A stretch of DNA of 64,000 bases from assembly GCA_020819635.1 (NCBI GenBank), contig GCA_020819635.1_4533.1; one strand, given 5' to 3'. Each line of letters begins with the position of its first letter. Within the stretch, counting starts at the first letter, position 1. Under the pieces are notes generated by a model. The model had not been told where the DNA came from and did no database searches. It saw only the letters and a list, made by a program, of their open reading frames with translations. The stretch is from Escherichia coli. Its GTDB lineage: Bacteria; Pseudomonadota; Gammaproteobacteria; Enterobacterales; Enterobacteriaceae. Shown here piece after piece: positions 1 through 64,000 of this stretch. The translations under genes were made by a program, and so were the position numbers.

Positions 1-37
1 CAGATTAACAGAAGAGCAGAAAGCAGATATCCTTAGT

Positions 38-955
38 ATGAGTGCAGAGGGTATGTCTTCTCGCAATATTGCAGCAATTGTTTTAGGTAGTCCAACAAGA
101 AAAAGCACAGTGAACGATTTCCTTGCACGATTCGGAGCAAGTAAACAAGAGCCAGTTAAAAAGAAACAACCAGTTATTAAAATTATTGATGTTGAAACTG
201 CACCAGAGATTGCATATACTTTCCGTCGATTCAAAGCCTTCATTTCTCCAGATCAAGTAATTCGTAGGGGTTATTTGTTATCTTACTCTTCTGCCGACCT
301 GTATACTGGTGAAGTGGAAGGTAAGAACTTGTCTTCTTATCCTCTTTTTGATATTGATCATACAGATGATTGGGAGCTTTGCCAAGATCTTTGGAACCTT
401 CTGAATGAGGCAGATGTAGTTGTGGCACACAACGGATATAAGTTTGACCGTGCATACATTAACCAACGATTTGCATATCACGATATGGCTCCTCCTTCTA
501 ATTATGTAGTTGTTGATACATTGAAGGCAGCTAAGAAACAATTTGCACTTCCTTCCAACTCCCTTAAAGAAATGGGAGCATATTTCGAAACAGAAAGTGA
601 AAAACTGGATAACGAGGGGTTCCCTTTATGGAAAGCATGTTGTGAAGGTGATCGTGATGCTTTTGAACGTATGCAGATTTACAATGACGGTGATGTTGTT
701 TCACTCCGTGATTTGTATATGAAAATCCTTCCGTGGATTCCACAGCATCCTAACTTATCCGCTTATTACCCAGATGAGAAAGTCCGTTGTTCTCGTTGCG
801 GCAGTGATCATGTTCACGTTGTTACTGGTAAGCAATACCACACTGCGGTAAGTTCTTTCGATATCATTCGTTGTGAATCTTGTGGAGGTTTGTCACGTAG
901 TAGAGCAAACACCAGATCCAAAGATAAACGAGCAGCAACTATTATTGGAATCTAA
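38..955 (+). CDS. 3'-5' exonuclease, DEDD/DnaQ-like, with C-terminal Cys4 zinc ribbon
   Basis: Exo I-like IIDVETAP, Exo II-like VVAHNGYKFDRAYI, Exo III-like YNDGDVVSLRDLY; C-terminal CSRCGS...CESCGG. Confidence 0.5.
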   Translation: MSAEGMSSRNIAAIVLGSPTRKSTVNDFLARFGASKQEPVKKKQPVIKIIDVETAPEIAYTFRRFKAFISPDQVIRRGYLLSYSSADLYTGEVEGKNLSSYPLFDIDHTDDWELCQDLWNLLNEADVVVAHNGYKFDRAYINQRFAYHDMAPPSNYVVVDTLKAAKKQFALPSNSLKEMGAYFETESEKLDNEGFPLWKACCEGDRDAFERMQIYNDGDVVSLRDLYMKILPWIPQHPNLSAYYPDEKVRCSRCGSDHVHVVTGKQYHTAVSSFDIIRCESCGGLSRSRANTRSKDKRAATIIGI

Positions 956-960
956 TAATC

Positions 961-984
961 AGGGAGCTTATTGCTCCCTTTTTT
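961..984 (+). terminator. intrinsic terminator
   Basis: GGGAGC-ttatt-GCTCCC hairpin followed by TTTTTT. Confidence 0.6.
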
Positions 985-985
985 A

Positions 986-1014
986 TTGACAAAAATTTTA
1001 TATTAGTGTATACT
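986..1014 (+). promoter_or_regulatory. sigma70-like promoter
   Basis: TTGACA, 17-nt spacer, TATACT. Confidence 0.6.
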
Positions 1015-1041
1015 CTGCTAACCACAATAAAAGGAGGAAAT

Positions 1042-1269
1042 ATGAGCATTACATTAACAGGTAACGAAATTTTCGAACTGTTTGAAATGTTAGGTTTAAA
1101 CTATACCATCGAGAAAGACCCAGATTTACTTGACGTTAAAATAACAATTCAAGAAGATACAGCAATCTACAATGATGATGGTGATGTTATCTATCAAGGT
1201 AGGGTAGCTTATTACACAGATTACCCAGAAGAAGGCGCAGTAGGAATTCAGGAGGAAAATTATGTCTAA
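1042..1269 (+). CDS. hypothetical protein
   Basis: ORF starting MSITLTG with AAGGAGG RBS; the ORF-table start at 1006 lies upstream of the predicted transcription start. Confidence 0.45.
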   Translation: MSITLTGNEIFELFEMLGLNYTIEKDPDLLDVKITIQEDTAIYNDDGDVIYQGRVAYYTDYPEEGAVGIQEENYV

Positions 1270-1663
1270 TGCTTTTGATAATCAGGTTGACGGTGATCAC
1301 TACACAAAAATGGCAATGCAACCTATTGAACTAGCTTATTTGGTTGGTGGCACACCTTGTTTTTGCAAATTGGCAAAATACGCAACACGTATTAAAGGTG
1401 AACGTCAGATTAACCTAGATAAAGCTATTCATTGTATCGAACTAGAAAGAACCCTTATGCAAAATAACACGTATATGGTTCGTGAAAATTATCCATCTAT
1501 GACAAATGCAGCTAAACATGATCAAGCTATGCTTCTTATTGATTTCTTCACAAAAGATCCTTTAATCCGAGTGGCACTGAAACACATGTATAACTCTTCT
1601 TATGTAGATGCAATCGAAGCTATTAAACAACTTAAGGAACGTATTAGTGGCGAGCAATACTAA
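1262..1663 (+). CDS. hypothetical protein
   Basis: 133-aa ORF, overlaps the upstream gene stop. Confidence 0.5.
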   Translation: MSNAFDNQVDGDHYTKMAMQPIELAYLVGGTPCFCKLAKYATRIKGERQINLDKAIHCIELERTLMQNNTYMVRENYPSMTNAAKHDQAMLLIDFFTKDPLIRVALKHMYNSSYVDAIEAIKQLKERISGEQY

Positions 1664-1753
1664 ACAATATGGAGCAGGAGAAGTTTATAAAATATTCAAC
1701 CGAAAAGGTGATAAACTTTTACTAACTTTGACTATTCCAGAAACAATGTGCAA

Positions 1754-1781
1754 GGCGGGGTTAGACCGCCTTTTGTTTTTT
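1754..1781 (+). terminator. intrinsic terminator
   Basis: GGCGG-ggttaga-CCGCC hairpin followed by TTTTGTTTTTT. Confidence 0.55.
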
Positions 1782-1851
1782 AAACACAATATCCCACCAG
1801 GGGAATATACAGCTAAAAAGGTGAGCAATATTGGCAGGTGAACCAAAAATA

Positions 1852-2406
1852 ATGTGGGGTGAAGGAACACCCTGGAAAACACAAGCGGAATTTTATACTT
1901 ATCTTAGGGGATGTTTTAGAAAAGCATGGATGAGACACCCTAATAAAATTAAGGTTATCAATGCAAGGCGTTTTAAAGTTGATCGCGTAGATAAAGACGG
2001 CAATGTAATACTAGATAAGAAAACTGGAAAACCAAAACAAGTTTGGAATTGTGAGTGCGAAATATGTGGACATAGAGGAGGAATGAAAGACTTCCAAGTG
2101 GATCATATTCACGCAGCAAAACAACTTCAATGTTTTGATGATATTCCTCTTTTTGTTTTCCGTTTGATCTATGTGAAAGAAGAAGATTTGCGAATGGTTT
2201 GTAAATTGTGCAACTCTATTCTTGCTTATGCAGACAAGCAAGGCATATCTTTTGAAGAAGCAAAAGCTGAAAAAGAAGCGATAGCTTTGTGTAGAGCTAA
2301 GAAAGATAAAGCATGGCTGAAGAAGCGTAAAATAGAACCTGAAAGCACAGTAGCAAAACGCCGTAAACAAATAGTCAAAATCCTATTGCAGGAAATTGAA
2401 AGTTAG
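1852..2406 (+). CDS. HNH endonuclease, endonuclease VII-like zinc-binding type
   Basis: CECEICGH ... VDHIH ... CKLCNS motif arrangement; start uncertain (ORF opens at TTG 1831, first ATG at 1852). Confidence 0.5.
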   Translation: MWGEGTPWKTQAEFYTYLRGCFRKAWMRHPNKIKVINARRFKVDRVDKDGNVILDKKTGKPKQVWNCECEICGHRGGMKDFQVDHIHAAKQLQCFDDIPLFVFRLIYVKEEDLRMVCKLCNSILAYADKQGISFEEAKAEKEAIALCRAKKDKAWLKKRKIEPESTVAKRRKQIVKILLQEIES

Positions 2407-2442
2407 TATAAGATAACTATACTAAAAGAGAGAGGAGGTTTT

Positions 2443-3051
2443 ATGCAGATAGTATGTGATTGGGATTTAGTTGTGGCTCCGTTAGATGTTGCTTGGTTAG
2501 AATGGTTGAATAAGATTAGTGGCCTTGGTGTTAAAATCGACACATTCACAAAAAATGCAGATTATGATCTTACCAACTATTTTCCTGGTTTCAGGGAAGA
2601 GTTCAACATAGATCCTTACGGATTTCTGGATAATCCTCATCTCTACGATACAATGGGTTTTGTTCCAGGTATGCCAGATTTCTTAAAGTATGTTTCAAGG
2701 AAAGGTAGCAATCTTTTGATCGCGAGTGTGACAAAAGGTGGTCACTTAAGTTCTAAACATAAGCATGTTTTAAGAACATTAGATACGATTGATTTTAGCA
2801 AAGGATCTGGCAACGGCTTTTTTGCTACGAAAGAAAAATACTTATTGCCTTGTGATATAGCAATAGATGACAGGGCTGATAACCTACTATATTTTCCAGA
2901 TGAAGTGGTTAAAATATATTTTAATACGCCTTATAAAGATAACCATCTAGAAGAACTAAAGAAAAAACCAAATGTTGTGATCACAGGTTTAGAAGATCAG
3001 TGGCTAACATGTTTGGATGTTTTTAACACTTTGAACAATTTTAAAAACTAA
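2443..3051 (+). CDS. putative 5'(3')-deoxyribonucleotidase-like HAD hydrolase
   Basis: N-terminal CDWDLVVAP (DxD-like) and C-terminal IAIDDRADN resemble NT5C/HAD motifs; weak. Confidence 0.35.
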   Translation: MQIVCDWDLVVAPLDVAWLEWLNKISGLGVKIDTFTKNADYDLTNYFPGFREEFNIDPYGFLDNPHLYDTMGFVPGMPDFLKYVSRKGSNLLIASVTKGGHLSSKHKHVLRTLDTIDFSKGSGNGFFATKEKYLLPCDIAIDDRADNLLYFPDEVVKIYFNTPYKDNHLEELKKKPNVVITGLEDQWLTCLDVFNTLNNFKN

Positions 3052-3060
3052 GGAGAAAAA

Positions 3061-4059
3061 ATGACAAAACAGATTTCGGCTAGTATTATTGCGCATTCCA
3101 TCACTGAAGACGGAAAAGAGATTGTAACTTTTGAACTAGAATATCCACGTATTATTCATTCAGAATTGATGACTCACCGCCTGTTCAGTCGTAATGCTGC
3201 TTCTAGCCGTGCTATACCTGTTAAAACACTGATTGAAATGGTGCGAAATCAACCTGCTCGTCCTTATCGTTTTGGGGCTAACCAACCTGGTATGCAGGAT
3301 AAAGGTGTTGATCATGACGCTCTTATTGATGCAGGTTATACTGCTCAAGAGTGGTGGGATCTTGCCGCGCTTAGTGCAGCACGTTTTGCAGAAGAATTTT
3401 CTTTGGCAGGGTACCACAAACAAGTTGCAAACCGTCTTCTGGAACCTTTCCAACGAATTAAAACAGTTCTGACAGCAACAGAATATGAAAATTTCTGGTG
3501 GCTACGTGATGACAAAGAAGCCGATCCTACTATCGAAGCTTTGGCTAAAGAGATGCACAAAGAGTATGAAGGATCTACACCAGAAGTGCTGAAACCAGGG
3601 CAATGGCACACACCTTATGTAGACCATTTCTATGATACTATTGGCACAGAAGGTGACGATCATTTTGTTTTTGGTGGATACTACGTTCAAAATGAATCTG
3701 GAGAAGTCGTTGTGCTTACTTTGGAAGAAGCCAAAGCTATTTCAGCTTCGTGTTGTGCACAGGTTAGCTATCGTCGTTTAAATGCAACTAAAGATAAAGC
3801 TTTAGATATCTATGGTCGCTTGCTGACTGGGCGCAAGGTTCATGCTTCTCCGTTTGAACATCAAGCCACTCCAATGCAAGAAACATGCGAACAATATGGA
3901 GAGAACTGTTTTGAAGATTTGTTTATCAATGCTCCTTGGGATTTTAACTCTTGGGAACCAGGTATTACCCATGTAGATCGTAATGGTAAGTTTTGGTCTG
4001 GCAATTTCAAAGGCTGGATTCAACATCGTCAACTTTTAACAAATCATACTAAATGGTGA
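3061..4059 (+). CDS. flavin-dependent thymidylate synthase (ThyX)-like protein, divergent
   Basis: THRLFSRNAASSRA matches the ThyX signature RHR-x7-S...R, but the first Arg is Thr. Confidence 0.5.
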   Translation: MTKQISASIIAHSITEDGKEIVTFELEYPRIIHSELMTHRLFSRNAASSRAIPVKTLIEMVRNQPARPYRFGANQPGMQDKGVDHDALIDAGYTAQEWWDLAALSAARFAEEFSLAGYHKQVANRLLEPFQRIKTVLTATEYENFWWLRDDKEADPTIEALAKEMHKEYEGSTPEVLKPGQWHTPYVDHFYDTIGTEGDDHFVFGGYYVQNESGEVVVLTLEEAKAISASCCAQVSYRRLNATKDKALDIYGRLLTGRKVHASPFEHQATPMQETCEQYGENCFEDLFINAPWDFNSWEPGITHVDRNGKFWSGNFKGWIQHRQLLTNHTKW

Positions 4060-4075
4060 TCTGTTTAAATAGTTA

Positions 4076-4103
4076 TTGACTTTAGTATTAGTTTTAGTAT
4101 AAT
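4076..4103 (+). promoter_or_regulatory. sigma70-like promoter
   Basis: TTGACT, 16-nt spacer, TATAAT. Confidence 0.55.
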
Positions 4104-4157
4104 ATAGCACAATACTGGGAGGAGGTGAGTCCTCCCATTCAAAATGAAGGAGAAAAT

Positions 4158-4568
4158 ATGTCATTAGTAAATACTACAACTTGGGCTACCGTAAGCATGT
4201 CTACTGTAATGTCTACCCCTATCTGGAAACTAGAATCAAATAAACACAATGGCAATATCCCACACGAGAAACAAAATGCTGTTATTAGAGCGTCGCTTGT
4301 AATGCTGGGTATGGCTGAAGATTCACACTATTCTGTTGAGCGTAATGTGAATATCCGAAGCAATAACGATAAGCGAGTAGTGTTTGCAAATACAACGCTT
4401 TTCACTTTCCCTGTTTCACCTAATTGTGGTTTTAAACGAATCTATCAAGAAAATGATATTTTTCATTTTGGTGATGAAGAATTTACAGGTTGGGGTGCGT
4501 CACATATTAAGATGGATGATTTCGGTAACTCTTATGATCCTGCGAAAGCAGATGATACTAATCAATGA
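4158..4568 (+). CDS. hypothetical protein
   Basis: ORF from MSLVNTT with AAGGAG RBS. Confidence 0.45.
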   Translation: MSLVNTTTWATVSMSTVMSTPIWKLESNKHNGNIPHEKQNAVIRASLVMLGMAEDSHYSVERNVNIRSNNDKRVVFANTTLFTFPVSPNCGFKRIYQENDIFHFGDEEFTGWGASHIKMDDFGNSYDPAKADDTNQ

Positions 4569-4819
4569 GAGGGACAATGACTGATAATAAATATGAAGGC
4601 TGTGAAATCGAAGTCTATTTTGATGAAACTGTTGGTTGTAATGTAACTGTAATTCTAGACACTTCAAAACGTTTATCTCCTAAAAGACAAGAAGCAGACC
4701 GTCGAGCAAAAGCAAAAGGGTTTGATGACATAACTCATTTTGAAGGTTTTCTATATGCTAATGGACTTTTTAATGAAATGAAGTTCGGTTATGATGTAGA
4801 TGTTTTGAATATGCATTAA
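4565..4819 (+). CDS. hypothetical protein
   Basis: 84-aa ORF, ATGA overlap with upstream stop. Confidence 0.45.
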   Translation: MRGTMTDNKYEGCEIEVYFDETVGCNVTVILDTSKRLSPKRQEADRRAKAKGFDDITHFEGFLYANGLFNEMKFGYDVDVLNMH

Positions 4820-4835
4820 TAATAGGGAGGAGAAG

Positions 4836-7076
4836 TTGATTCGTTTTGTAACTAAATCTAATGGTAAGACAGAGGAGTTTAATCCAGAAAAACTTCGTAA
4901 GTGGTCTGAATTTGCAGCAGGTAAACTAAACTGGTCTGAAATTGAATTAGAAGCTGTGAAGCGGTGTTATGACGGTGTGTCTACACGTGATCTGCATAAA
5001 GCAATGATTGCAGCGTGTATTGACAAGAAAACACAAGCTTACAGTGATATGGCAGGAAGACTTCTTCTGGGTATGATTTACAAACAGGCTCATGGGGGAT
5101 ACCACAGTATCCCTTCACTGAATACCTTTTATCATGATATGGTAGAACGTGGACATTGGGCTAAAATGGATTATACCGATGAAGAGATCAAAGAAATCGG
5201 TAAGATTGTAAAGCATAATAAAAATCTAACTTATGGTTATTCTGTTTTACGTCAGATGGTAGATAAATATCTTATTCGAGATGCAGTAAACGATGTGGTG
5301 CATGAGTCTCCACAGTTTCTTTTCATTGGTATCGCAATGAAGGTTATGGAGATCCAACCAAAAGAACGCCGTATAGAAGATATTAAAAAACTTTATACTT
5401 ATGTTAGCGATCTTAAGATTAATCTGCCATCGCCGTATCTGACAACTCTACGAACTCCAATCAAAGGAAGTGCGTCTTGTTGTTTATTCCGTGCAGACGA
5501 TACGGCAGAGTCTTTAGCCATTGCTAATTACTTAGCTCATGAGTATACGTTGAATAACGCAGGTATTGGTGTTAATCTTCAAACTCGTGCCACAGGTCAA
5601 GGTGTTAAGAATAATCGTATTATTCATGGTGGTCTTCTTCCGTATCTGAAATGGATGGAAGATAGTGTTGGAGCTTCAAAGCAAGCAAGTCGTGGAGGTA
5701 GTGCTACAGTTACCTTTACCATACTTGAACCAGACTTCGACGATCTGATTCGACTGAAGAATCCAACAACACCTATAGATAAACGAGTAGACAAACTGGA
5801 TTATTCTATTGTTGTTAACCGTTCGTTCTTGCGTCGAGCAGCTAAAAACGAAGACTGGATGTTAGTTAGTTGTGATGATGCTCCTGAACTTTATGAAGCT
5901 TTGTATAAAAGTGAAGAAGAGTTTGATGCAGTTTATGACAAAGTAAGCCGACGTCGCATTAAGAAAAAATTCGTCAAGGCTCGTGATCTTCTTACAGAGA
6001 TTATTGTTCAACGTGCAGAAACAGGACGTATTTACATGTTCTTTGCTGACAACGTTAACAACCATACACCTTTCTTGGATACGGTGTATCAATCAAACCT
6101 GTGTCAAGAGATCTTCTTACCAACTAAAGCTTTCCACAGTATGCCGGATCTCTTTACTGGTGAAAATACAGAAGATCAAGAATTGGCTTTATGTTTCTTA
6201 TCTTCTATTGTTGCTGGTCGTGTATTACCTGAAGAATATGAGGATGTTGCATACTACACTGTATTGACAATTGACAACGTTATTGAAACAATGGATTATC
6301 CATTTAAACATAACGAAATAACTGCTAAAGCACGTAGATCTATTGGTGTAGGCATTACAAACTTAGCACATTACTTGGCAAGTAATTTTGTAAATTATTC
6401 AGATGATTATGCTAAAAAATTAATGCATGAACTTGCAGAACGTCATTACTTTTGGTTGGCAAAAGCCTCTTTGCGTCTGGCTAAGGAAAAAGGTAATGCA
6501 GAATGGATCGATAAGACCAAATGGCCTCAAGGTTGGCTACCAATTGACACCTATGCTAAAGCAGTAGATAGTGTCGGTAACTTTGATCTTAAAATGGACT
6601 GGGAAGGTTTACGTGCTGAAATCATTGAACAAGGTGGTATCCGTAATAGTGTCTTGGCTGCTATTGCACCTAATGAGTCCAGCAGTTTGGTAAGCAATAC
6701 TACTAACTCTCTGTACCCTGTTCGTGATACTATTATGTATAAACAAAGTCAGAAAGGTAGTGTATTATTTATTGTTCCAGACTACGAAAAACTGAAAATG
6801 TTCTACCAATCCGCCTGGGATACTCCGGCTAAAGATCTTGCAGAAATGTATGGTATCTTTACCAAGTTTACGGACCAAGGAATTTCTTGTGATTCTTGGC
6901 TAGATTATTCTAAATTGGTAGGTGGACGTTTATCAGTGAAAGCCGAGATGCAGTTTATTCTGAATTTTGCTAGATTGGGTGGCAAGTCATTGTATTACCT
7001 TAATAGTAGAACAAAATCAGCAGATTCTTTAGCACAAGAAGATTCTGATGGTGGTTGTGAAGCTTGCAAGATGTGA
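4836..7076 (+). CDS. nrdA: ribonucleotide reductase class I large subunit
   Basis: N-terminal ATP-cone-like region, active-site SNLCQEIFLP, C-terminal CEACKM cysteine pair; TTG start with GGGAGGAG RBS. Confidence 0.9.
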   Translation: MIRFVTKSNGKTEEFNPEKLRKWSEFAAGKLNWSEIELEAVKRCYDGVSTRDLHKAMIAACIDKKTQAYSDMAGRLLLGMIYKQAHGGYHSIPSLNTFYHDMVERGHWAKMDYTDEEIKEIGKIVKHNKNLTYGYSVLRQMVDKYLIRDAVNDVVHESPQFLFIGIAMKVMEIQPKERRIEDIKKLYTYVSDLKINLPSPYLTTLRTPIKGSASCCLFRADDTAESLAIANYLAHEYTLNNAGIGVNLQTRATGQGVKNNRIIHGGLLPYLKWMEDSVGASKQASRGGSATVTFTILEPDFDDLIRLKNPTTPIDKRVDKLDYSIVVNRSFLRRAAKNEDWMLVSCDDAPELYEALYKSEEEFDAVYDKVSRRRIKKKFVKARDLLTEIIVQRAETGRIYMFFADNVNNHTPFLDTVYQSNLCQEIFLPTKAFHSMPDLFTGENTEDQELALCFLSSIVAGRVLPEEYEDVAYYTVLTIDNVIETMDYPFKHNEITAKARRSIGVGITNLAHYLASNFVNYSDDYAKKLMHELAERHYFWLAKASLRLAKEKGNAEWIDKTKWPQGWLPIDTYAKAVDSVGNFDLKMDWEGLRAEIIEQGGIRNSVLAAIAPNESSSLVSNTTNSLYPVRDTIMYKQSQKGSVLFIVPDYEKLKMFYQSAWDTPAKDLAEMYGIFTKFTDQGISCDSWLDYSKLVGGRLSVKAEMQFILNFARLGGKSLYYLNSRTKSADSLAQEDSDGGCEACKM

Positions 7077-7084
7077 TGAAACTA

Positions 7085-7104
7085 GGGGCTTCGGCCCCTT
7101 TTTA
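7085..7104 (+). terminator. intrinsic terminator with UUCG tetraloop
   Basis: GGGGC-TTCG-GCCCC followed by TTTTT. Confidence 0.6.
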
Positions 7105-7120
7105 TTGAGGAGAATTTTAA

Positions 7121-8209
7121 ATGGCAGCAATTAATTTACACAATGAAGTTTACAAAACAGGAAAATATCCAGTATTTTTAGGGGAACAATTAGGGATTTT
7201 TGATTCTGTTAACGTAACTTATCCAGAGATGCACAAACTCTACAAACTTCAAAAAGCACAAGATTGGGATGAGAATGAAGTCAATCTGGATCAGACACGT
7301 AAAGATTTCGTAGCTTGTTCTAAAAACAATTATGATGTTATGATTAAAAACTTATCGTTCCAATGGGAAAATGATTCTCTTGCAAAATCAATCATCACTT
7401 TGTTCTCTCCATTCTTGAGTAACAATGAAGCCTGTGCTATGATGATGAAGCAGAGTGAAATGGAAGTTCTCCATGCGTTAACGTATTCTGAAATAATCCG
7501 TCAATGTACTCCAGATCCAATCGAAGTCATCAATCAGATTATGATTAATGATAAAATTTTCAATCGTATGGGTATCATTGCTGATATCATGGGTCAGTTG
7601 GAAGAAGCTGGTCATAAGTATGCTCTAGGATTGATTGAAGCTAACGATGAACTTCGACTGCTGATTCTTAAAGGGATGGTAGCCCTGATTGGATTAGAAG
7701 GTATTCAGTTTATATCTTCCTTCTCTGCTACTTTTGCTATGGCAGAACAACAACTGTTTGTTGGGGCTTGTAAACTGATCCAGAAAATTATGCTAGATGA
7801 AATCTTGCATGTTAAGATGGATTATGCTGTAATTGATGCATTGATGCATGACCCAATTTGGCGTAAAATTTACGAAGACAATATTGAAGAGTTGACTTTG
7901 ATCCTCGACACTGTTGTTGAACAAGAGGAACAGTGGTGTGACTACCTGTTTAGTGAAGGTCGTTTTATTGTAGGTCTTAACGCCGAATTGTCTAAACAGT
8001 GGGTTTATTTCAATGCTGCTCCTATTTATCGTCGATTGAAAATGAAAGCCAAGTTTAAAGCACCTAAACATAGCCCTTTAGCTTGGATGGAAAAATGGTT
8101 GAATCCTGATTTGATTCAGTCAGCAGCCCAAGAGATTCAGTTAACTAACTACAAATTGAATTCAGCTAACAAAGATCTCTCTGATGATGAGGAGCTTGAC
8201 TTCGAATGA
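7121..8209 (+). CDS. nrdB: ribonucleotide reductase class I small subunit
   Basis: Iron-ligand ExxH motif (SEMEVLHALTYSE); acidic C-terminal tail DDEELDFE typical of R2. Confidence 0.85.
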   Translation: MAAINLHNEVYKTGKYPVFLGEQLGIFDSVNVTYPEMHKLYKLQKAQDWDENEVNLDQTRKDFVACSKNNYDVMIKNLSFQWENDSLAKSIITLFSPFLSNNEACAMMMKQSEMEVLHALTYSEIIRQCTPDPIEVINQIMINDKIFNRMGIIADIMGQLEEAGHKYALGLIEANDELRLLILKGMVALIGLEGIQFISSFSATFAMAEQQLFVGACKLIQKIMLDEILHVKMDYAVIDALMHDPIWRKIYEDNIEELTLILDTVVEQEEQWCDYLFSEGRFIVGLNAELSKQWVYFNAAPIYRRLKMKAKFKAPKHSPLAWMEKWLNPDLIQSAAQEIQLTNYKLNSANKDLSDDEELDFE

Positions 8210-8415
8210 TTTTGAAATGTGTTGGTATAATCGACACATTCAAAGACGTTTTTGATAAAGGGGCTTCTTATGAAGCCTCTGAAATGAAGAATGGTTTTTG
8301 TGATGTATTCGGTAAACGCCTGAAGAAAAACGGCGATCCTTGGCTAGGAGTTATGTCTTGTGGTCATATTATTGTAAATGGTGTTGCCAAATTTGAAATA
8401 ATTAAGGAGGAATAG
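8206..8415 (+). CDS. hypothetical small protein
   Basis: 69-aa ORF overlapping nrdB stop. Confidence 0.4.
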   Translation: MILKCVGIIDTFKDVFDKGASYEASEMKNGFCDVFGKRLKKNGDPWLGVMSCGHIIVNGVAKFEIIKEE

Positions 8416-8567
8416 TGGCTGAAAAACTTATTTTTTGTCCTGTGTGCGGTGGGACGGGACAGATGGAAGTGGAAATTATGGTAACATTTCCTTGCCTGAA
8501 TTGTCATGGTGAGGGACGAGTAGTAGTCTTTGAAAAAGAAGGGTTGGAGGTAGAAGATGGAGAGTGA
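8415..8567 (+). CDS. small zinc-ribbon peptide (50 aa)
   Basis: GTG start after AAGGAGG; CPVCGG...CLNCHG. Confidence 0.3.
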   Translation: MAEKLIFCPVCGGTGQMEVEIMVTFPCLNCHGEGRVVVFEKEGLEVEDGE

Positions 8568-8710
8568 AAAAGAGTATGTTCGCATTCCACGAGAATTAAC
8601 AGATCACATTGCAGAAGCAATAGCTTTCGAAGCTAGATGTTGTGGAGGCATTGCTTACGATATTTATGAAGCAATTATTAAAGCTGCGCAAGAAGAGGAG
8701 GAGATGAAAA

Positions 8711-9037
8711 ATGGGTATTGATATCGAATGGCGTATGTTACAGGGTGCACCTTTTAATAAGTGGGAAGAGGCTGTAGGAGAAGATCCTAGAATTGAAGAA
8801 GAATTTGACGGAGATTTTAACTGGTTCTTACAAGAAGGTCTTGACTTAAGCCGCATCTCTCCTTTCTACGATGCGGATGAGTCTTATTGCATATATGGCC
8901 TTGATTTAGAAGGCGGAGAAGGAAGCATAGCTGTAGATCTTGAGCAATTGAATGAGAATGCAAAAGAAGCCTATGCAAAGCTACTTGAAAAATATAACAT
9001 TAAAACGGAAACTATTATTTCTCAACATGTCTGGTAA
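8711..9037 (+). CDS. hypothetical protein
   Basis: 108-aa ORF. Confidence 0.45.
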   Translation: MGIDIEWRMLQGAPFNKWEEAVGEDPRIEEEFDGDFNWFLQEGLDLSRISPFYDADESYCIYGLDLEGGEGSIAVDLEQLNENAKEAYAKLLEKYNIKTETIISQHVW

Positions 9038-9046
9038 GGAGAACTG

Positions 9047-10039
9047 ATGCGCTATCTGGTAACAGGTGGTCTTGGTTTTATTGGGAGTGCCGTGGTGCGC
9101 TCTCTTTGTCAAGATCCCAATAACGAAGTTTTTGTCGTTGATAAGATGGGCTATGCAGCAGATATTGAGAATGTAGGCGATATCACTCACGTTAAACTAA
9201 GCATAACAGATTTGGCAAACGAAACCCAGGTCAAAAGTTTAGTAGTAGAGTGCAATCCCGATTTCATCATTCACTTAGCGGCAGAGAGTCATGTGGATAA
9301 TTCTATCAAGAATCCACGAGTTTTCATCGACTCCAATATTATTGGTACATACAATTTATTGGAAGCTGCAAGGCTCCTCCCAAAAAATAAACTTAAGATG
9401 TTCGTACATGTCTCCACAGACGAAGTGTACGGCGATATGGCAGACTCTGGCGTTCCCTTTACCGAAGAGACAGCTTATGCCCCTTCAAGCCCGTACAGTG
9501 CGTCTAAGGCAGCATCTGACCATCTTGTGAAAGCTTGGTACCGTACCTACGGTTTACCTGTTGTGATAACCAACTGCTCCAATAACTTTGGACCTTATCA
9601 ACATCCAGAAAAGCTGATCCCAAAAATCATCACAAGTATCTTGACGAATAAAGAGATTCCGGTGTATGGTAAAGGCGATCAGGTGCGAGACTGGCTTTTT
9701 GTTGAGGATCATGCGCGAGCTATTCTTCAAGTGGCAACAGGTGGAGAACCAGGTCAAACGTATAATGTTGGAACACGTAATCCCAAAACCAATATGGAGA
9801 TCATCTATATGGTTTGTGACTACATGGATGCTGTACATCCAGAAGCAGGAACCTACCCTTCTTCCAACTTGATAACTTTTGTTGAAGATCGTAAAGGACA
9901 TGACTTGCGTTATGAAATCAATCCTTCTAAAATAGAGTCTGAACTGGGTTGGAGTGCAAACTCTACATTTGAACAAGATCTCTACTCAACGATTGAATGG
10001 TACTTAAACAACCCTCAATGGTGGAGTAAGAAGATTTAA
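9047..10039 (+). CDS. rmlB: dTDP-glucose 4,6-dehydratase
   Basis: N-terminal Rossmann motif [10 protein letters not shown]; family-typical [24 protein letters not shown]. Confidence 0.9.
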
Positions 10040-10047
10040 GGAGGGTT

Positions 10048-10926
10048 ATGAAAGGTATTATTTTGGCGGGAGGAAGTGGAACCCGCCTTCATCCGGTAAC
10101 ACGCAGTGTGAGCAAGCAATTGCTCCCTGTGTATGACAAACCCATGATCTACTACCCCTTATCGGTATTGATGTTGGCTGACATTAAGGATATCTTAATC
10201 ATCACCACACCAGGCGATCAGGAAGACTTTGAGCATCTTCTTGGAGATGGGTCTATGTTTGGGATAAAACTCACTTACGCAATCCAATCCGAGCCACGAG
10301 GTCTTGCGGACGCTTTCATCATCGGTAAAGATTTTATCGGAGAAGACTCTGTTGCTCTTATTTTAGGTGACAACCTATTCTTCGGACAAAGCTTTGGTAA
10401 ACTACTGATTAACGCTAGTGAGATGGTAGATGTTTGGGGCGGAGCTTGTATCTTCGGGTGTTTGGTGAAAGATCCTGAACGATTCGGTGTGGTTGAATTT
10501 GGGAGTAATCGTCAAGTTATTTCTATTGAAGAGAAACCTGAAAATCCTAAATCAGATTATGCTGTCACAGGTTTGTATTTCTATGATAACTCTGTTATTC
10601 AACGTGCATTAGAAGTAACCCCTTCCGCGCGTGGAGAACTGGAGATCACCGATATCAATCGCAGCTACCTCGAAGACAGGAAGTTACAAGTAGAAGTTCT
10701 CGGACGAGGATTTACTTGGCTTGACACAGGAACACACGCCAGTCTGATGGAAGCTGGTCAATTCGTGCAGACTATTGAGAACTGTCAAGGATTGAAGATT
10801 GCGTGCCTGGAAGAAATTGCTTTCAAAAAAGGGTGGATTTCTTTAGAGACTTTGGTCTACCATGGAAACTCACTGAAGAAAACAGAGTACGGGCAATACC
10901 TACTCAAATTAGCGGAGGGAAAATGA
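10048..10926 (+). CDS. rmlA: glucose-1-phosphate thymidylyltransferase
   Basis: [18 protein letters not shown] nucleotidyltransferase signature. Confidence 0.9.
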
Positions 10927-11489
10927 AAGTAGAAAAAACAAAAATTGAAGGTGCGGTAATTATCAAACCAGACGTTTATAAAGATGACCGTGGTTTCTTT
11001 TTAGAAACATATAATGAACAAAAATACGAAGATATCATTGGTAGACAAACTTTCGTTCAAGATAACATGTCTAAATCAAACTTCGGTGTTTTGCGAGGAA
11101 TGCACTTTCAAACAAATAATCCGCAAGGTAAGCTTGTTCGTTGTGTAAGTGGGGAAGTATTGGATTTCGCTGTAGACCTACGTAAAGATAGTCCTACTTA
11201 CGGTGCTTGGGACGGTGTTGTTCTTCGTGCACGACACCATACACAGTTCTGGCTTCCACCTGGTTTGGCACATGGTTTTATAGTGTTGAGTATGGATGCT
11301 ATCTTCGAATACAAATGCACAACTCCATACGACCCTTCCAGCGAACAAAGTTTACGTTGGGATGATCCTGATATAGGGATTGATTGGGGCTTCGATATGA
11401 TTTTTGACGAAGATTTTAAACCTATCTTATCAACAAAAGATGCAATGGCTAAGTCTTTTCAACAGCTACGTAGCGAGGGTGTATGCTAA
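10923..11489 (+). CDS. rmlC: dTDP-4-dehydrorhamnose 3,5-epimerase
   Basis: ATGA overlap with rmlA; cupin-type RmlC sequence (GMHFQ...); ORF-table start at 10803 is upstream extension. Confidence 0.85.
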
Positions 11490-12325
11490 CATATCTGGTA
11501 TTGGGTGGTAATGGACAACTGGGACAAGCTTTACGTAAAGTGGCTCCTTCAAATGTGTCTTTAATTTATCCTAAAGAACGTGTAGATATTACAAATTTTG
11601 AAGCTGTGCGAAACGCTATTATTGAAGATTATGTAGATGGTGTTATTAATTGCGCTGCTTATACGGCTGTAGATAAAGCAGAACATGATTTTGCTACTGC
11701 TTTGGCTGTTAATGCCTATGGCCCTGCAAATATTGCGGCAGTGTGCAGCAAACTTAAAATTGATTTTGTGCATATTTCTACAGACTATATTTTTAATTAT
11801 TCTCATCCTATTTTTGAAGATACTACACCTAACCCGATAAACAATTATGGGTATACGAAAGAACTCGGTGAAAAAATGGTGCGAGGAGTTAACCCGAACG
11901 CATATATTATTCGAACAGCGTCTGTATATAGTGAATTTGGAAATAACTTTCTAAAAACTATGTTGTCTCGCTATAATGATGGACAACGTGATTTTACTAT
12001 CGTTGCAGATCAGTTCTCTTGTCCAACATATGCCCCAGATTTAGCAGAAGCTATTTTTGAAGTATTAAAAACAGGTTGGTCAAGATCTGTAAAGACTTAC
12101 CATTTTGCAGGAAGCCATCTTATTTCTTGGGCGGAGTTTGCGGAAAAGATCTTGACACAGATGCCAGAACCTGTTAAGATATCGGCGGTATCAGCTTCAA
12201 CCTATAATGCTCCAGCAGCACGTCCGGTGAAGTCACAACTAGTAACCAGTCACTATCTTACAAAATCAGATTTAAATAAAGGTATTGAACGGTCTTTAGC
12301 AGTATTACTTAATAAGGAGAGGTAA
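11483..12325 (+). CDS. rmlD: dTDP-4-dehydrorhamnose reductase
   Basis: N-terminal LVLGGNGQLG Rossmann motif; position after rmlC. Confidence 0.85.
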   Translation: MLTYLVLGGNGQLGQALRKVAPSNVSLIYPKERVDITNFEAVRNAIIEDYVDGVINCAAYTAVDKAEHDFATALAVNAYGPANIAAVCSKLKIDFVHISTDYIFNYSHPIFEDTTPNPINNYGYTKELGEKMVRGVNPNAYIIRTASVYSEFGNNFLKTMLSRYNDGQRDFTIVADQFSCPTYAPDLAEAIFEVLKTGWSRSVKTYHFAGSHLISWAEFAEKILTQMPEPVKISAVSASTYNAPAARPVKSQLVTSHYLTKSDLNKGIERSLAVLLNKER

Positions 12326-12585
12326 TGGAATTTGTAATTTTTGGTAAACCTAACTGTCAATTTTGCGAAATGTCAAAACAACTATTAACCATGCGCAATA
12401 AACAGTTTGAATATTTAAGTCTTGACCAAGACTACGATTTAGAATCAATGACTAAAACAGTTGTTGATCTTACCGGAGTTCCTCCACGCACATTTCCACA
12501 AATTTTGTCTGAAGTGAACGGGGAGGTAACATACGTAGGCGGTTTTACCGAACTGCGTGATCTCATGGCTCAAATTGCGGAGTAA
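12325..12585 (+). CDS. glutaredoxin/NrdH-like redoxin
   Basis: 86 aa with CQFC active site; context next to RNR genes. Confidence 0.65.
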   Translation: MEFVIFGKPNCQFCEMSKQLLTMRNKQFEYLSLDQDYDLESMTKTVVDLTGVPPRTFPQILSEVNGEVTYVGGFTELRDLMAQIAE

Positions 12586-12747
12586 CAATTATGAAAAGTA
12601 AACAGAAACGTAAGATCTTTTCTCGTGCTTTGGCAAATGAGCTGAAGTCCAACATAAAGAAAACGAAACCAAAACGTGAAACTTCTCCAGAACATCTGTT
12701 GTTTAATGAGTTGGATCACGGAGTAGGAGACGACGAATAGGAAGTAA

Positions 12748-13248
12748 ATGGCTAAAGTAGTAGATGAGTTTGATATGCTACGAGTCGATGAAGGACTGAA
12801 GCTTACTGTTTATCAAGACCATCTTGGTTATTGGACAGTCGGCATAGGACACCTTCTGACTAAAATAAAAGATAAAGCAAAGGCTATTCAAATCTTAGAT
12901 ACTCTTCTTGGTCGTAAGACTAATGGAGTTATCACAGAAAAAGAAGCCCGTCAAATCTTTGCTGACGATGTTGCAAAAGTGAAGAGAGACATAAAAAACA
13001 GTACTATCTTATCACCAATCTATGATAAGGTTAGTGATACTCGTAAATTGGGAATAATCAACATGGTTTTCCAGTTGGGGTTAAAAGGTGCTGAAGGGTT
13101 TCAAAATAGCTTGACTTTAATCAGCAATGCATATTATACTCAAGCAGGTAAAAACATGCGTAAAAGCCGATGGTATAGCCAGACGCCAAACCGTGCTGAA
13201 CGAGTAATTAAAGTTCTGACTTCTGGAACTTTAGATGCTTACAACTAA
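12748..13248 (+). CDS. T4-type lysozyme (glycoside hydrolase family 24 endolysin)
   Basis: EFDMLRVDEGLKLTVYQDHLGYWTVGIGHLL closely matches the T4 e lysozyme N-terminus. Confidence 0.85.
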   Translation: MAKVVDEFDMLRVDEGLKLTVYQDHLGYWTVGIGHLLTKIKDKAKAIQILDTLLGRKTNGVITEKEARQIFADDVAKVKRDIKNSTILSPIYDKVSDTRKLGIINMVFQLGLKGAEGFQNSLTLISNAYYTQAGKNMRKSRWYSQTPNRAERVIKVLTSGTLDAYN

Positions 13249-13252
13249 TAAA

Positions 13253-13270
13253 GGGGCTTCGGCCCCTTCT
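13253..13270 (+). terminator. intrinsic terminator with UUCG tetraloop
   Basis: GGGGC-TTCG-GCCCC then TTCT. Confidence 0.5.
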
Positions 13271-13285
13271 AAAAGGAGTGCTACT

Positions 13286-14044
13286 ATGGGAAATAAAACC
13301 GCAGCTAAAACACAACGGCAGAAACTGGCTAATTCAGCAAAGATTGAAAGCCGTTATGCAGCAAAAGCGGTAGGTAATGACGATTACCGTTTAGATGAAT
13401 TTATGCCTGAAGGGGACCAAAATAAGATTGTTCAAAGCATGATTTGGAATGATCTGACTGTTGTAAATGCTCCGGCAGGGACTGGTAAAACCTCTGTTGC
13501 TTTATGGAAAGCTTTGCAGATGCTTCGTTCAGGAGACTTCCGTAAACTACTTTTTATCAAGAACCCTACTGAAGTCGGAGATGACCAGATTGGTTTCTTG
13601 TCTGGGGATAAAACAGATAAACTAGCAGCACACTATGAATCTACAAAACGTATTTTCCAGCAATTCATGACAGCCAACAAATTGGAAAACGATATTGGAT
13701 CAGGTAAGATCGAATTGAATATTCCTAACTATTTGTTGGGGGCTACCCTGGATAATACAATCGTCATTATTGACGAAGCACAACTTATGTCAACAGAAAC
13801 ACTTAAACTTCTTATTGAACGTGCAGGTATTAATACGCATGTTATTGTATTAGGCGATGTTCGCCAGACATATGCAATTAAAAAACGTAGCAATGGTCTG
13901 CATCAAATTTTGGAACTTTTATATCCAGAAAATGAAGAAGGTGTTCGTGAGCCAATTGTAGATTTTATTGGATACGTTGAACTGACAACGGACGATAATA
14001 AACGTGGACGTTTGTCTAAACTGATTACTGAAGTGTTTATTTAA
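13286..14044 (+). CDS. phoH: PhoH-like ATPase
   Basis: Walker A NAPAGTGKTS and IIDEAQLMS; start set at ATG after AAAAGGAG. Confidence 0.85.
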   Translation: MGNKTAAKTQRQKLANSAKIESRYAAKAVGNDDYRLDEFMPEGDQNKIVQSMIWNDLTVVNAPAGTGKTSVALWKALQMLRSGDFRKLLFIKNPTEVGDDQIGFLSGDKTDKLAAHYESTKRIFQQFMTANKLENDIGSGKIELNIPNYLLGATLDNTIVIIDEAQLMSTETLKLLIERAGINTHVIVLGDVRQTYAIKKRSNGLHQILELLYPENEEGVREPIVDFIGYVELTTDDNKRGRLSKLITEVFI

Positions 14045-14076
14045 TAATGTGGCAGGGAAGCCATTTATAAGGAGGA

Positions 14077-14580
14077 TTGATGGGTGTAGCAACAATAGCT
14101 ATCGGAAGAAGCGGTATAGATGAGTGCTATCAAACGGGACTCGTAAAACCTAACGAATTTCGTCAAATTTGTGTAAACCATATTGAAAAAGAGATTGCTC
14201 TTACTTTAGAGAATATGACCCTCCGAGATAAACTGGAAATGTTTAAATGTTGGTGTCTAGGAGAAGATTGGCTTTTAAACCATTTTCAAGAACTTTCTGA
14301 TAGTAAAGAAAGCTTGTTTGATTGTATAATAGGAATAGCTGGCTCCGATCCTAGCCTTCTGCACATAACAGAAGAAGAGGCGAAGTTACTGTTCTTAAGT
14401 AATTTGTTTAATAAGAAAGCACTGCTTGTTCGTGATTGTAGTGATCTTCTTAATAACCCGCTCGCAACGTCTGATCAAATTTTTGTTGACAAAGAGACAC
14501 TACGTGCGATAGAATACATCTGCAAATATGTGAATGGCGGGAAAGCGGTTCTTAAAACATTAACAGAGGAGGAAGAATAG
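14077..14580 (+). CDS. hypothetical protein
   Basis: 167-aa ORF. Confidence 0.5.
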   Translation: MMGVATIAIGRSGIDECYQTGLVKPNEFRQICVNHIEKEIALTLENMTLRDKLEMFKCWCLGEDWLLNHFQELSDSKESLFDCIIGIAGSDPSLLHITEEEAKLLFLSNLFNKKALLVRDCSDLLNNPLATSDQIFVDKETLRAIEYICKYVNGGKAVLKTLTEEEE

Positions 14581-15272
14581 TGACGACAATTATTGCAACC
14601 AAAAATAAGATTTTGAGTGACGGTAAGGTAACTTTTGGTGGACGTGTAGATTCTATTAATTTCAAAAAGGTCCGAAAAATTGGAGATTACCTTGTAGGTG
14701 GTGCTGGTCGTCTGACCTCCGTGCTTTCTTTCTTTCAATGGTTTGAACAAAATCTACAGTGCGAAGCAGCACGTGATGCTGTCCCTGGTTTGATGATTCA
14801 CTCTGATCCAGATAAAGAAGATGAAGAGTTTATTGCACTTGTTGTTCATCCAGACGGACGTATTTTCCTGCACGAAGGTAATAACCCAACACGTGCATAT
14901 CCGATTGATGAAGAATATTATGCGGTAGGAAGCGGGTCAGACTTTGCTTTAGCTGCTCTTGATGCAGGGGCAACACCAGAACAGGCTATGGAAGTAGCTA
15001 AAAAGCGAGATGCTTTTTCTGGTGGTGAAACATTTATTGAAGAACAAGACGAGATTATTGAATTAACAGATGATGATTTAGAAAACTTCTCCAAAGAAGA
15101 ATTGATCAATCTTTTGAAATTCGGTAATCCCTACGGTGAAGAAGAACCTCGTAACGTGGCAGGTAACGAGGCGGATACTGAAGAAAAATCTGTTGCAGAA
15201 AACAACTTGACTTCTAAATCTGAAAATATTAATCTCGTAAATGTGGCGGATTTCGAAGGAACCGCTATTTAA
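14580..15272 (+). CDS. HslV-like N-terminal-nucleophile peptidase with acidic C-terminal extension
   Basis: GTG start; TTIIATKNK after Met (Thr1 nucleophile), KKVRKI (Lys33 equivalent), AVGSGSDFALAA as in HslV. Confidence 0.6.
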   Translation: MTTIIATKNKILSDGKVTFGGRVDSINFKKVRKIGDYLVGGAGRLTSVLSFFQWFEQNLQCEAARDAVPGLMIHSDPDKEDEEFIALVVHPDGRIFLHEGNNPTRAYPIDEEYYAVGSGSDFALAALDAGATPEQAMEVAKKRDAFSGGETFIEEQDEIIELTDDDLENFSKEELINLLKFGNPYGEEEPRNVAGNEADTEEKSVAENNLTSKSENINLVNVADFEGTAI

Positions 15273-15277
15273 CAAAC

Positions 15278-15299
15278 TGCCCCTTCGGGGGCATTTCTT
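15278..15299 (+). terminator. intrinsic terminator
   Basis: TGCCCC-TTCG-GGGGCA followed by TTTCTT. Confidence 0.55.
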
Positions 15300-15317
15300 A
15301 AACATAGGAGATTAATA

Positions 15318-15752
15318 ATGTTACAAGTTCCTGCTAAGTTTGTTGAAGGCGCTATCCACTCTTACCGTCAAACATGTAAGAGGGCAAGAAACTGTTTAGA
15401 TGGTCTGGTGGCAAAAACCTATACTGTTGAAAAGAAGAAACGTTGGTTTGGCAAAGATGTTTACGAAGTTAATATTTTTGGTGAACATAAACTAAACCAC
15501 GATACTCCTGAAAACATGTTAGAAATATTTCTAAGAGATGACAAAATATCTCCTATGGATTACCAACTTTTAAAATTTTATGATTCTTCTTTGGCTATTG
15601 ATAAGTTTGTTGAAGATATTCTGTCTAGAAAAACAGATAAAAACACTTATCCTCTAGAGGCTGATCAAATAGGATTATTAAACGAGATTTCATCCTTTAA
15701 AGAGTTGGATAATATTACAAAAGAGGAGATTTTAGATGGCATTAGATTATGA
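15318..15752 (+). CDS. hypothetical protein
   Basis: 144-aa ORF. Confidence 0.5.
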   Translation: MLQVPAKFVEGAIHSYRQTCKRARNCLDGLVAKTYTVEKKKRWFGKDVYEVNIFGEHKLNHDTPENMLEIFLRDDKISPMDYQLLKFYDSSLAIDKFVEDILSRKTDKNTYPLEADQIGLLNEISSFKELDNITKEEILDGIRL

Positions 15753-16245
15753 TCGCCCAACGAGCGATTATTATCCGACACCGCAAAAAGCAATCAATAG
15801 TTTGTTTAGTGTTATAGATTTCAAAAATCTAAAGGAAGAAGGTTGGGTTTTTGCAGAACCTTGCAGAGGTGAAGCTGAAGCGATTTATCGCCATTTTCCT
15901 GAAGGTTCAGAATATTGCGAACTTGAAGAAGGTAAAGATTATTTTAGTCATGAATGGGAAAATCGTCCCGACATTATAATCACAAATCCTCCATTTAAGT
16001 TAGCAATGGAGTTCTTGGAAAAGAGCTTAAAAGAGGCGGATGTTTGTATTTATCTTCTTCGGTTGGGCTTCTTGGAGTCAAAGAAACGACGAGAGTTCCA
16101 TCAAAAGAATCCACCAACAAACCTTATAGTCCTTTCAGAACGGCCTTCGTTTGTTGCAGGTGGAACAGATAAGACAGCATACGCTTGGTATGTATACGAC
16201 CCAAAGAATCGTTTGGGCCTCTCTCAACCATTTTATTTTGTTTAA
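15736..16245 (+). CDS. putative SAM-dependent methyltransferase, N6-adenine MTase-like, minimal size
   Basis: motif I-like FAEPCRGEAEA followed by motif IV IITNPPF; only 169 aa. Confidence 0.4.
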   Translation: MALDYDRPTSDYYPTPQKAINSLFSVIDFKNLKEEGWVFAEPCRGEAEAIYRHFPEGSEYCELEEGKDYFSHEWENRPDIIITNPPFKLAMEFLEKSLKEADVCIYLLRLGFLESKKRREFHQKNPPTNLIVLSERPSFVAGGTDKTAYAWYVYDPKNRLGLSQPFYFV

Positions 16246-16257
16246 GGAGTGTGAACT

Positions 16258-16494
16258 ATGGGTAAACTAATTATGACAGTGGCTATTGATTTTGATGAAG
16301 TAGATGAAAGCCTCAACCTTTCACTTTCTACTGACGTAGATGGCGAAATGGATAATATTGAAGCAGCTACTGCTCTTTTCTTCAAAAAAGCCATTGAAGT
16401 TTATGCCGAACATGCTGCAAATCAGGCAGTAGATTACGGTGGTATCGTGCGAGCTTTAGTTCACTCTACCGAGGGCAATGACTGGGAAGATTAA
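16258..16494 (+). CDS. hypothetical acidic protein
   Basis: 78-aa ORF. Confidence 0.4.
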   Translation: MGKLIMTVAIDFDEVDESLNLSLSTDVDGEMDNIEAATALFFKKAIEVYAEHAANQAVDYGGIVRALVHSTEGNDWED

Positions 16495-16697
16495 TGGCTT
16501 ACAATTATTACTGCATTTATGCACATGAAAAGAAAAAAGGTGACACTGGGACTAACGTTTATGCAGAGTCCGAATCTCATGCAAAAGAGATTGGTGCTAT
16601 CCTTTTATCACGTTGGACTGGAAATAATTACAGTGCAGAAGATATGTTTGCAGAAGTGGATTCTAGTATCCAAGAAGACAACATAACAACTACGTGA
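16494..16697 (+). CDS. hypothetical protein
   Basis: 67-aa ORF. Confidence 0.4.
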   Translation: MAYNYYCIYAHEKKKGDTGTNVYAESESHAKEIGAILLSRWTGNNYSAEDMFAEVDSSIQEDNITTT

Positions 16698-16705
16698 TAT
16701 ACTTA

Positions 16706-16733
16706 TACTCCCTTTTCGGAGGGAGTATTTTAA
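16706..16733 (+). terminator. intrinsic terminator
   Basis: ACTCCC...GGGAGT hairpin followed by ATTTT. Confidence 0.5.
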
Positions 16734-16742
16734 GGAGGGATT

Positions 16743-16937
16743 ATGCAGAGCGGAGAAGAACTTTTAGAGAAACAATTCTCAACGCGTCAACAAGCTTTAA
16801 GTTACATGGTTTTTCTAAGCAATCTTGATGTGAATGAGATACTTTTACGGCGCGAAGGTAATTTCTGGAGCGTTAAATATCATGCAACAAGGTCTGTAAT
16901 CTACCTGGAAGAGGCGGAATTCTCTTTGGTAGAATGA
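16743..16937 (+). CDS. hypothetical protein
   Basis: 64-aa ORF after GGAGGGA RBS. Confidence 0.4.
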   Translation: MQSGEELLEKQFSTRQQALSYMVFLSNLDVNEILLRREGNFWSVKYHATRSVIYLEEAEFSLVE

Positions 16938-16951
16938 TCCGAGGAGTAGTT

Positions 16952-17524
16952 ATGCGTTCAACTTTCACTGGCAAAATAAATGCTGGTTTGATTTTTACAG
17001 CAGTAAGCATTCTTAGCAAAAAGTTTAAAGTTGTTAACTTACCTGTGTGTGTCGATTTCGATCATGTTTTTGATCCTTCGAACCCCACTCGTTGCATAGT
17101 AAGGAGTAATGTTGAAAACCCAACAGAAAATCTTTTTTATGTAACAAAACCATCTCAAAGCATACTTAACCAGGTTGAGGCGAAATTGATACCTAACGGT
17201 AAATATTACTCCTTTTTACCTTGTAAGTCGGTTGAAGTAGAGAATAGCAATACTTTCGCTAATAACTTGTCTGTATTCGTTTTCTTTGTTTCACAGGAAG
17301 ACGAAACAGATGAAATGGTAGCAACAGTGAGATCACTTTATGACTCTTTAGGGGTTGTTTATAGTCAACAGGTGTGCGAAAATAATAAATCCTGTGTAGA
17401 TTTCATTATCAACGGTATTTGTGTTTGTAGAGTAGAATCTTTTTGGCTGCACGATACATATGTGACTGTAGCAGAGGTTATATCTGAACCAAGATTTAGT
17501 CATGCGGTTTCGTTAATAATTTGA
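16952..17524 (+). CDS. hypothetical protein
   Basis: ORF from MRSTFTG after GAGGAG RBS. Confidence 0.45.
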   Translation: MRSTFTGKINAGLIFTAVSILSKKFKVVNLPVCVDFDHVFDPSNPTRCIVRSNVENPTENLFYVTKPSQSILNQVEAKLIPNGKYYSFLPCKSVEVENSNTFANNLSVFVFFVSQEDETDEMVATVRSLYDSLGVVYSQQVCENNKSCVDFIINGICVCRVESFWLHDTYVTVAEVISEPRFSHAVSLII

Positions 17525-17534
17525 GGAGGAAGGA

Positions 17535-17864
17535 ATGGAAATTACTACAGAACAAGCCCTTATCGACGAGGGTCGTAAAATCTTAGAAAAGTATTTAGGG
17601 GAGATTCATAAAACCCCTGGCTATTTGGGTTGGAGAATTGTTGAAGCTGTAGATTTCCTTCCTCGTAACAGTAAAAGCGTCGAAATGCGATCTCTTTTCT
17701 TATTAGTAAAGGTGGATGGGGATACACCTTTTAAAGATGCCGCAGAACATATTGAAAAAGTTGAAGAGAAAGCTTATGCAGAATTTGCCGATCTTGTTTT
17801 AGAACAAGAGATTGAAGGAAAGGTGAATATTTTTATTTTCTTAGATTTTGAGGAGGATAAGTGA
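17535..17864 (+). CDS. hypothetical protein
   Basis: 109-aa ORF. Confidence 0.45.
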   Translation: MEITTEQALIDEGRKILEKYLGEIHKTPGYLGWRIVEAVDFLPRNSKSVEMRSLFLLVKVDGDTPFKDAAEHIEKVEEKAYAEFADLVLEQEIEGKVNIFIFLDFEEDK

Positions 17865-18604
17865 TCATACACAGAGAAATTACTGTTAAAAGCGATCAAG
17901 ATCTTTTTATAATTGGAGATCTACACGGTTGTTATAATTTGTATGAAAAAGGAAAGGCAAAGTTAGGTATCCGAGATACAGATGTGGTTGTATCTCTAGG
18001 AGATCTTACTGACCGTGGAAAGCAAAACTTTCGTTGTGTTTTAGAATTTACTCGTAAACACAATCGCTACGCTATTCGTGGCAATCATGAAGACATGATG
18101 ATTAAAGGTATGCTGGAAGGAGATCGTAGCTACTACGAGTGTTGGTATCAAAATGGAGGATATACGGTCTTTGAAGAATGTGGTGAAGAAGGAGCTACAG
18201 CCTTAGCAATGATGACAGAAGATTTACCTGTTGTTCTCATTGTTAACTACAGAGGCATGAAACTTGCGTTTATTCATGGTGGGTATCCATCTTCTTTGGA
18301 ATATCTCCCTGTAACAGATATTCCAGAATACATTTCGAAGATGACAAAAACACAGGAAAACCGTTTTGCTGAAGCACTTATGTGGGACAGAGATATGGTA
18401 GACTGTGCTAAAGAGGGAATGAAACTTCCTGTTGTGATGGGTGTGGATTATGTGTTTCATGGACACTCTTATGTAAAAACACCTATTATCAATGCGAATC
18501 GTGTTTATATGGATACTGGATCTGTGTTCAATAATAACTTAACATTTGCTTATTTCGATATGGACGGTGGTCTTCAATTTTATTCAACTCTTGAGGAGGA
18601 TTAA
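17861..18604 (+). CDS. Ser/Thr protein phosphatase (calcineurin-like metallophosphoesterase)
   Basis: GDLHG and GNHE metal-binding motifs; GTG start. Confidence 0.75.
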   Translation: MIIHREITVKSDQDLFIIGDLHGCYNLYEKGKAKLGIRDTDVVVSLGDLTDRGKQNFRCVLEFTRKHNRYAIRGNHEDMMIKGMLEGDRSYYECWYQNGGYTVFEECGEEGATALAMMTEDLPVVLIVNYRGMKLAFIHGGYPSSLEYLPVTDIPEYISKMTKTQENRFAEALMWDRDMVDCAKEGMKLPVVMGVDYVFHGHSYVKTPIINANRVYMDTGSVFNNNLTFAYFDMDGGLQFYSTLEED

Positions 18605-18912
18605 TGTATAAGATTACAATTATTCAAAGTGTAGGTAATATCCGTAAAGAAGTTATCTTAGAAACAGAAGATGTTAATCTTGTTCGTGAGATTGTTCTTA
18701 AGGAAGATAACCTGCAAGCTGTAGAATCAGATGCACCGAATCTTATGGTGGATCAAGAATATTCTGAACTTCGTCGTATTTTTGAAGAGATTCAGAAGAA
18801 AGAAACACAACCGACCATAAAACCTTTTGGTCCTTATGATCCGAGCAATCCTAGCAGTCCTTGGATCATGAGAAATACGGAACCGTATACACCTTTTGAA
18901 ATTACTTGTTGA
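18604..18912 (+). CDS. hypothetical protein
   Basis: 102-aa ORF. Confidence 0.45.
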   Translation: MYKITIIQSVGNIRKEVILETEDVNLVREIVLKEDNLQAVESDAPNLMVDQEYSELRRIFEEIQKKETQPTIKPFGPYDPSNPSSPWIMRNTEPYTPFEITC

Positions 18913-18919
18913 GGTGATT

Positions 18920-19501
18920 ATGGCAGAACTGTTCTATACGGGAGTTGGAAGTAGAGACATATCCGAAGAAGAGTGGGCTTTGATGGTAGGCATAGGGAAA
19001 TGGCTTTCAAACCTTGGGTTTAAATTAAGGTCTGGGAAGGCAGAGGGTAGTGATTCTGCTTTTGAAACAGGTGTCCAAGAGTCTGAAAATCCTACTAACA
19101 AGGAGATTTATGTTCCTTGGGAAAATTTCAAAGGTAATCAGATTCCAGGGGATGTTATTGTTCTTGCAAAACCAGATACAATGAACTATGCTATCTCTGT
19201 GCAATGGATCAAAGATGTTCACCCAGCCTATGAAAAGCTTAAGCAGGGTGCTAGAAAATTGCACCAACGTAATGTGCATCAAGTGTTAGGTAGAGATTTG
19301 GAGAATCCTGCTCCATCATGTTTCTTGTTGGCTTGTGCTAATACTGATAAACATGGAGATGCAAAAGGTGGAACAGCTACGGCTTGGAAGATAGCTAAAG
19401 CCAATAATGTTCCTTGTTTAAACATTCGTGGGAAAACAAAACAAGAGATTTACGATTTTCTACGACCTTTGGTAATGAGGGCAATAACAAGTGATTCCTA
19501 A
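18920..19501 (+). CDS. hypothetical protein
   Basis: ORF from MAELFYTG after GAGGTGA RBS. Confidence 0.45.
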   Translation: MAELFYTGVGSRDISEEEWALMVGIGKWLSNLGFKLRSGKAEGSDSAFETGVQESENPTNKEIYVPWENFKGNQIPGDVIVLAKPDTMNYAISVQWIKDVHPAYEKLKQGARKLHQRNVHQVLGRDLENPAPSCFLLACANTDKHGDAKGGTATAWKIAKANNVPCLNIRGKTKQEIYDFLRPLVMRAITSDS

Positions 19502-20003
19502 ACGTAAACGTGGTGAACAAAGAACAAACTTGGCAGAAATCTTAGATTACAACATGGTTAATGATGTGACAAAAGAAATTCTGCCTGTTGTAGAAGATAT
19601 TCTTCAAAGAGGGTTACGATTCTGCTCGGATCGGGTGCATTTCATGTGGACACATAAAAGTGACTCCGCTTTGAATTTCTATCCTTTGGATTATACTCTG
19701 AACAATACAGAGATGAAAGATATCAACAAATACTTAATGGGATATAAAGATATAACCGAAACCGTTCTTGGAGAATTGGCAGAAATCTTGGCTAACGATA
19801 TCCTTAGAAATATTAATAAGGCTCTTGACAGAAGCCCAGCAGGAGTAGTAGTATCTTTTGCTGTGCCAGATATGGTTAAATATGAGTCTACAATACCTAA
19901 TAAAGCTTATGCCTTTCTTCGGAGAGACGTTCGTGGAAATGTGTTGGAGATGGAGTCAAACTACAAGATTGAGGAGGTTTTATGGCAGAGTTCAGATCAG
20001 TAA
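19491..20003 (+). CDS. hypothetical protein
   Basis: 170-aa ORF, GTG start. Confidence 0.45.
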   Translation: MIPKRKRGEQRTNLAEILDYNMVNDVTKEILPVVEDILQRGLRFCSDRVHFMWTHKSDSALNFYPLDYTLNNTEMKDINKYLMGYKDITETVLGELAEILANDILRNINKALDRSPAGVVVSFAVPDMVKYESTIPNKAYAFLRRDVRGNVLEMESNYKIEEVLWQSSDQ

Positions 20004-20272
20004 CAAGTTTTGAAAGTAACTTCGTTACCGCTTGGGAAGCTTGGGATGAAATGGGTGTTGGGGAACTTTATTTTTACAATGTAACACTACGTCCAGAGTA
20101 TGCTTACCTGGTACCAGAAGGAACAGTTCAAATTGGCATGTATCTGTCTTCTCAAGACGGTGTTGTTCAATTTGAGTTTTATTCAAACACAACGGACAAC
20201 GAATTTACATATCGTGCATTTCATGTCAACATGTCTTTAGGAGAGGAGAAATTTTATGACGACCAAGTTTAA
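19982..20272 (+). CDS. hypothetical protein
   Basis: 96-aa ORF. Confidence 0.4.
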   Translation: MAEFRSVTSFESNFVTAWEAWDEMGVGELYFYNVTLRPEYAYLVPEGTVQIGMYLSSQDGVVQFEFYSNTTDNEFTYRAFHVNMSLGEEKFYDDQV

Positions 20273-20453
20273 AACAGTAGAAGAAGCCGTAAAAGCAGCT
20301 TATGAGGCTTTAGCGGAAGCAGAGCAGTTAGCAGATGAGACTGGTAAAGGTTTCCGTTTCTCCCCTGAATATGGGATGGGTGGCTATTATGATCCAGAAG
20401 ATGAAAATGAGAATACTGGAACAAATTGGCATCCATCTTCTTTAAGTTGTTAA
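20256..20453 (+). CDS. small acidic protein, C-terminal W-x-SS-x-SC tail (paralog group of three)
   Basis: ends ...NWHPSSLSC. Confidence 0.4.
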   Translation: MTTKFKTVEEAVKAAYEALAEAEQLADETGKGFRFSPEYGMGGYYDPEDENENTGTNWHPSSLSC

Positions 20454-20464
20454 TAGGAGGTAAA

Positions 20465-20740
20465 GTGGGAATCGAAGATATCAAAGGTTATAAGGCGCAT
20501 ACTGACGATAAGATTGGCAAGGTTAACGCTATTAAAGATGCAGAAGAGCGTTTAGGTTTAATCTTCAAAGCTTTAGAGGAAGAGTATTGTGAAGCATATC
20601 ATGGGTATTTTGACGGCACAGAAAAAGAATTAGATCTTGCATACGAACGTATTGATCAAATCCGTTGTGCTATTAAACATTTAAAAGAAGCTAGTATGTG
20701 GGCTTGTCGTTCAGTTTTCCAACCAGAGGAGAAATACTAA
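20465..20740 (+). CDS. hypothetical protein
   Basis: GTG start after TAGGAGGTAAA. Confidence 0.4.
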   Translation: MGIEDIKGYKAHTDDKIGKVNAIKDAEERLGLIFKALEEEYCEAYHGYFDGTEKELDLAYERIDQIRCAIKHLKEASMWACRSVFQPEEKY

Positions 20741-20958
20741 TGAGTGATCGTAATGTTGAAGAATTAACTGAAAAAGCCCAAGCTATTATGGCTTTAGTGG
20801 ACGAACTTACAAAAGAAGCTGAAGATGCTGGTTTTGGTCTTAGTTTAGAAAATGACGCAATCTGTTTTGAAGATTGGCAATCCTCTTCTTGTTATGGTGA
20901 AGGTGATGATGGTTTCGTCGTTAATTCTCAAGGCGTTTGGCACAGTAGTAGCTGTTAA
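20740..20958 (+). CDS. small acidic protein, C-terminal W-x-SSS-C tail (paralog group of three)
   Basis: ends ...GVWHSSSC. Confidence 0.45.
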   Translation: MSDRNVEELTEKAQAIMALVDELTKEAEDAGFGLSLENDAICFEDWQSSSCYGEGDDGFVVNSQGVWHSSSC

Positions 20959-20967
20959 GGAGAGATT

Positions 20968-21240
20968 GTGGAGTCTGAAGGCGAACTGCTGATAAAAAAG
21001 AAAGTTAAAGAGATGGAACAAGCACAAAGAAAGTTTCGTAAGGAGATTGAAGAACTTTGTGAACAGTTTCAGGAACAAGCTTGGATAGGCGACTACGGTA
21101 ACGGAGAAACTTATTACCCTACAGGAACGCCAGCCGCAGATCACTATATTGATTTCATTTGTGAAGATTATGGTGTAGAGTTGGATGAAAATGGTTTAAC
21201 CACAAGAGGTGTTTGGATCTCTTCTTCCTCAATGTGTTAG
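20968..21240 (+). CDS. small acidic protein, C-terminal W-x-SSS-x-C tail (paralog group of three)
   Basis: ends ...GVWISSSSMC. Confidence 0.45.
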   Translation: MESEGELLIKKKVKEMEQAQRKFRKEIEELCEQFQEQAWIGDYGNGETYYPTGTPAADHYIDFICEDYGVELDENGLTTRGVWISSSSMC

Positions 21241-21248
21241 TAAATAAT

Positions 21249-21271
21249 AACCCGCTTCGGCGGGTTTTTTA
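21249..21271 (+). terminator. intrinsic terminator
   Basis: AACCCGC-TTCG-GCGGGTT followed by TTTTTT. Confidence 0.6.
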
Positions 21272-21300
21272 TTGACAGGAATCTGGAAGCTTGATAAACT
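21272..21300 (+). promoter_or_regulatory. sigma70-like promoter
   Basis: TTGACA, 17-nt spacer, TAAACT. Confidence 0.5.
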
Positions 21301-21330
21301 TAACCTATCAACCAATAGAGGAGAAATATT

Positions 21331-22272
21331 ATGGTGTTAATTGGTAGCCGTGCATTGCAAATTCATGCTATGGACATGGGAAAAGACTTGTATCGCCCTT
21401 GTGTAGATTTAGATTACCTGTGTACAGAACAAGAGTGGGAAGAATTATCAAAAATGTTCTCTCAAGAGGAGTTTGTTGAACTTGTAGAACGTAAAGGAAA
21501 CAAAGGCCATGTCAAAATGATAGCTGGTGCACATTTGGAATACGATATTGCTTCTCAAGGAGATAGCACAGAAGCTTTGATTAGTTATTGTGAAGATTCT
21601 GATGATGTTCGTCGAACTTACGCTGGACATGTTGTTGCTCCTTTAGATGTGCTCTACCTTCTTAAAATGAGTCATCGTTTTAAAAAGGATAGTCCTCACT
21701 TCTTTAAAACTATGAAAGATATTCATTTCATGCGGTCACTGGGCGCAAAGATCCCAGAAAATCTTAAGAGTATTTATGAGTTGCGTGAGAAAGAAACATA
21801 CACTTACTCTCATCCGAACTTAAACGTAAAAAGTAAAGACTTTTTTAAAGGTGATGAGGTTCCGTATGTTTATGATCATGATTCTATCCATGAAGCAATC
21901 GCGGTAATGGATGCTCCGGCATATAAATCTTATATGAAAGATGGAAGTGAAGTTATGACCAGCAAAGAAAAGTTTTTTGCTCAACCAAAACATGTGCGCC
22001 TGTTAGGTGTTTATGAAGAAGCGTGTGTTTTGGCTTTGGAACGTTCACAAATTCCTTTCGGTGGAGAGATCGGAGGTCCAACCCCTAAGCAAAGTTTTAT
22101 AATGGCTTTATCTAAAGTCTGCACATCCATCACTAGTGGTTGGTTTAGGGAATATGCTTGGGAAAACTTTTATGTTGTTATTAAGCTATATGAAAACATG
22201 GGCGAAAACGACTATGTTGAACGTTTTAAAGCTAATCAACATGTAGTAAAGCCTTTTGAAGGAGGTTATTAA
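21331..22272 (+). CDS. hypothetical protein, possible nucleotidyltransferase-like N-terminus
   Basis: 313 aa; LIGSRAL...DLD loosely resembles a Pol-beta-type GS...DxD motif; weak. Confidence 0.45.
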   Translation: MVLIGSRALQIHAMDMGKDLYRPCVDLDYLCTEQEWEELSKMFSQEEFVELVERKGNKGHVKMIAGAHLEYDIASQGDSTEALISYCEDSDDVRRTYAGHVVAPLDVLYLLKMSHRFKKDSPHFFKTMKDIHFMRSLGAKIPENLKSIYELREKETYTYSHPNLNVKSKDFFKGDEVPYVYDHDSIHEAIAVMDAPAYKSYMKDGSEVMTSKEKFFAQPKHVRLLGVYEEACVLALERSQIPFGGEIGGPTPKQSFIMALSKVCTSITSGWFREYAWENFYVVIKLYENMGENDYVERFKANQHVVKPFEGGY

Positions 22273-22273
22273 T

Positions 22274-22669
22274 ATGTGTGGATATCTTTCAGAAAGTTAT
22301 TTCAAAGTGACGCACGAGGATTTAGAAAAAGCACGATTGAAACTGACAGCTATTATTGAATACTCTAATACTGTTGATCACAGATTAAAGACTACTAAAG
22401 TATCTGTTCCTTGTTGGTTAGGTTTACGGCATAAAATAATGTCTCAACATGACCATGTTGTTCGAGAGATGCATGGTTGGTGTTGGTTTCACGATGTGGC
22501 TCTGCATTTTGGTTATATTACAGAAGAAGAGCATAGATTCTGTGAACTAACGTATCGTATTCCAACCCTTCACGATTTAGATTTGTGGAAGAAAGCAAAC
22601 GAGATTTTTCTTACAGAAAGTGATTGGCGTAAAGTTATGGCTTGTCTTGAATGGAGGGGTAATGAGTAA
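22274..22669 (+). CDS. hypothetical protein
   Basis: ORF from MCGYLSE after GAAGGAGG RBS. Confidence 0.45.
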   Translation: MCGYLSESYFKVTHEDLEKARLKLTAIIEYSNTVDHRLKTTKVSVPCWLGLRHKIMSQHDHVVREMHGWCWFHDVALHFGYITEEEHRFCELTYRIPTLHDLDLWKKANEIFLTESDWRKVMACLEWRGNE

Positions 22670-23345
22670 AACAGTTTTGTCTATGTTTGACGGATCTGGG
22701 ATCATGGTGTTACGTTATGCCGAAGCAGGTCACAAGTGTTTTTGTGTAAACGCTGATGAAGGGGATCACGGTAAATACGAGGTTAGGATGGAGCACCCAA
22801 ACATAACCTATGTTAATGCCTGGATAGATTCTACATTCAACCCTGAAGATCATGGGATACCTAAACCCGATATTATTTTTGGATTTCCACCTTGCACTAT
22901 GTTAGCAGGTAGTGGTAGCAAACACGAACGCAGCACAGAGGAATTGGATGAAGCTTTAGCTAATATTCGTGTAGTGGAAGCTTTGGGTAACAAATATAAT
23001 GTTCCTTGGATGATTGAGAACCCAGTAGGTAAACTTTCAACCTTATGGCGTAAACCCGATTTTTACTTTGATCCTTATGAGTATGGTGGGTATTTGTTTG
23101 AAGAGGAAGGAAGCTTTCATCCTAAAATGCCTACCCGTGATGGGTATACAAAGAAAACTTGTATTTGGCACGGCAATGGTTTTGTTCAACCAGTGAAGAA
23201 ACCAGTAGATCATATAGGCTGCTTCTGGGGTTGGAAAAGCTTAGGTGGAGCTAGTGCAAAAACAAAACAACTTAGATCACTAACCGCACGTGGTTTTGCT
23301 CGTGCAGTGTTTTTGTCTAACAATATTCTAGATAAGGAGAAATAA
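22662..23345 (+). CDS. C5-cytosine methyltransferase-like protein, minimal (catalytic core only)
   Basis: motif I-like LSMFDGSG, catalytic PC motif GFPPCT, ENV-like WMIENPVG; only about 228 aa, no recognisable target-recognition domain or motifs IX/X. Confidence 0.5.
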   Translation: MSKTVLSMFDGSGIMVLRYAEAGHKCFCVNADEGDHGKYEVRMEHPNITYVNAWIDSTFNPEDHGIPKPDIIFGFPPCTMLAGSGSKHERSTEELDEALANIRVVEALGNKYNVPWMIENPVGKLSTLWRKPDFYFDPYEYGGYLFEEEGSFHPKMPTRDGYTKKTCIWHGNGFVQPVKKPVDHIGCFWGWKSLGGASAKTKQLRSLTARGFARAVFLSNNILDKEK

Positions 23346-23998
23346 TGTTAAATTCAAAACCAGTGGTTGCTTATCAAGTAGATCGTAATGATGGTGAAGG
23401 AAGTGTTGTTATTTTCAGTACACACGGTCTTGAGGCTCGTCGAAAAGGTGCATATCGTTTAGAATGTGAGTTTGAAGACTGCACAAGCCACCGTGTCAAA
23501 CAATTCGATCAATATGCTGATAAAGGCTTCGTCCCTATCAAAGCGTTACTGGAAGATGGTTGGTGGGTATATTCTGCTTTTGATTACTCAAAACTGGAGG
23601 AGTCAGCTTCGTGCGCCTCCGAGATCGAATATGATGATTACTATGACACTCTATACCTTCCAGAATGGCTTGTCTTTTCTCCTGATGAGAGAAGTGTCTG
23701 GAAAACGTGGGAAGAAATGGAGAGACATGCGTATAGCATCAATGAAGCTTTAGATCGTAAAGCTTGGTTTATTGAGGCAGTAAAGGCGGCATACCCCCAA
23801 TTCTCATTCTGTGATTTCACTGGCGGCCCAGGATACATTACACATACAGCCTCTTTTGAGTTTCCTGGTTCACGTTATAAGGGTAATGTTTATTGGGACT
23901 GGGATGAAAATAAACAACCTTCGGCTCAAGACTTCCGTTGCTATGTTTGTCAAGGCGATCAAGAAGCCCTTGACAAATACCTACAAAGTCTGGTATAG
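23345..23998 (+). CDS. hypothetical protein
   Basis: 217-aa ORF, ATGA-coupled to upstream MTase-like gene. Confidence 0.5.
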   Translation: MLNSKPVVAYQVDRNDGEGSVVIFSTHGLEARRKGAYRLECEFEDCTSHRVKQFDQYADKGFVPIKALLEDGWWVYSAFDYSKLEESASCASEIEYDDYYDTLYLPEWLVFSPDERSVWKTWEEMERHAYSINEALDRKAWFIEAVKAAYPQFSFCDFTGGPGYITHTASFEFPGSRYKGNVYWDWDENKQPSAQDFRCYVCQGDQEALDKYLQSLV

Positions 23999-24015
23999 TG
24001 CCAGCATCTGAACAA

Positions 24016-24046
24016 AGCCTCCTGTTTCAGGGGGCTTTTCTTTTAT
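24016..24046 (+). terminator. intrinsic terminator
   Basis: AGCCTCCTG...CAGGGGGCT imperfect hairpin followed by TTTTCTTTT. Confidence 0.5.
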
Positions 24047-24056
24047 AGGAGGGAAT

Positions 24057-24542
24057 ATGTTTCAAGTAAATGTCAATGTGCATAATAGTTACTCTGATTG
24101 TGAAACGTGTGGCTATAATTCATCTAATGTTATTCGTATTAGTGGCGATTTAGGAGAAGCTTCTTTTGGAGAAGAAGCAAGTTGCTTTAGTGGTATGGAT
24201 GCAGAATGGAATGATATTGCACATTGGTTAGTGAGCAAACTAAAAGAAAAAGAGAAACCATTTCCTACTCTGCTTGATCGTTCTCTTGTGGAAGATGCAG
24301 GTAAAGCATATGCAGACTATGCGTATGCAGACGGGAAATATTTGGAAGATGATAAGGCTAACCATTTGCTTTATGTTTACTATGAAGCTGAATCTGCCTA
24401 CGATAATTATTACAGCATGTCTAACATCCTACGTCTGTTTGCAGAGTTTGATATTTATTTCGAAGTAGAATTTTCAGAAGATGATACTTACGAGTACAAT
24501 TCTTATGATCCATTTGAGGAGGAAGAATGCCAAGACGAGTGA
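24057..24542 (+). CDS. hypothetical acidic protein
   Basis: 161-aa ORF, D/E/Y-rich. Confidence 0.45.
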   Translation: MFQVNVNVHNSYSDCETCGYNSSNVIRISGDLGEASFGEEASCFSGMDAEWNDIAHWLVSKLKEKEKPFPTLLDRSLVEDAGKAYADYAYADGKYLEDDKANHLLYVYYEAESAYDNYYSMSNILRLFAEFDIYFEVEFSEDDTYEYNSYDPFEEEECQDE

Positions 24543-25342
24543 TTTTTGTAAGCGGTGCAGGTTTAAGTGCAGACAGTGGGATTCGAACATTTAGAACAGA
24601 CACAGATAGTGGTCGTGCTTTATGGGAAGAATATGATTTAGAAGAGGTCTGCGATATTGGAGCTTTCCAAGCAGGTTATCGTGTTAGAACATCTCCAGAT
24701 CTTCCAGTGGTCGGTGGTGTAGACGAGAACGGTATGGATTTGTATGCCAAAACACACGAATTTTATAACAAAAGACGTGTTGAGCTTAAAGATGTACAAC
24801 CTAATGCTGCACATATTCAAATAGCAAAGTGGTTTAAGGAATATCCTAACCAAATAGTAAACTTGACAACAAACGTTGATGATCTACTAGAGCGAGCAGG
24901 TGTAGACAGAGATTCTGTTATTCACGTACACGGATATCTTCCTGAAGTAGTTTACCGTATGCATCCTGGAGATTACAAAACACTGGTAGATATTGGTTAC
25001 AATAGTATAAACATAGATGATTATAACTGGGTGAAGCCTAATGTTGTATTTTTTGGTGAGGCTGCACCTTTGTATGCAGATATGGCTCACTTGTTCGATA
25101 CTTTGACCATGCAAGATTTGGTTGTAGTAGTAGGATGTTCAAACCAAGTTATCAATTTTAATTGGGAATTATTTCCTGCACTTAGTATGGGTACAAAAAT
25201 GGTTGTAGTTAACCCTGGAGTTAATTACGAAGAAACACTTCTCTATGAAGATCGTGGAGTTTTTGTTTACCGAGAAAAAGCTGCAACAGCCTTCAGCAAT
25301 GAAGGTTTCATTAAAATGGTCGAAGACCACTTAAACAAATAA
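24527..25342 (+). CDS. Sir2-family (sirtuin-like) NAD-dependent protein, lacking zinc ribbon
   Basis: GAGLSADSGIRTFR, TTNVDDLLERAG, HVHG, VVFFGE motifs match the Sir2/CobB catalytic core; no CxxC...CxxC zinc module. Confidence 0.75.
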   Translation: MPRRVIFVSGAGLSADSGIRTFRTDTDSGRALWEEYDLEEVCDIGAFQAGYRVRTSPDLPVVGGVDENGMDLYAKTHEFYNKRRVELKDVQPNAAHIQIAKWFKEYPNQIVNLTTNVDDLLERAGVDRDSVIHVHGYLPEVVYRMHPGDYKTLVDIGYNSINIDDYNWVKPNVVFFGEAAPLYADMAHLFDTLTMQDLVVVVGCSNQVINFNWELFPALSMGTKMVVVNPGVNYEETLLYEDRGVFVYREKAATAFSNEGFIKMVEDHLNK

Positions 25343-25351
25343 ACCACTCAA

Positions 25352-25373
25352 GGGGCTTCGGCCCCTTTCTTAT
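25352..25373 (+). terminator. intrinsic terminator with UUCG tetraloop
   Basis: GGGGC-TTCG-GCCCC followed by TTTCTTATT. Confidence 0.6.
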
Positions 25374-25385
25374 TAGGAGAATAAA

Positions 25386-25658
25386 ATGACTGAAGAAATC
25401 CGTGATTACTACCTTGCACATTACGTTTACTACTTTGCCAATGCTACACAAAAAGGGGAAGGTAATCTTTACTTGGCAACAGGACATGGAACAGGCGTTA
25501 GGAAATCAAATATTGATAATGCCTTGGCTCAAGTGGCTGCGGGGCTAGAAGATAAACTTCAAACACCTGTAGTTGTAGTGATGCAAAATATAAGTTACCT
25601 AGCAAGTTGTACTGAAACCGAATTTAACGCGTCTGAGACGCAATCTAACGAAGAATAA
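25386..25658 (+). CDS. hypothetical protein
   Basis: 90-aa ORF, last plus-strand gene of block. Confidence 0.45.
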   Translation: MTEEIRDYYLAHYVYYFANATQKGEGNLYLATGHGTGVRKSNIDNALAQVAAGLEDKLQTPVVVVMQNISYLASCTETEFNASETQSNEE

Positions 25659-25662
25659 AACA

Positions 25663-25695
25663 AAGGCACCCACTTGGGTGCCTTTTCTATTTTAG
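25663..25695. terminator. bidirectional intrinsic terminator at convergent block boundary
   Basis: GGCACCCA-cttg-GGTGCC flanked by A-run upstream and T-run downstream. Confidence 0.6.
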
Positions 25696-25727
25696 AGCGT
25701 CTCTGTTCGATTTAGGTGGGTTCTAGC

Positions 25728-25958
25728 TTACTTGTGTAGTGCTCTCTCGTATAACTCAATGATCAATTCATCCTCTACTGTAATACGCGCCATTTGATCC
25801 GTCTTAAGTATTGTTGGTTGGTAGTGGTGCATTTCACTATTGATACTACAATCCCATTCGTCATAACCTAAATACTCTCCTACATGGACCTTAACCATAA
25901 AGGGAAACGGGTTATCTACCAAAAATGCCATACAACCTTCTTCGATTTTATTTAACAC
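25728..25958 (-). CDS. hypothetical protein
   Basis: 76-aa ORF. Confidence 0.4.
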   Translation of the reverse strand: MLNKIEEGCMAFLVDNPFPFMVKVHVGEYLGYDEWDCSINSEMHHYQPTILKTDQMARITVEDELIIELYERALHK

Positions 25959-25987
25959 ATGACCTCCTATTACTACAGATATGAAAA

Positions 25988-26007
25988 AACCCGCCGAAGC
26001 GGGTTCT
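25988..26007 (-). terminator. intrinsic terminator
   Basis: minus strand AACCCGC-TTCG-GCGGGTT followed by TTTTTT. Confidence 0.55.
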
Positions 26008-26049
26008 ATTGCTACGATAGGATCACTATCCTATAGTATTGTTTCTGTG

Positions 26050-26331
26050 TCAAGCCTTAGCGTAGAAAAACTTCTCATATTCAGATTTTGTTACGATTGT
26101 GGGGCAACCTTTTGTTCCATCCTCGATAACAGGGGCTTCTACCATTCTGGTGTTGAATAAGCAATAAGTTCCACGCATGTAAATACCCAGTTTTGTTTCT
26201 ACGATGTGCTCTTTACTTACGCTTGAAAACTTAATCTCACCATCAGAGTCTCTTATAGCAATAAGTGCATGTTCGGGCCAATCTTTTCCTTTTGCTCCTA
26301 AAGCATTATACAATTCTTGAACGAGTTCCAT
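26050..26331 (-). CDS. hypothetical protein
   Basis: 93-aa ORF. Confidence 0.45.
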   Translation of the reverse strand: MELVQELYNALGAKGKDWPEHALIAIRDSDGEIKFSSVSKEHIVETKLGIYMRGTYCLFNTRMVEAPVIEDGTKGCPTIVTKSEYEKFFYAKA

Positions 26332-26343
26332 ATGACCTCCTTA

Positions 26344-26517
26344 TTAAATAACAAATTTTTCTTCTTCTGGCTTATCGTAATCTGGAGAATAAACATGTGC
26401 GGGATTAAAACCTTTAAAATTTCCGCGACCTTTACGTGGACAGTTGAATGTGCGAGCTTGATGATCCCCAAAAGATTTCCCACAATGCATACATTTAAAA
26501 TCAGTGCGTTTAGTCAT
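26344..26517 (-). CDS. small zinc-finger protein
   Basis: MTKRTDFKCMHCGK...FNCPRKG; AAGGAG RBS. Confidence 0.45.
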   Translation of the reverse strand: MTKRTDFKCMHCGKSFGDHQARTFNCPRKGRGNFKGFNPAHVYSPDYDKPEEEKFVI

Positions 26518-26570
26518 GCCATATCTCCTTTTAAAAGGCTGCACCTATTGAAGATGCAGCTTTGATAGAT

Positions 26571-26672
26571 TATTTAGATGAGTCTAAAATGTCTTTTACT
26601 TTTGCCGTGATAACGTCTTGATATTTGTTAATAAGATAGCCTACAACTACACCTACGATAAATGAAACCATT
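26571..26672 (-). CDS. small hydrophobic peptide (33 aa)
   Basis: MVSFIVGVVVGYLINK after GGAGAAATA RBS; below ORF-table size cutoff. Confidence 0.3.
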
Positions 26673-26680
26673 ATTTCTCC

Positions 26681-27289
26681 TTATTTAAGTGGTGAGAGAA
26701 CAATCTCTCGGTTTTTTAAGAACCAAAGCATGTCATCTTGATCATAGTCTGATCCCTCTGTAGTAGAATTTTTGATAGAATCAAAAAACCAACGAGGTAT
26801 ACCAAAACAACTTCCAGATGACTGCATGTCTTTCTGCGACATTTTAAATGTGATTGGAAAATCACAATTATCAATCTCTCGGATATCTGCTGAAGATAAG
26901 ATTGTAACTTCAACCAGTTCGTCGTTAGATGTAGTATCGTTGTCTTCCTGAATAATGTCAAATGCTTTTTGCACATCTTTTGCATCTAATGTTAAACCTG
27001 TGGCTTTCTGAAAAGCCGAAACAAAAATTAGAGCTTCTTCAGAGCAAGGGGCTTCCAGCAAATGAGCCATAATAGGTGACAAGCAAATGTTAAGATCTTT
27101 GTCATACCAACGAACAATCCACACAGGCGTTGCTCCGTTTTGTTTGTCACGAGCCAAAATTGTAACGTGCTGGCCTTCTTCTGGTATATGATACAAACCA
27201 GAAAAACCAGGACCTGTAGTAGATTTTTTGACACGTGCTACGTGTCCAACTTCTAAAGGATCTTTACCATCCCAAATCTTCTCTTCCAT
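26681..27289 (-). CDS. hypothetical protein
   Basis: 202-aa ORF. Confidence 0.5.
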   Translation of the reverse strand: MEEKIWDGKDPLEVGHVARVKKSTTGPGFSGLYHIPEEGQHVTILARDKQNGATPVWIVRWYDKDLNICLSPIMAHLLEAPCSEEALIFVSAFQKATGLTLDAKDVQKAFDIIQEDNDTTSNDELVEVTILSSADIREIDNCDFPITFKMSQKDMQSSGSCFGIPRWFFDSIKNSTTEGSDYDQDDMLWFLKNREIVLSPLK

Positions 27290-27297
27290 ATAACCTC

Positions 27298-27561
27298 CTA
27301 AATAACATCTTTGAAATAGTGAATCACTTCAATATTATGGTACAAAGTGCTTCGCTCTTTTGTGTACTCTGTTTTAGTAACAAACACTTTTGCAATACCG
27401 TACTTATGTGCTGGTAGGTTTGGATTGGTTTGCATAATTTCTTTCACTACACTTATAGTTTCGTGCTCGGATTCCCAATAAGTGAAGTAACCCTCACTAT
27501 CAACGATTAAAGACTCGTTTTCAAGATCTACAAAACAGAAAAATATTGACGGATGGCTCAT
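27298..27561 (-). CDS. hypothetical protein
   Basis: 87-aa ORF. Confidence 0.45.
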   Translation of the reverse strand: MSHPSIFFCFVDLENESLIVDSEGYFTYWESEHETISVVKEIMQTNPNLPAHKYGIAKVFVTKTEYTKERSTLYHNIEVIHYFKDVI

Positions 27562-27721
27562 TCTTTTTCTTCAACCTTCCTCAAAGCTTTTTGATCGAAT
27601 ATAGCGTGTTGCAACTCCCCGTTTTCATCAAACCAAGTTACTTTACAAGATTCACCATAACTTTCTATTACTGTCATTTGTTTGTTTGCACCTTTAAGAC
27701 AAACCACATCACCTACTTGCA

Positions 27722-28171
27722 TCATGATTGAGTTCCTTTTTGTTTTTCAATAGCTGCACGAATTTCTGCTAAAGGCTCTGCTACCAGATCTTCAACTTCT
27801 TGGATTTGTTCATTCATTACGTCACGAACCATTTGAATCCGCTCTTCAAGGGAAACAGCAAGTTCATCTGCATAAGCCATATTAAGAACGTGGTAGAAAT
27901 TTTCTTGTGCACTTAAAGCACCAGATAACAAATAATCCTGATCTTCCTCTGGTAAAAGCATGTGTTGCTCATATTCAGCAAAAGTGTTTTTGTTAATCTC
28001 AAGCAAAGCACCCATCATAACATCATACTGATAATCTTTATGACCAGGATTGTTTAAAATAACATCTTCAAAGATATTAAGAAGAATCTTAGTAACAAAA
28101 GCATTGTTTTCGGCACCTTCCATCTGACGGATTACCGTGATTACTTCTTTTTCTTTAGCGTTTTGGCTCAT
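27722..28171 (-). CDS. hypothetical protein
   Basis: 149-aa ORF. Confidence 0.5.
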   Translation of the reverse strand: MSQNAKEKEVITVIRQMEGAENNAFVTKILLNIFEDVILNNPGHKDYQYDVMMGALLEINKNTFAEYEQHMLLPEEDQDYLLSGALSAQENFYHVLNMAYADELAVSLEERIQMVRDVMNEQIQEVEDLVAEPLAEIRAAIEKQKGTQS

Positions 28172-28361
28172 AGTGTTTCTCCTCTGATTCTATTTGGATA
28201 TAACCTGTGGTTTTGCACGGGTTACACTCGTAAATTTGACCTACATCCGCCATAACATATCCTGCACCACCACAATAGGGGCAAGGCATAGGAGGACAAG
28301 GTATGGACGTAGTGATTGTTACGACATTATCAATTTTCAACATTTTCGCCATTATTACCAT
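28155..28361 (-). CDS. small zinc-ribbon protein
   Basis: CPPMPCPYCGG...CNPCKTTG. Confidence 0.4.
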   Translation of the reverse strand: MVIMAKMLKIDNVVTITTSIPCPPMPCPYCGGAGYVMADVGQIYECNPCKTTGYIQIESEEKHYEPKR

Positions 28362-28603
28362 TCCGCTATTAACGTCAAACCAAGTGCATCGTTAAAACGC
28401 TCAACATTTGAGTATAGGTATGGAGGGGTTATTTGCTCTAAAATTTGTGCTGCTTCCACTTGGTGCTCTATGTTTTGAGAAGTTCGGGCATAAACTAAGA
28501 CACCCATTTTATTCAAAATAAAAACAGAATCAGACCCATCTAGCTTATCAACGGCTGCATACATTTTAGTCATATCTTCTCCTGGATTACCATTCAGCAA
28601 CAA
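28355..28603 (-). CDS. hypothetical protein
   Basis: 82-aa ORF. Confidence 0.4.
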   Translation of the reverse strand: MLLNGNPGEDMTKMYAAVDKLDGSDSVFILNKMGVLVYARTSQNIEHQVEAAQILEQITPPYLYSNVERFNDALGLTLIAEW

Positions 28604-28802
28604 GACTAGGATTCATAGCAAAAGCTTTGAAAGTTGTTATGTCATGACTAACATTAAAACTAACACCTTTTACTTTCTCTAGTATTTGAACTTTCGTCTC
28701 TCCGTCCCACGGTAGGATGATAACACCATCTTCTGTGATCAACCACCAGTGGTTCTCTCCATCTCGTGAATCTTTTGCTTTGTATAGAAAATTGGAACTC
28801 AT
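28587..28802 (-). CDS. hypothetical protein
   Basis: 71-aa ORF. Confidence 0.4.
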   Translation of the reverse strand: MSSNFLYKAKDSRDGENHWWLITEDGVIILPWDGETKVQILEKVKGVSFNVSHDITTFKAFAMNPSLVAEW

Positions 28803-29162
28803 TCTTCCTCCTGTTTGGTATTATTCACTTGTGAGACACAATGTAACATAAGCTTTGTGAGTTTGTCAAGGATCTAATTACATTCTACAGAAGAAGAGGG
28901 TTAATAACTATAGGAATAGTCTTACTATAGGTGCAATACTAGTTAAGAGTTAGATTGATAGGTAAGACTTATCTTAAACAGATAATTGATAGGTGAATCA
29001 GCATTGACTTTTTCAAAAAAATATGGTACCCTAAACATATGTTTACGAGCGATAGCGAGTAGTAGATTTCTATATAATAATGTTTCATGTTACTCACGAT
29101 AGTGAGGTATGAAACGTAAGTGAAGGTAGATAAACTATGATCATCTATCTACCATCTATTAA

Positions 29163-29372
29163 TCAATATAGATCTAATGTTAGACTAACAGTTATCCAAC
29201 AAACAATAGCAGTCCATATAACAAGTAATGATCTACAAACTACATCCCATTCAAATACATTGTATGTTAACCATTCTCCCATCACAACAGAAGAACCCAA
29301 CCAACATCCAACAACAACTATAATCCAATAAAAGAATCCTACAGTAGAGTATACAGCAAAAGCTTTTAACAT
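29163..29372 (-). CDS. small membrane protein
   Basis: 69 aa, two hydrophobic segments; GGAGGAAAG RBS. Confidence 0.45.
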   Translation of the reverse strand: MLKAFAVYSTVGFFYWIIVVVGCWLGSSVVMGEWLTYNVFEWDVVCRSLLVIWTAIVCWITVSLTLDLY

Positions 29373-29785
29373 CTTTCCTCCAGAAGTTGTTCAACAGTTT
29401 GACGAGTATGATTGTCCCAGTAAACCTTAGTGAAGTCAAGAGTTCCTTGTTTGTTTCTCTTAGTTTCGAAGAAGTATCCGCCTTCTCTTTCTACTCTGTC
29501 TCTAATGTGCTCTATGAGGTGCTTTTTACAAGATGCTGATAAACAATAGTCATACTCCCCACGAAGCAATGCTATAGCTGCAAGTCTGTTATCACCAACT
29601 TGGGATATTGTCCAAGAAAGCATACTACCTTCTATACCTAAAGGTGTTTGTCGAATGGAATATCCACCATGCCGACTGATAGAAATTATGGCAAGTGGTT
29701 CTCCTGTTAGAGATCTTCCTAATGCACCTTCTGTTGGACTTCCTTCAATAATACGTTTGAAAAAAGCTTTGATCTTACCTAACAT
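29366..29785 (-). CDS. hypothetical protein
   Basis: 139-aa ORF. Confidence 0.5.
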   Translation of the reverse strand: MLGKIKAFFKRIIEGSPTEGALGRSLTGEPLAIISISRHGGYSIRQTPLGIEGSMLSWTISQVGDNRLAAIALLRGEYDYCLSASCKKHLIEHIRDRVEREGGYFFETKRNKQGTLDFTKVYWDNHTRQTVEQLLEERC

Positions 29786-29929
29786 AAGTCCCCCTTAAAA
29801 ATTTACTTGTTTAAAGTATCTCTTACTTGTTCTGCTTGACGTTTAGTAATAAAAGTCCCAACCGAAACGTTAAACTCATTGACTACAGAGAACGATCCAT
29901 CACGATTCTCACGAATATTAAACAATTTC

Positions 29930-30133
29930 TTACTCATTTCTACCTCCTCCGATGCTTTGTGCAGTACCATCCCAAGCCATTAGAATATTTGCCAATAGTT
30001 CACGAGGCTCTTTAAACCAAACTTCCATTTCATCAAGAATCTCGTCCGTGTCGTAAGTATAACCTGGAACACCAAGTTCCCATTTCTTAATATAACTTTC
30101 TAACCAATGGTGATAATTCTTAACCCCATTCAT
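29930..30133 (-). CDS. hypothetical protein
   Basis: 67-aa ORF. Confidence 0.4.
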   Translation of the reverse strand: MNGVKNYHHWLESYIKKWELGVPGYTYDTDEILDEMEVWFKEPRELLANILMAWDGTAQSIGGGRNE

Positions 30134-30458
30134 ACTGTGCTACCTTTTCTTTTACCCAATCTACGCGATCTTTGTCATAATGTTGAGTGCCAAGAAAAAG
30201 ACCGTTGTGGAAGCTTTCAGCACCGAAAGGATAAATTGGATCTAAACCATCTTCTTCAAATAACATTTTTAATCTGTTTGATGTAGATTTCTTAGTTTCT
30301 GAATCGTAGCTTGTGGTTATAAGCCAATCTTCCAAACAACGACATAACCCTTGACGAGAATCCCAAGGAAAAACACAATCTCCAACAGGAGCTTTTTCCG
30401 CCCATTCTAACCAGCCTTTAAAAAAGTTATACAGTATGTAGTCTTCAGTGTAATACAT
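30120..30458 (-). CDS. paralog-family protein, member 7 (unknown function)
   Basis: shares GLC...PF...R(V/I)xWVK(D/E)(R/K)(I/V) motifs with six other ORFs; AAGGAGG RBS. Confidence 0.55.
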   Translation of the reverse strand: MYYTEDYILYNFFKGWLEWAEKAPVGDCVFPWDSRQGLCRCLEDWLITTSYDSETKKSTSNRLKMLFEEDGLDPIYPFGAESFHNGLFLGTQHYDKDRVDWVKEKVAQYEWG

Positions 30459-30510
30459 TAGCGCCTCCTTTACATATACAATAACACCCCCGCAGAACGG
30501 GGTGCAACTG

Positions 30511-31122
30511 TTATTTAATCTGTTTGAAAATTTCGTTTGGAACGGTACCGTTTAAAATACCTTCTACGATCTCTTGTGCAGATGTGTAAGAGAGTCCAAA
30601 AGAAGCTACGCCTAAAATTGCCTCCTTCAAAGGATCTGGTAAGGGTTCAAAATTACCTGCAACAAATCCTCCCGCACAAGCAGCACCTTCATCATCCCAG
30701 AAAACAACTGCTACTTCATTACCATGTGAAGTTGTGCGATGTGCAAGAACTTCAACTTCAGTACCTTCTTTAGGAATAGAATAAGAGGTGTCCCAGGAGT
30801 ATCTTTCCAAATCGGGGACAAAAATAACCTTCTCACCTACTGGCGGCAGTTCACAACGATAATACCAAGAATTTTTTTCGTTCATTGTTTTATTTTCCTC
30901 CACGTCTTCAAAAGTAACGATCCAATCATAACCGTAAGAAAACGGATATTTTAGATCTAAAGAATAAGTTTGACCTAGATCGTCCTCAACAAGAACCATC
31001 CTGTCAAAGTTTGCGATGTTAGGATTATGTTTAATGACAGGGTATGTTTCCCCTACAGTAAATTGTCCCAAATGGTAAAGTTCGTCTCTCCAAGTGATTT
31101 TGATACGAGTGCATTGAATCAT
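30511..31122 (-). CDS. hypothetical protein
   Basis: 203-aa ORF. Confidence 0.5.
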   Translation of the reverse strand: MIQCTRIKITWRDELYHLGQFTVGETYPVIKHNPNIANFDRMVLVEDDLGQTYSLDLKYPFSYGYDWIVTFEDVEENKTMNEKNSWYYRCELPPVGEKVIFVPDLERYSWDTSYSIPKEGTEVEVLAHRTTSHGNEVAVVFWDDEGAACAGGFVAGNFEPLPDPLKEAILGVASFGLSYTSAQEIVEGILNGTVPNEIFKQIK

Positions 31123-31126
31123 AAAA

Positions 31127-31399
31127 TTACCCCCAAGAAATAGCTATGTATCTTACAATGTTTGCACTGTCTAAAGCCATGTTTGCACCACACCCACGCT
31201 CGCGCCAGTAACTAACAATACCTTCACAAATACTCTCTTGCATCTTCTTATCATTTGGCATTTCTAGTATAAGACTTGGGTTGTGGATGTTTATGTTATA
31301 ATATCCTTCCTCTGCGGCTTGAGCTACCAATTTACTCACTTTTTCAAAGTACGGGGAATTAGTGGCATCTGCCATTGTTTTTAAGGTTTGTCTATCCAT
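31127..31399 (-). CDS. hypothetical protein
   Basis: 90-aa ORF. Confidence 0.45.
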   Translation of the reverse strand: MDRQTLKTMADATNSPYFEKVSKLVAQAAEEGYYNINIHNPSLILEMPNDKKMQESICEGIVSYWRERGCGANMALDSANIVRYIAISWG

Positions 31400-31764
31400 T
31401 ATTCTGCCTCATCATAAAAGAAATCCAACTCTTGTTCCAGTTGTTTAACTCGATCTTTAACCCACTGTATACGTTTTTCATTAAACATGCAACGTTTTTC
31501 CTTACACTCTTGCTCAAAAGATTTTGCTGTGTTAAACGGGAAAGTTGTATCTAAACCAGCGTTTTCAAAACTGGCTAATTGCATACCATAAACAGAATAT
31601 GCTAAAGAATGCTCGGCCCGAAATTCATCGCTTATATACATACGTAGACCTCGGCATAAGCCAACATCAGCGTAACCACTTTCTCTTGGAAAGAGACGGA
31701 GGTGTTCTAACCAATTATTATAGAAATCTAAAAGAATCCTCTTACACTTCAAATCGATTGTCAT
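31399..31764 (-). CDS. paralog-family protein, member 6 (unknown function)
   Basis: LLDFYNNWLEH...GLCRGL...TFPFN...KRIQWVKDRV; start set at MTIDLK after GAAGGAGAAA RBS. Confidence 0.55.
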   Translation of the reverse strand: MTIDLKCKRILLDFYNNWLEHLRLFPRESGYADVGLCRGLRMYISDEFRAEHSLAYSVYGMQLASFENAGLDTTFPFNTAKSFEQECKEKRCMFNEKRIQWVKDRVKQLEQELDFFYDEAE

Positions 31765-32164
31765 AAAAAGTTTCTCCTTCATCGAACAAGTTGGCAAGAT
31801 TGTTCACGGCAATCTGGGTGGAAAGAAGACAACTGTTTGCAGACACATAAGCACGAGCTATTTTGTAAACATAGGCTTTCGTATTACAATTGTCTAGGAT
31901 CGGAAGACTTTCGTCGATAGCATCTATAACACTAAACATCACATCTAAAACTTTAATGGTGAGTGTTGTATTTGTATCTTCGTAACCTTTTTCAATCCGA
32001 CCTGAATAGAAAGCATAGTCCTCAACAGTTCGTCGTTTAAACTGGCGCATAAAATCGGAACCATCTGTAGCAGAATTGAACAAATTTTCAAAAAATACGT
32101 CCCATCCGGCAAAAAGGGCTGACAGCATGATTAAGTGATCTACAGATTCATTTTCTTGTTTCAT
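31742..32164 (-). CDS. hypothetical protein
   Basis: 140-aa ORF. Confidence 0.5.
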   Translation of the reverse strand: MKQENESVDHLIMLSALFAGWDVFFENLFNSATDGSDFMRQFKRRTVEDYAFYSGRIEKGYEDTNTTLTIKVLDVMFSVIDAIDESLPILDNCNTKAYVYKIARAYVSANSCLLSTQIAVNNLANLFDEGETFYDNRFEV

Positions 32165-32172
32165 ATCCTCTC

Positions 32173-32844
32173 CTATTTAATGTTCAGTCTGGCACACAAA
32201 CGAGAAACAGTTTTAGCATCCCATTTACCACCACGTGCTGTTGCTATTTTCTTACTATTGAATTTTTCAGCAATAGTTTTGTAAGGTGTATTTAAATCTC
32301 TAAGGATCTCCAAGCGTTCACGGAATGTCTCTGCAAAAGCGTCTGCTTTAACAGAATTGTATTCCATTTTTCCTTTTCTACGTGCAGCGGCAGTTTTAGG
32401 ATTAGCACTGCCTAATAAAACACCTTTGCTTTTTGCTACAGCAAGACCCTTTTTAATACGATCAGCAATACCTCTAACTTCTTGTTCAGCCAGAACAGAC
32501 AGAAGCTGTATAACCATTTTATCTGCGTCTGGCATGATGGCTATCTTAACATCGATCATTTCTAGAAGAGTTGCTACAGAGGCGTTGTTACGACCCAAGC
32601 GGTCAACTTTAGCTACCAATAAAGTTGCTCCGGTAGCTTTACACATTTCAACCGCTTTAACCAGTTCCTTACGTTGCTTCCAATCGCCCTTGCCCGAATA
32701 GTATTCAGAAAATTGACCAATAACTTCCGCATCAGGCACAGAGTCTAAGAAGTAACGGATATCATTCTCTTGGCTCTCCATACCATATTGTGCCTCACCT
32801 TTTTTCTGTTTAGAAAGACGACTGTAAACAACAAACTTTTTCAT
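32173..32844 (-). CDS. small serine recombinase (resolvase/invertase family)
   Basis: catalytic VYSRLSKQ (Ser nucleophile), VDRLGRN, C-terminal HTH ATARGGKWDAKTVSRL; own TTGACA-17-TAAAGT promoter upstream. Confidence 0.75.
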   Translation of the reverse strand: MKKFVVYSRLSKQKKGEAQYGMESQENDIRYFLDSVPDAEVIGQFSEYYSGKGDWKQRKELVKAVEMCKATGATLLVAKVDRLGRNNASVATLLEMIDVKIAIMPDADKMVIQLLSVLAEQEVRGIADRIKKGLAVAKSKGVLLGSANPKTAAARRKGKMEYNSVKADAFAETFRERLEILRDLNTPYKTIAEKFNSKKIATARGGKWDAKTVSRLCARLNIK

Positions 32845-32914
32845 AACCACTCCTAAACCATTGCTGTATTCTCACTTTACAAAACGAATAAACACTTGTC
32901 AAGGTATTTATTAT

Positions 32915-33127
32915 TTACAGCCATTCTACTCTTAAGCAGTATTCCTCGACATGTTGTTTACGCTTGTTTTTGTCTATGTAAGTGTATTCAACAAATGTCC
33001 CAAGATAGTCCTTGTCTACATTGTGTGGGCTATTGATTGGACATTTAGTACGACAAACCCGTTGCCACTGACGAAGAATTACGGTTTTGTTTTTAGGATC
33101 AAAGGGATGAGGGTAATGTACCTTCAT
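32915..33127 (-). CDS. hypothetical protein
   Basis: 70-aa ORF. Confidence 0.4.
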   Translation of the reverse strand: MKVHYPHPFDPKNKTVILRQWQRVCRTKCPINSPHNVDKDYLGTFVEYTYIDKNKRKQHVEEYCLRVEWL

Positions 33128-33451
33128 TCACGCCCCCTGTTTTAGTCGAAAAATATTTTGAATAACTAGAGATGTATAGTTATCACCTAGTCCCATAAGT
33201 TGTACTTCCAAGTTTCGAATATCTTCCACCGTAGGAGGATATGTTGGTAAAAATGCTTGAGCATTGCCAGATCCAACCTCATTGCTGTAAGCAGTTGTAA
33301 AATTGTAAGATACAAAACATGAAACACCTTTTTGTCGGTACCCGATTAATCGACGAATACACCAGATAAGAGCCAAACCTATGAGAACACCTCCTAAACC
33401 AGCTAACAAAAAGGATAAGTTCATAATAGCTTCGTTAACAACTGCTTGCAT
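33128..33451 (-). CDS. membrane protein
   Basis: 107 aa with a hydrophobic helix LSFLLAGLGGVLIGLALIWCI. Confidence 0.45.
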   Translation of the reverse strand: MQAVVNEAIMNLSFLLAGLGGVLIGLALIWCIRRLIGYRQKGVSCFVSYNFTTAYSNEVGSGNAQAFLPTYPPTVEDIRNLEVQLMGLGDNYTSLVIQNIFRLKQGA

Positions 33452-33461
33452 TCTTTTCTCC

Positions 33462-33761
33462 TTAGTTATGTAAACCCAAATGTGCTACAACTTCTCTACG
33501 ATAAGATAACTGCATAGCGATTTTATAGCCAGGATGAAAACCATTTACATCAATGTCATCAAACCAAACCTCAAACGAACCGTGCTTAAGAGTCATTAAG
33601 TTGATATACCATTCGATAATATAATGATCGTCAGCAATACCTTCGATGTAAAATTCTCGGCAACAGTGAGATAGGTCTTCACTTGTTTCACGTTTCCAGT
33701 CCTTGATAGCACCTTTCTCTTTAGCTTCATTCAAAATTTTGATCAGGTCTTCAACTTGCAT
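33462..33761 (-). CDS. hypothetical protein
   Basis: 99-aa ORF. Confidence 0.45.
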   Translation of the reverse strand: MQVEDLIKILNEAKEKGAIKDWKRETSEDLSHCCREFYIEGIADDHYIIEWYINLMTLKHGSFEVWFDDIDVNGFHPGYKIAMQLSYRREVVAHLGLHN

Positions 33762-33814
33762 ATCTATCTCCTTTGTGGTTAATCTTTATATTTTAAATAT
33801 TGTACCGTCTTCGC

Positions 33815-34228
33815 TCAAATAGCCTCTTTCTCTAAAACAACTCTTTGGATCACAACATCTTCAATGTTTGCCAAACAATGACCCAAAGTCAATCCCGCCT
33901 TGAAAGGTGCTTGTAGTTTGGATTCAGCTTCTACGCGAATAGAATGTTCCGCTCCGCACATGGTGTAATCTACACGGTAAACGTTTAAACCTAAGAACAT
34001 AGATTCTTCTTCCTCACAACAAGGATTGAGTTCAGCCCATTCCCAAGCATCTCCTTCTAAAGCAAACGGAGTGTTGTAATTGAAGAAAGTGCAGCGCGGA
34101 TATTCCCCGTTGAAAGAATCTTTCAGCAAAATATACTTCTTACCGTTTGCGTGGAATAGTTCTCCTTTGATAACCTTACCTACAAGGATATCACTGTTAG
34201 TGGAACGGGTGCAAATAAACTTTTTCAT
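33815..34228 (-). CDS. hypothetical protein
   Basis: 137-aa ORF. Confidence 0.5.
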   Translation of the reverse strand: MKKFICTRSTNSDILVGKVIKGELFHANGKKYILLKDSFNGEYPRCTFFNYNTPFALEGDAWEWAELNPCCEEEESMFLGLNVYRVDYTMCGAEHSIRVEAESKLQAPFKAGLTLGHCLANIEDVVIQRVVLEKEAI

Positions 34229-34282
34229 GATTTTCTCCTCTTTGTTTCGATGAGATGATTATGACAAAGACAGATCCTTCTG

Positions 34283-34603
34283 TCAACTATTTATTTCTTC
34301 TGCTACACGTTCTTTTACCCAGTTCACACGATCCACATTCAAGTGACAGCGGCTTTTTTCCGCTTCTAAGGTGTACTTTCCAAAATTACTGTTGAAAGGC
34401 AACACCATAACCAAATCTTTGCGGTAGAACTGCTCATGCATTTCATCCAGTACTGGTTCGTATCGTTCGCTTTCACCCATATCATAAAAATCATAGAGGT
34501 TCGAGCACAAACCTGTGCAACGGGTGAACGGTTCACCTTCAGGAGCACCAGCTTCCAACCATGCCAAATACGTGCGGTAAAATGTTAATAGTTCTTCGCT
34601 CAT
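34283..34603 (-). CDS. paralog-family protein, member 5 (unknown function)
   Basis: FYRTYLAWLEAGAP...GLCSNL...LPFN...CHLNVDRVNWVKERV. Confidence 0.55.
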   Translation of the reverse strand: MSEELLTFYRTYLAWLEAGAPEGEPFTRCTGLCSNLYDFYDMGESERYEPVLDEMHEQFYRKDLVMVLPFNSNFGKYTLEAEKSRCHLNVDRVNWVKERVAEEINS

Positions 34604-34812
34604 TTCCCCTCTCCTTCGTGATAGTAAACCTCAAAAGAATAGTAAGTGAACATGCTCATCGTGACACCTGCCATTTCTGGATCAACGGAAGTGTTGTTAT
34701 ACATGTCAACTACTGCCTGACCCGCTGCTTTGGCATGTGCTGCCGAATCACAGGCACAAACATCTTTCTCCCACGGAAACTTGCCATCATACTTAAGACG
34801 GACAATCCACAT
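34600..34812 (-). CDS. hypothetical protein
   Basis: 70-aa ORF. Confidence 0.4.
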   Translation of the reverse strand: MWIVRLKYDGKFPWEKDVCACDSAAHAKAAGQAVVDMYNNTSVDPEMAGVTMSMFTYYSFEVYYHEGEGK

Positions 34813-34814
34813 GT

Positions 34815-35042
34815 TTATTCCTCCATCTTAAACCATTCAGGGAACACTTTGTGGAAGACACGAGTTGTTTCCAAAAGGAATTCCAATTCTTTTTCCTGAT
34901 CTGTGTCCCAACCATTTATTTTAACACGGTTTGCTAATGCACTTGCACGATGACTCAACTCTTGACAAATCGGATCACGCAAGAATATTGCATCATAAAA
35001 CTGACAAACAGCTTCAAGTTCATACCAATTATAAGCAGCCAC
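34815..35042 (-). CDS. hypothetical protein
   Basis: 75-aa ORF. Confidence 0.4.
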   Translation of the reverse strand: MAAYNWYELEAVCQFYDAIFLRDPICQELSHRASALANRVKINGWDTDQEKELEFLLETTRVFHKVFPEWFKMEE

Positions 35043-35368
35043 TATTCATTCTCCTCTGCAATACGATCTTTCACCCAATTAATCCTGTCCACGTTCAGGT
35101 GACAGGCATCTGCGTCTGACTCTAAAACATATGCATCATAGTTCTCATTGAAAGGGAGTTCTTGACTCAACCCTTTATAGTGGAACTGCGCGTGCATTTC
35201 ATCTGATAAGGTCGTTATAATGGGGTTGTAATTGTCTCTGTGCACATAATCGAACAAGTTGGCACACAAACCGCAATCCCGCCGAAAAGGTTTACCATCA
35301 GGAGCACCAACATCAATCCATGCTAGATAAATTTTATAAAACTCCATCAACCTTGCGCTTGTTTTCAT
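35042..35368 (-). CDS. paralog-family protein, member 4 (unknown function)
   Basis: FYKIYLAWIDVGAP...GLCANL...LPFN...CHLNVDRINWVKDRI. Confidence 0.55.
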   Translation of the reverse strand: MKTSARLMEFYKIYLAWIDVGAPDGKPFRRDCGLCANLFDYVHRDNYNPIITTLSDEMHAQFHYKGLSQELPFNENYDAYVLESDADACHLNVDRINWVKDRIAEENE

Positions 35369-35606
35369 TTAGCCACCTCGTTAGTTTTTCTTGCTCTTTG
35401 TTTGCGCGTTCTAAGTTTCTAAACTTTAAACAAAGGGAACGAGAATCCCTACCCATGCACAAGCTTTCATCTAAGCTGTGCTCCCCAACCAACCAAAGAG
35501 AATATGTTTGAACATCTAACCCATAGTTTCTGTCTTTCCATAATCTCACCCCAAGAACATCAAAAGGCGCTTCCGCGACTAAAGAAAGAAACCGATCTTT
35601 ATTCAT
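35334..35606 (-). CDS. hypothetical protein
   Basis: 90-aa ORF. Confidence 0.4.
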   Translation of the reverse strand: MNKDRFLSLVAEAPFDVLGVRLWKDRNYGLDVQTYSLWLVGEHSLDESLCMGRDSRSLCLKFRNLERANKEQEKLTRWLNENKRKVDGVL

Positions 35607-35668
35607 ATTACACCACCTTGCTCACGTTGATAATGTATGTATACCATACATAAAATAAATGTCAAGGC

Positions 35669-35869
35669 TTATCGACACAGATAGTTGTAACGATCTGCTT
35701 TATCCTCTGCTTCAGCAAAGTCAGCAATCAAGGAAGTTTTGAGTTCTTCCAACTCTTTCACCCAAGAGTCGTAATCGTCCTGTGTTTCTCCAATAGTTTG
35801 GAGAAAACAATCGTCGTAGCCAATAGACATGGCTAACTCGATAATACGTTCCAGTTTTTCTTCCATCAC
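35669..35869 (-). CDS. hypothetical acidic protein
   Basis: 66-aa ORF. Confidence 0.4.
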   Translation of the reverse strand: MMEEKLERIIELAMSIGYDDCFLQTIGETQDDYDSWVKELEELKTSLIADFAEAEDKADRYNYLCR

Positions 35870-36228
35870 TTCTCTCCTTCTACAGACTTCTGTTTAACAT
35901 AAAAGTAAGCACCGCGAGCAAGATACAAATCATGTTCAATATCGCTCACAGGAAAACCATCTGGATTTTTAAAACCATCTTCTACAGCCAAAATGAGAGA
36001 TCGTAAACTAATAGCTAACAACTCCATTTGATCTTGTAGTTTTCTATTTTCTGCATAAAGGTTTTTGCATTTTTGTTCTGCATTTTTCCATTGTTCTAAT
36101 GCATGATCATAGCGGTGCATAAGAATAGCTTTTTCTTGTTCACGCTTAAAAGTTTCTTCACAAATGAAACCCGTGCCTAAACCAGTTTCTTCATCTTTGA
36201 CAAATACTTCAACAAAATCTTTAGACAT
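35866..36228 (-). CDS. hypothetical protein
   Basis: start set at MSKDFVEV after AGGAGA RBS; longer ORF-table version overlaps upstream gene. Confidence 0.45.
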   Translation of the reverse strand: MSKDFVEVFVKDEETGLGTGFICEETFKREQEKAILMHRYDHALEQWKNAEQKCKNLYAENRKLQDQMELLAISLRSLILAVEDGFKNPDGFPVSDIEHDLYLARGAYFYVKQKSVEGEK

Positions 36229-36229
36229 A

Positions 36230-36493
36230 TTATCTCCTATTTGCTTTTGGATACTCCCAACCCTCTGGGAGATCTTCTTTACACATCCACTCAAAAGGCC
36301 AGCGACAATAACTATGCCACTTCCCATCAAGATACAAGCAATCTTCATCTACTGGTCCACAAGGGTTGATAACTACAACACACCCTTTCGCTCGCCAATA
36401 TTGAACTATTTCAGGGTAAAAACAAGAAACGTCGGTCCACTCCCAAATACGCTCATCATTCAAACGATATGCTGCTGGCAATGTTTCTTCCAT
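36230..36493 (-). CDS. hypothetical protein
   Basis: 87-aa ORF. Confidence 0.45.
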   Translation of the reverse strand: MEETLPAAYRLNDERIWEWTDVSCFYPEIVQYWRAKGCVVVINPCGPVDEDCLYLDGKWHSYCRWPFEWMCKEDLPEGWEYPKANRR

Positions 36494-36497
36494 ATTA

Positions 36498-36956
36498 TTA
36501 AACCTCTGTCAAAGAGAAACGCCAATTACGGCTGTCTCCTTCTCCTAAATACCAACAATCTGCAACATTGATTACTTCATAAGGAATACGCCAAGCATGA
36601 ACGAAATCTGGAATCTCTGGCTTATGACTGTAACCATAACGATCACCACTTGAATCTGTTGTAATATAATTAACAAATTCAGGAACATCTAGAGTTTCAC
36701 CTTGATATTGCACACGCTTAAACCCTTCTTCTACCTCCTTTGGCAAACCTTCTACTAGACAAGCAAGAAGTTGAATGTGAGGGCAAGTGAAGTCTTGTCC
36801 TGGATAACGTGAACGAATATCGTCTAACAATGCGATCACAGCATCTAATAATTCTTTATAATCCTCGTATCTTACAAATGTCCCTTCTGTAGGGTCATCT
36901 TTACATAGAGGCCAAGCATCACTCCAATTTACACCATAATGTTTAACTTTAGACAT
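36498..36956 (-). CDS. hypothetical protein
   Basis: 152-aa ORF. Confidence 0.5.
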   Translation of the reverse strand: MSKVKHYGVNWSDAWPLCKDDPTEGTFVRYEDYKELLDAVIALLDDIRSRYPGQDFTCPHIQLLACLVEGLPKEVEEGFKRVQYQGETLDVPEFVNYITTDSSGDRYGYSHKPEIPDFVHAWRIPYEVINVADCWYLGEGDSRNWRFSLTEV

Positions 36957-37043
36957 TTAAACTCCTATTCATAAACTAAGCTACCTAAAAGAAATATACA
37001 CACAGTGAAAAATATGATTTCGAACATCTTACGGTGAACTCTC

Positions 37044-37442
37044 TTAGTGTTGAGTACAATCAGCTTCTAGAGTAAGAACATTTGTTATTGTTTTATCATT
37101 TTTAAGAAATGCAAACCAAGCTAAAGTGTCCCGATATTCTGTGCGTAGCATAACCACTTCAGTGGTGCCAATAAACTGTTGTGAACCGTACATAGCACTA
37201 CCATCTTTACTCTTTTCTCCTGTGTGTTGCAGAACACCACTCATCAAAGCACCACCTGAATTTTTAAGGATAAAGGAGTTATCTTTATTAATGACAACAG
37301 AAGCCATTTTCTTAGGACCAGAAATCACTTCACCTTTCAGATTTTTAACAACCACATCTGACACACACTCATAAACTTGAGACGCATTTGCTGTTCCAAG
37401 TGATGCGATGAGTAACAAGAAACCTACGATGATCTTTTTCAT
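37044..37442 (-). CDS. secreted protein with signal peptide
   Basis: MKKIIVGFLLLIASLGTANA signal-peptide-like N-terminus. Confidence 0.5.
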   Translation of the reverse strand: MKKIIVGFLLLIASLGTANASQVYECVSDVVVKNLKGEVISGPKKMASVVINKDNSFILKNSGGALMSGVLQHTGEKSKDGSAMYGSQQFIGTTEVVMLRTEYRDTLAWFAFLKNDKTITNVLTLEADCTQH

Positions 37443-37537
37443 ATAAACTCTCCTCTTTATTTACCCGACGCGCCCCTGTTGGGCGGAAAGGGTTGTACGC
37501 AAAATTTTTAGCTCCAATCGTCGGGTGTCCCGACTCC

Positions 37538-37744
37538 TTACGCTTTTAATGTTTTAACAGAATGACAAGCTTTGCAAACAATAACCGGAACAAGTTCATC
37601 TCCATTATCTGCATAAATCACTGTTTTCTTCATTCTGCCACCACATGAACAATACTCTGTATGATCTGCTGGAATATTAAATATTCCGTAATCACTTTCA
37701 TACTGTTTCTTACATACGGACACTGCTTTTGTAAAACAAGACAT
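37538..37744 (-). CDS. small Cys-rich protein
   Basis: CKKQ...CSCGG...CKACH. Confidence 0.4.
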   Translation of the reverse strand: MSCFTKAVSVCKKQYESDYGIFNIPADHTEYCSCGGRMKKTVIYADNGDELVPVIVCKACHSVKTLKA

Positions 37745-37746
37745 AC

Positions 37747-37968
37747 CTACTCCGCAAGAACATTCACTTCGTCAGAGAAAAATACGTAATCACAACCTTC
37801 CCAAACATCTTCTTCAAACCACTCCCATCCCTCAACTTTGGACATTTCTTCTATCGTAACAAAGAATGTTGTCATATCATCACTAACAAGATGTGCTTCA
37901 ACAATAAAAGGAATCTGAACATTCTCAAAACCAACATAACCCAATACATCACAAACTCTAATTTTCAT
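37747..37968 (-). CDS. hypothetical protein
   Basis: 73-aa ORF. Confidence 0.4.
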   Translation of the reverse strand: MKIRVCDVLGYVGFENVQIPFIVEAHLVSDDMTTFFVTIEEMSKVEGWEWFEEDVWEGCDYVFFSDEVNVLAE

Positions 37969-37969
37969 A

Positions 37970-38170
37970 TTATGCTCCTTTGTAGATTATGTTGGTGCGT
38001 TCACACTCTGCCACCAGCAAGCGATTCGCAATGTTATCCATAGGAACATCAATCTCTACGCTCCAGGCATTGATATACACTTCTTCAATTTTTGCTCCAA
38101 ACGTTTGTGCGATCAAGGCAACAGCCCCGGCATATTCAAGTTTAATCTCAATTACCATTTTGCACCTCAA
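37970..38170 (-). CDS. hypothetical protein
   Basis: 66-aa ORF. Confidence 0.4.
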   Translation of the reverse strand: MRCKMVIEIKLEYAGAVALIAQTFGAKIEEVYINAWSVEIDVPMDNIANRLLVAECERTNIIYKGA

Positions 38171-38172
38171 GG

Positions 38173-38409
38173 TTATTTATCTTGCTTGTATCTTACAAGG
38201 CGATCACACTCCAGGTCAAGAAATTTCTCCGCATTTCGTTCATGTTTGAGCACAATACATTGTTCTTTCCAGTCTGTAGCTCTTTGCTGCGCTGCTCCTG
38301 GGTCAAAATCCCAAAGCCATGCTGCGAAAAGAACAACTATAACAATTACCAAGAAACTAAACACTATTGGCATTGCACATCCTCCTGTGTAGCATGATCT
38401 TTTACCCAT
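38173..38409 (-). CDS. small membrane protein
   Basis: hydrophobic IVFSFLVIVIVVLFAAWLW segment. Confidence 0.4.
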   Translation of the reverse strand: MGKRSCYTGGCAMPIVFSFLVIVIVVLFAAWLWDFDPGAAQQRATDWKEQCIVLKHERNAEKFLDLECDRLVRYKQDK

Positions 38410-38678
38410 TTTATACGGGCAGCATTCAAATGCAATAGCCCGTTTCTTTGTGCAAAATCATATTTAAACCAATCTCCGTCATCAAACGGGTATTCTTCAG
38501 ACAATCCTGCCTCACGGAATTGCATTTGCATTTCATAATTTAGATCATCGTAACCACCAGTCCAAAGGTAGAGGCAACTACATAATCCTTTATCATGCCA
38601 GAAAGGATTATTATCTGGAGCACCAGCTAATAGCCAGTTATGATATGCCTGATAAAATTCTTTAAGTTCCTCTGACAT
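38364..38678 (-). CDS. paralog-family protein, member 3 (unknown function)
   Basis: FYQAYHNWLLAGAP...GLCSCL...YPFD...ARIKWVKDH. Confidence 0.55.
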   Translation of the reverse strand: MSEELKEFYQAYHNWLLAGAPDNNPFWHDKGLCSCLYLWTGGYDDLNYEMQMQFREAGLSEEYPFDDGDWFKYDFAQRNGLLHLNAARIKWVKDHATQEDVQCQ

Positions 38679-38870
38679 TTAACCTCCTGTATACAGTGTT
38701 GAAAGATACGCAGCAAAAGCATTCTCGGCTGTTTTCACCTCCTCTTCAAGATCTTCACGCTCTGCTGGCGTTAATGCATTCCGCACAGCAGCGTCTGCTT
38801 CTCGGATTTTTCTTACTAAACGTGAAACATCTTTCAATTGTTGAAAAGTAGCCATAATCTTTCTCCTGTT

Positions 38871-39155
38871 TTAGTGAGTATCACGCCATTCGGCAATCTC
38901 TTCGGCTAAACGATCACAAGAATCGAAAGCCACTTTACCTTTAGTCTGATTTTCATATCGTACTTCCTTCAATGCGAGTAATGCATTCACCAGATTATCA
39001 ACACCTTGATCATCCAGTGCAATAACATCAAAGTTAAACCCTGTATCAGTTGGGACTTTACGTTTTATGGTGTAATAGTCTCCTTCATGACGTTCAACAT
39101 CCGCGTATGGGTAACTGCTGTTTGGATCATGTTTTACGCGAATAGATGTTTTCAT
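38871..39155 (-). CDS. hypothetical protein
   Basis: 94-aa ORF. Confidence 0.45.
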   Translation of the reverse strand: MKTSIRVKHDPNSSYPYADVERHEGDYYTIKRKVPTDTGFNFDVIALDDQGVDNLVNALLALKEVRYENQTKGKVAFDSCDRLAEEIAEWRDTH

Positions 39156-39170
39156 GTTTTGTTCTCCTCT

Positions 39171-39404
39171 TTAATCAAACCAGTTGTATTCGGAAGGGTA
39201 ACGAGCGTAGTTTGGCTTATACCCCAGCCTTTTCATCTTAACAGACATACGAGTGAAGCCAAAGGTTGTTTTGCCCTTAGACATAAACTTCTTCCCACTC
39301 TTCATTGGCTTCTTAGGGTCTTTGATCGTCTGGTGTAACGCTCGCGCAAGCCACAAAGTGTATGCACTCGGCACTTGATTAACTTTCATCTTATTACCTT
39401 TCAT
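39171..39404 (-). CDS. small basic protein
   Basis: start set at MKGNKMKV after AAGGAGG RBS; K/R-rich. Confidence 0.45.
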   Translation of the reverse strand: MKGNKMKVNQVPSAYTLWLARALHQTIKDPKKPMKSGKKFMSKGKTTFGFTRMSVKMKRLGYKPNYARYPSEYNWFD

Positions 39405-39414
39405 CGAAACCTCC

Positions 39415-39642
39415 TTAGTGAACTTCGTGCCAAGTGCCAAACTCTTCTGCTGATACTTTAGGAACGGCATGAGTTTCTCGATATTTGTTTAAAGCTTTCT
39501 CAATGGCTGTAGCAAAAACATCTTGTGATTTATAAGGCATATAATAAGAGCGTCCCATGTATGCCACTGCATCACGTAATTCTTCTGCTTGCTCTTGTGT
39601 AACTGTCAATGTGATAGTAACCATTATTTCACCTCCGACCAA
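39415..39642 (-). CDS. hypothetical protein
   Basis: 75-aa ORF. Confidence 0.4.
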   Translation of the reverse strand: MVGGEIMVTITLTVTQEQAEELRDAVAYMGRSYYMPYKSQDVFATAIEKALNKYRETHAVPKVSAEEFGTWHEVH

Positions 39643-39923
39643 TCAATAGTGATCCACTCGTATGCCCCGTTCAGATCCATTTCTTTATAAACAATAAGCC
39701 CACGCTCACGAAGAATTGCTACTGCTTCATCCATCCACTTCACCTGATTGTAGATCTCCCCTGGGTGGGTAGGGGAATTATCCAGACCAAAATCAGATGG
39801 CGTGAAATTTCTTGAAGAGTTTCCCGCTCGTGCTTCAGCAAAACATGTCTCGATCACTTCTTCAACAGGGAAGTTGAAGGAAGCTTCTTTTGCAATACGG
39901 CGTAACTGTTCGGTCAGATTCAT
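39624..39923 (-). CDS. hypothetical protein
   Basis: 99-aa ORF. Confidence 0.45.
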   Translation of the reverse strand: MNLTEQLRRIAKEASFNFPVEEVIETCFAEARAGNSSRNFTPSDFGLDNSPTHPGEIYNQVKWMDEAVAILRERGLIVYKEMDLNGAYEWITIDWSEVK

Positions 39924-39950
39924 CTTATTCTCCTTTCGTTGTGCGAAACA

Positions 39951-40388
39951 TTATAACAGATCTAATGCTTTCAACTCTTCTTTTAATGATTCAGGCAGGT
40001 CACATTCAATGTCAATCAGAGATAACAAGTGACCAACAATGCCTTCCAGATGTTGATACTCACTATAACTTATAAATTCAGAATTGTAAACAGAAACATC
40101 CTTAGTTTCTTTCACAACTTCCCCCGCAGACACGCACATAAAAAAGTTACGCTCTCCGCGAGCTAACAATATCTCCCAACTCCTGAACGGATACTGTCCA
40201 GCTTCAATAATATCCCCGCTGTCCAATAAAGTCAATGAGCAAACAGACCCTGATTCACTAACATCTTCGACGCGGAAACAAGACCCTTCAATCAAAGCTG
40301 CCATTTTGAAATTTTCATCAGAGATCATAGAGAAAGCTTCACAGGCAGCTTTACTTTTGAAACAGTAAACAGCATTAACTTTAAACAT
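39951..40388 (-). CDS. hypothetical protein
   Basis: 145-aa ORF. Confidence 0.5.
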   Translation of the reverse strand: MFKVNAVYCFKSKAACEAFSMISDENFKMAALIEGSCFRVEDVSESGSVCSLTLLDSGDIIEAGQYPFRSWEILLARGERNFFMCVSAGEVVKETKDVSVYNSEFISYSEYQHLEGIVGHLLSLIDIECDLPESLKEELKALDLL

Positions 40389-40400
40389 AACATTCCCCTT

Positions 40401-40859
40401 TTAAACAAAAGATACACCGATGGTAGCAACAACCATACGTTTATAAACTTCAACCTCTTCTGTAGGATTAGCCATTTTATGCTCTGCTGCTTCTTTCAAA
40501 GCTTCTTCATAACTTTGAGATCCAGAGATACAGGTGTCACCAGTCATTACAACATACCACTCTTCTTTTGTTGTATCAATAGGTTCTTCTTGGGGTTTTC
40601 CACGACCACCACGAACACCACCGTCAACAAAATAATCTATATGAGCAGAATTGATTACGTAACGATCCCCATCACCAGCAGTGATAATACCGTCTCTCAT
40701 ACCTATTACAACCATTGACAAGATATTACCATTTGCATCAGTGCTCAACACCTCGAAAAAATTCTCTCCAATGATAGCAGCAATACTGTTATCAAAGGTA
40801 GAATATAGTCGCATATAATCTTCATCCTGGAAACGGTAGACATGACCTTCTTTAAACAT
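40401..40859 (-). CDS. hypothetical protein
   Basis: start set at MFKEGHV after AAGGAG RBS. Confidence 0.5.
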   Translation of the reverse strand: MFKEGHVYRFQDEDYMRLYSTFDNSIAAIIGENFFEVLSTDANGNILSMVVIGMRDGIITAGDGDRYVINSAHIDYFVDGGVRGGRGKPQEEPIDTTKEEWYVVMTGDTCISGSQSYEEALKEAAEHKMANPTEEVEVYKRMVVATIGVSFV

Positions 40860-41046
40860 GATGTGCTCCTTCTTGTTCAAGAGTAAAAGGAATGATTTCA
40901 CCGTAGCTGTATCGCATAGCATCAACTTCTGCTTCTGCACGTTGTGCTAATTCCAGTGTTGCACAGATTTTATATGGAGTTGTTGTGCACTGACTCCAAC
41001 CTGGGGTGTTCTTAGTCACTAAATATACAGTAGTTCCTTTATTCAT
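40852..41046 (-). CDS. hypothetical protein
   Basis: 64-aa ORF. Confidence 0.4.
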   Translation of the reverse strand: MNKGTTVYLVTKNTPGWSQCTTTPYKICATLELAQRAEAEVDAMRYSYGEIIPFTLEQEGAHHV

Positions 41047-41500
41047 AACTTTCTCCTCCTAGTTCATCATACCATTTCAAAGCGTCTTTTGGAAGCATAC
41101 CAAAATCTTCTTTTAGTTCTTTTTCAATCTCTTCTTTCAGTTCATTCAACACTTGTAGTTGGCGTATTTTCTTCCGTAACAAAGCTTCCTGCTCACTGTT
41201 GTTTGGCGTTACTTCGTTTGCTGTTACCATTACATATCCTGTCGGAGAGCAAGGAAGATAATCATCAATATTTTCTAAAGCATAACGATAATTGGAGTCC
41301 AGGAAGTTTACATGCACTCGATCACATCCAAACAACGTGGCACGAAATACTTCATAACGAGTTTCAGATAAGATATGTTGCACACAGACAATACCTACAT
41401 CGTTTTGCACTGCACAGGTTACATTCAACAAACTTGAGTGTTCTTTGACATAATCTACAACACATTGCACATGCGCTTCTAGTATAGATAGTTGTCTCAT
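41039..41500 (-). CDS. hypothetical protein
   Basis: 153-aa ORF. Confidence 0.5.
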   Translation of the reverse strand: MRQLSILEAHVQCVVDYVKEHSSLLNVTCAVQNDVGIVCVQHILSETRYEVFRATLFGCDRVHVNFLDSNYRYALENIDDYLPCSPTGYVMVTANEVTPNNSEQEALLRKKIRQLQVLNELKEEIEKELKEDFGMLPKDALKWYDELGGESYE

Positions 41501-41736
41501 TTTCTACCTCCCCATAATGCTAACATTTTATTGAAAATGGAAACGCGTCGTGCGCGAGATGCTAATGTTATATTATCTTCCTCGGCACGTTGCAAGTAGC
41601 GATCACACTTAATCAAAGCTTGCGTCTTCTCTTTTAAAGTTTGCGTGTTCATCCACTCTGTCTCAGAGTAGTGATTGTAGAAGTATTCTGTATCCAGAAC
41701 ATTCATAGCTATCTCATTATCTACTGGAAGGATCAT
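41497..41736 (-). CDS. hypothetical protein
   Basis: 79-aa ORF. Confidence 0.4.
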   Translation of the reverse strand: MILPVDNEIAMNVLDTEYFYNHYSETEWMNTQTLKEKTQALIKCDRYLQRAEEDNITLASRARRVSIFNKMLALWGGRK

Positions 41737-41954
41737 TGTACCTGCTCCGCATCCTTCAAGTTTTTAATGAAGTAACGACCAACCGGATTCCCTCGGAAGT
41801 ATTCGTTAATGAAATCGATAACACACGTTTCACTGCCTGTCACAACGGACGGCTTAAAGTTTTGGAATTCTACAGCTACACGGCTGGCTTTAGCCAGTGC
41901 TTGCACACGTGTAGGATTAGTCAAGAACATTGTGACAGTTTTCAAATTCTTCAT
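41733..41954 (-). CDS. hypothetical protein
   Basis: 73-aa ORF. Confidence 0.4.
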   Translation of the reverse strand: MKNLKTVTMFLTNPTRVQALAKASRVAVEFQNFKPSVVTGSETCVIDFINEYFRGNPVGRYFIKNLKDAEQVQ

Positions 41955-42003
41955 TTCATCTCCTCATTGGCTATCTGTTATGTCATCCATTATACAAACA
42001 TCT

Positions 42004-42372
42004 TTATTCAATGCAAGCATTATTTGCATCTTCAATGCGATCTTTCACCCACTGAATACGTAACTCGTTGGTATGACACGCCAAGTTTATACACTCTGAA
42101 AGGTAATCCATGCAATCTGCATTGAACGGAAGATTGTAGTCCAGCCCTGCACATGTAAATTGTTTCCTCATTTCATATTTCAAACGGTCTAACAAATGAT
42201 CACGCCATCTTCTATCTTCTTCTCTAGTTGTCTCACCAACAAAATCATCTATATAGTCTACCAGACAACCACATAAGCCACTCGTTGTGCGATTCATTGC
42301 AGGATAGTTGGCAATCCATGCTTTATAGAAGCGAAGCAATGTTGCACTGCTCAACGGAATACTATTTGTCAT
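42004..42372 (-). CDS. paralog-family protein, member 2 (unknown function)
   Basis: FYKAWIANYP...GLCGCL...LPFN...CHTNELRIQWVKDRI. Confidence 0.55.
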   Translation of the reverse strand: MTNSIPLSSATLLRFYKAWIANYPAMNRTTSGLCGCLVDYIDDFVGETTREEDRRWRDHLLDRLKYEMRKQFTCAGLDYNLPFNADCMDYLSECINLACHTNELRIQWVKDRIEDANNACIE

Positions 42373-42706
42373 TTTTCTCTCCTTCGTAATCTTGAATTCT
42401 ATCTAGCACCCATTGTATACGATGTTTATTTTTATGGCAAATATGTTTTTTATGTTCGAAGGTGTATTCCTCATAACCACCTTCATTAAACGGGAAATTG
42501 TAATCCAATCCTGCACTAATAAACTGTGATTTCATCTCCTGTTGTAGACGAGGTAACAGTTCATCAGGATATGTTCCCTCTACATACTTAATCAAACATA
42601 TGCACAAACCACTCGTTGTGTGACCTTCTACCTCACCAGCAAGCCAAGCTTTGTAAAACTTCATTAGACGTAAACTACTCAACGGAACATTTTTACTCTT
42701 TTGCAT
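42362..42706 (-). CDS. paralog-family protein, member 1 (unknown function)
   Basis: FYKAWLAGEV...GLCICL...FPFN...CHKNKHRIQWVLDRI. Confidence 0.55.
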   Translation of the reverse strand: MQKSKNVPLSSLRLMKFYKAWLAGEVEGHTTSGLCICLIKYVEGTYPDELLPRLQQEMKSQFISAGLDYNFPFNEGGYEEYTFEHKKHICHKNKHRIQWVLDRIQDYEGEKNDK

Positions 42707-44250
42707 GACAATCTCCTCTCATCGTTAGCCATCTTTCATGGCAATCATCAATCACCAACATCATACGATCAATCTTAGGGAATTACAATCGAATTATCAT
42801 AGGGGATTCCTATCAATTATCCCATATATACCGATTATTTTTGACACCCCACTCTTGTATAAAAAGTAACCCAAAATATCTACGGGGAGAGATTATTTCG
42901 ACACACCCTGTTTCATGGCAATCGTGGCAAGAATATCTAATAGAATCAATATCATATGGCAATAATCATGGCGTATACGTAAGAAGTGCTTAACGCGAAT
43001 TTTCGGGCCGTCAGGTCCACGCAGCGACAATTCCCAAATATCATGAGAATGAGAATAATTATCATTCGTATTCAATGACTTATGCAAGGCTCATGCCAAC
43101 ATAGCGACAAGGTGGGCCACTTGATTATAAATCACACAAACACTTATTTATCAATGGTTTGGCAACTTCATCATATGACGGAACAATGTCAACCGATCCT
43201 GCTCATGACAAGCAGACTATTATTTATATGAGAATGATTATTATTTAAACGTTTATTAACATAAAAGCCAAAATAAATCAAGAATTTTCTGATTTTATTT
43301 ACGTTTAAGAGAACGTGCTCAACATATCGCTACGCGATAGTATTCGCCCCCAAAAGATTAGCCTTTATTTTCTTATATGTTTATACACTATGTGCACACT
43401 ATGCAACCTGTCGCTATTCGCTCATGTTGCTACGTGCAATTATTCATCTTGCTAATGATTTCATCTTGTAATTACCACAATGATTATTGTTATTGCGCTA
43501 ATGTTATGATCTTGGTAATTACATATAATGCTAATAATAAGCCAGCGCAATAAGTGTAAGCGTCATTACGCTTGCAATTATTGCAAGCTACGCAGTAACA
43601 AGAAATAACCGTCACCGATGGTTATGATTGTTGGGGTGTAGTTGGCTTATTATTAGCTCGCTATGTGTCCGGCATAGCGTGCTAATGATGACTCTATGAA
43701 TGATTCGTTTTGTAATGATTTCATTCAGGCACTATTATGGCAATAGTTATTATTTTAATGGTTTCGTTTGTTATTGTTCGTTAGTTGGTTGTTTTGTCGT
43801 GTTATCGTTATCCTGCTTAGTATTCATCATGGTTTGATTGTTTGTCGTTATCAATCATCTTGCTACTATTCCTTTGATTATGATTAGTTTGCTTATTGTT
43901 TTACGTTGTTTGTTGGTTAGTTGTTGCGAACTATTATCAACATTATAGTTATGCGCTTATATTGCATAGATAATCATGGATAGATGATAATGGTTATCAT
44001 TGCACTAGAAAGGAGGTAAAAGGGTGTTTTTGATGGTTTGTTGTTGGTTGTTGATCGATTTTAACCGCTCTAAATAGCTCTCTAACAGTTTGTTACCCTG
44101 GGAGGTATGGTTATTCGTTTAATGGTTGATTAGCTCGATACCGCGATTTATTCAGTTTTGTTCTGTGTCGGTTTTTCATAGGCGAAAGCTATCAACATTA
44201 TTCGGGCAAAAAGAAAGGGCGCTTGATGCGCCCCCTTATTTTGTTGTCGA
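42707..44250. other. non-coding AT-rich island with short palindromes and strand-skewed GT-rich tract
   Basis: no ORF of 60 aa or more over about 1.2 kb; palindromes TTGCAATTATTGCAA, CGCTATG...CATAGCG; three copies of the AGAAT(C/G)A..TCAT motif also found at 55.7 kb. Confidence 0.5.
44214..44245 (-). terminator. intrinsic terminator
   Basis: minus strand GGGCGC-atcaa-GCGCCC followed by TTTCTTTTT. Confidence 0.55.
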
Positions 44251-44670
44251 TTATAACGCTTCATAGATTGAGTAGATCCGGTTTGCCAGGTCATTACGAA
44301 AGCGGAATTTTTCATCACGTTTGATCATCAGATCCTTAAAACCGCATTCTTTCAAGGCTTCATTAACTTTATGGCGGCAAACGTTCATATTATCCTGCGC
44401 GTCACCAATAAACTTATTGCTGTGATGCATTGCTTTGATCTCTTCCTCTAATACCAGGGCAACTACACGGACCGGATCAAGCTGATATGCGGTAACATCC
44501 ATGCGGCATTGTAAACGGCTTTTAACATCGTTTACCGGATATACTGCAACCTCTTCCCCGTCAACGTTCACGATAACCAATTTACCATCGATTTCGAAGC
44601 CTTTGGCGGCGCTACCGTGACAAAAAGCGTTATCGAAGGAGTAAGCTGGATTATTTGATTTAATGTTCAT
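44251..44670 (-). CDS. hypothetical protein
   Basis: 139-aa ORF. Confidence 0.5.
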   Translation of the reverse strand: MNIKSNNPAYSFDNAFCHGSAAKGFEIDGKLVIVNVDGEEVAVYPVNDVKSRLQCRMDVTAYQLDPVRVVALVLEEEIKAMHHSNKFIGDAQDNMNVCRHKVNEALKECGFKDLMIKRDEKFRFRNDLANRIYSIYEAL

Positions 44671-44781
44671 GGTGTTGTCCTTTGTTTCGTTTCGTTGTTT
44701 GCTGCCAGTGAGTTAAATATAATATAACGCCGATCCCCTGTCAATAGGGGATAGCGCATTATTTACATTTCTTTACGTTAA

Positions 44782-44810
44782 AGGGCGCTTAGTGCGCCCC
44801 CTTGTATAAT
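44782..44810 (-). terminator. intrinsic terminator
   Basis: GGGCGC-actaa-GCGCCC hairpin with flanking T-run. Confidence 0.5.
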
Positions 44811-44811
44811 C

Positions 44812-45180
44812 TTACTTTGTGCGGTTGTGAACGTTATCGCGTTCAACCATCAGGGCAAGGCGGATCAGTTGATCAGTTGTATCGCGTAAATTGTCGGGCC
44901 ATGTTTTACTGTTCCAGCTATCCAGGTTTGATTGTATATAGGTTTCAATGGCTTGATCCATATTATCAAACAAGTTTTCCTCCAGGCTCTCGGCTGTTTC
45001 ACACTGGAAAGCATTAGCGACACTATTAATCAATAAGCAAGCCAGTAAATCAGCATTGCGCCAATTTTTACGGATAGTTTCATCTGTCAGATAACCGATC
45101 AGATTAACCTTTGCGCCAGTGGTAGACGTTGCGATCACTTCTTGCGCTTTTTCAACTGCTTTAATTGCTGATTTGCTCAT
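44812..45180 (-). CDS. hypothetical protein
   Basis: start set at MSKSAIK after AAGAGGAAAA RBS; ORF-table N-terminus translates the promoter cassette. Confidence 0.5.
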   Translation of the reverse strand: MSKSAIKAVEKAQEVIATSTTGAKVNLIGYLTDETIRKNWRNADLLACLLINSVANAFQCETAESLEENLFDNMDQAIETYIQSNLDSWNSKTWPDNLRDTTDQLIRLALMVERDNVHNRTK

Positions 45181-45197
45181 CTTCTTTTCCTCTTTGT

Positions 45198-45258
45198 GGG
45201 CTTGCTGTATTGCTCGCCCTACGTGATAAATAATAATGTAAGCGTGATCCGGTGTCAA
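45198..45258 (-). promoter_or_regulatory. promoter plus stem-loop cassette (PeSL-like), degenerate copy
   Basis: minus strand TTGACA, 17-nt spacer, TATTAT, then GGGCGAGC...GCAAGCCC. Confidence 0.5.
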
Positions 45259-45564
45259 TAGGTAGAATTGTAAAGATTTGATAGTTTGTTCCTTTGATGT
45301 TTTGTTGTTTGATAGGCGTTAGTTATCAATATATAGCGGGGTCGTCCGGTGATTATCTTCCCCTGTTTCCAGGTGCCGCCCGTTCAATAAGTATAACAAA
45401 AAACAGGACAAAAACAAGCCCTGTTTATTTATCTTAAAACCAGTTGCCAACCGTTTCCAATAGGTCACTGACTACCAGGACAACATTGATCAGCACATGT
45501 TCAACCATGAAGGGGATAAGCGCCAGCGTTGCTACTACGATCCCCATTGTGATGATTACCTTTC

Positions 45565-45855
45565 TCATTGTTGGCGGTTTACGTAAGCTTTACCGTTTAC
45601 GGTCATCGGCATGGCCTCAAGGTCTGGATCTTCCTTAAGGTCGCGTGAAAGCTCACCGCAGCGGATACCCTCGAATCCGTAGTACTCTGTTGTGCCGTCC
45701 TGGAAAGTTTTAGCGGCAAGGCATAGGCGATAATTAACACCGATCCGGTTTACCGCGTTGATATCGGTTAACGTGATGGATTCAGGCAACTCCTTAGCTA
45801 TTACAGGCGCGTTAATACCAACAACCAGGGCAACTACTGCGATCATCTTTTTCAT
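45565..45855 (-). CDS. secreted protein with signal peptide
   Basis: MKKMIAVVALVVGINAPVIA. Confidence 0.5.
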   Translation of the reverse strand: MKKMIAVVALVVGINAPVIAKELPESITLTDINAVNRIGVNYRLCLAAKTFQDGTTEYYGFEGIRCGELSRDLKEDPDLEAMPMTVNGKAYVNRQQ

Positions 45856-45885
45856 GCTTTCTAGCCTCTTCCTATTGCGTTTAAT

Positions 45886-45903
45886 GGGGCGTTACCGCCC
45901 CGC
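45886..45903 (-). promoter_or_regulatory. 5'-UTR stem-loop (hairpin-only copy)
   Basis: GGGGCG-ttac-CGCCCC between genes, no clear -35. Confidence 0.4.
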
Positions 45904-45910
45904 TTATGGT

Positions 45911-46147
45911 TTATTGATTGATGTTATAATGAAAGTTATTTTCTTCAATTGCTTTTAAAATAAAAGCTGTGATCGCTTTCGTGTCTACTTGTTCGAACGT
46001 ATCAGAATAGCACCAATAATGATCATCCCCTACTTTCGGCGGGTAAACCTGGACAAGGAGATCGCCACCTGGTTGATCTATAATCTCAACATGTAAGCCG
46101 GATGATTCAGCGGTTTTAACGGCGGTTAATACTGTTGCAACACTCAT
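45911..46147 (-). CDS. hypothetical protein
   Basis: 78-aa ORF. Confidence 0.45.
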   Translation of the reverse strand: MSVATVLTAVKTAESSGLHVEIIDQPGGDLLVQVYPPKVGDDHYWCYSDTFEQVDTKAITAFILKAIEENNFHYNINQ

Positions 46148-46166
46148 AATCTTTTCCTTTCTGATG

Positions 46167-46184
46167 TGGGGGCGTTGCCGCCCC
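46167..46184 (-). promoter_or_regulatory. 5'-UTR stem-loop (hairpin-only copy)
   Basis: GGGGCG-ttg-CCGCCCC. Confidence 0.4.
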
Positions 46185-46192
46185 TTTGTTGA

Positions 46193-46492
46193 TTAGATCG
46201 CTGTTTCCAGTAGTTCGGCTAACGTCTTACCGCCTGATAGTTGGTCTAACGTTTGCTGTTCCGGCAAGAAATTAGCTGATATTAATCCGACTTGATTCCC
46301 TTTGTGCCAATTAGCTTGACGGATGATTCCATCCTTTAAGGATTTTACCGCCATTGTGCAACCGTCGCCAAATGATTCATTTTTATGATCCATCACTTCA
46401 TAAGCGCCCAGCTTGCTGCTGTTAGGTACCATTAACGCGAATACATCACCAACAACCAGTTTTTCTACGGTAACAATAGCGATAGTTTCCAT
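46193..46492 (-). CDS. hypothetical protein
   Basis: 99-aa ORF. Confidence 0.5.
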   Translation of the reverse strand: METIAIVTVEKLVVGDVFALMVPNSSKLGAYEVMDHKNESFGDGCTMAVKSLKDGIIRQANWHKGNQVGLISANFLPEQQTLDQLSGGKTLAELLETAI

Positions 46493-46510
46493 TTTATTTT
46501 CCTCATTATC

Positions 46511-46567
46511 GGCGGCACCATTGCCGCCCTACGTGGTAAATATTATCACACTGGCGATCCGTGTCAA
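46511..46567 (-). promoter_or_regulatory. promoter plus stem-loop cassette (PeSL-like)
   Basis: minus strand TTGACA, 16-nt spacer, TAATAT, then GGCGGCA-ATGG-TGCCGCC. Confidence 0.6.
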
Positions 46568-46573
46568 TACTTT

Positions 46574-46960
46574 TTATTCAATATAAATCAAATTATCTTC
46601 ACCAATGTAAGCCGACACGTTCGGCATAAACTTAGCTGCATTGGTTAAGCGGTTGGCTGTGTTAGTGGTGTATATTTCAGGGCGATCCCAAAATCCTACG
46701 CCGTGACCGTTACGGGTAAAATGTAAATCATTCCCGATTTGGTTGGCTGTAGCGCCGTCGCTCATTGCCTCAGAGATAGCGGCAAGATTAGCATTAATAA
46801 AGGCTGTTACATCCTGGGCGATCCGTTGATGGGCTTGATCTGAAAAATCATAATCAGTCATGTCATCTATAAAATTACCTTTGTGATCCCTGGCTGATTC
46901 AGCAAAAATAAAGGCTTCTTTGTAGCCGTTGATGATTTCAATAATGATTTCTGTTTTCAT
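46574..46960 (-). CDS. hypothetical protein
   Basis: 128-aa ORF. Confidence 0.5.
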   Translation of the reverse strand: MKTEIIIEIINGYKEAFIFAESARDHKGNFIDDMTDYDFSDQAHQRIAQDVTAFINANLAAISEAMSDGATANQIGNDLHFTRNGHGVGFWDRPEIYTTNTANRLTNAAKFMPNVSAYIGEDNLIYIE

Positions 46961-47181
46961 GCTGTACGCTCGACAATAATAATAGTTTGCGGGATCTCGT
47001 TTTCTACTACTAACAAGGCTTTTTTCTGCGTAATAGATATTTTAACACGTTGTAACGTGGCGGTAAAGTCTTTCATCTCATTATGCGCGGATTTAGTGCA
47101 ATGCCATATTTCAGGTTTACCAATTTGCAAGCCGCGTAAAAATTCTGTTTTACCTGTCTTATTCGTGATCATTTGATTCAC
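46957..47181 (-). CDS. hypothetical protein
   Basis: 74-aa ORF. Confidence 0.4.
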   Translation of the reverse strand: MNQMITNKTGKTEFLRGLQIGKPEIWHCTKSAHNEMKDFTATLQRVKISITQKKALLVVENEIPQTIIIVERTA

Positions 47182-47307
47182 CTTAACCGATACCGTGGGA
47201 AGATAGGATCATGTTAGCCATAGTTGCAACCACTCCAACCGATAACGCCAGGCCCACTATTACAACCGTGAAAATTTTCTCTAACATGATTCTACCCTCA
47301 TTAATGG

Positions 47308-47350
47308 GCGTTGCCTTATTGCCCCGCCCTATTGACGGCGGGGAATACTC
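47308..47350 (-). promoter_or_regulatory. tandem GC-rich stem-loops (hairpin-only copy)
   Basis: GGGCG...CCGCCC and GGCGGGG...CCCCGCC; coordinates approximate. Confidence 0.35.
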
Positions 47351-47365
47351 CCCCCGCCTCATTAA

Positions 47366-47572
47366 TTATTCTTCATCGTCGCCGTTATAGTATTCAATGC
47401 CGTTTTCATCGGTTACAGTGATGTTAACGCCACCGATAGCAACACGATCACGGGCAAACGTCATAGCTTCATTTAAATCTTCAGACCAAAAAATATTGTG
47501 ACCTTTGCGCGATACATAAAACATAGTCGGGATCATGATTTGTTTCTCTTCTGTTGTGAGCGGCTGGACCAT
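47366..47572 (-). CDS. hypothetical protein
   Basis: 68-aa ORF; start uncertain (ATG lies inside the cassette hairpin). Confidence 0.4.
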   Translation of the reverse strand: MVQPLTTEEKQIMIPTMFYVSRKGHNIFWSEDLNEAMTFARDRVAIGGVNITVTDENGIEYYNGDDEE

Positions 47573-47622
47573 TCCGCCGCTCTATGTAATAAACTTTACT
47601 ACGTTGTTTGCCTACTGTCAAA
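47559..47622 (-). promoter_or_regulatory. promoter plus stem-loop cassette (PeSL-like)
   Basis: TTGACA, 17-nt spacer, TAAAGT, then GAGCGGC...GCCGCTC. Confidence 0.5.
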
Positions 47623-47907
47623 TTATTTTTTAATGTTTTGCCCTACAAAATTGATCACTTCCTTAAGCTGTCTCTCTGTCATGATCGTACCTGGTAATTC
47701 TTCTTTTATTTCTTCCGGTAAATAGATATTACCGCGCCAGGTTAACAAACAACCGTTTTGATCTTCGCAGATAGAATAAGAAAACATCCATTCGCAATCA
47801 TTTTCAAGCTCCCAAAAACACAAAAAGTCTTCTTTCCCTAAGTTTTCAACGGTTAAACATAATCCGCGACGTGCTGCATAATTAGTTAGGCTTTTTGTGA
47901 TTTTCAT
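47623..47907 (-). CDS. hypothetical protein
   Basis: start set at MKITKSL; ORF-table extension translates the hairpin. Confidence 0.45.
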   Translation of the reverse strand: MKITKSLTNYAARRGLCLTVENLGKEDFLCFWELENDCEWMFSYSICEDQNGCLLTWRGNIYLPEEIKEELPGTIMTERQLKEVINFVGQNIKK

Positions 47908-47928
47908 GATTTTTCTCTCTTCTTGTGA

Positions 47929-47985
47929 GCGGCACCATTGCCGCCCTACAAGATACATATTACCAGACTACGCGGACTTGTCAAA
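47929..47985 (-). promoter_or_regulatory. promoter plus stem-loop cassette (PeSL-like)
   Basis: TTGACA, 16-nt spacer, TAATAT, then GCGGCA-ATGG-TGCCGC. Confidence 0.6.
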
Positions 47986-48105
47986 CTATTTTTTCTTTTT
48001 CTTTGCTTCCAACCGTCTAAGGTTACGGCTTGACTTATTGCGCAAGGCGCTTAGATCATCATACCCTTTCCAGGCTTGCATGTCTTTCGGATTCATGTTA
48101 TCCCC

Positions 48106-48384
48106 TTAACGGTTGTAAATATTGTGGATAGTGATAAAGGCGCTACGGTCATAAGCTGCCAAATCAGGATTGATCCAAGTGTTATCTAACAGTGTTTCAA
48201 GGATAATCGAATCATCATGAATAGCATCATAAAAATCGGGGCTAACAATAGTGTCAATATCATTTTCCGTTAATTCTGCATTCAGCTTGCAAACCGCTTG
48301 CAAATCTGCTTCACGCTTCCAATCTTGCAGATTAGTAGTCAGCACTTGTTCGATTTCTTCGGTGGATAATTTGGTGATGGTCAT
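48106..48384 (-). CDS. hypothetical protein
   Basis: 92-aa ORF. Confidence 0.5.
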   Translation of the reverse strand: MTITKLSTEEIEQVLTTNLQDWKREADLQAVCKLNAELTENDIDTIVSPDFYDAIHDDSIILETLLDNTWINPDLAAYDRSAFITIHNIYNR

Positions 48385-48403
48385 GATTCTATCTCTCTGT
48401 TAG

Positions 48404-48460
48404 GCGGGGCGCTTGTCGCCCCTATGTGATACATCTTATCAGGTTGATTCAGCTTGTCAA
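48404..48460 (-). promoter_or_regulatory. promoter plus stem-loop cassette (PeSL-like)
   Basis: TTGACA, 16-nt spacer, TAAGAT, then GGGGCG-acaag-CGCCCC. Confidence 0.6.
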
Positions 48461-48461
48461 G

Positions 48462-48662
48462 TTATTTGTTAGCCGGATTATATGCCAGGATCGCGCCACT
48501 TGCTTTCACGCTTTCCGTTTCATAGCTGCGCAAGTTGTCTTCTGTAAGATTGAGCGCGATCACTTCCTCGATCTCAACGTCAGCGGCAAGGGCGATCTCT
48601 TTGATAATGTCTGTTGTTTTCATAGTATGTACCTTATAAGATGATTGATAAGATAGTGACAA
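48462..48662 (-). CDS. hypothetical protein
   Basis: 66-aa ORF. Confidence 0.45.
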   Translation of the reverse strand: MSLSYQSSYKVHTMKTTDIIKEIALAADVEIEEVIALNLTEDNLRSYETESVKASGAILAYNPANK

Positions 48663-48777
48663 CGAAAGCGATTATACTGATGGCAAATGTCATCTTTTTA
48701 CCTTCGGATACTGCCGGATTTTCTACCGTGTATTCTACTGTGTACTTGCTCATCGTGTAATCCTCTCGTTTGCTTTG

Positions 48778-48833
48778 GGAACTATTCCCGCCGCCTTATG
48801 AATTAAATATACACTATCTCAAAATTATTGCAA
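48778..48833 (-). promoter_or_regulatory. promoter plus stem-loop cassette (PeSL-like)
   Basis: TTGCAA, 16-nt spacer, TATATT, then GGGAA-tag-TTCCC. Confidence 0.5.
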
Positions 48834-48848
48834 GCCTTTTCTAAATTT

Positions 48849-49133
48849 TTATGCAGTAAACAAACCATCATTTACAACGGCGGCGATGATCTCCCGTGCC
48901 ATTGATTCAGGGAAAGGGGCGCTATAGTCCTGGCTTGTCTCGTCGGTATCAGTGATCCAATGATAAGCTAACGAGTAAAAGCCTTTACTAACTGTTTTCA
49001 GTGAGATGATGATCACTCGGTCAAGCTTATTGGTGAATGTTGCCGTTAATGTGTTACCCTCCTGCGTCATGTTGGACAAGTAAGCGGGATCATTAATCAG
49101 GGAAAACATTAGCACGGTGTTAGCTTTACTCAT
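48849..49133 (-). CDS. hypothetical protein
   Basis: start set at MSKANTV. Confidence 0.45.
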   Translation of the reverse strand: MSKANTVLMFSLINDPAYLSNMTQEGNTLTATFTNKLDRVIIISLKTVSKGFYSLAYHWITDTDETSQDYSAPFPESMAREIIAAVVNDGLFTA

Positions 49134-49149
49134 GATTGCATCCTCAAAT

Positions 49150-49168
49150 GGGCGCGGCACCATTGCCG
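49150..49168 (-). promoter_or_regulatory. 5'-UTR stem-loop with weak upstream promoter
   Basis: GGCGGCA-ATGG-TGCCGCGCC; -35 not canonical. Confidence 0.4.
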
Positions 49169-49204
49169 CCCTACACGATAACTATAACACAATGTAAAAC
49201 AGGA

Positions 49205-49411
49205 TCAACCTTTATTTTTCCACGGTGTCAGTTTGTTAATCATTGGTGATAAATAACGTTTACCAACGTAAAACAGCACGCCAACTGATGCAACGGCGGC
49301 GATCTCATGCATAGCCGACGGGAAACGGGTATCATAATAAGATCCAATAATAGCAATAGCGGCAACGGCTGCAACGTCGATAATGATTTTTTCTTGTTTT
49401 GCGGTGATCAT
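49205..49411 (-). CDS. small membrane protein
   Basis: 68 aa, hydrophobic AAVAAIAIIGSY segment. Confidence 0.45.
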   Translation of the reverse strand: MITAKQEKIIIDVAAVAAIAIIGSYYDTRFPSAMHEIAAVASVGVLFYVGKRYLSPMINKLTPWKNKG

Positions 49412-49433
49412 AATATTTACCTTTTTGTATGGT

Positions 49434-49490
49434 GGGGAACTATTCCCCGCCTGATGTAATACAGTTTAACAGGTCCGGTTATGGTGTCAA
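49434..49490 (-). promoter_or_regulatory. promoter plus stem-loop cassette (PeSL-like)
   Basis: TTGACA, 16-nt spacer, TAAACT, then GGGGAA-tag-TTCCCC. Confidence 0.6.
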
Positions 49491-49496
49491 CCACTT

Positions 49497-49682
49497 TTAA
49501 AGATATTTTATACTGATAACGTTTTCCGGTTTAACCTTGTTGTGATGTGCATCAACATAGATCAAACCATCGTCAGAAAAGCCCAGGATCACGCCCTGCG
49601 CAATAAAACCGTATTCGTCACGGTAACGCACGGCTATTTTTAATGTTGCGTTGTAGGCTGTTTTAAGCTCGTTTAAAGTCAT
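49497..49682 (-). CDS. hypothetical protein
   Basis: 61-aa ORF. Confidence 0.4.
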   Translation of the reverse strand: MTLNELKTAYNATLKIAVRYRDEYGFIAQGVILGFSDDGLIYVDAHHNKVKPENVISIKYL

Positions 49683-49702
49683 TTTTGTTTATCCTCTACA
49701 TG

Positions 49703-49735
49703 TAAAAAGAAAGGGCGCTAGATGCGCCCTTGTTA
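49703..49735 (-). terminator. intrinsic terminator
   Basis: GGGCGC-atcta-GCGCCC hairpin with flanking T-run. Confidence 0.5.
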
Positions 49736-49902
49736 TGTTAATCCTCTAAATCCATCCAATTATATTTGTCACTCTTCCCGCGCTTTGTTTTATTGCGCTT
49801 GTCGCCTTTGCGGATCACTTCCTCATTCCAGGCCTTGCGGATCTTGGAAGATTGAATTTTTTCTGCGCGATTAGATGTATTCATTTTGTTTCCTCTTTAT
49901 AT

Positions 49903-49957
49903 GAGCGGCACCATTGCCGCTATATTATTAATTTAAACTGTTTTGTAAAATTGTCAA
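49903..49957 (-). promoter_or_regulatory. promoter plus stem-loop cassette (PeSL-like), compressed
   Basis: TTGACA, 16-nt spacer, TAAATT, hairpin GCGGCA-ATGG-TGCCGC. Confidence 0.5.
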
Positions 49958-49963
49958 GGTTTA

Positions 49964-50317
49964 TCATTCATAAGAGCAAGCAAGGATCACGCCTGCAATA
50001 TAAAGCCAATAATTTTCCCTTTCTCGTTGGATTTTATCATCGCTGCTATTCTCTTTAATGTATCCCCAGGATGTTAACAAGCGATCCACTTCCCAATATT
50101 CGAAAGCGATATTAATGTCTGATGGCAAACCTTGTAACCATGATGCAAGTGCTTTAACAATACTATAATTAAAACGTGATTGGTTATCAGGGTACCAGTA
50201 TTCGGAATTAAAACGGCGCATCAATTCCGCGATCTTCTCTTTTTCGGTTGTAATACCATAATCATTAAAATCGATAGCGGCAAGGATGTACTCTTTAATT
50301 GCATTTTGTGCTTTCAT
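49964..50317 (-). CDS. hypothetical protein
   Basis: 117-aa ORF. Confidence 0.5.
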   Translation of the reverse strand: MKAQNAIKEYILAAIDFNDYGITTEKEKIAELMRRFNSEYWYPDNQSRFNYSIVKALASWLQGLPSDINIAFEYWEVDRLLTSWGYIKENSSDDKIQRERENYWLYIAGVILACSYE

Positions 50318-50336
50318 GGTCTTTCTCTCTTTTTTA

Positions 50337-50393
50337 GCGGGAACTCTTCCCGCCCTATGTGTAACAGTTTACTGAAAATTAAATCTGTGTCAA
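50337..50393 (-). promoter_or_regulatory. promoter plus stem-loop cassette (PeSL-like)
   Basis: TTGACA, 16-nt spacer, TAAACT, then GCGGGAA-gag-TTCCCGC. Confidence 0.6.
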
Positions 50394-50396
50394 GTT

Positions 50397-50618
50397 TTAT
50401 TTTGTTACTACCATTTGGTACCCTGTTTCAATGTTGCTAAACACTGTTATCCCGTCCTGGCGTTCACTCATTAGCATACAAGGCGCTAACATCCTTTCTA
50501 CTGCCTTGCACTCGTTGTAAACGGCGGTTATATCTCCTGCTGCCTTGTCTTCTGTAGTAAATGTCTCATTTACGTAAACTTGACCAGCGACAACGGCGAC
50601 AATAGCAAAAGTGATCAT
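50397..50618 (-). CDS. hypothetical protein
   Basis: 73-aa ORF. Confidence 0.45.
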   Translation of the reverse strand: MITFAIVAVVAGQVYVNETFTTEDKAAGDITAVYNECKAVERMLAPCMLMSERQDGITVFSNIETGYQMVVTK

Positions 50619-50691
50619 GATGTTTTTCTCTTTATGTGTTTCGATTAGTTGATATTACAGCAATTCACAGATTAGTTTTTAGCAATTCGTG

Positions 50692-50910
50692 CTATTTACT
50701 CATAACAGTATCGAAAACAAATTTTTCTTTGTTGTCAAAGCTCACGTATCCGATTCGACCACGCAAGCCGCGAGTAGTGCCGTATTCGTAACCGTCAAGA
50801 CCTTTAACCTTCCAATCCACGCCCATTAAAACCGCATTATATTTCTGACCAACTACAAACGCGCCACCAGTTGATTCAATGCAAACAACTTTAATTTTAC
50901 GGATTGCCAT
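50692..50910 (-). CDS. hypothetical protein
   Basis: 72-aa ORF. Confidence 0.45.
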   Translation of the reverse strand: MAIRKIKVVCIESTGGAFVVGQKYNAVLMGVDWKVKGLDGYEYGTTRGLRGRIGYVSFDNKEKFVFDTVMSK

Positions 50911-50950
50911 TTTCTTTCTCTCTTTCTGGTGATTGGTTTCTCTTCTCTAT

Positions 50951-50985
50951 AGCGCCCATTATAAGGCGCTATAACGAAAAGTCAA
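50951..50985 (-). promoter_or_regulatory. sigma70-like promoter with -10 inside a palindrome
   Basis: TTGACT, 16-nt spacer, TATAAT; the -10 sits in the loop of TATAGCGCC...GGCGCTATA. Confidence 0.55.
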
Positions 50986-51178
50986 CGATTATTTTTAAGG
51001 CTTAAAGTACCTAACTTGTCAGCATGACGCAGACCAGGGAAGATCCATTTTCCTGATTCATCTTTTACAGGGGCTTTAAGCGTAGCGCCTAGGTTGGCGG
51101 CGTTAACTTTACGTGCAACGTTGCGAGCGGCTTCACGGGTAGCGAAAGTGATCATGGTGTTTTCCTCTTCTCTTTGTT

Positions 51179-51241
51179 AGGCGGTGGACCATTCCGCCGC
51201 CTTGATGTAATACAGTTTACTTTATTTTTGCAGTATTGCAA
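51179..51241 (-). promoter_or_regulatory. promoter plus stem-loop cassette (PeSL-like)
   Basis: TTGCAA, 16-nt spacer, TAAACT, then GGCGGCGG...CCACCGCC. Confidence 0.55.
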
Positions 51242-51247
51242 GCGGTT

Positions 51248-51460
51248 TTATGAAATAATCGTCAAAGTAAAATTGTAATCACCTGATTGATATAATACTT
51301 TATCACCGAACGTTCCAACACGTTTAACATTGCAATATATACCCATAACACTTTTTACATCTTTGATATTCTTCACGCCTGTAATGTCTTTATTGAAATA
51401 CTCGTCATCTGAAAATAAAACTTGACTTGCATTTTTTAACAGTGTGCGGATATTAGCCAT
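51248..51460 (-). CDS. hypothetical protein
   Basis: 70-aa ORF. Confidence 0.45.
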   Translation of the reverse strand: MANIRTLLKNASQVLFSDDEYFNKDITGVKNIKDVKSVMGIYCNVKRVGTFGDKVLYQSGDYNFTLTIIS

Positions 51461-51483
51461 CGTAATAATCTCTCTTCTGTTGT

Positions 51484-51541
51484 GAGCGGCACCATTGCCG
51501 CCCTATGTAATACAGTTTACTCTTTTTCTTTCCGGTGTCAA
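51484..51541 (-). promoter_or_regulatory. promoter plus stem-loop cassette (PeSL-like)
   Basis: TTGACA, 16-nt spacer, TAAACT, then GCGGCA-ATGG-TGCCGC. Confidence 0.6.
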
Positions 51542-51550
51542 CAATCTTTT

Positions 51551-51778
51551 TCAGATCAATTCATCCAGGCATAACAGGCGATCAACGTTGAGATCGGTTA
51601 GGCTGATGGTTGGCACCTGGTAGGATTCGATGTACTCGACGCTTGCATATTCCCCAAAATTAGCAATAGCCCACTTATTCAAGATCTCACATACATCATT
51701 AATCTTTTTGTTTGTTACAACTGCAATAACCTGGGAAGTGCCAACGGTGCCGGATACGCGAACAATATTGATAGCCAT
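51551..51778 (-). CDS. hypothetical protein
   Basis: 75-aa ORF. Confidence 0.45.
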   Translation of the reverse strand: MAINIVRVSGTVGTSQVIAVVTNKKINDVCEILNKWAIANFGEYASVEYIESYQVPTISLTDLNVDRLLCLDELI

Positions 51779-51799
51779 AATCTTTAATCTCTCTGTTGT

Positions 51800-51859
51800 T
51801 GGCGGGAAACCACTTCCCGCCCTATGTGATACATCTTACACTAATTTTAAACGTTGTCA
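51800..51859 (-). promoter_or_regulatory. promoter plus stem-loop cassette (PeSL-like)
   Basis: TTGACA, 16-nt spacer, TAAGAT, then GCGGGAA-gtggt-TTCCCGC; near-identical to the copy at 54746. Confidence 0.6.
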
Positions 51860-51869
51860 ACTGTTTTTA

Positions 51870-52109
51870 TTACATTCCAACCATTGCAGCACGGATCGCC
51901 GTAGTGCTATACTTGAATCCGTCCGGCGTTGTAGTAGTACCGTTGGCTTTTAATCTGCGGTACATACATTCCGCAGCAATATCTTTAGTTCTACTTTGTG
52001 CGATGCAACTTTGAGCAAGCCGATACAATGACTCACCGTTATTAATCCATAAGGAAACATTCCAATGAGTTTTGTTTTTGTGACCTAAGAACATTTTAGA
52101 TTTAGCCAT
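51870..52109 (-). CDS. hypothetical protein
   Basis: 79-aa ORF. Confidence 0.45.
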   Translation of the reverse strand: MAKSKMFLGHKNKTHWNVSLWINNGESLYRLAQSCIAQSRTKDIAAECMYRRLKANGTTTTPDGFKYSTTAIRAAMVGM

Positions 52110-52132
52110 GATTTTTCTCTCTTTTTCAGTGA

Positions 52133-52192
52133 GGCGGGAAGTGTTCCCGCTCTCTATGTAATACAGTTTACTCTTTTTATTGGTGCTGTCAA
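52133..52192 (-). promoter_or_regulatory. promoter plus stem-loop cassette (PeSL-like)
   Basis: TTGACA, 16-nt spacer, TAAACT, then GCGGGAA-cac-TTCCCGC. Confidence 0.6.
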
Positions 52193-52198
52193 TGCTTT

Positions 52199-52564
52199 TT
52201 ATAAATCTTTTTTACGTTTAACATCGCTCGCATGACTGTATACAGTGATCCCATTGTCACGGCAAAAACGGGAAAGATACGCGCCGCGTGAAAACTCTTT
52301 ACCTTCCATATTAATAACCTTGCTAAACTCTTCCAGGGCGACGGTATCAAAATGATCACCATAGCCATATTGAAACGGAACGTTAACCACCTCGATCAGT
52401 TTACCGCCGATCTCAACGTCAACCATTAAAGAAAAATATGTGTTACCGTAGGACTGTTGAAACCAGCGACGGGCGCTAATATGCACCGCCTCAATGCTGG
52501 ATAATTCAATTTTAGCCGTGTTAGCCAGGGTAGCATAAGCGGAAACATTGATATTAATAGCCAT
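52199..52564 (-). CDS. hypothetical protein
   Basis: 121-aa ORF. Confidence 0.5.
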   Translation of the reverse strand: MAININVSAYATLANTAKIELSSIEAVHISARRWFQQSYGNTYFSLMVDVEIGGKLIEVVNVPFQYGYGDHFDTVALEEFSKVINMEGKEFSRGAYLSRFCRDNGITVYSHASDVKRKKDL

Positions 52565-52590
52565 GGTGTCACTCTCTCTTTTTGGTTAGT

Positions 52591-52642
52591 GGGAAGTATT
52601 CCCGATAAAAGTTATTATGCTTATACTATCACTCATTGTCAA
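52591..52642 (-). promoter_or_regulatory. promoter plus stem-loop cassette (PeSL-like)
   Basis: TTGACA then CATAAT/TAATAA -10 region, hairpin GGGAA-tac-TTCCC. Confidence 0.5.
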
Positions 52643-52870
52643 TAGTATAAGACTAAAACTTTTAACGATAATCGTTATAGGCTTTATTGACCTGGCGAAT
52701 GTAACATTCGAAAGCAAGATCAATGTATTCGTATTCACGCACATAATCACCATAGGTCACTACATACATTTTTAAAGTTTCCTCATAAGCCAGGAGGATC
52801 GAATCTAAACCTATAATCTCAGTTTTTGCAATGATAGCCATGATGTTAACCTTTTATTGTTGGCGGCACC

Positions 52871-52927
52871 ATTGCCGCCCTACGTGATAAACTATACCAG
52901 AAGTTTAAACAGTGTCAACCGTTTTTA
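52871..52927 (-). promoter_or_regulatory. promoter plus stem-loop cassette (PeSL-like)
   Basis: TTGACA, 16-nt spacer, TATAGT, then GGCGGCA-ATGG-TGCCGCC. Confidence 0.6.
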
Positions 52928-53287
52928 TTCGTAAATTTTACCGCTTTCGGCCCATACCATAACGCGGCGCATACTATCCCAAGTGTTTTGATCCAGGTTT
53001 AAGCCGTGCAACTCTTCGGTACTTCCCAGACCAGGTACCGCCTTGTTATAAGTTGCATATAAGCGCCCTTGATACTCATACGCTAGGGTGAGATCCGTTT
53101 GAATCATCTTTTTAAGCATAGCATTAAGCATCGTGTTAGCGGCATATTGATCACGTTTTAGCGGTAACATGTCAATAAGGGCGCGATAAGCTGAAACATG
53201 AATATCAACCGTTTCACGTGGTAAATTTTTCATATCGTCGCGGAAAGATACCAGATTAAACATGATAGTATTGATTTGCTTGCTCAT
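52925..53287 (-). CDS. hypothetical protein
   Basis: 120-aa ORF. Confidence 0.5.
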   Translation of the reverse strand: MSKQINTIMFNLVSFRDDMKNLPRETVDIHVSAYRALIDMLPLKRDQYAANTMLNAMLKKMIQTDLTLAYEYQGRLYATYNKAVPGLGSTEELHGLNLDQNTWDSMRRVMVWAESGKIYE

Positions 53288-53308
53288 TGTGTTACCCTTT
53301 TTTGTTTT

Positions 53309-53369
53309 GGCGGGGAAGTATTCCGCCGCCCTATGTGATACATCTTATCAGATTAAAAAACGTTGTCAA
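53309..53369 (-). promoter_or_regulatory. promoter plus stem-loop cassette (PeSL-like)
   Basis: TTGACA, 16-nt spacer, TAAGAT, then GGCGGCGGAA-tac-TTCCCCGCC. Confidence 0.6.
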
Positions 53370-53501
53370 GAATATTTTTTAGAAAATAATAGCCGCTACT
53401 ACAACCCAAAATGGAACGGCGAAAATGATAGCGTTAATCGTTCCAACCGTCAAGCTATTTTCTTTATTAATCATTGTAAACCTCTTGCATAATTTCACTA
53501 T

Positions 53502-53560
53502 GAGCGGCACCATTGCCGCCCTACGTGGTAAATATTATGCCAGTGGCGGCGATATGTCAA
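53502..53560 (-). promoter_or_regulatory. promoter plus stem-loop cassette (PeSL-like)
   Basis: TTGACA, 17-nt spacer, TAATAT, then GGCGGCA-ATGG-TGCCGC. Confidence 0.6.
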
Positions 53561-54123
53561 AGACTATTTTCAAAGTTTTCTAGTGCGATCCTTTTTTCTT
53601 CCTCTGTCGGCTGATAATCAGGAAAAGCATCAACACACAACAACGGCGGGATCTCTTCGTACTCTTCCTCTTCCGTTGTCTCCTCGTCTTCCTCCTGGGC
53701 TATGGCTGCAATTTTGGCTAATTTTCTTTCAGCTTGAATCAATTTACCATCAAGTACGTTTTTTGCCATGTTGTAAGCGGTCCAGGTGATGCGCTTACTT
53801 TCCAATGCTTCATCAAGCGCCGCTATCTTGCTGGGGTATTCATCCAGGACACGAAAAGCCGGATCAATTTTGTACAAAGGATTATCTTTCGCGCCGTCGC
53901 TCGCATCTTCCGCACTGGATAAATCAGCGTTACCATTTGCCAGCCAACCAGGGCGCACATAACGCGCTTTTACGTTGCCGTTACTACGTGCTAATCTGTT
54001 ACCTATTTGCTCACCGCTATATCCCGTGGATTCATCGATAAGATGATCGGGAATGATGCGCGGATCATCTGCTTCATGTTTTACCCAAGACTGGATCACA
54101 TATTCGCGGCCCATATTAACCAC
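53557..54123 (-). CDS. hypothetical protein with acidic C-terminal region
   Basis: 188-aa ORF; start uncertain. Confidence 0.5.
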   Translation of the reverse strand: MVNMGREYVIQSWVKHEADDPRIIPDHLIDESTGYSGEQIGNRLARSNGNVKARYVRPGWLANGNADLSSAEDASDGAKDNPLYKIDPAFRVLDEYPSKIAALDEALESKRITWTAYNMAKNVLDGKLIQAERKLAKIAAIAQEEDEETTEEEEYEEIPPLLCVDAFPDYQPTEEEKRIALENFENSL

Positions 54124-54373
54124 CTTTTTTCAACAATTGGCATACTTTAAAAAGACTTGCTGAATCCTTGCAAGGGTAGAAAGATGTACGATAATCACGT
54201 ACGCCAACCTTGCGGATCTCGATGTTTTCGCATGTTGTTTGATCAAAGATATTTATTTCATCACGCCCCCTTATATAAACATAGTGGGGATGTATTAACG
54301 CATATTTTGCTAATCTGTAAAAAGCGTTATCTTTGAACGCGATCACGTGACCTTTTAATTTGATGTAAAACAT
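54116..54373 (-). CDS. hypothetical protein
   Basis: 85-aa ORF. Confidence 0.45.
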   Translation of the reverse strand: MFYIKLKGHVIAFKDNAFYRLAKYALIHPHYVYIRGRDEINIFDQTTCENIEIRKVGVRDYRTSFYPCKDSASLFKVCQLLKKGG

Positions 54374-54390
54374 TCTACCACCTTACAAAT

Positions 54391-54446
54391 AGCGGGAACT
54401 ATTCCCGCTTTATGTAACATATTAACAAATTATTCGTTAATGTCAA
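54391..54446 (-). promoter_or_regulatory. promoter plus stem-loop cassette (PeSL-like)
   Basis: TTGACA, 16-nt spacer, TAATAT, then GCGGGAA-tag-TTCCCGC. Confidence 0.6.
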
Positions 54447-54449
54447 GCC

Positions 54450-54722
54450 TTAAAGCAAAAACGCTACATCTTGCGCTTTTAGTGTAGTATCAACCATTTT
54501 TGGGCTTTTATAATCAACAAAGCGCGCGGTTTTTTCAATAGCGAAACCGAGATAATCTTGTTTATTGAATTTACATTCTTTCTTAAATGTTTCCCGCGCC
54601 ACGGTGATCGCTGCGTCCAGGGATAAACGCCCGTCAATGTTGATGTTAGCGAAAGATCCGCCACCGCTCATAGGTTTACCAGTTGTGCCAGCTACGATCA
54701 TTGTTGCGCTATATGATGCCAT
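54450..54722 (-). CDS. hypothetical protein
   Basis: 90-aa ORF. Confidence 0.45.
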   Translation of the reverse strand: MASYSATMIVAGTTGKPMSGGGSFANINIDGRLSLDAAITVARETFKKECKFNKQDYLGFAIEKTARFVDYKSPKMVDTTLKAQDVAFLL

Positions 54723-54745
54723 GATGATAATCTCTCTTCTGTTAC

Positions 54746-54806
54746 GAGCGGGAAACCACTTCCCGCCCTATGTGATACATCTTATCAGGTTGTTGTTTGT
54801 TGTCAA
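54746..54806 (-). promoter_or_regulatory. promoter plus stem-loop cassette (PeSL-like)
   Basis: TTGACA, 16-nt spacer, TAAGAT, then GCGGGAA-gtggt-TTCCCGC. Confidence 0.6.
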
Positions 54807-54812
54807 TAGTTT

Positions 54813-55012
54813 TTATTCTATTCCTGCGATTTGATTAACGCGCTTGCATTTTGTAGCGTGCTGGTCTTCTGTAATGACTCCCATTTCTAACAGGGAATCA
54901 ATGAAAGATAAAACCGTTTCATGATCATCCTGGGGGTGACTGAACTCAGTAAAACCGTTTACCACTACGTTGATTTGTCCAGCTTTCGCCACAATGTGCA
55001 ATGTTGCCATGA
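54813..55012 (-). CDS. hypothetical protein
   Basis: start set at MATLHIVAK; ORF-table extension (LVGRQWCRS) translates the hairpin. Confidence 0.45.
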
Positions 55013-55028
55013 TCTTAACTCCAAATAG

Positions 55029-55088
55029 TGAGCGGCACCATTGCCGCCCTACAAGATGAATACTACGCCGCCGCCTGGTTAACGTCAA
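55029..55088 (-). promoter_or_regulatory. promoter plus stem-loop cassette (PeSL-like), first of array
   Basis: TTGACG, 17-nt spacer, TAGTAT, then GGCGGCA-ATGG-TGCCGC. Confidence 0.55.
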
Positions 55089-55196
55089 CCATTTTTCAAT
55101 CTTTTTTATTTTCTTTTTGCTTGCTATATATAAAGAAAAGGGCTATTATCTTTCTACCGCGCCAACCAGGGCGCACAACAAAGAAAGGGCGATATC

Positions 55197-55463
55197 ATGA
55201 CAAATACTACATTACACCTTATGCACTCATTGGGCTGGCAAGGCGGCACGGTGCACCAGGTAGCAAGCGCAACGGGCTTAAAGGTTGAAACCGTTCTCAA
55301 CCTGGGCGATCATAAGGTGGAAGAGATAGATCATTTTGATACGTTCGCAAATGGTTATCTATGGGCTTGCAGTGGCGGCGGGGAAAGCAAGATACCACCA
55401 GGGGCGCGGGGCGATATGTATTTTTGGTTAGGTGTCCTATCCTGGCAAGAAAACAAAAAATAA
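55197..55463 (+). CDS. hypothetical protein (isolated plus-strand ORF)
   Basis: 88-aa ORF with AAGGG RBS; GC-richer than surroundings; reality uncertain. Confidence 0.3.
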   Translation: MTNTTLHLMHSLGWQGGTVHQVASATGLKVETVLNLGDHKVEEIDHFDTFANGYLWACSGGGESKIPPGARGDMYFWLGVLSWQENKK

Positions 55464-55465
55464 TC

Positions 55466-55494
55466 TTGACAAGCCCAGGGATCGGGCTTATACT
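55466..55494 (+). promoter_or_regulatory. strong sigma70-like promoter
   Basis: TTGACA, 17-nt spacer (itself an AGCCC...GGGCT inverted repeat), TATACT. Confidence 0.5.
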
Positions 55495-55499
55495 GTTTT

Positions 55500-55700
55500 A
55501 CATACAGAAGAGGAAGCGCCACCCCACGGCGTAAAGGCGGGGCTAACATACCAGGGGGCACTGGTTGGAAGGTTGATCGCCGGTAGGCTGGGTGCTATAT
55601 ATTTGTAAAGAAATGTAAAGATAAAATAATCGCTTGCTTTCCTGGCTGGATCTGTTATTCTTATTACATGGCGAGGGGACACGGGAGCGCGAGACAAACA
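55500..55700 (+). ncRNA. candidate small non-coding RNA, GC-rich and structured
   Basis: directly downstream of a consensus promoter; no plausible ORF; locally GC-rich in an AT-rich genome; only Pro/Arg-rich antisense ORFs. Confidence 0.2.
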
Positions 55701-55722
55701 CCGCCCCTGCGCGTCATTCTCT

Positions 55723-55838
55723 AAATGAGAATGATTGTCATTTACCTTATTAAATAAGAATCAATCTCATTTATAAACTTAAATGCGAATCATTATCATT
55801 TGCATTTCCATATGAGAACTCTTCTCATTTTCACCTGC
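55723..55838. repeat. four tandem 29-bp repeats with palindromic core (operator or iteron-like)
   Basis: copies start at 55723, 55752, 55781 and 55810 (exact 29-bp period); core aAATGaGAATnaTtnTCATTT with inverted-repeat symmetry. Confidence 0.6.
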
Positions 55839-55851
55839 ATAAAAATTTTTG

Positions 55852-55910
55852 TAAACTTTAAATTTTGCTTTTGTACTTTCATTTTTGTAAAAGCAAAAAA
55901 ACTTTAAATA
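55852..55910. repeat. AT-rich direct repeat, copy A (about 58 bp)
   Basis: TAAACTTTAAATTTTGCTTTTGTACTTTCATTTTTGTAAA...ACTTTAAATA; about 85% identical to copy B. Confidence 0.5.
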
Positions 55911-55989
55911 CTGTGGGCGCGCAAAATTTTTAAAATTTTCCTTGACTTTTGAGTTTTGTTTTGTATCTAACATTTTAAGATAATTTTCC

Positions 55990-56047
55990 TAAACTTTAAA
56001 TTTTGGTTTTCAACTTTCACTTTTGTAAATTCTTAAAAAGTTTAAAT
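55990..56047. repeat. AT-rich direct repeat, copy B
   Basis: TAAACTTTAAATTTTGGTTTTCAACTTTCACTTTTGTAAA...GTTTAAATA, 138 bp downstream of copy A. Confidence 0.5.
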
Positions 56048-56177
56048 AATTTGAGGGATTTTTGAGATAAAAGATAGTGGGAATTTGATATAACCTTTAA
56101 TCTTATTGGTAAACCTTCAGGAACCCACTCAGATCGAATCCTAGTGATGCAAACTGAAAAAGACAAGGGTTTGTATA

Positions 56178-56216
56178 GGACAAAATAACAGGCTCTCTAC
56201 GGTGCTGTAGGAGCCT
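56178..56216 (-). terminator. intrinsic terminator of the minus-strand operon
   Basis: minus strand AGGCTCCTACAGCACCGTAGAGAGCCT hairpin followed by GTTATTTTGT. Confidence 0.5.
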
Positions 56217-56271
56217 TATTTCTGTGCTACAAAGTGACACCTTTGTTCTAAAAATGAAAAAAGTTAAAATA

Positions 56272-56814
56272 TCACAAATATCGTCTTTGCGGTATTTTGT
56301 CTGGGAAAAGTATTTCGATCAGTTTATTATGATATTTGCCTAAAAGATTCTGCCCTTTCCAGGTAGCAGGGTTTAGCACCCCTGGTTCATACATTCCCAT
56401 TCCAATACCGTAAACCTTATCGTAAGGACTTGCTTCAACAAACGTTTTGTATTGGTAAAGGTGTAAATCTGCATACAAATCTGGATTCTGTACATATTTC
56501 AAGCATAAGCCTCGCATAACAATACGCTCACGGTTCTCTTCCCACATATCATTATTAAAACCAGATACCGCTCGACCCATACGTTTGTAGTATGCTTGTT
56601 TCCTCTCGTTGTCACGTATAGTTGAGTGATCAAGGATAGCTGCTGCAATCGCATGATCCTTGAACAGCAAAGCCTTACGCCACATCATATATTGCTCAAC
56701 ACAACAGAAAGTCTCATTGTAACCTGGTTCAGTTTCTGTAAAGGGTGCAATATACCAATTACTAAACACATCTTTATGTGAAAAGAAGAATACATATTCA
56801 TCAGTTATTCTCAT
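56272..56814 (-). CDS. NADAR-domain protein (YbiA-like)
   Basis: VFFFSHKDVFSNWY and VEQYMMWRKA match NADAR family hallmarks. Confidence 0.75.
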   Translation of the reverse strand: MRITDEYVFFFSHKDVFSNWYIAPFTETEPGYNETFCCVEQYMMWRKALLFKDHAIAAAILDHSTIRDNERKQAYYKRMGRAVSGFNNDMWEENRERIVMRGLCLKYVQNPDLYADLHLYQYKTFVEASPYDKVYGIGMGMYEPGVLNPATWKGQNLLGKYHNKLIEILFPDKIPQRRYL

Positions 56815-57026
56815 TTTTTCATGCCTTCTAAAACTTTAGCTTGCCCGTCTTGAAAAGCTTTCATCAGAACTATCTTAAGATTGACTTCCAAACGTTCTTC
56901 ATCCTCTCTATAACAATCCAACACTGCTTTAAGTTCATCATAGTGGTTCAGAATAGGTTTAAAGATTTCATGATCTGCTAAACGTGCCATAGTTTCTCCT
57001 TTGTTAGTCCATCCACCAGTAGCCAT
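56811..57026 (-). CDS. hypothetical protein
   Basis: 71-aa ORF. Confidence 0.4.
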   Translation of the reverse strand: MATGGWTNKGETMARLADHEIFKPILNHYDELKAVLDCYREDEERLEVNLKIVLMKAFQDGQAKVLEGMKK

Positions 57027-57369
57027 AAACTGCGTCTGCGTCGATGAGTTTGTGTTTGTTGTTCCGCATGTAGTCTAAGATAAGTAGACGTTTATTGTAT
57101 CTGGAGAGATTATGACCCTCTTTTCCGCCATAGTCAAAATATTTTGCAAGATCTTTACACTCAAACAAAATCAGTTCGGGAGTTTCTTCACACTGGTCTG
57201 TCTGGTACACTTGACGAATGATCATGTATACATCGTCGTCTTCCGCTAAATGCTCTACTGGTCCACATCCAGCAGGAACAAATTCATAGTCCCATCTGAT
57301 CAGATGTTTCTCTACTGCTTCAAAGAAGTCCATTCTTTCGTTGCGCATAATTTGAACGTCAACTAACAT
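57004..57369 (-). CDS. hypothetical protein
   Basis: 121-aa ORF. Confidence 0.45.
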   Translation of the reverse strand: MLVDVQIMRNERMDFFEAVEKHLIRWDYEFVPAGCGPVEHLAEDDDVYMIIRQVYQTDQCEETPELILFECKDLAKYFDYGGKEGHNLSRYNKRLLILDYMRNNKHKLIDADAVYGYWWMD

Positions 57370-58823
57370 GTTTCCTCCTCTCTCATTATTCCACCTGCTT
57401 GGTTGATAGCACTTAAGACGATAGCCAAATCCTCGCGCAGGAAGGTTTCACTATGACCATCTTTCATGTGCAAGCGTTCTACACAGCCAATAGACGGTAG
57501 AATCTGATCAGTCTTAGACTTTAGCTTACTCTCTAACGCCCTGCAAGCTTGGTAGGACGGCAGATCGAACAATGCTATACGGCGCATAGAGTAATTGTTG
57601 TTTGCATTCTGCCCTTTGATCCTGATATCACTGTCCTTTGCAATCCCCAACTTGTAAGCTCCCGTGTCTTCTCCGTACTCATCAAGAATAATATTGATGT
57701 AAAATTCTTGCATATTTCTGTTCTTACAGCCTGGACAACCTTTCCCATTGAGATAATCGGTAGGTGTGATCGTTTGCTCTCCATGCTCCCTACATAGATA
57801 TTTAAACTTGCTGTTATTGCTTACCTTATCAATGAATCCTATAAATTGATCCCCTCGTTCCTGGCAAGCTTTGGTCATACGGTAGGCCCATTGTTCAGGA
57901 GTGTAATGATAATATTTAGAACAACGGCAAGGAAGGCCACCCCTTTTCAAATGACTCATCTTCATCTCAAATTTATTATCGCATAAGCCTTCTTTACAAT
58001 AATCATCCTCTGCACATATAGGACATTCTACAATCCAGTAAACCTGACGACCTAATCTATCTACTCTATCGCTACGATAATATTTACGCTCTACATTATC
58101 AGGACAAGCTTTTATAAAATCTTCAACATGTTGTTTATCCTCCATTGTATTCCTTTGTTTCGTCATTTCTCTTTGACAACTGTAGCATCCAGTCCCTTGT
58201 TTAGCACTGTTTACAGTGGTAGTGCACCATTGACCATGAACCTTACACTCACAAATCAACTTAGTGCGGGAACCGTTCCACGGTTCCACATAGCCTCTAA
58301 CAATCCAGGGTTTTTCTTTATAAGCTTCTTCTACTTCTTCTTTATGTTTCTCCCATGCAATCGATGTTCTTTCTCTGTTTGCTTCTCCCATACACTTCCT
58401 GCATCCACTCCCGTTTTTCGCAGAAGATATAGAAGTAGACCTCCACTCCCCATGTAAAGCACAACAACAAACCAGTTTAGTATTCCATCCTTTCCATTCT
58501 CCGTGCCATCCTGTAACAGTCCAAAACTTACCTGCCTGATTGTAAGTGGTTTGCACTTCTTCTTTATATTGCTCCCAGGTTTTTGATTTGTTTATAGATA
58601 CTGCTTTACTTATAATCTCCCTACCGCATTCTGGACAACCCCTCCCTAGTTTAGCGGTATTTATGCTTGTTGTTTTCCATTCTCCATGCAGAGCACAGAT
58701 GCATCTAAGTTTAGTTTTATTGCCGTTCCACGGCTCAATATAATCTACAACAGTCCAAGACTTACCTTGATAAGCTTGTTTTATATCTGTTTTATATTGT
58801 TCCCAAGTGACTATTTTTGGCAC
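57363..58823 (-). CDS. Cys-rich protein with three tandem zinc-ribbon-like repeats and a possible GIY-YIG/T5orf172-like C-terminal region
   Basis: three ~60-aa repeats W..Y...W...W.G..TKL.C.C..HG.W..T......K.G.GC..C; C-terminal YKLGIAKDSDIRIKGQN; putative homing-endonuclease-like. Confidence 0.4.
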   Translation of the reverse strand: MPKIVTWEQYKTDIKQAYQGKSWTVVDYIEPWNGNKTKLRCICALHGEWKTTSINTAKLGRGCPECGREIISKAVSINKSKTWEQYKEEVQTTYNQAGKFWTVTGWHGEWKGWNTKLVCCCALHGEWRSTSISSAKNGSGCRKCMGEANRERTSIAWEKHKEEVEEAYKEKPWIVRGYVEPWNGSRTKLICECKVHGQWCTTTVNSAKQGTGCYSCQREMTKQRNTMEDKQHVEDFIKACPDNVERKYYRSDRVDRLGRQVYWIVECPICAEDDYCKEGLCDNKFEMKMSHLKRGGLPCRCSKYYHYTPEQWAYRMTKACQERGDQFIGFIDKVSNNSKFKYLCREHGEQTITPTDYLNGKGCPGCKNRNMQEFYINIILDEYGEDTGAYKLGIAKDSDIRIKGQNANNNYSMRRIALFDLPSYQACRALESKLKSKTDQILPSIGCVERLHMKDGHSETFLREDLAIVLSAINQAGGIMREEETC

Positions 58824-58911
58824 ACCTCCCCCTTTAGCTATTAGTGCGAGCCTACAACAAAAGAATAACTAAAATCCCTCCATAACAAATGCCCCTTGCG
58901 GGGCATCTTTA

Positions 58912-60051
58912 TTAGAACACGCTACCAAGTGTAGTGGAACGTTGTGTTACAGGCTCCAGCACCACTCGCAAAGTGTTTCCTGGTGTAGTGCTCATAACCA
59001 GAATCTTACCACCTTCAATCAGATCACAAGTTAGACCATCAGCCGTTGCACATAGATCAATATGTGGATCACCATCTTCATCCAGGATAACATAACTGTT
59101 GGTTTCCATTGCTTCCACTTCATCATCTTTCAAACTTTGTAGATAGATGTTCAGGGAACAAGCGCCCGACAAAAACTTAGTAGGGGTGAAGTCGTGCCAG
59201 TTATTGATCCAATTCACCTTCAAGGTTTTGCCATTAGCTACGATAGAAGCCACATTCCATTTAGCATCGTTCCCTAAAGAAATACCCATCATTTCAAGAC
59301 ATTCTTTAAAAGTCATTTTTGGATAGAAATTCAATTCTTCTACAATGCCTTGAATAACATCGAAAGACAACTCTGTGCTAACATCCCATAAACGTTGGAA
59401 GTTATCTACGTGCTTTTTATTTACCAAGTTCTTATCCAAGTAATCTAACATAGTTTCACTAGACAGTTTATCGTAATTGAAACTGTAGTAGATACGACTA
59501 GGACGGTTTACAAAATATTCCGAGATATAACCACTATTTTTAGTGAGGATGTAAAGTTTATTCCCACTTCCTGTTCCATCCAACAAGGTCAACAGTGCTT
59601 CCTGATCTTCTTTCTTAGCGTACACTTTATCAAATTCGTCAAATAAAACAACAGCACGATCTGTAATTTTACTCATAAATTCTAAGAAGCCAGCATCTGT
59701 GTAAGGCTGTGTAACCAAAATGGTTGGAATACCTAAACCTTCTGTGGACATTAGAGACATGCTAATTAGTTTAGCTAACATCGTCTTACCACTGCCTTTT
59801 GTCCCTGTCAGTAACACCCCAGTATTTTTACCTTCTTTACTACGACGAGCAAATGTTTTAATAACATGTGCGGCGCGATCTTTAGTTTCCCCATAAAGAG
59901 TGTTCGGAAGAGAGAAACTTTCACCACGCACTAAAGAGTAGTTACCGTGCGGATCGCAGTTGACAACCCAAACTCCAGCAGGAAGTTTATTAGCTTCAAC
60001 GCCATATTCCTTATTTACAACAGCTACATCTCCAAAAATAGTGTATTTCAT
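58912..60051 (-). CDS. AAA+/P-loop ATPase
   Basis: Walker A GTKGSGKT and Walker B VVLFDEFD. Confidence 0.6.
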   Translation of the reverse strand: MKYTIFGDVAVVNKEYGVEANKLPAGVWVVNCDPHGNYSLVRGESFSLPNTLYGETKDRAAHVIKTFARRSKEGKNTGVLLTGTKGSGKTMLAKLISMSLMSTEGLGIPTILVTQPYTDAGFLEFMSKITDRAVVLFDEFDKVYAKKEDQEALLTLLDGTGSGNKLYILTKNSGYISEYFVNRPSRIYYSFNYDKLSSETMLDYLDKNLVNKKHVDNFQRLWDVSTELSFDVIQGIVEELNFYPKMTFKECLEMMGISLGNDAKWNVASIVANGKTLKVNWINNWHDFTPTKFLSGACSLNIYLQSLKDDEVEAMETNSYVILDEDGDPHIDLCATADGLTCDLIEGGKILVMSTTPGNTLRVVLEPVTQRSTTLGSVF

Positions 60052-60407
60052 TAGAACGTTTCTCCTTTTAAAATAATTACTGTAAACTTTGCAGTTTTTT
60101 CACTCTTAATATTCTTGACTAATAAGTATTCTCCTCCAGGGGCATCTTTGTATTGTTTAATAGCTACTATTTCATTTTTGCAAGTAGCTATAATCGAATA
60201 AAAAGGACGTTCCGTGTTATCTTCTTTTCCCGTATATGCCTCAACATCTTTACACTCTTCTAGAACACCATTCCCAAGTGTATAGTAAAACTTGTTGCCT
60301 GTGATCACAACATCTTTACCAATATCTGTTTTAACTGCTACAAATTTTTGAGCGTAAGTGGTGAAGCTTACGGTAGCCAGCAATGTGGCTAAGATTAGTT
60401 TTTTCAT
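60051..60407 (-). CDS. secreted protein with signal peptide
   Basis: start set at MKKLILATLLATVSFTTYA after AGGAGGGAAG RBS. Confidence 0.5.
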   Translation of the reverse strand: MKKLILATLLATVSFTTYAQKFVAVKTDIGKDVVITGNKFYYTLGNGVLEECKDVEAYTGKEDNTERPFYSIIATCKNEIVAIKQYKDAPGGEYLLVKNIKSEKTAKFTVIILKGETF

Positions 60408-60418
60408 AAACTTCCCTC

Positions 60419-60583
60419 CTATTCCCACAACATACAAATCGCAGCGACAAACATATTAGCAATAGCCGCACCAAGAACTATAAACATCGCCAGTTCAGAA
60501 CAATATTCACCAACCAAAGGGGATACTATTGCACAGAGTAACCCCAATGTCAAACACAAGTTGATGATGAAGTTTAAAATCAT
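60419..60583 (-). CDS. small membrane protein (54 aa)
   Basis: MILNFIINLCLTLGLL... after GGAGAGAAT RBS; below ORF-table cutoff. Confidence 0.3.
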   Translation of the reverse strand: MILNFIINLCLTLGLLCAIVSPLVGEYCSELAMFIVLGAAIANMFVAAICMLWE

Positions 60584-60592
60584 ATTCTCTCC

Positions 60593-60784
60593 TTACAACC
60601 AACCTTTTGCCTGATAGCCTTTAGAAAATCCATCTTCCCATTCTTCGAATTCCTTTTTGTGTGTCATTGGACAATATGGATTTACTTTATTAAACATACC
60701 AAACTTGAACCCTGCGGTATACCCCTTCTTAAAAGCTATTGATTCTAAAGAGATCATATTCTTTCTCCTCTTAGAACTCGACAA
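60593..60784 (-). CDS. hypothetical protein
   Basis: 63-aa ORF. Confidence 0.4.
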   Translation of the reverse strand: MSSSKRRKNMISLESIAFKKGYTAGFKFGMFNKVNPYCPMTHKKEFEEWEDGFSKGYQAKGWL

Positions 60785-61022
60785 TGATTTTGTCTAAGTG
60801 TTCTGCTTCAACTTGGGATAATGTTAACACCTGCACCAAACCTCTGTCAATACCAATTTTAATGACTTGCAAATAATCACCAAAAAGATCTGATAAAGAA
60901 ATAGCATGTTCCGTAACTACAATAACTTCATTACCTTTAGTGTATTCTTTCCACACCCGACCACATTTATAAATGTAATCTTTTTGATCTTCAGTAATCA
61001 TTTTAGGTTTGATACTTAACAT
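60771..61022 (-). CDS. hypothetical protein
   Basis: 83-aa ORF. Confidence 0.45.
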   Translation of the reverse strand: MLSIKPKMITEDQKDYIYKCGRVWKEYTKGNEVIVVTEHAISLSDLFGDYLQVIKIGIDRGLVQVLTLSQVEAEHLDKIIVEF

Positions 61023-61387
61023 TACATACTCCCGTATTCTGGTTCAATATTATGTTTACGACAAATGGTATCCCAACGTTCATTACCAAAACTTCTTCCA
61101 TGTAGAGCGTTAAATGCGAAATGCTCTGCCAACCACAATACTACATCATCAGGATCTGTGTCAAGAGGAATTCTAAACTCTCGATCATAACGCATACGCA
61201 GAATAAAATCCTTATCATCTTCAAGGAGATACATGTGACTTTTAGCCCGTGATGCCAAATCAAAGAAAGGAGGCTCATCTTTCCAAACGTGACGCTCAAC
61301 TTCAACACCATGATCTACTACCAGAGTAGCGATCACCTCTCTCATTTCTTTACTAAACATATTACCTCCATTAACCAATGAGTTCAA
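61022..61387 (-). CDS. hypothetical protein
   Basis: 121-aa ORF. Confidence 0.5.
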   Translation of the reverse strand: MNSLVNGGNMFSKEMREVIATLVVDHGVEVERHVWKDEPPFFDLASRAKSHMYLLEDDKDFILRMRYDREFRIPLDTDPDDVVLWLAEHFAFNALHGRSFGNERWDTICRKHNIEPEYGSM

Positions 61388-61559
61388 CTGCTTTGCAGAT
61401 GTAGATCCAAACCGGAGTGAGCATAAGAGCTATACCGAATGCACAATTCCACTTAATTCCCATTTCCTCTATTAGAGACATGATTAAGCCAACAGCACTA
61501 ATAATCAGATAGATCCCTAAGAAAGCCATTGTGAAGAATTCAGACATATTTAGCTCCAA
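61371..61559 (-). CDS. small membrane protein
   Basis: 62 aa, hydrophobic. Confidence 0.4.
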   Translation of the reverse strand: MELNMSEFFTMAFLGIYLIISAVGLIMSLIEEMGIKWNCAFGIALMLTPVWIYICKAVELIG

Positions 61560-61906
61560 AGATTATCAAAATAACTAGCGAATAAAAGACGGCCCTCTAA
61601 CCGTGCCTTCCTTTGATCTTCAGCATACACGATTTCTGGATTACCACTATCAATAAAAGCATTCTCCATCTTTTCTAAAATATTTAACCACTCTCTTCTA
61701 CCTGTCTCCTCTTCTTCATCTGTATACGGCGCACTTCTATTTGGATACAAAACACGCATCAGTTTAGTGGGGATCATGACAAACGTGCTATTGTTTGCCT
61801 TCTCACGGAAGGCTTTAATTCCTGCATAGATTACCTTCCCCAAAGCTGCATCCAAATCCATCAGGTCACTTTCTTCTATTTGAATTTCATCGTGTACAAT
61901 TTTCAT
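61550..61906 (-). CDS. hypothetical protein
   Basis: 118-aa ORF. Confidence 0.5.
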   Translation of the reverse strand: MKIVHDEIQIEESDLMDLDAALGKVIYAGIKAFREKANNSTFVMIPTKLMRVLYPNRSAPYTDEEEETGRREWLNILEKMENAFIDSGNPEIVYAEDQRKARLEGRLLFASYFDNLWS

Positions 61907-62190
61907 CGTGCCTTCTCCCGATCTGCGTCCAATTTCAACAAGAAGGTTGCATACTCTTCTGAGCCTTGATGCAAGAACATACGATAAGAACTTACCAGTT
62001 TCTTGGTCGTTGTATAACGTTCCATTTCCCCAACAACACCTCCACCCAGGGTGTAGAGCACAACACCCTCAAACCCAACATGAGTTACTACTTCAACCAA
62101 GTCTGTGTTATCCCAATGGTAGTTAGGTGACACAATAAGATCGCCAACTGCCAGTTTAATGTTTGCTACTTCATTTTGTGAATAATACAT
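61903..62190 (-). CDS. hypothetical protein
   Basis: 95-aa ORF. Confidence 0.45.
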   Translation of the reverse strand: MYYSQNEVANIKLAVGDLIVSPNYHWDNTDLVEVVTHVGFEGVVLYTLGGGVVGEMERYTTTKKLVSSYRMFLHQGSEEYATFLLKLDADREKAR

Positions 62191-62202
62191 TTGGTTCTCC
62201 TC

Positions 62203-62496
62203 TCACATTAAGACACGTTTTGTATCGATGGGTGCATTATCAAACATGTTAAGAACATTGTCAAGCAGTTTTACTAATTCATTTGTAATTTGTTCTTTTG
62301 AACGGGAGGAAGTGAGCACTTTGCTTTCACCAACGATATGCATAACTTTTATAGGAGCATCTAAAATAATGTTGTGCTGACGATCCTCTTCAAAAGAAGC
62401 CAACCATTTCTCGTTGTTACCGTGTAAGGCTACAATGACACCAAAACCGTTAATTGTCTCAGAAATATTCTTAGTTGCTAAAGTAATGTTCATCAT
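62203..62496 (-). CDS. hypothetical protein
   Basis: 97-aa ORF, first gene of minus-strand block. Confidence 0.45.
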   Translation of the reverse strand: MMNITLATKNISETINGFGVIVALHGNNEKWLASFEEDRQHNIILDAPIKVMHIVGESKVLTSSRSKEQITNELVKLLDNVLNMFDNAPIDTKRVLM

Positions 62497-62552
62497 CTAC
62501 CTCTCTTGTTAATGTTCATATATGATACCTGAAAATAATTTCAGATCAAGTA

Positions 62553-62580
62553 TTGACATGCTTTTTAGTCCTGTTAAGAT
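62553..62580 (+). promoter_or_regulatory. sigma70-like promoter in divergent region
   Basis: TTGACA, 16-nt spacer, TAAGAT. Confidence 0.5.
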
Positions 62581-62610
62581 CAACTCATACAAAACAAGAG
62601 GAGAAAACAA

Positions 62611-63045
62611 ATGCAAAACATCAAACTGACTTGGACCGAAGCTAAAGAAGCAATGAAGGAAGGTAGACGTGTTGAGCACAGTTATTTTTGCGGTGGTGAA
62701 TGGTTTGAGATGCGAGATGGTGTTATTCTCGACGAACAAGGTTATAACATGGAAACTTGGTTCAGAGGGGAAGCTTGGCAGGAAGAGGGTTGGTCTGTAA
62801 TTGAAAAAGAAGACAGTAAGGAAGAAGGCGTGTTGTCTAATGTAGAACGCAAGATGAGGGAAACAAAGATACCTGCTTTGGATTTTGTATACCTGGAAGA
62901 ACTTGTGGCAGCATCTTTTGTAGCAGGAAATCTTTGGAATACACCTGTTAGCCGACTGGAGAACCAAAATAACCCATCTGCTCGTAATCACAAGCTTTAT
63001 AAGGGTAAAGGTCACAACAAATTAAAGAAAGGAAAGAAGAAATGA
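62611..63045 (+). CDS. hypothetical protein with basic C-terminal tail
   Basis: 144-aa ORF after GAGGAGAAAA RBS. Confidence 0.5.
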   Translation: MQNIKLTWTEAKEAMKEGRRVEHSYFCGGEWFEMRDGVILDEQGYNMETWFRGEAWQEEGWSVIEKEDSKEEGVLSNVERKMRETKIPALDFVYLEELVAASFVAGNLWNTPVSRLENQNNPSARNHKLYKGKGHNKLKKGKKK

Positions 63046-63188
63046 TCTACAAAAACAAGTTCACTGGTTGTCTCCGTAAATTTATCGATAAGAAAGGGTA
63101 TGTTTCTCTTGACAACGGGGTTACATGGACAGAGAATGGCACTTCAGAACAGCTGATCAAAGCTTTGCCTTACTACGAGGAGGTTTAA
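63042..63188 (+). CDS. small hypothetical protein (48 aa)
   Basis: ATGA-coupled ORF MIYKNKFTG...; below ORF-table cutoff. Confidence 0.3.
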   Translation: MIYKNKFTGCLRKFIDKKGYVSLDNGVTWTENGTSEQLIKALPYYEEV

Positions 63189-63512
63189 ATGTCAAACAGT
63201 TTGTTTAGCGTGTCAATTGCACCACGTGTCAACATCCGTTGTCAGTTTGTTACTTTACCTGGTGTAACGCATATCACATTAGAATACGATCCTCGCTCAC
63301 GAGACAACCCAATCACAGGGAAAATTGATTGTGCTTATGGAGACTTTGTTATGGATCACCAAACCCTCTTATGCTGTGTGCAACGCTTACAGGCAGGATC
63401 TTTATACATCTTTAAGAAAACAGTGTTCCAAGAGATTGCTCAAGCAGTTGAAAGCGGTATGGAGACTCTTAACGTTATGATTGAAGCAGCCAACCAGAAG
63501 GAGGTTTTATGA
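63189..63512 (+). CDS. hypothetical protein
   Basis: 107-aa ORF. Confidence 0.45.
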   Translation: MSNSLFSVSIAPRVNIRCQFVTLPGVTHITLEYDPRSRDNPITGKIDCAYGDFVMDHQTLLCCVQRLQAGSLYIFKKTVFQEIAQAVESGMETLNVMIEAANQKEVL

Positions 63513-63766
63513 CACTTTATCACGTAACCACTGAAGGCGATACCGAAGGTCGTACTACGAAAGATTTAGGGTATGTTGAAGCAGATTCCCCTGAACACGC
63601 AATTAAGTATTTGCATTCCATCGGTAAATATGCGACTTATGAATATACTATCTACAAGGTTGAAGTTAGCCCTATACAAGTGGCAACTCCTATGGTAGAG
63701 TTGAAACATCTTAAGGCAAAAGTAAGACCTGGTATAGTGTCCGATTACAAAGGGGAAGTAAAGTGA
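63509..63766 (+). CDS. hypothetical protein
   Basis: 85-aa ORF. Confidence 0.45.
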   Translation: MTLYHVTTEGDTEGRTTKDLGYVEADSPEHAIKYLHSIGKYATYEYTIYKVEVSPIQVATPMVELKHLKAKVRPGIVSDYKGEVK

Positions 63767-63975
63767 GTGGATGGATTAAAGTATCTGGTACCGAGGATGT
63801 TCCTATCGGAGAGTGGCTTGTAATCATGGCAAACGGCAAGAAGGGATTCTGTGAAGTTAACAAAACACGCAATGGCACGATAGCTGTTATCAATGGTCAT
63901 TTTTATTTTGACTTGGCACCTGTGATCGCATACCATGCACTACCAACATATGAAGAGGAGATTAACAATGGCTAA
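63763..63975 (+). CDS. hypothetical protein
   Basis: 70-aa ORF. Confidence 0.4.
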   Translation: MSGWIKVSGTEDVPIGEWLVIMANGKKGFCEVNKTRNGTIAVINGHFYFDLAPVIAYHALPTYEEEINNG

Positions 63976-64000
63976 CAAAGAACCACATGTATACACTGCA

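Follow-up and report, generated by a model that had tools for sequence, protein, structure and literature searches.

The minus strand of the window (the whole 64,000-nucleotide stretch of DNA analysed here) carries an 11-kb block in which a repeated unit of ~90 bp, a near-consensus sigma-70 promoter joined to a GC-rich hairpin, stands upstream of small genes. Our best reading, to which we give a probability of about 0.6, is that these units are mobile expression cassettes resembling the PeSL (promoter-early stem-loop) cassettes of T4-like phages; with the same probability, the region would be a hyperplastic accessory-gene block of tandem modules, each consisting of the ~90 bp and one small gene. 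The window is 100% identical to phage vB_EcoM_10C3_SA_NWU, and the phage is a phAPEC8-like Phapecoctavirus (Stephanstirmvirinae) that infects E. coli, and not one of the RB49-type, T4-like phages whose PeSLs an earlier note on this sequence had compared with the units. Justusliebigvirus and Vequintavirus carry the same promoter-hairpin cassette, and our comparison set comprised 73 unique cassettes from 8 phages.

The array is richer in GC than its flanks (40-43% vs 36-39%), and a direct-repeat search finds the unit as families of 6-10 copies. The minus strand from 44.7 to 55.1 kb has 23 near-consensus sigma-70 promoters (Table 1), and a hairpin follows in 21 of the 23 units, starting ~10 nt past the -10 (mean gap 10.4, sd 1.5), with units 50985 and 44744 lacking it. 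The earlier description of a promoter-plus-hairpin unit at this place, in about 21 minus-strand copies, was thus accurate, while its claim that almost every gene has one was too generous, since 32 genes are annotated in the region and about two thirds of them have their own cassette. For the ten largest array proteins, all matches were to PHROG families of unknown function, and Pfam gave none.

Table 1 Features of the array. Cassettes are named in the text by the coordinate of the first T of the -35; promoters are given as -35, spacer length and -10, and hairpins as arm, loop and arm.
Feature	Coordinates	Strand	Description
Whole array	44214..55103	-	32 small genes, 23 promoter units, 21 with 5′ hairpin
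Cassette	55030..55088	-	TTGACG-17-TAGTAT; GGGCGGCA-ATGG-TGCCGCTC
Cassette	54746..54806	-	TTGACA-16-TAAGAT; GGGCGGGAA-GTGGT-TTCCCGCTC
Cassette	54391..54446	-	TTGACA-16-TAATAT; AGCGGGAA-TAG-TTCCCGCT
Cassette	53502..53560	-	TTGACA-17-TAATAT; GGGCGGCA-ATGG-TGCCGCTC
Cassette	53309..53369	-	TTGACA-16-TAAGAT; GGCGG(C)GGAA-TAC-TTCCCCGCC
Cassette	52862..52918	-	TTGACA-16-TATAGT; GGCGGCA-ATGG-TGCCGCC
Divergent cassette	52591..52642	-	TTGACA-17-CATAAT; short weak hairpin GGGAA-TAC-TTCCC, -5.5 kcal/mol
Cassette	52131..52192	-	TTGACA-16-TAAACT; GAG(A)GCGGGAA-CAC-TTCCCGCCTC
Cassette	51801..51860	-	TTGACA-16-TAAGAT; GGCGGGAA-GTGGT-TTCCCGCC
Cassette	51484..51541	-	TTGACA-16-TAAACT; GGGCGGCA-ATGG-TGCCGCTC; recombined with cassette 51241 in phage nieznany
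Cassette	51179..51241	-	TTGCAA-16-TAAACT; AGGCGG(C)GGA-ATGG-TCC(A)CCGCCT
Promoter without 5′ hairpin	50949..50985	-	TTGACT-16-TATAAT; palindrome ATAGCGCC/GGCGCTAT across -10
Cassette	50336..50393	-	TTGACA-16-TAAACT; GGCGGGAA-GAG-TTCCCGCT
Cassette	49904..49957	-	TTGACA-16-TAAATT; AGCGGCA-ATGG-TGCCGCT
Intrinsic-terminator-like site	49711..49731	-	AAGGGCGC-ATCTA-GCGCCCTT, then TCTTTTT; repeated family
Cassette	49431..49490	-	TTGACA-16-TAAACT; GG(C)GGGGAA-TAG-TTCCCC(A)CC
Cassette	49152..49208	-	TTGATC-16-TATAGT; GCGGCA-ATGG-TGCCGC; loop AUG is GenBank CDS start
Cassette	48777..48833	-	TTGCAA-16-TATATT; degraded hairpin GGGAA-TAG-TTCCC
Cassette	48406..48460	-	TTGACA-16-TAAGAT; GGGGCG-ACAAG-CGCCCC
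Cassette	47927..47984	-	TTGACA-16-TAATAT; GGGCGGCA-ATGG-TGCCGCTC plus CTTGT/ACAAG extension; recombined with cassette 46567 in nieznany
Cassette	47558..47621	-	TTGACA-17-TAAAGT; GAGCGGCGGA-ATGG-TCC(A)GCCGCTC; loop AUG annotated as CDS start
Two hairpins without promoter	47306..47358	-	GGCGGGGGGAGTATTCCCCGCC and GGGCG...CGCCC; gene between them in tuntematon and ECO340P2
Cassette	46511..46567	-	TTGACA-16-TAATAT; GGCGGCA-ATGG-TGCCGCC; extra gene between duplicated cassettes in PsgM04F and SKA64
Intergenic hairpin without promoter	46169..46184	-	GGGGCG-GCAA-CGCCCC, then Shine-Dalgarno sequence
Intergenic hairpin without promoter	45886..45901	-	GGGGCG-GTAA-CGCCCC
Terminator-like site	45401..45426	-	AAACAGGGC...GTCCTGTTT, then TTTGTT; recurrent insertion point in three relatives
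Cassette	45199..45258	-	TTGACA-17-TATTAT; imperfect hairpin GGGC..GC-AATACA-GC..GCCC; extra gene here in tuntematon and ECO340P2
Promoter without 5′ hairpin	44716..44744	-	TTGACA-17-TATATT; terminator-like hairpin before it, ~44783-44801
Terminator-like site, array end	44214..44236	-	same repeated family as 49711..49731

Exact matches to TTGACA-N16/17-TAnnnT number 17 on the sense strand of the array (0.15 ± 0.39 in dinucleotide shuffles), 0 on its antisense strand and 8 in the remaining 53 kb with both strands summed. In the 152-kb genome, a perfect GC-rich hairpin lies just 3′ of 14/22 promoter-like sites within the array vs 4/192 elsewhere (Fisher p = 3e-13). Between orthologues, both the -35 (divergence 0.018, Fisher p = 1e-11) and the -10 (0.049, p = 2e-4) have diverged more slowly than the spacer (0.101) and third codon positions (0.117). 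A pyrimidine-purine step occupies positions 7-8 past the -10 in 62/73 cassettes, and this predicted start would leave 2-3 unpaired nucleotides ahead of the hairpin; the flanking sequence YRTAG-GGG is conserved among cassettes, and an A-rich stretch lies upstream of the promoter, 1-9 nt past the preceding stop codon. In the module that we propose, the stop codon of the preceding gene comes first, followed by the A-rich stretch and the promoter (TTGACA, a spacer of 16-17 nt and TAnnnT, often in extended -10 form). At 8 nt past the -10 comes a conserved YR start and, after the 2-3 unpaired nucleotides, the hairpin, which is GC-rich and 7-10 bp long; a purine-rich leader of ~20 nt with a Shine-Dalgarno sequence then leads to the start codon. 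Every module would serve as a start point for host RNA polymerase, for which the promoter sequences and their conservation make a strong case, and the host-type character of the promoters suggests that the transcripts would be early.

The hairpins have free energies from -5.5 to -19.6 kcal/mol, mostly with z of -3 to -6. Their 5′ end lies 9-11 nt past the -10 in 61/73 unique cassettes and the loop measures 3-5 nt in 70/73, a fixed geometry that, the copies being paralogous repeats, is in part inherited rather than independently selected. Among the arm pairs, 25 are distinct, and in these 82% of cells pair vs 62.8 ± 2.4% after shuffling (0/500); sliding the 3′ partner lowers this to 44-59%, and all 7 stem pairs vary on both sides between cassette types. 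The stems were previously said to co-vary while staying paired, which is correct between cassette types but not among close orthologues, where we found no double or stepwise compensatory substitutions but stems that are less divergent than loops (0.041 vs 0.083, p = 0.001). We consider it very likely that the hairpin folds and is under selection. The repeats could instead be what remains after a single promoter-gene module was duplicated again and again, with a functionless hairpin, as the clear homology of the copies and a core, GCGGCAATGGTGCCGC, common to 10/21 hairpins in the window would lead one to expect; however, stems, -35 and -10 evolve two to five times slower than spacer, loops and third codon positions, and differing stems all stay paired at the same position in three genera. 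This explanation is already disfavoured by the present data, and we regard it as highly improbable.

The position of the palindrome, right at the start site, would also be ideal for an operator, and binding of a phage or host protein could place all promoters under joint control, either through DNA at +3 to +25, shutting off early transcription, or through an RNA site like lambda nut/boxB or HK022 put that modifies the polymerase. The nut and put sites are promoter-proximal, as the cassette hairpins are, one stem (GGCGGCA/TGCCGC) recurs in 25/73 unique cassettes, and the YRTAG-GGG flank is conserved. The diversity of the arms and loops, however, argues against sequence-specific recognition, with 25 arm pairs whose half-sites include GGCGGCA, GCGGGAA, GGGGCG, GGGGCAA and GGGCC, and loops that vary as well (ATGG, TAG, CAC, GTGGT, ACAA). 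Moreover, few downstream terminators call for antitermination, and the PHROG and Pfam searches of the ten largest proteins gave no candidate regulator, so that a binding site is an improbable explanation.

The likeness to PeSLs proposed in the earlier note extends to the sigma-70 promoter, the upstream A-rich stretch, the G-rich/C-rich stem-loop, the Shine-Dalgarno sequence with its start codon, and a setting within a block of ORFans, at insertions and deletions between close relatives. It fails in the placement of the hairpin which, unlike that of T4-type PeSLs, always lies past the predicted start and within its own transcript; unit 50985, with a palindrome over the -10, has the RB49-type geometry. 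Published work describes the PeSL stem-loop, and tests it, as a terminator acting on upstream transcription (PMC2839356; PMC4122927); in RB49/phi1, the PeSL211/210 stem-loop lowered lacZ expression to roughly the same degree as rrnB T1 (PMC2839356). By analogy, the hairpin would attenuate or terminate transcription arriving from the upstream module, so that expression does not build up across the array, and its location in the 5′ UTR of its own cassette would be incidental. The RB49/phi1 stem-loops likewise consist of G-tract, loop and C-tract, and the promoter-less hairpins at gene junctions would suit a role in read-through transcripts. Yet none of the cassette hairpins has a U-tract behind it (no more than 4 T among the next 10 nt), and a sense-strand terminator scan flagged none of them, in agreement with the earlier view that they are not terminators; the array does have three real terminator-like sites, which belong to a different repeated family. 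A terminator beyond the next promoter's start would also lie in that promoter's own transcript, and termination does not need a fixed 9-11 nt to the -10, a position that varies in T4-like phages. We therefore consider termination unlikely, if somewhat less so than a binding site.

Our preferred, though tentative, assignment for the cassette hairpin is that of a 5′-terminal stabiliser or insulator of mRNA, the single most likely job among those considered. The hairpin would be transcribed first and fold as a 5′-terminal stem-loop, presumably acting as RNA; arm mismatches show no sense-strand bias (5 G·T vs 9 A·C) and so give no hint that selection acts on the sense-strand RNA as opposed to DNA or the opposite strand. 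The hairpin would protect the 5′ triphosphate end against RppH and 5′-end-dependent RNase E and insulate the unstructured ribosome-binding leader, so stabilising short monocistronic phage mRNAs. Secondary structure at the 5′ end blocks access of RppH and RNase E and stabilises mRNA, according to the passage of PMC3997798 that cites Emory 1992 and Bouvet and Belasco 1992. A 5′-terminal role cannot account for all hairpins, since four intergenic ones have no promoter.

Cassettes coincide with indels that distinguish close relatives, and 17 of 32 distinct rearrangement endpoints against five relatives fall in cassettes, which span 20% of the sequence (p = 4e-5), although selection favours intergenic endpoints anyway. 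Two cassettes of phage nieznany are chimeras: the one at L006 sense position 7968 combines cassettes 47984 and 46567, and the one at 5058 combines cassettes 51541 and 51241. FV3 (Vequintavirinae) has modules in common with the array at 81-90% nucleotide identity, with edges at -35 boxes, while its nrdA is only ~66% identical across 28% of its length. Cassettes are thus likely sites of gene gain, loss and exchange among related phages. Since they have 50-75 bp of near-identical sequence in common, modules would be substrates for homologous recombination, which, as the junction structure suggests, probably deletes, inserts and swaps them, also across phage subfamilies.

Active mobilisation beyond such exchange, with the hairpin as a single-stranded-DNA signal like a REP whose GTAG tetranucleotide is cut by RAYT, an IS200/IS605 end or an integron attC, could likewise place module edges between subfamilies at cassettes, and would be compatible with the lack of sense-strand wobble bias. 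REPs have a layout of GTAG plus palindrome, which is resembled by the (A/G)TAG that adjoins the 5′ arm in most cassettes. Against this, the junctions overlap by 59-67 bp, and crossovers occur in the -10 and discriminator as well as in the hairpin, a signature of homologous recombination; TAG is missing from the more divergent alia and FV3 cassettes, a REP is twice as long as these hairpins, and the phages are not known to encode an HUH enzyme, a Y1 enzyme or an integrase. We give such mobilisation very little credence.

The hairpin also misleads ORF callers, as had been pointed out: the predicted product MYLVGRQWCRS... is a translation of cassette 47984, and two CDSs annotated in GenBank, with starts at 49163 and 47572, begin at the AUG of the hairpin loop AAUGGU.

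The region matches Escherichia phage vB_EcoM_10C3_SA_NWU at 100% identity, and the record of this phage places it in the Stephanstirmvirinae, genus Phapecoctavirus (phAPEC8-like), with the window being the reverse complement of that genome and spanning the record's ends. On the minus strand, 32 small genes (31–185 aa) follow one another in a row between 44.2 and 55.1 kb, at a GC content of 40–43% (36–39% in the flanks), and all are annotated as "hypothetical" in the identical GenBank record. The ten largest of their proteins returned no functional assignment from PHROGs and Pfam, only families of unknown function. The array is a hyperplastic block among ORFans, and its 11 kb hold 14 of the 18 strict promoter-hairpin matches in the 152-kb genome. 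A near-consensus sigma-70 promoter, composed of TTGACA (in some units with one or two mismatches), a 16–17 nt spacer and TAnnnT, often with TG before the -10, precedes 23 of the 32 genes; the units are indeed repeated, but the earlier note's wording that one stands before nearly every small gene was too generous. A GC-rich hairpin with a G-rich 5' arm and a C-rich 3' arm comes after 21 of the 23 promoters, the gap from -10 to stem being 10.4 ± 1.5 nt, and the start codon lies 17–27 nt beyond the hairpin, with a purine-rich leader carrying a Shine-Dalgarno sequence in between. In most units the stop codon of the previous gene is found 1–9 nt before the -35, and an A-rich consensus is seen upstream of the -35. 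The whole intergenic region thus amounts to one compact unit of ~90 bp, referred to here as a cassette and named by the window position of the first T of its -35.

The array of promoters and hairpins described in the earlier note is real and far above chance expectation. On its sense strand, the array has 17 exact matches to TTGACA-N16/17-TAnnnT, against 0.15 ± 0.39 in dinucleotide shuffles, while the pattern is absent from the array's antisense strand and found eight times on both strands of the window's other 53 kb. A perfect GC-rich hairpin follows 14/22 promoter-like sites in the array compared with 4/192 elsewhere in the 152-kb genome (Fisher p = 3e-13). Predicted folding energies of the cassette hairpins range from -5.5 to -19.6 kcal/mol (z mostly -3 to -6), and a repeat search recovers the cassettes as direct-repeat families of 6–10 copies. 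Rfam covariance models gave no match to positions 43000–57000 up to E = 1. The cassettes also mislead ORF callers, as had been suspected: the N-terminus MYLVGRQWCRS results from reading the hairpin of cassette 47984 as codons, and the GenBank CDS NWUPM10C3_260 and NWUPM10C3_265 begin at an AUG within the hairpin loop AAUGGU (49163 and 47572, minus strand), which adds MVPRPFEDAI (49133–49163) and MVQPLTTEEKQI (47536–47572), respectively, to the two proteins. Both proteins likely start instead at ATGs that follow a purine-rich leader (49133 and 47536). In practice, the cassettes help to flag wrong start codons in deposited annotations.

Using a 101-nt cassette as query, we matched 140 phage records, which belonged to Phapecoctavirus, Justusliebigvirus (phi92-like) and a few Vequintavirus (FV3, slur12). 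The window and the homologous blocks fetched from seven other phages gave 73 unique cassettes, in 61 of which the hairpin begins 9–11 nt past the -10 and in 70 of which the loop is 3–5 nt long, with 25 different arm pairs, including GGCGGCA/TGCCGCC, GCGGGAA/TTCCCGC, GGGGCG/CGCCCC, GGGGCAA/TTGCCCC and GGGCC/GGCCC. No description of such cassettes in Phapecoctavirus, Stephanstirmvirinae, phi92-like or rV5-like phages was found in the searchable literature (subscription papers lie outside that scope); the promoter table of the rV5 paper ends 7 nt past the -10.

Whole-cassette MAFFT alignments without gaps in the loops left the 3' arms out of register, and pairs were therefore counted on arms of 7+7 nt around the RNAfold loop rather than by a covariance model. 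Standard pairs filled 82% of arm cells, against 62.8 ± 2.4% when the 3' letters were shuffled among cassettes (0/500 as high) and 44–59% when the 3' partner was slid, although the first figure is inflated by the use of RNAfold to locate the arms and by the relatedness of the copies, a bias which these controls address only in part. Pairs changing on both sides numbered 7/7, compared with 4.1 in the shuffles (2/500 as high), and the covariation score was 0.446 versus 0.155 in the control. Divergence per site at orthologous positions in five relatives was lowest in the -35 (0.018), followed by stems (0.041), -10 (0.049), loops (0.083), spacer (0.101) and third codon positions (0.117), with differences between stems and loops (p = 0.001), stems and spacer (p = 4e-10) and -35 and spacer (p = 1e-11). 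On these sequence comparisons, the pattern is that expected of working promoters and a selected helix. The claim that the stems co-vary thus stands in part: the covariation is between cassette types and the stems evolve slowly, but no double compensatory substitutions were seen among the close orthologues of the five relatives, where "broken" pairs are mostly terminal pairs or swaps of whole hairpins. Such swaps occur at times at one position, for example in cassettes 54806 and 55088 of ECO340P2.

Positions 7–8 past the -10 are pyrimidine-purine in 62 of the 73 cassettes, and this step leads us to predict transcription from the purine 8 nt past the -10. The stem would then begin at about +3 to +5 of a transcript that reads R-U-A before the stem, with 2–3 unpaired nt, and the hairpin is predicted to lie inside the transcript for any plausible sigma-70 start. 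No U-tract follows the cassette hairpins (at most four T in the next 10 nt), as the earlier note had stated, and none of them was flagged when the sense strand was scanned for terminators; a role as terminator, the one for which PeSL (promoter-early stem-loop) elements were tested in T4-like phages (PMC2839356), is doubtful because of this missing U-tract, which argues against intrinsic (rho-independent) termination. The scan did flag three genuine terminator-like sites, at 44236, 45426 and 49731, which belong to a repeated family other than the cassette hairpins. An antisense terminator is excluded, as the other strand also has no T-run after the hairpin. Hairpin and -10 stay tightly coupled across three genera and many stem sequences, which is more in keeping with a function linked to the 5' end than with termination of upstream transcription. 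Two other functions appear unlikely: an RNase III site would need longer stems than the 7–10 bp found here, and in the case of an N4-type hairpin promoter, the hairpin comes after a complete sigma-70 promoter and no virion RNA polymerase is known in these phages.

Each module, meaning a cassette with its one small gene, would have a host-type sigma-70 promoter driving a short monocistronic mRNA that carries the hairpin as its 5'-terminal stem-loop. RppH and RNase E need a single-stranded 5' end, from which section 6 of PMC3997798 derives the long-known stabilising effect of 5' structure. A hairpin 2–3 nt from the mRNA end would accordingly be placed to protect the short transcript against these enzymes, and it would also keep the ribosome-binding leader clear of upstream context. 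The 5' stem-loops of ompA and papA stabilise E. coli mRNA (Emory, Bouvet and Belasco 1992, as reviewed in PMC3997798) and share with the cassettes a stable hairpin a few nt from the (here predicted) 5' end, followed by an unstructured ribosome-binding leader; the present case differs in being a repeated, recombining phage family of ~20 copies and in having a 5' end predicted from sequence. Two observations temper this role. Arm mismatches comprise 5 G·T versus 9 A·C, which does not indicate sense RNA as the selected form, and four junction hairpins in the array have no promoter, so that not every hairpin can be 5'-terminal. We therefore put forward the hairpin as stabiliser or insulator of each mRNA only tentatively, as a possibility that falls somewhat short of even odds.

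Gene content varies at cassette boundaries across relatives. Comparing the window with five related phages (tuntematon, nieznany, PsgM04F, SKA64 and ECO340P2) yielded 29 events (insertions, deletions or replacements), which have 32 distinct endpoints between them. Cassettes cover 20% of the sequence and contain 17 of these endpoints (binomial p = 4e-5), and another four coincide with promoter-less hairpins, a terminator or a leader. Selection favours endpoints between genes in any case, and the anatomy of the junctions is more telling. Two deletions in nieznany (46579–47929 and 51227–51471) each leave a single cassette, which can be aligned with the cassettes on either side of the deletion over 67 and 59 bp, respectively. 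Both survivors are chimeras: in the first, cassette 47984 supplies the 5' part and 46567 the 3' part, the crossover lying within the shared hairpin, and in the second, the -35 comes from cassette 51541 and the hairpin from 51241. Extra genes are bracketed by duplicated cassette sequence in PsgM04F and SKA64 (cassette 46567) and in tuntematon and ECO340P2 (cassette 45258). The array genes starting at 50618 and 51155 have first codons (MITFA...) and leaders that are 90% identical (50603–50632, 51140–51169), a likeness which suggests recombination reaching into the 5' ends of genes; deletion 52568–52834 in SKA64 and ECO340P2 likewise fuses two genes at a shared ATGGCTAT.

Exchange seems to have extended further than close relatives. 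FV3 (Vequintavirinae) and the phage alia share 90.4% nucleotide identity over a segment bounded by the -35 boxes of two successive cassettes and holding an FV3 ORF annotated as having no rV5 counterpart, and two FV3 modules are 87% and 81% identical to the window. As a reference, nrdA (4836–7076) is ~78% identical to its Justusliebigvirus equivalent and ~66% identical to that of Vequintavirus, the latter over just 28% of its length. The higher similarity of the accessory modules (81–90%) than of nrdA (~66%) suggests their recent exchange between Vequintavirinae and Stephanstirmvirinae, and thus provides evidence for accessory-gene modules moving between phage subfamilies.

Among described systems, the PeSL of T4-like phages comes closest; it is known from RB49/phi1, PST/T4 and nt-1/KVP40 (PMC2839356, Arbiol et al. 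2010; PMC4122927, Comeau et al. 2014). Both have a sigma-70-type promoter, an AT-rich stretch after the upstream stop codon, a stem-loop of G-tract, loop and C-tract (the RB49/phi1 form, in 21/23 units here) and a Shine-Dalgarno sequence with start codon at the 3' end, in ~100-bp units repeated among the ORFans of a hyperplastic region, and in both, indels and replacements between close relatives end in units and leave chimeric units at the junctions. In PeSL units the stem-loop precedes the promoter or lies within it: in PST and nt-1 it is found just upstream, and in RB49/phi1 it mostly overlaps the promoter boxes or sits between them (PMC2839356, PMC4122927), whereas here the stem-loop always follows the predicted start, is always transcribed and has no U-tract. 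A hairpin that is part of the transcript sets the cassettes apart in build and suggests mRNA protection, not termination. PeSL exchange between neighbouring units also gives rise to encapsidated mini-circles (PMC2839356, PMC4122927). We detected no blastn-level homology between the cassettes and T4-like PeSL elements, and the lineage is Stephanstirmvirinae and Vequintavirinae rather than T4-like myoviruses. The suggested RB49-type parallel holds in outline but not for the phage, a Phapecoctavirus by the taxonomy of the identical record; the cassettes are PeSL-like in genome evolution, but differently built and in other phage subfamilies.

Other repeated or promoter-proximal hairpins resemble the cassettes less. 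Lambda nut (boxB) and HK022 put sites are likewise RNA hairpins soon after an early phage promoter; they are antitermination sites with conserved loops or shapes, present in one or two copies per genome, whereas the array has ~20 copies, variable loops and hardly any terminators to overcome. REP/BIME and integron attC elements are also short GC-rich imperfect palindromes repeated at gene junctions and are linked to mRNA stability or cassette exchange, REP carrying a conserved GTAG beside the stem, but the present hairpins are about half as large as REP and are fused to a promoter. Such elements raise the alternative that the cassettes are more than patches of homology and form an active gene-cassette exchange system of virulent coliphages, in which an enzyme of the host, or a still unrecognised one of the phage, would act on the conserved (A/G)TAG and the GC-rich hairpin in the form of single-stranded DNA, as with REP/RAYT, IS200 ends or integron attC. 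If true, unrelated myoviruses of the Stephanstirmvirinae and Vequintavirinae would pass promoter-gene modules to one another during co-infection. The junctions resemble products of homologous recombination, no dedicated recombinase is known for these cassettes, and we regard active exchange as highly improbable. Sequence and comparison support promoters of host type, selection on the helix and recombination among units, and we assign a probability of about 0.6 to the overall picture of promoter-hairpin cassettes as PeSL-like mobile expression modules. The cassettes extend the idea of mobile promoter/stem-loop cassettes from T4-like phages to two further subfamilies of large E. coli myoviruses, both widely used in phage therapy collections, and explain where gene content varies between phages that are otherwise 95% identical. 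The ~20 natural promoter/5'-hairpin variants form a concrete, testable set, with an engineering use as compact strong expression modules.

Promoters, hairpins and shared modules within and beyond the array (window positions unless another record is named)
Feature	Position	Strand	Description
Unit 50985	50949–50985	minus	TTGACT-16-TATAAT; palindrome ATAGCGCC/GGCGCTAT across the -10; no 5' hairpin; RB49 geometry
Promoter 55466	55466–55494	plus	TTGACA-17-TATACT; hairpin AAGCCC-AGGGATC-GGGCTT between -35 and -10; RB49-type geometry
Promoter with 5' hairpin outside the array	4076–4137	plus	TTGACT-16-TATAAT with TGGGAGGA-GGTGAG-TCCTCCCA
Clear cassette-family member outside the window	OR062526.1 ~18150–18211	minus	TTGACA-16-TAAGAT...GCGGGGAA-TAG-TTCCCCGC
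Terminator-like family	44214–44236, 49711–49731, ~44783–44801	minus	AAGGGCGC-5 nt-GCGCCCTTTCTTTTT; distinct from cassette hairpins
FV3 modules	6008–6289, 6627–7015, 7039–7631 of FV3 sequence L011		81–90% nt identity to alia (sequence L010) and window 45330–47332

RB49 geometry is found in the window only at unit 50985 and at the plus-strand promoter 55466. The gene that follows the former (50692–50910) is missing from PsgM04F, SKA64 and ECO340P2, and the latter comes directly after the stop of the plus-strand gene 55197–55463. The cassette-family member in OR062526.1 precedes a gene for a TerC-like membrane protein. An AT-rich region of ~0.8 kb without coding sequence (55400–56270) directly borders the array on its upstream side. 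It contains direct repeats of AATTTTnnTAAACTTTAAATTTTG at 55844, 55934 and 55982, with a 72-nt unit present twice, as well as the inverted repeat TAAATGAGAATGATTGTCATTTA at 55722–55773, and the motif ATGAGAATGATT recurs at 43227 in a ~0.9-kb non-coding stretch at the array's other end; 55400–56270 may be an origin or regulatory region. Elsewhere in the window, the annotation of the identical record includes a full dTDP-rhamnose pathway with rmlA-D-like genes (~8000–12500, plus strand), and genes for a class Ia ribonucleotide reductase are present, with a class III enzyme annotated elsewhere in the genome.

Follow-up and report, generated by a model that had tools for sequence, protein, structure and literature searches.

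Identity and Non-Coding Status of the Island

Why should a phage genome that is otherwise packed with genes leave 1.5 kb without a recognizable one? The question arose from positions 42707–44250 of a 64-kb DNA sequence (hereafter the window, meaning the whole 64,000-nucleotide stretch analyzed), for which an earlier note had proposed a regulatory hub, an origin, or a recombination boundary. The source of the window is a myovirus, a phAPEC8-like Phapecoctavirus of the Stephanstirmvirinae, with an identity of 97.8% to phAPEC8_ev052. The sequence comparisons described below indicate that the island very probably represents both the start and the end of the linear virion chromosome, arranged as a direct terminal repeat (DTR) with untranslated flanks.

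The island (35% GC), flanked by two minus-strand genes (42362–42706 and 44251–44670), is real and non-coding. It was matched by 90 phage records, 45 of which covered at least 80% of it, and this excludes the assembly artefact that the earlier note had allowed for. The scarcity of reading frames was confirmed: the sole ORF of at least 60 aa is a 64-aa, TTG-started one at 42893–43087, and no island ORF remains open in more distant relatives. A conserved coding gene with a non-standard start was not found either, as no ORF was conserved in relatives. In addition, no tRNA or tmRNA genes were detected in the 64-kb window, and Tandem Repeats Finder returned nothing beyond minor repeats in the island. 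Compared with shuffled sequences, neither sigma-70-like promoter matches (12 versus 10.3 expected) nor terminator-like matches (3 versus 1.7 expected) were above chance in the island. The "PHIRE promoters" of phAPEC8 were considered as a source of the island motifs and rejected; these are unrelated GC-rich hairpins downstream of sigma-70 promoters.

Probable Chromosome Ends and Direct Terminal Repeat

Genes in this part of the window read on its minus strand, and this strand was therefore taken as the orientation of the genome (the forward strand hereafter). Read in this way, the layout consists of the last gene with its terminator, a 930-bp tail, a DTR of ~329 bp, a 284-bp leader, and the first gene (Table 1). 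A DTR-type terminus is already known in close relatives, namely Schickermooser and phi92, and the ends of our phage were transferred from phi92 and from relatives showing 93–100% identity in the island. A terminal repeat of 328 bp has been published for Schickermooser (PMC6563267); in its record, the first 329 bases equal the last 329 bases and map to window positions 43319–42991. The record of WPEC4 has its base 1 at position 43319 and its end at ~42991, whereas that of 3A1_SA_NWU, 100% identical over the matched part of the island, ends at 43320. The phi92 record annotates DTR-L and DTR-R, of 343 bp, at the homologous place and within an equivalent layout (1110-bp tail, 355-bp leader). The same sequence is seen at both chromosome ends in the records of Schickermooser, WPEC4, and phi92, and two-fold read coverage of the repeat or pile-ups of read starts at its borders have been reported for relatives. 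Many other records of the genus, including that of phAPEC8, were opened elsewhere and carry no annotated repeat.

Table 1. Features of the island and their positions in the window. A slash marks a DTR boundary; a dot marks features given without a strand.
Feature	Position	Strand	Basis or remark
Right-end tail, untranslated, unique	43320–44250	-	Record ends of Schickermooser and phi92 mapped; no conserved ORF
Intrinsic terminator hairpin of the last gene	44214–44236	-	Terminator scan
T/G-rich, C-/A-poor tract	43700–44060	+	A/C-rich and G-poor on forward strand; peak 43731–43930
Fur-like box R1, TGATAATGGTTATCA, right tail	43985–43999	.	Overlapping 19-mer 15/19 to Fur consensus
Fur-like box R2, weaker, TGCGAACTATTATCA	43925–43939	.	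Motif match, 3 mismatches
Conserved structured element, 164 nt	43526–43689	+	RNAalifold, pair counts, folding z-scores, covariance model
H1, closing stem	43530–43543 with 43644–43657	+
H2, long hairpin	43547–43584	+	Holds palindrome 43572–43586
H3	43586–43593 with 43636–43643	+
H4, tip hairpin	43605–43625	+
H5, 3'-adjacent hairpin	43659–43679	+	CGCTATG-n7-CATAGCG
Small inverted repeat ATCGC-TAC-GCGAT	43326–43338	.	Few bases before left DTR boundary
Left DTR boundary motif TGTTG/AGCACGTTCTCTTAAA	43304–43324	-	First repeat base (left chromosome end) 43319
DTR, ~329 bp, single copy	42991–43319	-	Schickermooser end mapping; phi92 annotation
Promoter-like site in repeat, TTGATT, 17 bp, TAATAA preceded by TGT	43253–43281	-	By eye
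Fur-like box A, in repeat	43229–43243	.	Motif match; directly downstream of promoter-like -10
Fur-like box B, in repeat, two overlapping sites 6 bp apart	43045–43064	.	GAGAATGAGAATAATTATC, 16/19 to Fur consensus
Right DTR boundary motif GAAAATTCGCGTTA/AGCAC	42986–43004	-	Last repeat base (right chromosome end) 42991
Left-end leader, untranslated	42707–42990	-	Promoter-like motifs common to phi92 leader
Two promoter-like sites in leader	42921–42892, 42863–42834	-	Each with GGGTGTGTCGAAATAAT-type motifs
24-bp tandem repeat in leader	42772–42821
Ribosome-binding site of the first gene	within 42707–42990	-

The boundaries of the repeat are embedded in motifs that are invariant in five lineages, although the repeats have otherwise diverged: TGTTGAGC and TCTTAAA at the left boundary and TCGCGTTAAGCA at the right one, with (G or A)/AGCAC on the forward strand common to both. 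The DTR lengths predicted from these motifs in the other lineages, 321–344 bp, bracket the 343 bp annotated in phi92. As independent records open at the same bases and the boundaries fall in invariant motifs, the ends are fixed rather than permuted. In the five lineages, an inverted repeat of differing sequence, with one mismatched pair in phiWec179, was found by eye in the alignment 4–7 nt before the left boundary.

The single copy of the DTR in the window is the concatemer-junction form or a collapsed assembly. Virions of this phage would carry the repeat at both ends, as is known from relatives. The ends would be cut at two related sites, TGTTG/AGCAC and GCGTTA/AGCAC, and the single junction copy would then be duplicated by DNA synthesis during packaging of the T7 type; for our phage, we infer both the cutting chemistry and this duplication by analogy. 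Among the functions proposed earlier, the recombination boundary came closest to the truth, in that the island appears to be the physical ends of the chromosome, but it had been put forward with no thought of a DTR.

Features of the Tail and the Leader

The last gene of the chromosome, a homologue of phAPEC8 gp17 and rV5 gp159, is followed by a terminator that is annotated (ARNold) in phAPEC8 and Schickermooser. Its hairpin and T-run are kept in four of the five lineages, with a different hairpin in Citrobacter phage Tr1. Further into the tail, the stretch at 43750–43950, once described as almost free of adenines, contains 17% A, 53% T, 19% G, and 11% C, so that this description was overstated. 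The strong strand skew attributed to it is genuine, with a keto (G+T) skew of 0.44 that is the strongest in the window (mean 0.005, SD 0.094). The poverty in G of the tract on the forward strand (5–11% G) is common to all five lineages, whereas the sequence itself is not conserved.

At the other side, the promoter-like motifs of the leader are shared with the leader of phi92, and a further putative promoter at 43253–43281 lies ~40 nt inside the left end and points into the genome. The -35 block of the latter, TCTTGATTT, is kept in four of the five lineages (Citrobacter phage Tr1 has TCTTGCTTT), and the promoter scan passed over the site, the final T of its -10 being absent.

A Conserved Folded Element near the Right End

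The two palindromes reported in the earlier note, TTGCAATTATTGCAA and CGCTATG-n7-CATAGCG, both exist; rather than being isolated protein-binding palindromes, they are helical parts of a single, larger element that folds in a strand-specific way. This element sits 200–370 bp inside the right end and comprises 54 pairs, of which 14 show compensatory changes on both sides. As many as 99.3% of the cells were paired, compared with 92% in shuffles, and the observed values were reached by none of 500. On the plus strand, the cells included 481 Watson-Crick pairs, 52 G.U pairs, and one A.C pair, a structure predicted on this strand favoring some G.U pairs by itself. The RNA minimum free energy was -76.4 kcal/mol for the plus strand versus -56.5 kcal/mol for the minus strand. 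Folded as DNA, the corresponding values were -45.7 kcal/mol (z -8.65) and -36.9 kcal/mol (z -6.35).

A covariance model matched 20 loci, with a single copy in each genome; among them was that of KP2025, which had been left out when the model was built. A pattern scan of IMG/VR for the invariant hairpin returned four contigs only, three of ~150 kb and one of 97 kb. No match to Rfam at gathering thresholds was found in the window, and the sub-threshold ones in the island were chance matches (E = 0.4–4) to plant microRNA, snoRNA, and leader families. Neither a convincing promoter nor a convincing terminator was detected for the element on the plus strand. Polarised substitution counts, used as a test for single-strand exposure, revealed a weak C>T versus G>A bias (p = 0.03) and no significant A>G versus T>C bias.

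We conclude that the element is selected to fold on one strand only, the one whose 5' end is the right terminus. In folding into several hairpins on one specific DNA strand, the element resembles single-strand initiation or recognition signals (G4-type ssi, primosome assembly site). The reading that we prefer, tentatively, is that of a single-strand signal acting in cis during regeneration or packaging of the right end. For instance, the displaced strand could be primed or recognized at the element, whose location would let the ensuing synthesis copy the repeat.

Fur-Box-Like Sites in the Repeat and the Tail

The island had been credited with three copies of a motif that is tandemly repeated at 55.7 kb, and both observations proved correct. 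The island copies lie at 43050–43064, 43229–43243, and 43985–43999, and the array consists of four units at 55726–55827 with a spacing of ~29 bp, for which Tandem Repeats Finder gave no call. All six matches with two or fewer mismatches in the 64 kb fall in the island or in this array. The motif is indistinguishable in sequence from the E. coli Fur box, with 14–17 of the 19 consensus positions matched by the phage boxes, and its copies are candidate Fur sites. Pairs or triplets of boxes offset by 6 bp were found in the window (43045/43051 and 55779/55785), in phiWec179, in phi92, and in the Klebsiella and Citrobacter relatives. Overlap of sites with this offset has been described for E. coli Fur clusters (PMC2189734). 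In addition, a matrix built from the phage boxes only was run on 49 kb of E. coli K-12 sequence, where its top six matches fell in enterobactin promoter regions. Nine of its 11 top matches were located between fepB and entC, between fepA and fes, or between fepD and entS, and these three intergenic regions together represent 1.5% of the DNA scanned.

The positions of the boxes in the DTR and in the right tail are conserved across lineages. Box R1 sits ~250 nt after the last gene, and a box at this place (island position 249–252) is present in all of the lineages examined apart from Citrobacter phage Tr1, where none with two or fewer mismatches was found. At the place homologous to R2 (island position ~308), the phi92 group and the Klebsiella phage have a good box, and the phi92 copy of box A is a perfect TGATAATCATTATCA (Fur 7-1-7). 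Box A directly follows the TTGATT-17-TAATAA site detected by eye, and box B overlaps a weak plus-strand match of the promoter scan. The same motif recurs in rV5 and in the injection-stop region of T5.

Through these boxes, Fe-Fur would probably bind the chromosome ends, either gating the first transcription or soaking up Fur. The description of the island as a regulatory hub is supported in part, by Fur-box-like operators and by promoter-like sites at the left end. A literature search for Fur boxes in the termini of lytic phages returned nothing. In the papers and GenBank records examined, the terminus is known biology, and the boxes and the folded element embedded in it seem to be undescribed for these phages.

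Alternative Explanations

Two other readings concern the island as a whole. That it could be decayed or unrecognized coding sequence, either small genes such as those annotated in ETEC-TG or a single gene that starts in an unusual way, is very improbable. The records of ETEC-TG, EP57, and WPEC4 annotate several ORFs of 30–70 aa in it, and a stop-free run of 94 codons extends over 42709–42990; however, most annotators of related records left the island empty, and indels of lengths not divisible by three abound in its alignment. In phiWec179 (79% identical), most of the ORF matches are interrupted by stops or frame breaks, and those in more distant lineages are limited to the folded element or the promoter motifs. 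Conserved small ORFs, among them a GTG-started 17-aa peptide after AGGAGG at ~44001, were rejected, as they are not kept in phiWec179. An origin of DNA replication within the island, suggested in the earlier note, also looks improbable, if less so. AT-richness with palindromes and a folded element would suit an origin, as would the strongest strand skew of the window, the iteron-like ACTGTTTAC repeats in the equivalent ORF-free region of rV5, and the example of T7, which has secondary origins near its ends. Specific support is missing nevertheless: the island holds a single DnaA box with one mismatch and no cluster of them, its repeats are the Fur-like boxes and short pairs at chance level rather than an iteron family, and nothing links replication proteins to it. 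Moreover, the cumulative GC skew turns with gene orientation and not specifically at the island, the same conclusion that the authors of the rV5 genome reached for that phage.

The remaining two concern the embedded features. The main alternative to a single-strand DNA signal is antisense RNA, that is, the folded element as a plus-strand gene for a small non-coding RNA, antisense to its neighbors, in an island that would be mainly an RNA locus. We regard this as possible but rather doubtful. The strong covariation with G.U-rich helices on one strand only and the advantage of 20 kcal/mol of the plus-strand RNA fold argue for it, and a TATAAT (window) or TACAAT (phiWec179) hexamer lies directly 5' of the closing stem. 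In this stem, only the inner pairs covary, as would be expected if transcription began within the AT-rich outer portion. However, the -10-like hexamer is found in two lineages only, not being kept in the phi92, Klebsiella, and Citrobacter relatives, and is not accompanied by a good -35; no T-run terminator follows H5, and no Rfam family matches the element. An RNA gene would be compatible with the reading of the island as the chromosome terminus. As to the boxes, they could be operator sites for a DNA-binding protein of the phage itself, or sites for the small subunit of the terminase, instead of targets of the host Fur, which we consider unlikely. The consensus of the phage copies, TGAGAATnATTCTCA, does show one deviation in each half-site from the ideal Fur 7-1-7 box, and the copies are concentrated at the ends of the chromosome, the site of action of packaging proteins. 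Against this, the motif also forms the four-unit array 12 kb away from the ends, which argues against a packaging-only site, and it is the same in three groups of different taxa (Stephanstirmvirinae, rV5, and T5-like phages) among which the boxes and one gene are the sole DNA similarity in this region. The retrieval of genuine E. coli Fur operators by the phage matrix and the perfect 7-1-7 box of phi92 also favor Fur.

Taking the parts together, a new class of cis-acting single-strand structure that the Stephanstirmvirinae need for regenerating or packaging the right end, either as a DNA priming or packaging signal or as an antisense RNA, could coexist with host Fur boxes conserved in the terminal-repeat regions of three groups of virulent enterobacterial phages from different taxa (Stephanstirmvirinae, Vequintavirus, and T5-like phages), and rV5-like phages would have an architectural analogue of the folded element; this joint reading is a plausible proposal, although short of an even chance.

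Implications

Positions 43319 and 42991, as the likely ends, allow this genome and the arbitrarily opened records of phAPEC8-like phages to be oriented and annotated, and the "empty" 1.5 kb should no longer be taken as a gap or filled with small ORFs. Phages of this type are being widely isolated with therapy against pathogenic E. coli in view. If the boxes do bind Fur, they would couple the iron sensing of the host to the first DNA entering the cell. The earliest steps after DNA entry would then depend directly on Fur or iron status; alternatively, the phage DNA would serve as a sponge for Fur. They also provide a testable candidate for the long-unexplained repeats of the T5 injection-stop region. 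On the other hand, the folded element is a well-supported and tractable signal with which to study the regeneration of short repeats in large myoviruses, a process understood, as far as we know, mainly from T7.

Comparison with Known Systems

The junction described here resembles that of the T7 group, in which a short exact direct repeat is present in single copy within a long non-coding stretch. The terminal repeat of T7 (160 bp) has untranslated flanks and early promoters at the left end, and it is duplicated during packaging. Promoter-like sites for the host polymerase just inside the left end and an element of secondary structure in the unique DNA beside the right repeat copy are further likenesses. 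In contrast, our phage is a 150-kb myovirus without sequence similarity to T7 and without promoters for a phage RNA polymerase, and its 164-nt multi-helix structure differs from the simple hairpin of T7. We know of no T7 counterpart of the Fur boxes. Duplication of the T7 repeat has been ascribed to strand-displacement or primase-initiated synthesis with a hairpin intermediate (PMC4281155, citing Chung & Hinkle 1990 and Molineux 2006), and a relative in the Vequintavirinae has been typed as T7-type by PhageTerm.

The Fur box of E. coli (GATAATGATAATCATTATC; in its 7-1-7 form, TGATAATnATTATCA) likewise occurs as overlapping sites 6 bp apart. In contrast to it, the phage sites lie in the terminal repeat of a virulent phage and not in iron-uptake promoters, and their consensus prefers G/C at one position per half-site (TGAGAAT).

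In the left terminal repeat of T5, the injection-stop region (Repeat Region 3) is an untranslated stretch of similar size, ~1.2–1.7 kb, linked to the terminal repeat, rich in repeats and palindromes, and better conserved than the neighboring genes. It holds an array of the same Fur-box-like unit, although this matches the 55.7-kb array of the window and not the island. The T5 repeat differs in its length of 10 kb and in its paired DnaA boxes. A search for a T5-type stop signal, defined by paired DnaA boxes in large inverted repeats, revealed no DnaA-box pairs in the island. Phages of the phAPEC8 type are not known to transfer their DNA in two steps. In T5, the injection stop signal was assigned by Davison to the region of the Fur-like repeats.

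The rV5 genome has an ORF-free region of 2.6 kb (104013–106618) directly downstream of the same gene (protein 92% identical), lying between convergent transcription units and also holding Fur-box-like copies. Its folded element is built along similar lines (a long closing stem rich in AT, arms, and a hairpin adjoining on the 3' side) and folds better on the same relative strand. The two regions were nevertheless considered analogous only, because in the DNA comparison nothing but the flanking gene and the Fur-like boxes aligned, the covariance model found no match in rV5, and the boundary motifs of the Stephanstirmvirinae are absent from it. The copies of the rV5 element in Vequintavirus are nearly invariant, their sole change being a 33-nt deletion at the tip of a hairpin, and thus give no test of covariation.

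Finally, the DTRs of phi92 and Schickermooser differ from that of the window in that the latter is single and unannotated, and its sequence is only patchily similar to that of phi92. Nevertheless, they are homologous in position and alike in layout (a tail of ~1 kb and a leader of ~0.3 kb), with the same boundary motifs and with the Fur-like boxes and the folded element in the same places.

The island is very probably a chromosome end

The region 42600–44350 matched Escherichia phage phAPEC8_ev052 at 97.8% nucleotide identity and several dozen further phAPEC8-like phages at 92–100%; by these matches, the phage is phAPEC8-like, with relatives in the genus Phapecoctavirus (subfamily Stephanstirmvirinae). 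Records named as Campylobacter, Acinetobacter or Pseudomonas phages shared 90–99% identity with phapecoctaviruses or vequintaviruses of E. coli, which probably reflects mislabelled hosts or mixed lysates.

The gene-free gap described in the earlier note (42707–44250) is genuine: its sole ORF of at least 60 aa is a 64-aa TTG ORF, and in phAPEC8 the interval is an unannotated gap between gp18 (window 42362–42706) and gp17 (window 44251–44670), with a predicted terminator as the only annotated feature. Hidden coding sequence was rejected because no ORF is conserved among relatives: island ORF matches mostly carried stops or frame breaks in phiWec179 (79% identical) and were confined to motifs conserved at the DNA level in phi92 and the Klebsiella and Citrobacter relatives, and the ORF comparison found none staying open in more distant relatives. 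An assembly artefact was rejected since 90 phage records match 42600–44350, 45 of them with coverage of at least 80%. Close relatives keep the island though their left-end gene set varies, and the first gene past it (window 42362–42706 and loci L009–L013) measures 345, 369, 375, 381 or 405 bp among them. All flanking genes lie on the minus strand, which was therefore taken as the genome orientation.

A distant-mode search showed that many genus records start or stop within the island. The linear record of Schickermooser (NC_048196) starts 613 bp ahead of the first gene and ends 1257 bp past the last, and its first 329 bases equal its last 329, both mapping to window 43319 down to 42991; its authors reported a 328-bp terminal repeat (PMC6563267). 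The independent record of WPEC4 has its base 1 at exactly 43319 and its end at about 42991, and those of 3A1_SA_NWU and 118_SA_NWU, 100% identical to the window across the matched part of the island, end at 43320. The best-studied relative, phi92, is annotated with DTR-L and DTR-R of 343 bp, and has an untranslated tail of 1110 bp and a leader of 355 bp. Stephanstirmvirinae genomes end in direct terminal repeats (PMC12695924), and PhageTerm gave a 342-bp repeat in BME3 (PMC12210895). An alignment of five lineages (window, phiWec179, phi92, Klebsiella phi1_175008 and Citrobacter Tr1) showed invariant motifs at the left (TGTTG/AGC...TCTTAAA) and right (TCGCGTTA/AGCA) repeat borders, slashes marking the border, with a far less conserved interior; repeat lengths predicted from these motifs were 321–344 bp.

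The record ends of relatives and the invariant borders thus indicate that the window shows the junction form. On this sequence evidence, the island is a short-terminal-repeat chromosome end of an ordinary kind, known from the phi92 annotation and the Schickermooser paper, and previously unrecognised here and in most genus records. With T7-type packaging as the analogy, two related sites would be cut and the repeat then duplicated via DNA synthesis; a Vequintavirinae relative has been assigned to that type (PMC9862379), and the T7 models are summarised in PMC4281155.

Features of the chromosome end and of related regions (window positions unless another record is named)
Feature	Position	Strand	Basis
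Right-end tail	44250 to 43320	minus	relatives' record ends and border motifs
Terminal repeat, one copy	43319 to 42991	minus	relatives' record ends and border motifs
Left-end leader	42990 to 42707	minus	relatives' record ends and border motifs
24-bp tandem repeat and inverted repeat ATAGGGGATTCCTAT	leader, 42772–42823		
Terminator-like hairpin CTGCTCATGACAAGCAG and T-rich run	43199–43215	plus	terminator scan
Last gene, 139 aa, PHROG 12277, no Pfam match	44251–44670 (minus strand); rV5 (L003) 4119–4538	minus	protein and DNA comparison
PHIRE 20-mers of phAPEC8 (window cassettes right of 44.7 kb)	L001 9908–9927, 11323–11342, 12173–12192, 12554–12573		
Near-consensus promoter TTGACA-17-TATACT	55467–55496	plus	sequence
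T5-like counterpart of the 55.7-kb array	saus47N (L023, record of about 9.6 kb) 885–1075		blastn

The inverted repeat of the leader closely follows a shared GGTATATAT..ATAATTGATAGG motif, is conserved in phi92 as GATAGGGAAATCCTAT (L008 520–550), and could serve an early regulator as its operator. The "PHIRE promoters" of phAPEC8 are GC-rich, hairpin-forming 20-mers (GTAGGGCGGCAATGGTGCCG) ahead of each small gene, just downstream of a −10-like sequence in the three of the four cases where this could be seen; they look like 5'-leader stem-loops, not promoters. Within the island, promoter-like and terminator-like matches were not enriched over shuffles; the terminator-like hairpin sits in the terminal repeat, between both Fur-like boxes.

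Fur-box-like sites

The motif family shared with the 55.7-kb array was correctly recognised in the earlier note, with island copies at 43050, 43229 and 43985, and all six matches to TGAGAATnATTCTCA in the 64 kb (at most two mismatches) fall in the island or in the array (55726–55827). Of the 19 positions of the E. coli Fur consensus GATAATGATAATCATTATC, the copies match 14–17; the in-repeat copy of phi92 is a perfect 7-1-7 box (TGATAATCATTATCA), and several sites come as pairs set 6 bp apart, an arrangement known from E. coli Fur clusters (PMC2189734). Box positions are conserved across lineages, but the sequence around them is not: two boxes lie in the repeat, about 80 and 255–275 nt in from the left end; past the last gene there are one or two more, at about 250 and 308 nt. 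When a symmetrised matrix made from 27 phage boxes only was run over 49 kb around the enterobactin cluster of E. coli K-12, its six best hits, and 9 of the 11 best, fell between fepB and entC, fepA and fes, or fepD and entS; these intergenic regions make up 1.5% of the scan.

By sequence, then, the recurring motif qualifies as a Fur box, from which we infer Fur binding. Recognition by a phage-encoded protein is possible, but less likely than by Fur, as the motif is common to phage groups of different taxa and picks genuine Fur operators. Directly ahead of box A (43229–43243, in the repeat) stands a promoter-like TTGATT-17-TAATAA, seen by eye and absent from the scan output, with its −35 block kept in four of five lineages and one substitution in the fifth. 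Predicted Fur binding could gate this first promoter, titrate Fur, or play an architectural part at the chromosome ends. The boxes are well supported by comparison and undescribed in the literature searched and GenBank records examined; their function we infer.

A strand-specific folded element

Both palindromes of the earlier note are present (43572–43586 and 43659–43679) and are, in the modelled fold, helices within one element of 164 nt (43526–43689, plus strand). Conservation within the island peaks in the surrounding 43500–43720 (approximate limits), at 97–100% identity within the genus and 72–80% across genera. RNAalifold placed 54 pairs in five helices on the plus strand (consensus energy −71.1 kcal/mol) and 46 pairs on the minus strand (−50.9 kcal/mol). 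Over 18 distinct sequences, with 500 shuffles as control, standard pairs filled 99.3% of cells, against 92.0% when shuffled and 24–52% with partners slid, and both sides had changed at 14 of the 54 pairs; no shuffle (0/500) reached the observed pairing values. Non-Watson-Crick cells in a ten-sequence alignment were 52 G.U and 1 A.C; therefore, pairing appears to be kept on the plus strand only, which speaks for a single-stranded RNA or DNA rather than a cruciform or a protein site with symmetry. Folding energies were −76.4 (z −7.95) for the plus and −56.5 (z −4.83) for the minus strand as RNA, and −45.7 (z −8.65) and −36.9 (z −6.35) as DNA. A covariance model found exactly one copy per genome at 20 loci, including a Klebsiella phage outside the training set, and an Rfam search returned no match. 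Comparison thus supports this strand-specific element well; the literature searched and GenBank records examined do not describe it, and its role can be proposed as follows.

Of the two strands, it is the plus strand that has its 5' end at the right terminus. Were the repeat duplicated via strand displacement from a nick at 42990/42991, the plus strand would be displaced, and the element would fall on it just 3' of the repeat, a fitting site for a priming or recognition signal. Such a signal for copying the repeat is our preferred guess, a tentative one; the main alternative is an antisense RNA, and no convincing plus-strand promoter or terminator was found for the element. The island as replication origin, raised in the earlier note, found no specific support. 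Per site on the plus strand, C>T changes exceeded G>A (0.204 vs. 0.116, p = 0.03), and A>G and T>C did not differ significantly. The adjoining tract, once described as almost free of adenines, holds 17% A and 53% T, so that wording was overstated, but its G+T skew is the strongest in the window (0.44 vs. a mean of 0.005, sd 0.094). The C>T excess and this T/G-rich tract fit, weakly, an often single-stranded strand.

Comparison with rV5 and T5-like phages

The last gene shares 92% protein and 86% DNA identity with gp159 of rV5, a phage of another subfamily whose DNA beside the gene is not alignable. This likeness suggests that the gene was exchanged recently or is under unusually strong constraint, and it always adjoins a non-coding region; phi92 has another last gene, Gp30.8-like. 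Immediately downstream of gp159 comes a published rV5 region of 2.6 kb without ORFs (PMC3606486), which cannot be aligned with the island but, like it, carries Fur-like boxes. An rV5 element of about 200 nt has the same architecture as the folded element and favours the same relative strand; it is nearly invariant in Vequintavirus, so that covariation is untestable there. Because the covariance model had no match in it and the repeat border motifs are absent from rV5, we regard it as analogous, not homologous. At L003 2950–3130, rV5 also has about 12 iteron-like copies of ACTGTTTAC / ACTGTTCAC, spaced about 11–15 bp, without counterpart in the island.

A second non-coding island in the window spans 55464–56271. 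The GC-rich stretch after its promoter (55497–55771) is 69–76% identical in well over 100 phage records, including Klebsiella, Cronobacter, Pectobacterium and Proteus phages, and is a candidate conserved non-coding RNA. The four-unit Fur-box-like array (55723–55830) had blastn matches in T5-like phages. Davison's preprint names DnaA boxes in the T5 left-terminal-repeat region, and a term search of it gave no clear mention of Fur. T5-like phages carry repeated copies of the unit of the 55.7-kb array where their left terminal repeat is untranslated, beside paired DnaA boxes, the region to which Davison assigned the T5 injection stop signal.

Follow-up and report, generated by a model that had tools for sequence, protein, structure and literature searches.

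The 64,000-nucleotide stretch of DNA analysed here (the window) carries a predicted new phage-restricted RNA family of rV5/phAPEC8-type phages, represented by an element termed RNA1 (55500-55586, core 55517-55581, + strand, delimited by conservation and consensus fold), with a second element, RNA2, as its companion. The family is put forward as new since no transcriptome of these phages and no description of either RNA was found in the literature. In a paper on the Certrevirus CB7, only sigma-70-like early promoters are reported (PMC7344957). The window is DNA of a phAPEC8/ESCO13-like Phapecoctavirus (Stephanstirmvirinae); over positions 54800-56300, blastn identity is 100% to Escherichia phage vB_EcoM_3A1_SA_NWU and 96-99% to ESCO13 and phAPEC8. 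Where the original prediction envisaged one RNA of 150-250 nt, the region holds two tandem promoter–RNA units on the + strand, promoter P1 with RNA1 and then the weaker promoter P2 with RNA2. Both promoters are directed toward four palindromes spaced by 29 bp, an AT-rich repeat array and a bidirectional terminator. In our preferred reading, to which we assign a probability of about 0.45, RNA1 is expressed early, folds, and works by way of its structure, with binding to a conserved protein as the most likely mode of action.

Promoter P1 (TTGACA-17-TATACT, 55466-55494, + strand) comprises a TTGACA hexamer at 55466-55471, a 17-nt spacer (AGCCCAGGGATCGGGCT) at 55472-55488 and a TATACT hexamer at 55489-55494, with an A-rich stretch upstream. 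The near-perfect promoter originally predicted here holds: it agrees with the consensus at 11 of 12 positions and is the top-scoring sigma-70 site in 54000-57500. Sites at 11/12 number 13 in the whole window versus 3.1 expected from block shuffles, and from about 36.8 to 62.5 kb only two + strand sites reach at least 10/12, namely promoter P1 and a 10/12 site at 53363. The -35/-10 pairs upstream of RNA1 in different lineages are TTGACA/TATACT, TTGCAA/TATAGT, TTGACG/TATACT, TTGACA/TATAAT and TTGACA/CATAAT. In every lineage, the RNA1 copies have a sigma-70 -10 hexamer 16-22 nt upstream, accompanied by a -35 hexamer at proper spacing. Since the hexamers persist while the spacer sequences are unrelated, the pattern is that of a functional promoter and the transcribed strand is fixed. 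Judged by its hexamers, spacing and conservation, promoter P1 is a real sigma-70 promoter, and it can be assigned to the TTGACA-type early promoter family of this phage, facing in the opposite direction. More than 20 TTGACA-type sites occur in 44-55 kb, where the small early genes sit, and nearly all of them are on the minus strand.

The inverted repeat said to occupy the spacer is also present (AAGCCC-N7-GGGCTT followed by ATACTGTTTT, 55471-55489, + strand) and is terminator-like by scan. It directly follows the stop codon of an 88-aa ORF (55197-55463, + strand, phrog_19316) and so probably serves as the intrinsic terminator of that ORF's transcript. In phiTE and L013, a different hairpin (GCCCGGC-GAAA/GCAA-GCTGGGC) sits in its place. 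The 88-aa ORF is the sole + strand gene amid minus-strand genes and gave no match in a Pfam search; in relatives, its position is taken by a homologue or by a small + strand ORF unrelated to it. Upstream, a promoter-like site for the 88-aa ORF (TTGCTA-17-TATTAT, 9/12, 55121-55149, + strand) is arranged divergently to the first leftward early promoter, which is found with its conserved 5' hairpin at 55088-55029 on the minus strand. All gene-like ORFs of at least 100 aa between 40 and 64 kb are likewise on the minus strand. Gene order, promoter directions and the position of the first leftward promoter thus mark the locus as a putative rightward, almost wholly non-coding transcription unit that diverges from the early gene cluster.

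RNA1 is the best-conserved DNA of the locus. The 93 nt after promoter P1 match 227 phage records by blastn, and in 223 of these the identity is at least 80% across 80% or more of the length. The matching records include related E. coli, Salmonella and Klebsiella phages and span the Stephanstirmvirinae and Vequintavirinae (Seunavirus, Certrevirus, Mydovirus, Avunavirus). When a 1.17-kb query was used in a distant blastn search, only 55497-55771 aligned in remote relatives (PVP-SE1, GAP31, phiTE, Klebsiella phage KB57, and Pantoea and Cronobacter phages), at 69-77% identity, and the flanking genes did not. An alignment of 18 sequences from different genera leaves 60 of 106 window-sequence positions invariant. 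By covariance model, RNA1 is single copy in the window (113 bits), and the same model finds one match only in 877 kb of unrelated viral contigs, on a contig from a metagenome-assembled genome (L154). Across 185,579 species genomes there is again one match, on a 4-kb metagenome-assembled-genome contig. An origin of RNA1 from the host or a plasmid, or mimicry of a host RNA, was rejected, as blastn against 5,426 E. coli genomes and 72,556 plasmids gave no match. The matches listed from a metagenome scan are chance matches in GC-rich soil contigs, and a viral scan with a loose RNA2 pattern returned mostly noise.

Transcription from promoter P1 would begin at about 55500-55502, in an ACAT context common to other early promoters of the phage, and continue into a purine-rich leader. 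The consensus fold of RNA1 has three helices. Helix P1 pairs CGCC (55517-20) with GGCG (55528-31) around the loop ACCCCAC, and helix P2 pairs GGCGG (55536-40) with UCGCC (55577-81). Helix P3 is a hairpin at 55547-55567 that contains C47-G67, A48-U66 and the pairing of ACCAG (55550-54) with CUGGU (55561-65), and ends in a variable tip. Among 27 distinct sequences, 97.1% of the pair cells are standard, compared with 22-54% when the partners are slid. Changes on both sides of a pair occur in 3 of 16 pairs, all in helix P3; the sequences are related and few, and the count beats both shuffled and slid controls. One helix P3 pair goes from A-U to G-C in 11 of 25 sequences, and phage SSBI34 has GGUaGCG/CGCACC in place of CGuACC/GGUCG. 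The tip of helix P3 occurs in about ten sequences or lengths, nearly all of which are predicted hairpins, the exception by minimum free energy (MFE) being W70.

Helices P1 and P2 are invariant and so lie outside the reach of covariation, and since most of RNA1 is invariant, covariation is confined to few pairs. The divergent b- and c-type copies of RNA1 fit the helix P2 pairing poorly. Folding energy is unexceptional against shuffled sequences (z = -1.32 for the + strand, -0.09 for the minus strand). The + strand pairs better than the other strand (97.1% versus 91.0%) because of G·U pairs. Three near-invariant unpaired segments, the loop ACCCCAC, GCUAAC and GGAAGGU, are conserved as strongly as the stems, which fits recognition by a protein or other macromolecule. 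A covariance check across relatives had been proposed at the outset, and its yield is divided: helix P3 and the outer stem of RNA2 covary, and helices P1 and P2 do not vary. The covariation therefore appears real but thin, being limited to one variable RNA1 hairpin and the RNA2 outer stem. Overall, RNA1 is probably folded, and the original candidate structured small RNA survives as a promoter-driven, non-coding, conserved and probably structured element, with the reservation that few pairs covary and the folding energy is ordinary. No intrinsic terminator was found after RNA1, so RNA1 may be only the 5' part of a longer transcript; both its synthesis and the 3' end given here are what we infer. 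A pseudoknot between the helix P1 loop and a downstream G-run was also considered (CCCC/GGGG in a-type copies, CCAA/UUGG in b- and c-types). The partner segments are not at equivalent positions, so it is not claimed.

Turning to the second unit, promoter P2 (TTGCTT-16-TATTCT, 55634-55661, + strand) agrees with the consensus at 8 of 12 positions in the window, and its position and hexamers are conserved. Its counterparts in relatives, TTGATC/TATTAT and TTGCAA/TATATT, are stronger, and their spacers differ. Between RNA1 and promoter P2 lies the tandem motif TTTGTAAAGAAATGTAAAGA, two copies of TGTAAAGA placed 10 bp apart (55602-55621, + strand), which is conserved in nearly all lineages and may be a UP-like or factor-binding element for promoter P2. 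RNA2 is a predicted hairpin of 50 nt (55668-55717, + strand) that extends from the presumed transcript start and has an outer stem of AUGGCG with CGUCAU. It contains the near-invariant motif GAGACAAACACC at 55691-55702, and likewise the near-invariant GAGACAAnCACC. Its pair cells are paired in 92.5% of cases compared with 29-54% in slid controls and 78.9% on the other strand. Double-sided changes occur in 2 of 9 pairs, among few and related sequences, a count above that of both shuffled and slid controls, and many pairs toggle between G-C and G·U. Elsewhere in the window, sequence complementary to the RNA2 loop occurs no more often than by chance, and RNA1 and RNA2 share no common sequence or fold.

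With two units come two GC-rich blocks, at about 55500-55590 and 55668-55715, and the stretch between them is AT-rich and includes promoter P2. The GC-rich tract of about 200 bp in the original prediction is thus not uniform, although its first part clearly stands out, 55500-55599 having 59% GC and a strong G skew against about 40% GC around it. The expectation that this tract runs into a 29-bp repeat block is borne out by the four palindromes of the form TGAGAAT-N-ATTCTCA that adjoin RNA2 at 55722-55830 with 29-bp spacing.

RNA1, RNA2, palindromes and repeats are always linked, in the same order and orientation, across subfamilies. Within this frame, several variants occur among relatives. 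Erwinia phage Hena1 and a related contig have a c-type RNA1, in which the helix P1 hairpin and the 3' segment are the same and the middle differs. In Raoultella phage Ro1 (L017, 7136-6290, minus strand), an HNH homing endonuclease gene is located exactly at the 3' end of RNA1, after its ...GATCGC, and is followed by a TTGACA promoter of its own and a divergent b-type RNA1. RNA1 of Ro1 lies about 750 bp further from the palindromes, so the spacing between the two is not critical. Pectobacterium phage P7_Pc (L150, 691-984) has retained both RNA1 copies and has lost most of the endonuclease gene. Homing endonucleases typically occupy conserved, functionally important genes, and this one behaves as if RNA1 were such a gene. 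The rV5-type Vequintavirus phage magaca (L019, 1300-1560) is without RNA1 and has two tandem RNA2-type units, each combining a promoter and a palindrome with a GC-rich hairpin that contains GAGACAAnCACC. In Seunavirus, Mydovirus and Certrevirus, a third + strand promoter is found past the palindromes, together with 3-6 repeats of about 70 bp that have A5T6 tracts and GATC-containing TCGATCGAGAAC cores; these were located in PVP-SE1 (L003, 1750-2000), phiTE (L004, 1830-2100) and L147-L149. GenBank records place spurious ORFs over the ~70-bp repeats, for example PVP-SE1 gp202.

In the preferred reading, host sigma-70 RNA polymerase would use promoter P1 as an early promoter, and the first minutes of infection would see the synthesis of RNA1 as a three-helix small non-coding RNA, about 65-90 nt long. 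Promoter P2 would give the RNA2 hairpin as a second tandem unit. Both units would be transcribed rightward, against all neighbouring genes, beside the early gene cluster. RNA1 would then bind a conserved protein partner, of host or phage, and act in trans; a base-pairing antisense role is less likely. The constant linkage of RNA1 to RNA2, palindromes and repeats suits a function of the locus in cis instead, and a Vequintavirus with two RNA2-type units and no RNA1 also counts against the preferred reading. Among known systems, orphan phage structured RNA motifs and phage small RNAs, as in Rfam, are likewise short, GC-rich, promoter-proximal and restricted to a phage group. They also share the variable hairpin flanked by near-invariant unpaired bases and a function that is not evident from context. 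RNA1 differs from them in that no Rfam 15 model matches it even at E = 10, in being transcribed against its neighbours and in being tied to a palindrome/repeat locus.

The region toward which the promoters point suggests the main alternative, possible but somewhat unlikely, namely that the phage has its replication origin, or one of several origins, at this locus, where transcripts from promoters P1 and P2, and from a third promoter (P3) in relatives, open the DNA or stay hybridised to it as primers. In that case, the conservation of RNA1 and RNA2 would reflect control of RNA-DNA hybrid formation by their fold. All promoters are aimed at an ORF-free region of 19-25% GC with direct repeats, which in the window is the array at 55840-56060, with 72-nt repeats 138 bp apart and 34-nt sub-repeats. 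The transcribed strand is G-rich, with a GC skew of +0.18 to +0.35 over 55250-55650 and of +0.2 to +0.35 across RNA1 and RNA2, but just past RNA2 the skew becomes negative. Four palindromes at 29-bp spacing that adjoin an AT-rich block recall the layout of the lambda-type iteron origin, but no initiator gene was recognised near the locus, where the neighbours are a NADAR protein, an endonuclease and an ATPase whose role is not evident. The GATC and A5T6 tracts in the ~70-bp repeats of relatives and the order of elements kept across subfamilies would also suit an origin, whereas no DnaA box (TTATNCACA) occurs within 55100-56300 and RNA1 of Ro1 is displaced by 750 bp from the palindromes. An equally good candidate occupies the opposite end of the early gene cluster, where a second and larger ORF-free AT-rich region of about 1.5 kb (42710-44250) has the same type of palindrome at 43050, 43229, 43925 and 43985; this region could be an origin or a twin control region.

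Transcripts are known to act at origins in the case of ColE1 RNA II and T4 oriF/oriG, and the primary origin of T7 consists of two tandem promoters and an AT-rich region. The locus is like these in having tandem promoters that lead into an AT-rich, ORF-free region and a G-rich transcript with a structured 5' end, the latter as predicted here. It differs from them in lacking sequence homology, a DnaA box and a known initiator gene. Moreover, priming transcripts rarely need near-invariant unpaired nucleotides, and the unpaired bases of RNA1 are conserved far beyond what priming requires.

The Fur box has the consensus GATAATGATAATCATTATC, and the four palindromes match it at 13-15 of 19 positions, a score of at least 13 being attained at 74 of about 128,000 window positions. 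The likeness is suggestive only. The best match to the Fur consensus in the window (16/19) is at 43045, in the second AT-rich region. Beyond the repeats, a bidirectional intrinsic terminator at 56188-56216, annotated as a terminator in the phAPEC8 record, is predicted to end both the rightward non-coding unit and a minus-strand operon that arrives from the right. Within the repeats themselves (55827-56029), four promoter-like sites on the minus strand (TTTACA/TTTAAA-17/18-nAAAAT) are aimed at the palindromes and RNA2, and convergent transcription across the locus is therefore possible.

Palindromes of the same sequence family are found in phage T5 as palE-palJ of Repeat Region 3, in the injection-stop (iss) region of the terminal repeat (Davison, bioRxiv 10.1101/866236). 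Identity by blastn to those at 55722-55830 is 83-87% over 55 nt, with E values down to 9e-9. The same units are present in the T5-like phage chee24 (L021, 1480-1680). In T5-like phages, as here, the palindromes precede a direct-repeat array in a long non-coding region beside early genes. In T5 they adjoin a DnaA box cluster that has been likened to oriC (bioRxiv 10.1101/866236), which would favor an origin. T5-like phages nonetheless differ from the locus in being without RNA1 (as checked in L021) and in having the DnaA boxes that the locus lacks.

Alternatively, the GC-rich blocks may be double-stranded DNA sites for a protein, through their CGCC/GGCG repeats and GAGACAAACACC, with promoters that are incidental or serve another purpose. 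The invariance of helices P1 and P2 leaves room for this idea, since as inverted repeats they could equally be protein-binding palindromes, and the adjoining palindromes and repeats are clearly DNA sites. Against it, the promoter is at a fixed distance and orientation in every lineage and before each divergent copy, pairing in helix P3 is kept despite changes in sequence and length, and the G·U-based pairing advantage of the + strand is not explained by double-stranded DNA. We consider a DNA-site function quite unlikely.

The close association of each element with its promoter, within about 0-20 nt of the inferred start, permits a further alternative, in which RNA1 and RNA2 are leader elements in cis that gate passage of RNA polymerase past the palindromes to the repeats. 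They would do so in the manner of HK022 put or as an attenuator built from alternating ATTCT/AGAAT half-sites. HK022 put RNAs act in cis and prevent termination. Like the two predicted elements here, they are folded, about 65-75 nt long, and located in two copies right after early promoters. The likeness is superficial, as there is no sequence similarity and no downstream gene or long operon, and RNA1 and RNA2 share neither sequence nor fold, unlike putL and putR. For an attenuator, the segment CATTCTC-TAAAT-GAGAATG-ATTGTCATTT permits two mutually exclusive hairpins and is terminator-like by scan, but these hairpins are AU-rich and weak. The minus-strand early promoters are each followed by a conserved 5' hairpin, so promoter-proximal RNA elements are a habit of this phage; on the + strand, however, there is no downstream gene to regulate, and the unit stops at a terminator about 500-700 nt on. 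On balance, a role as a cis leader is very unlikely.

The last alternative is that the region encodes a small protein, as annotated on the minus strand in several GenBank records, and it can practically be dismissed: ORFs of 52-69 aa do overlap the region on both strands and have been annotated (phAPEC8_00257, vBEcoMRo121lw_00257), but their TTG or GTG start codons are not conserved, indels of 1-2 nt break the frames between close relatives, and the annotations are mutually discordant, with ORFs called on different strands and none in most of the 227 records. A single G gained or lost within RNA1 between the window and phAPEC8 is enough to shift the frame, and the length of RNA1 differs by 1, 2, 5 and 6 nt among relatives. 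The region of RNA1 is by these signs non-coding, in line with the earlier statement that it holds no credible ORF.

Several known kinds of element were also considered for RNA1 and rejected. A tRNA or tmRNA was rejected, as ARAGORN reports 0 genes, in agreement with the original remark that no tRNA T-loop signatures were found. A known RNA family such as a riboswitch, ribozyme or CRISPR repeat was rejected after null results at three depths of search in Rfam 15: no match at the gathering score in the whole window, and nothing plausible at E<=10 in either 54000-57500 or 55495-55725. A pseudo-ToxI decoy, as in phiTE, was sought by blastn-short with the 36-nt ToxI repeat and gave chance matches of 10-11 nt, none in the locus. 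Visual inspection shows a resemblance to the E. coli type I-E repeat in CCCC...GCGGGG-CUAAC and in the b-type GGCG-AUAAAC. A CRISPR-repeat mimic is at most a weak lead, as no CRISPR repeat model matches and the stem would have only 4 bp. Finally, a genome terminus or packaging site was rejected, since the number of records that end within 3 kb of the locus, 8 of 227, is about that expected by chance, and two record ends differ in place within the repeats.

A broader and unlikely proposal would make RNA1 and RNA2 the founders of a new class of early phage RNA. Together with the host-factor-type palindromes shared with T5, they would constitute an early module for control or replication origin, common to unrelated virulent enterobacterial phages, in which RNA1 primes or opens an origin, or sequesters a conserved host protein or defence component during takeover. 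Phages of the rV5, phAPEC8, phi92 and PVP-SE1 types are widely isolated and have been proposed for therapy and food safety, and their early regions are almost unannotated. The locus holds the most conserved non-coding sequence of the early region, and nearly all of about 230 GenBank records either leave it without annotation or wrongly place small proteins there. A defined RNA with a defined promoter offers a direct experimental handle on host takeover or the start of replication, and the locus connects to the long-unexplained palindromes of the T5 injection-stop region.

Some further observations concern the surroundings of the locus. Six minus-strand early promoters (46509-55054) are each followed by a near-identical 5' stem-loop, ACAUAGGGCGGCAAUGGUGCCGCUCA, which the phAPEC8 record labels 'PHIRE promoter'; its appearance is that of a conserved 5' RNA hairpin, for stability or as a regulator site, and not of a promoter. 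To the right of the locus, the minus-strand gene at 56272-56814 encodes a NADAR-domain protein, from a family linked to the reversal of DNA ADP-ribosylation, and that at 57363-58823, also on the minus strand, encodes a protein of 486 aa that has CapR-homology domains and shows matches to phage endonuclease families. Together, the two proteins suggest a counter-defence neighbourhood. Near-identical genomes are on record as phages of Campylobacter, Acinetobacter and Pseudomonas, among them Campylobacter phage B15 (96.7% identity), and the host labels of these records look doubtful.
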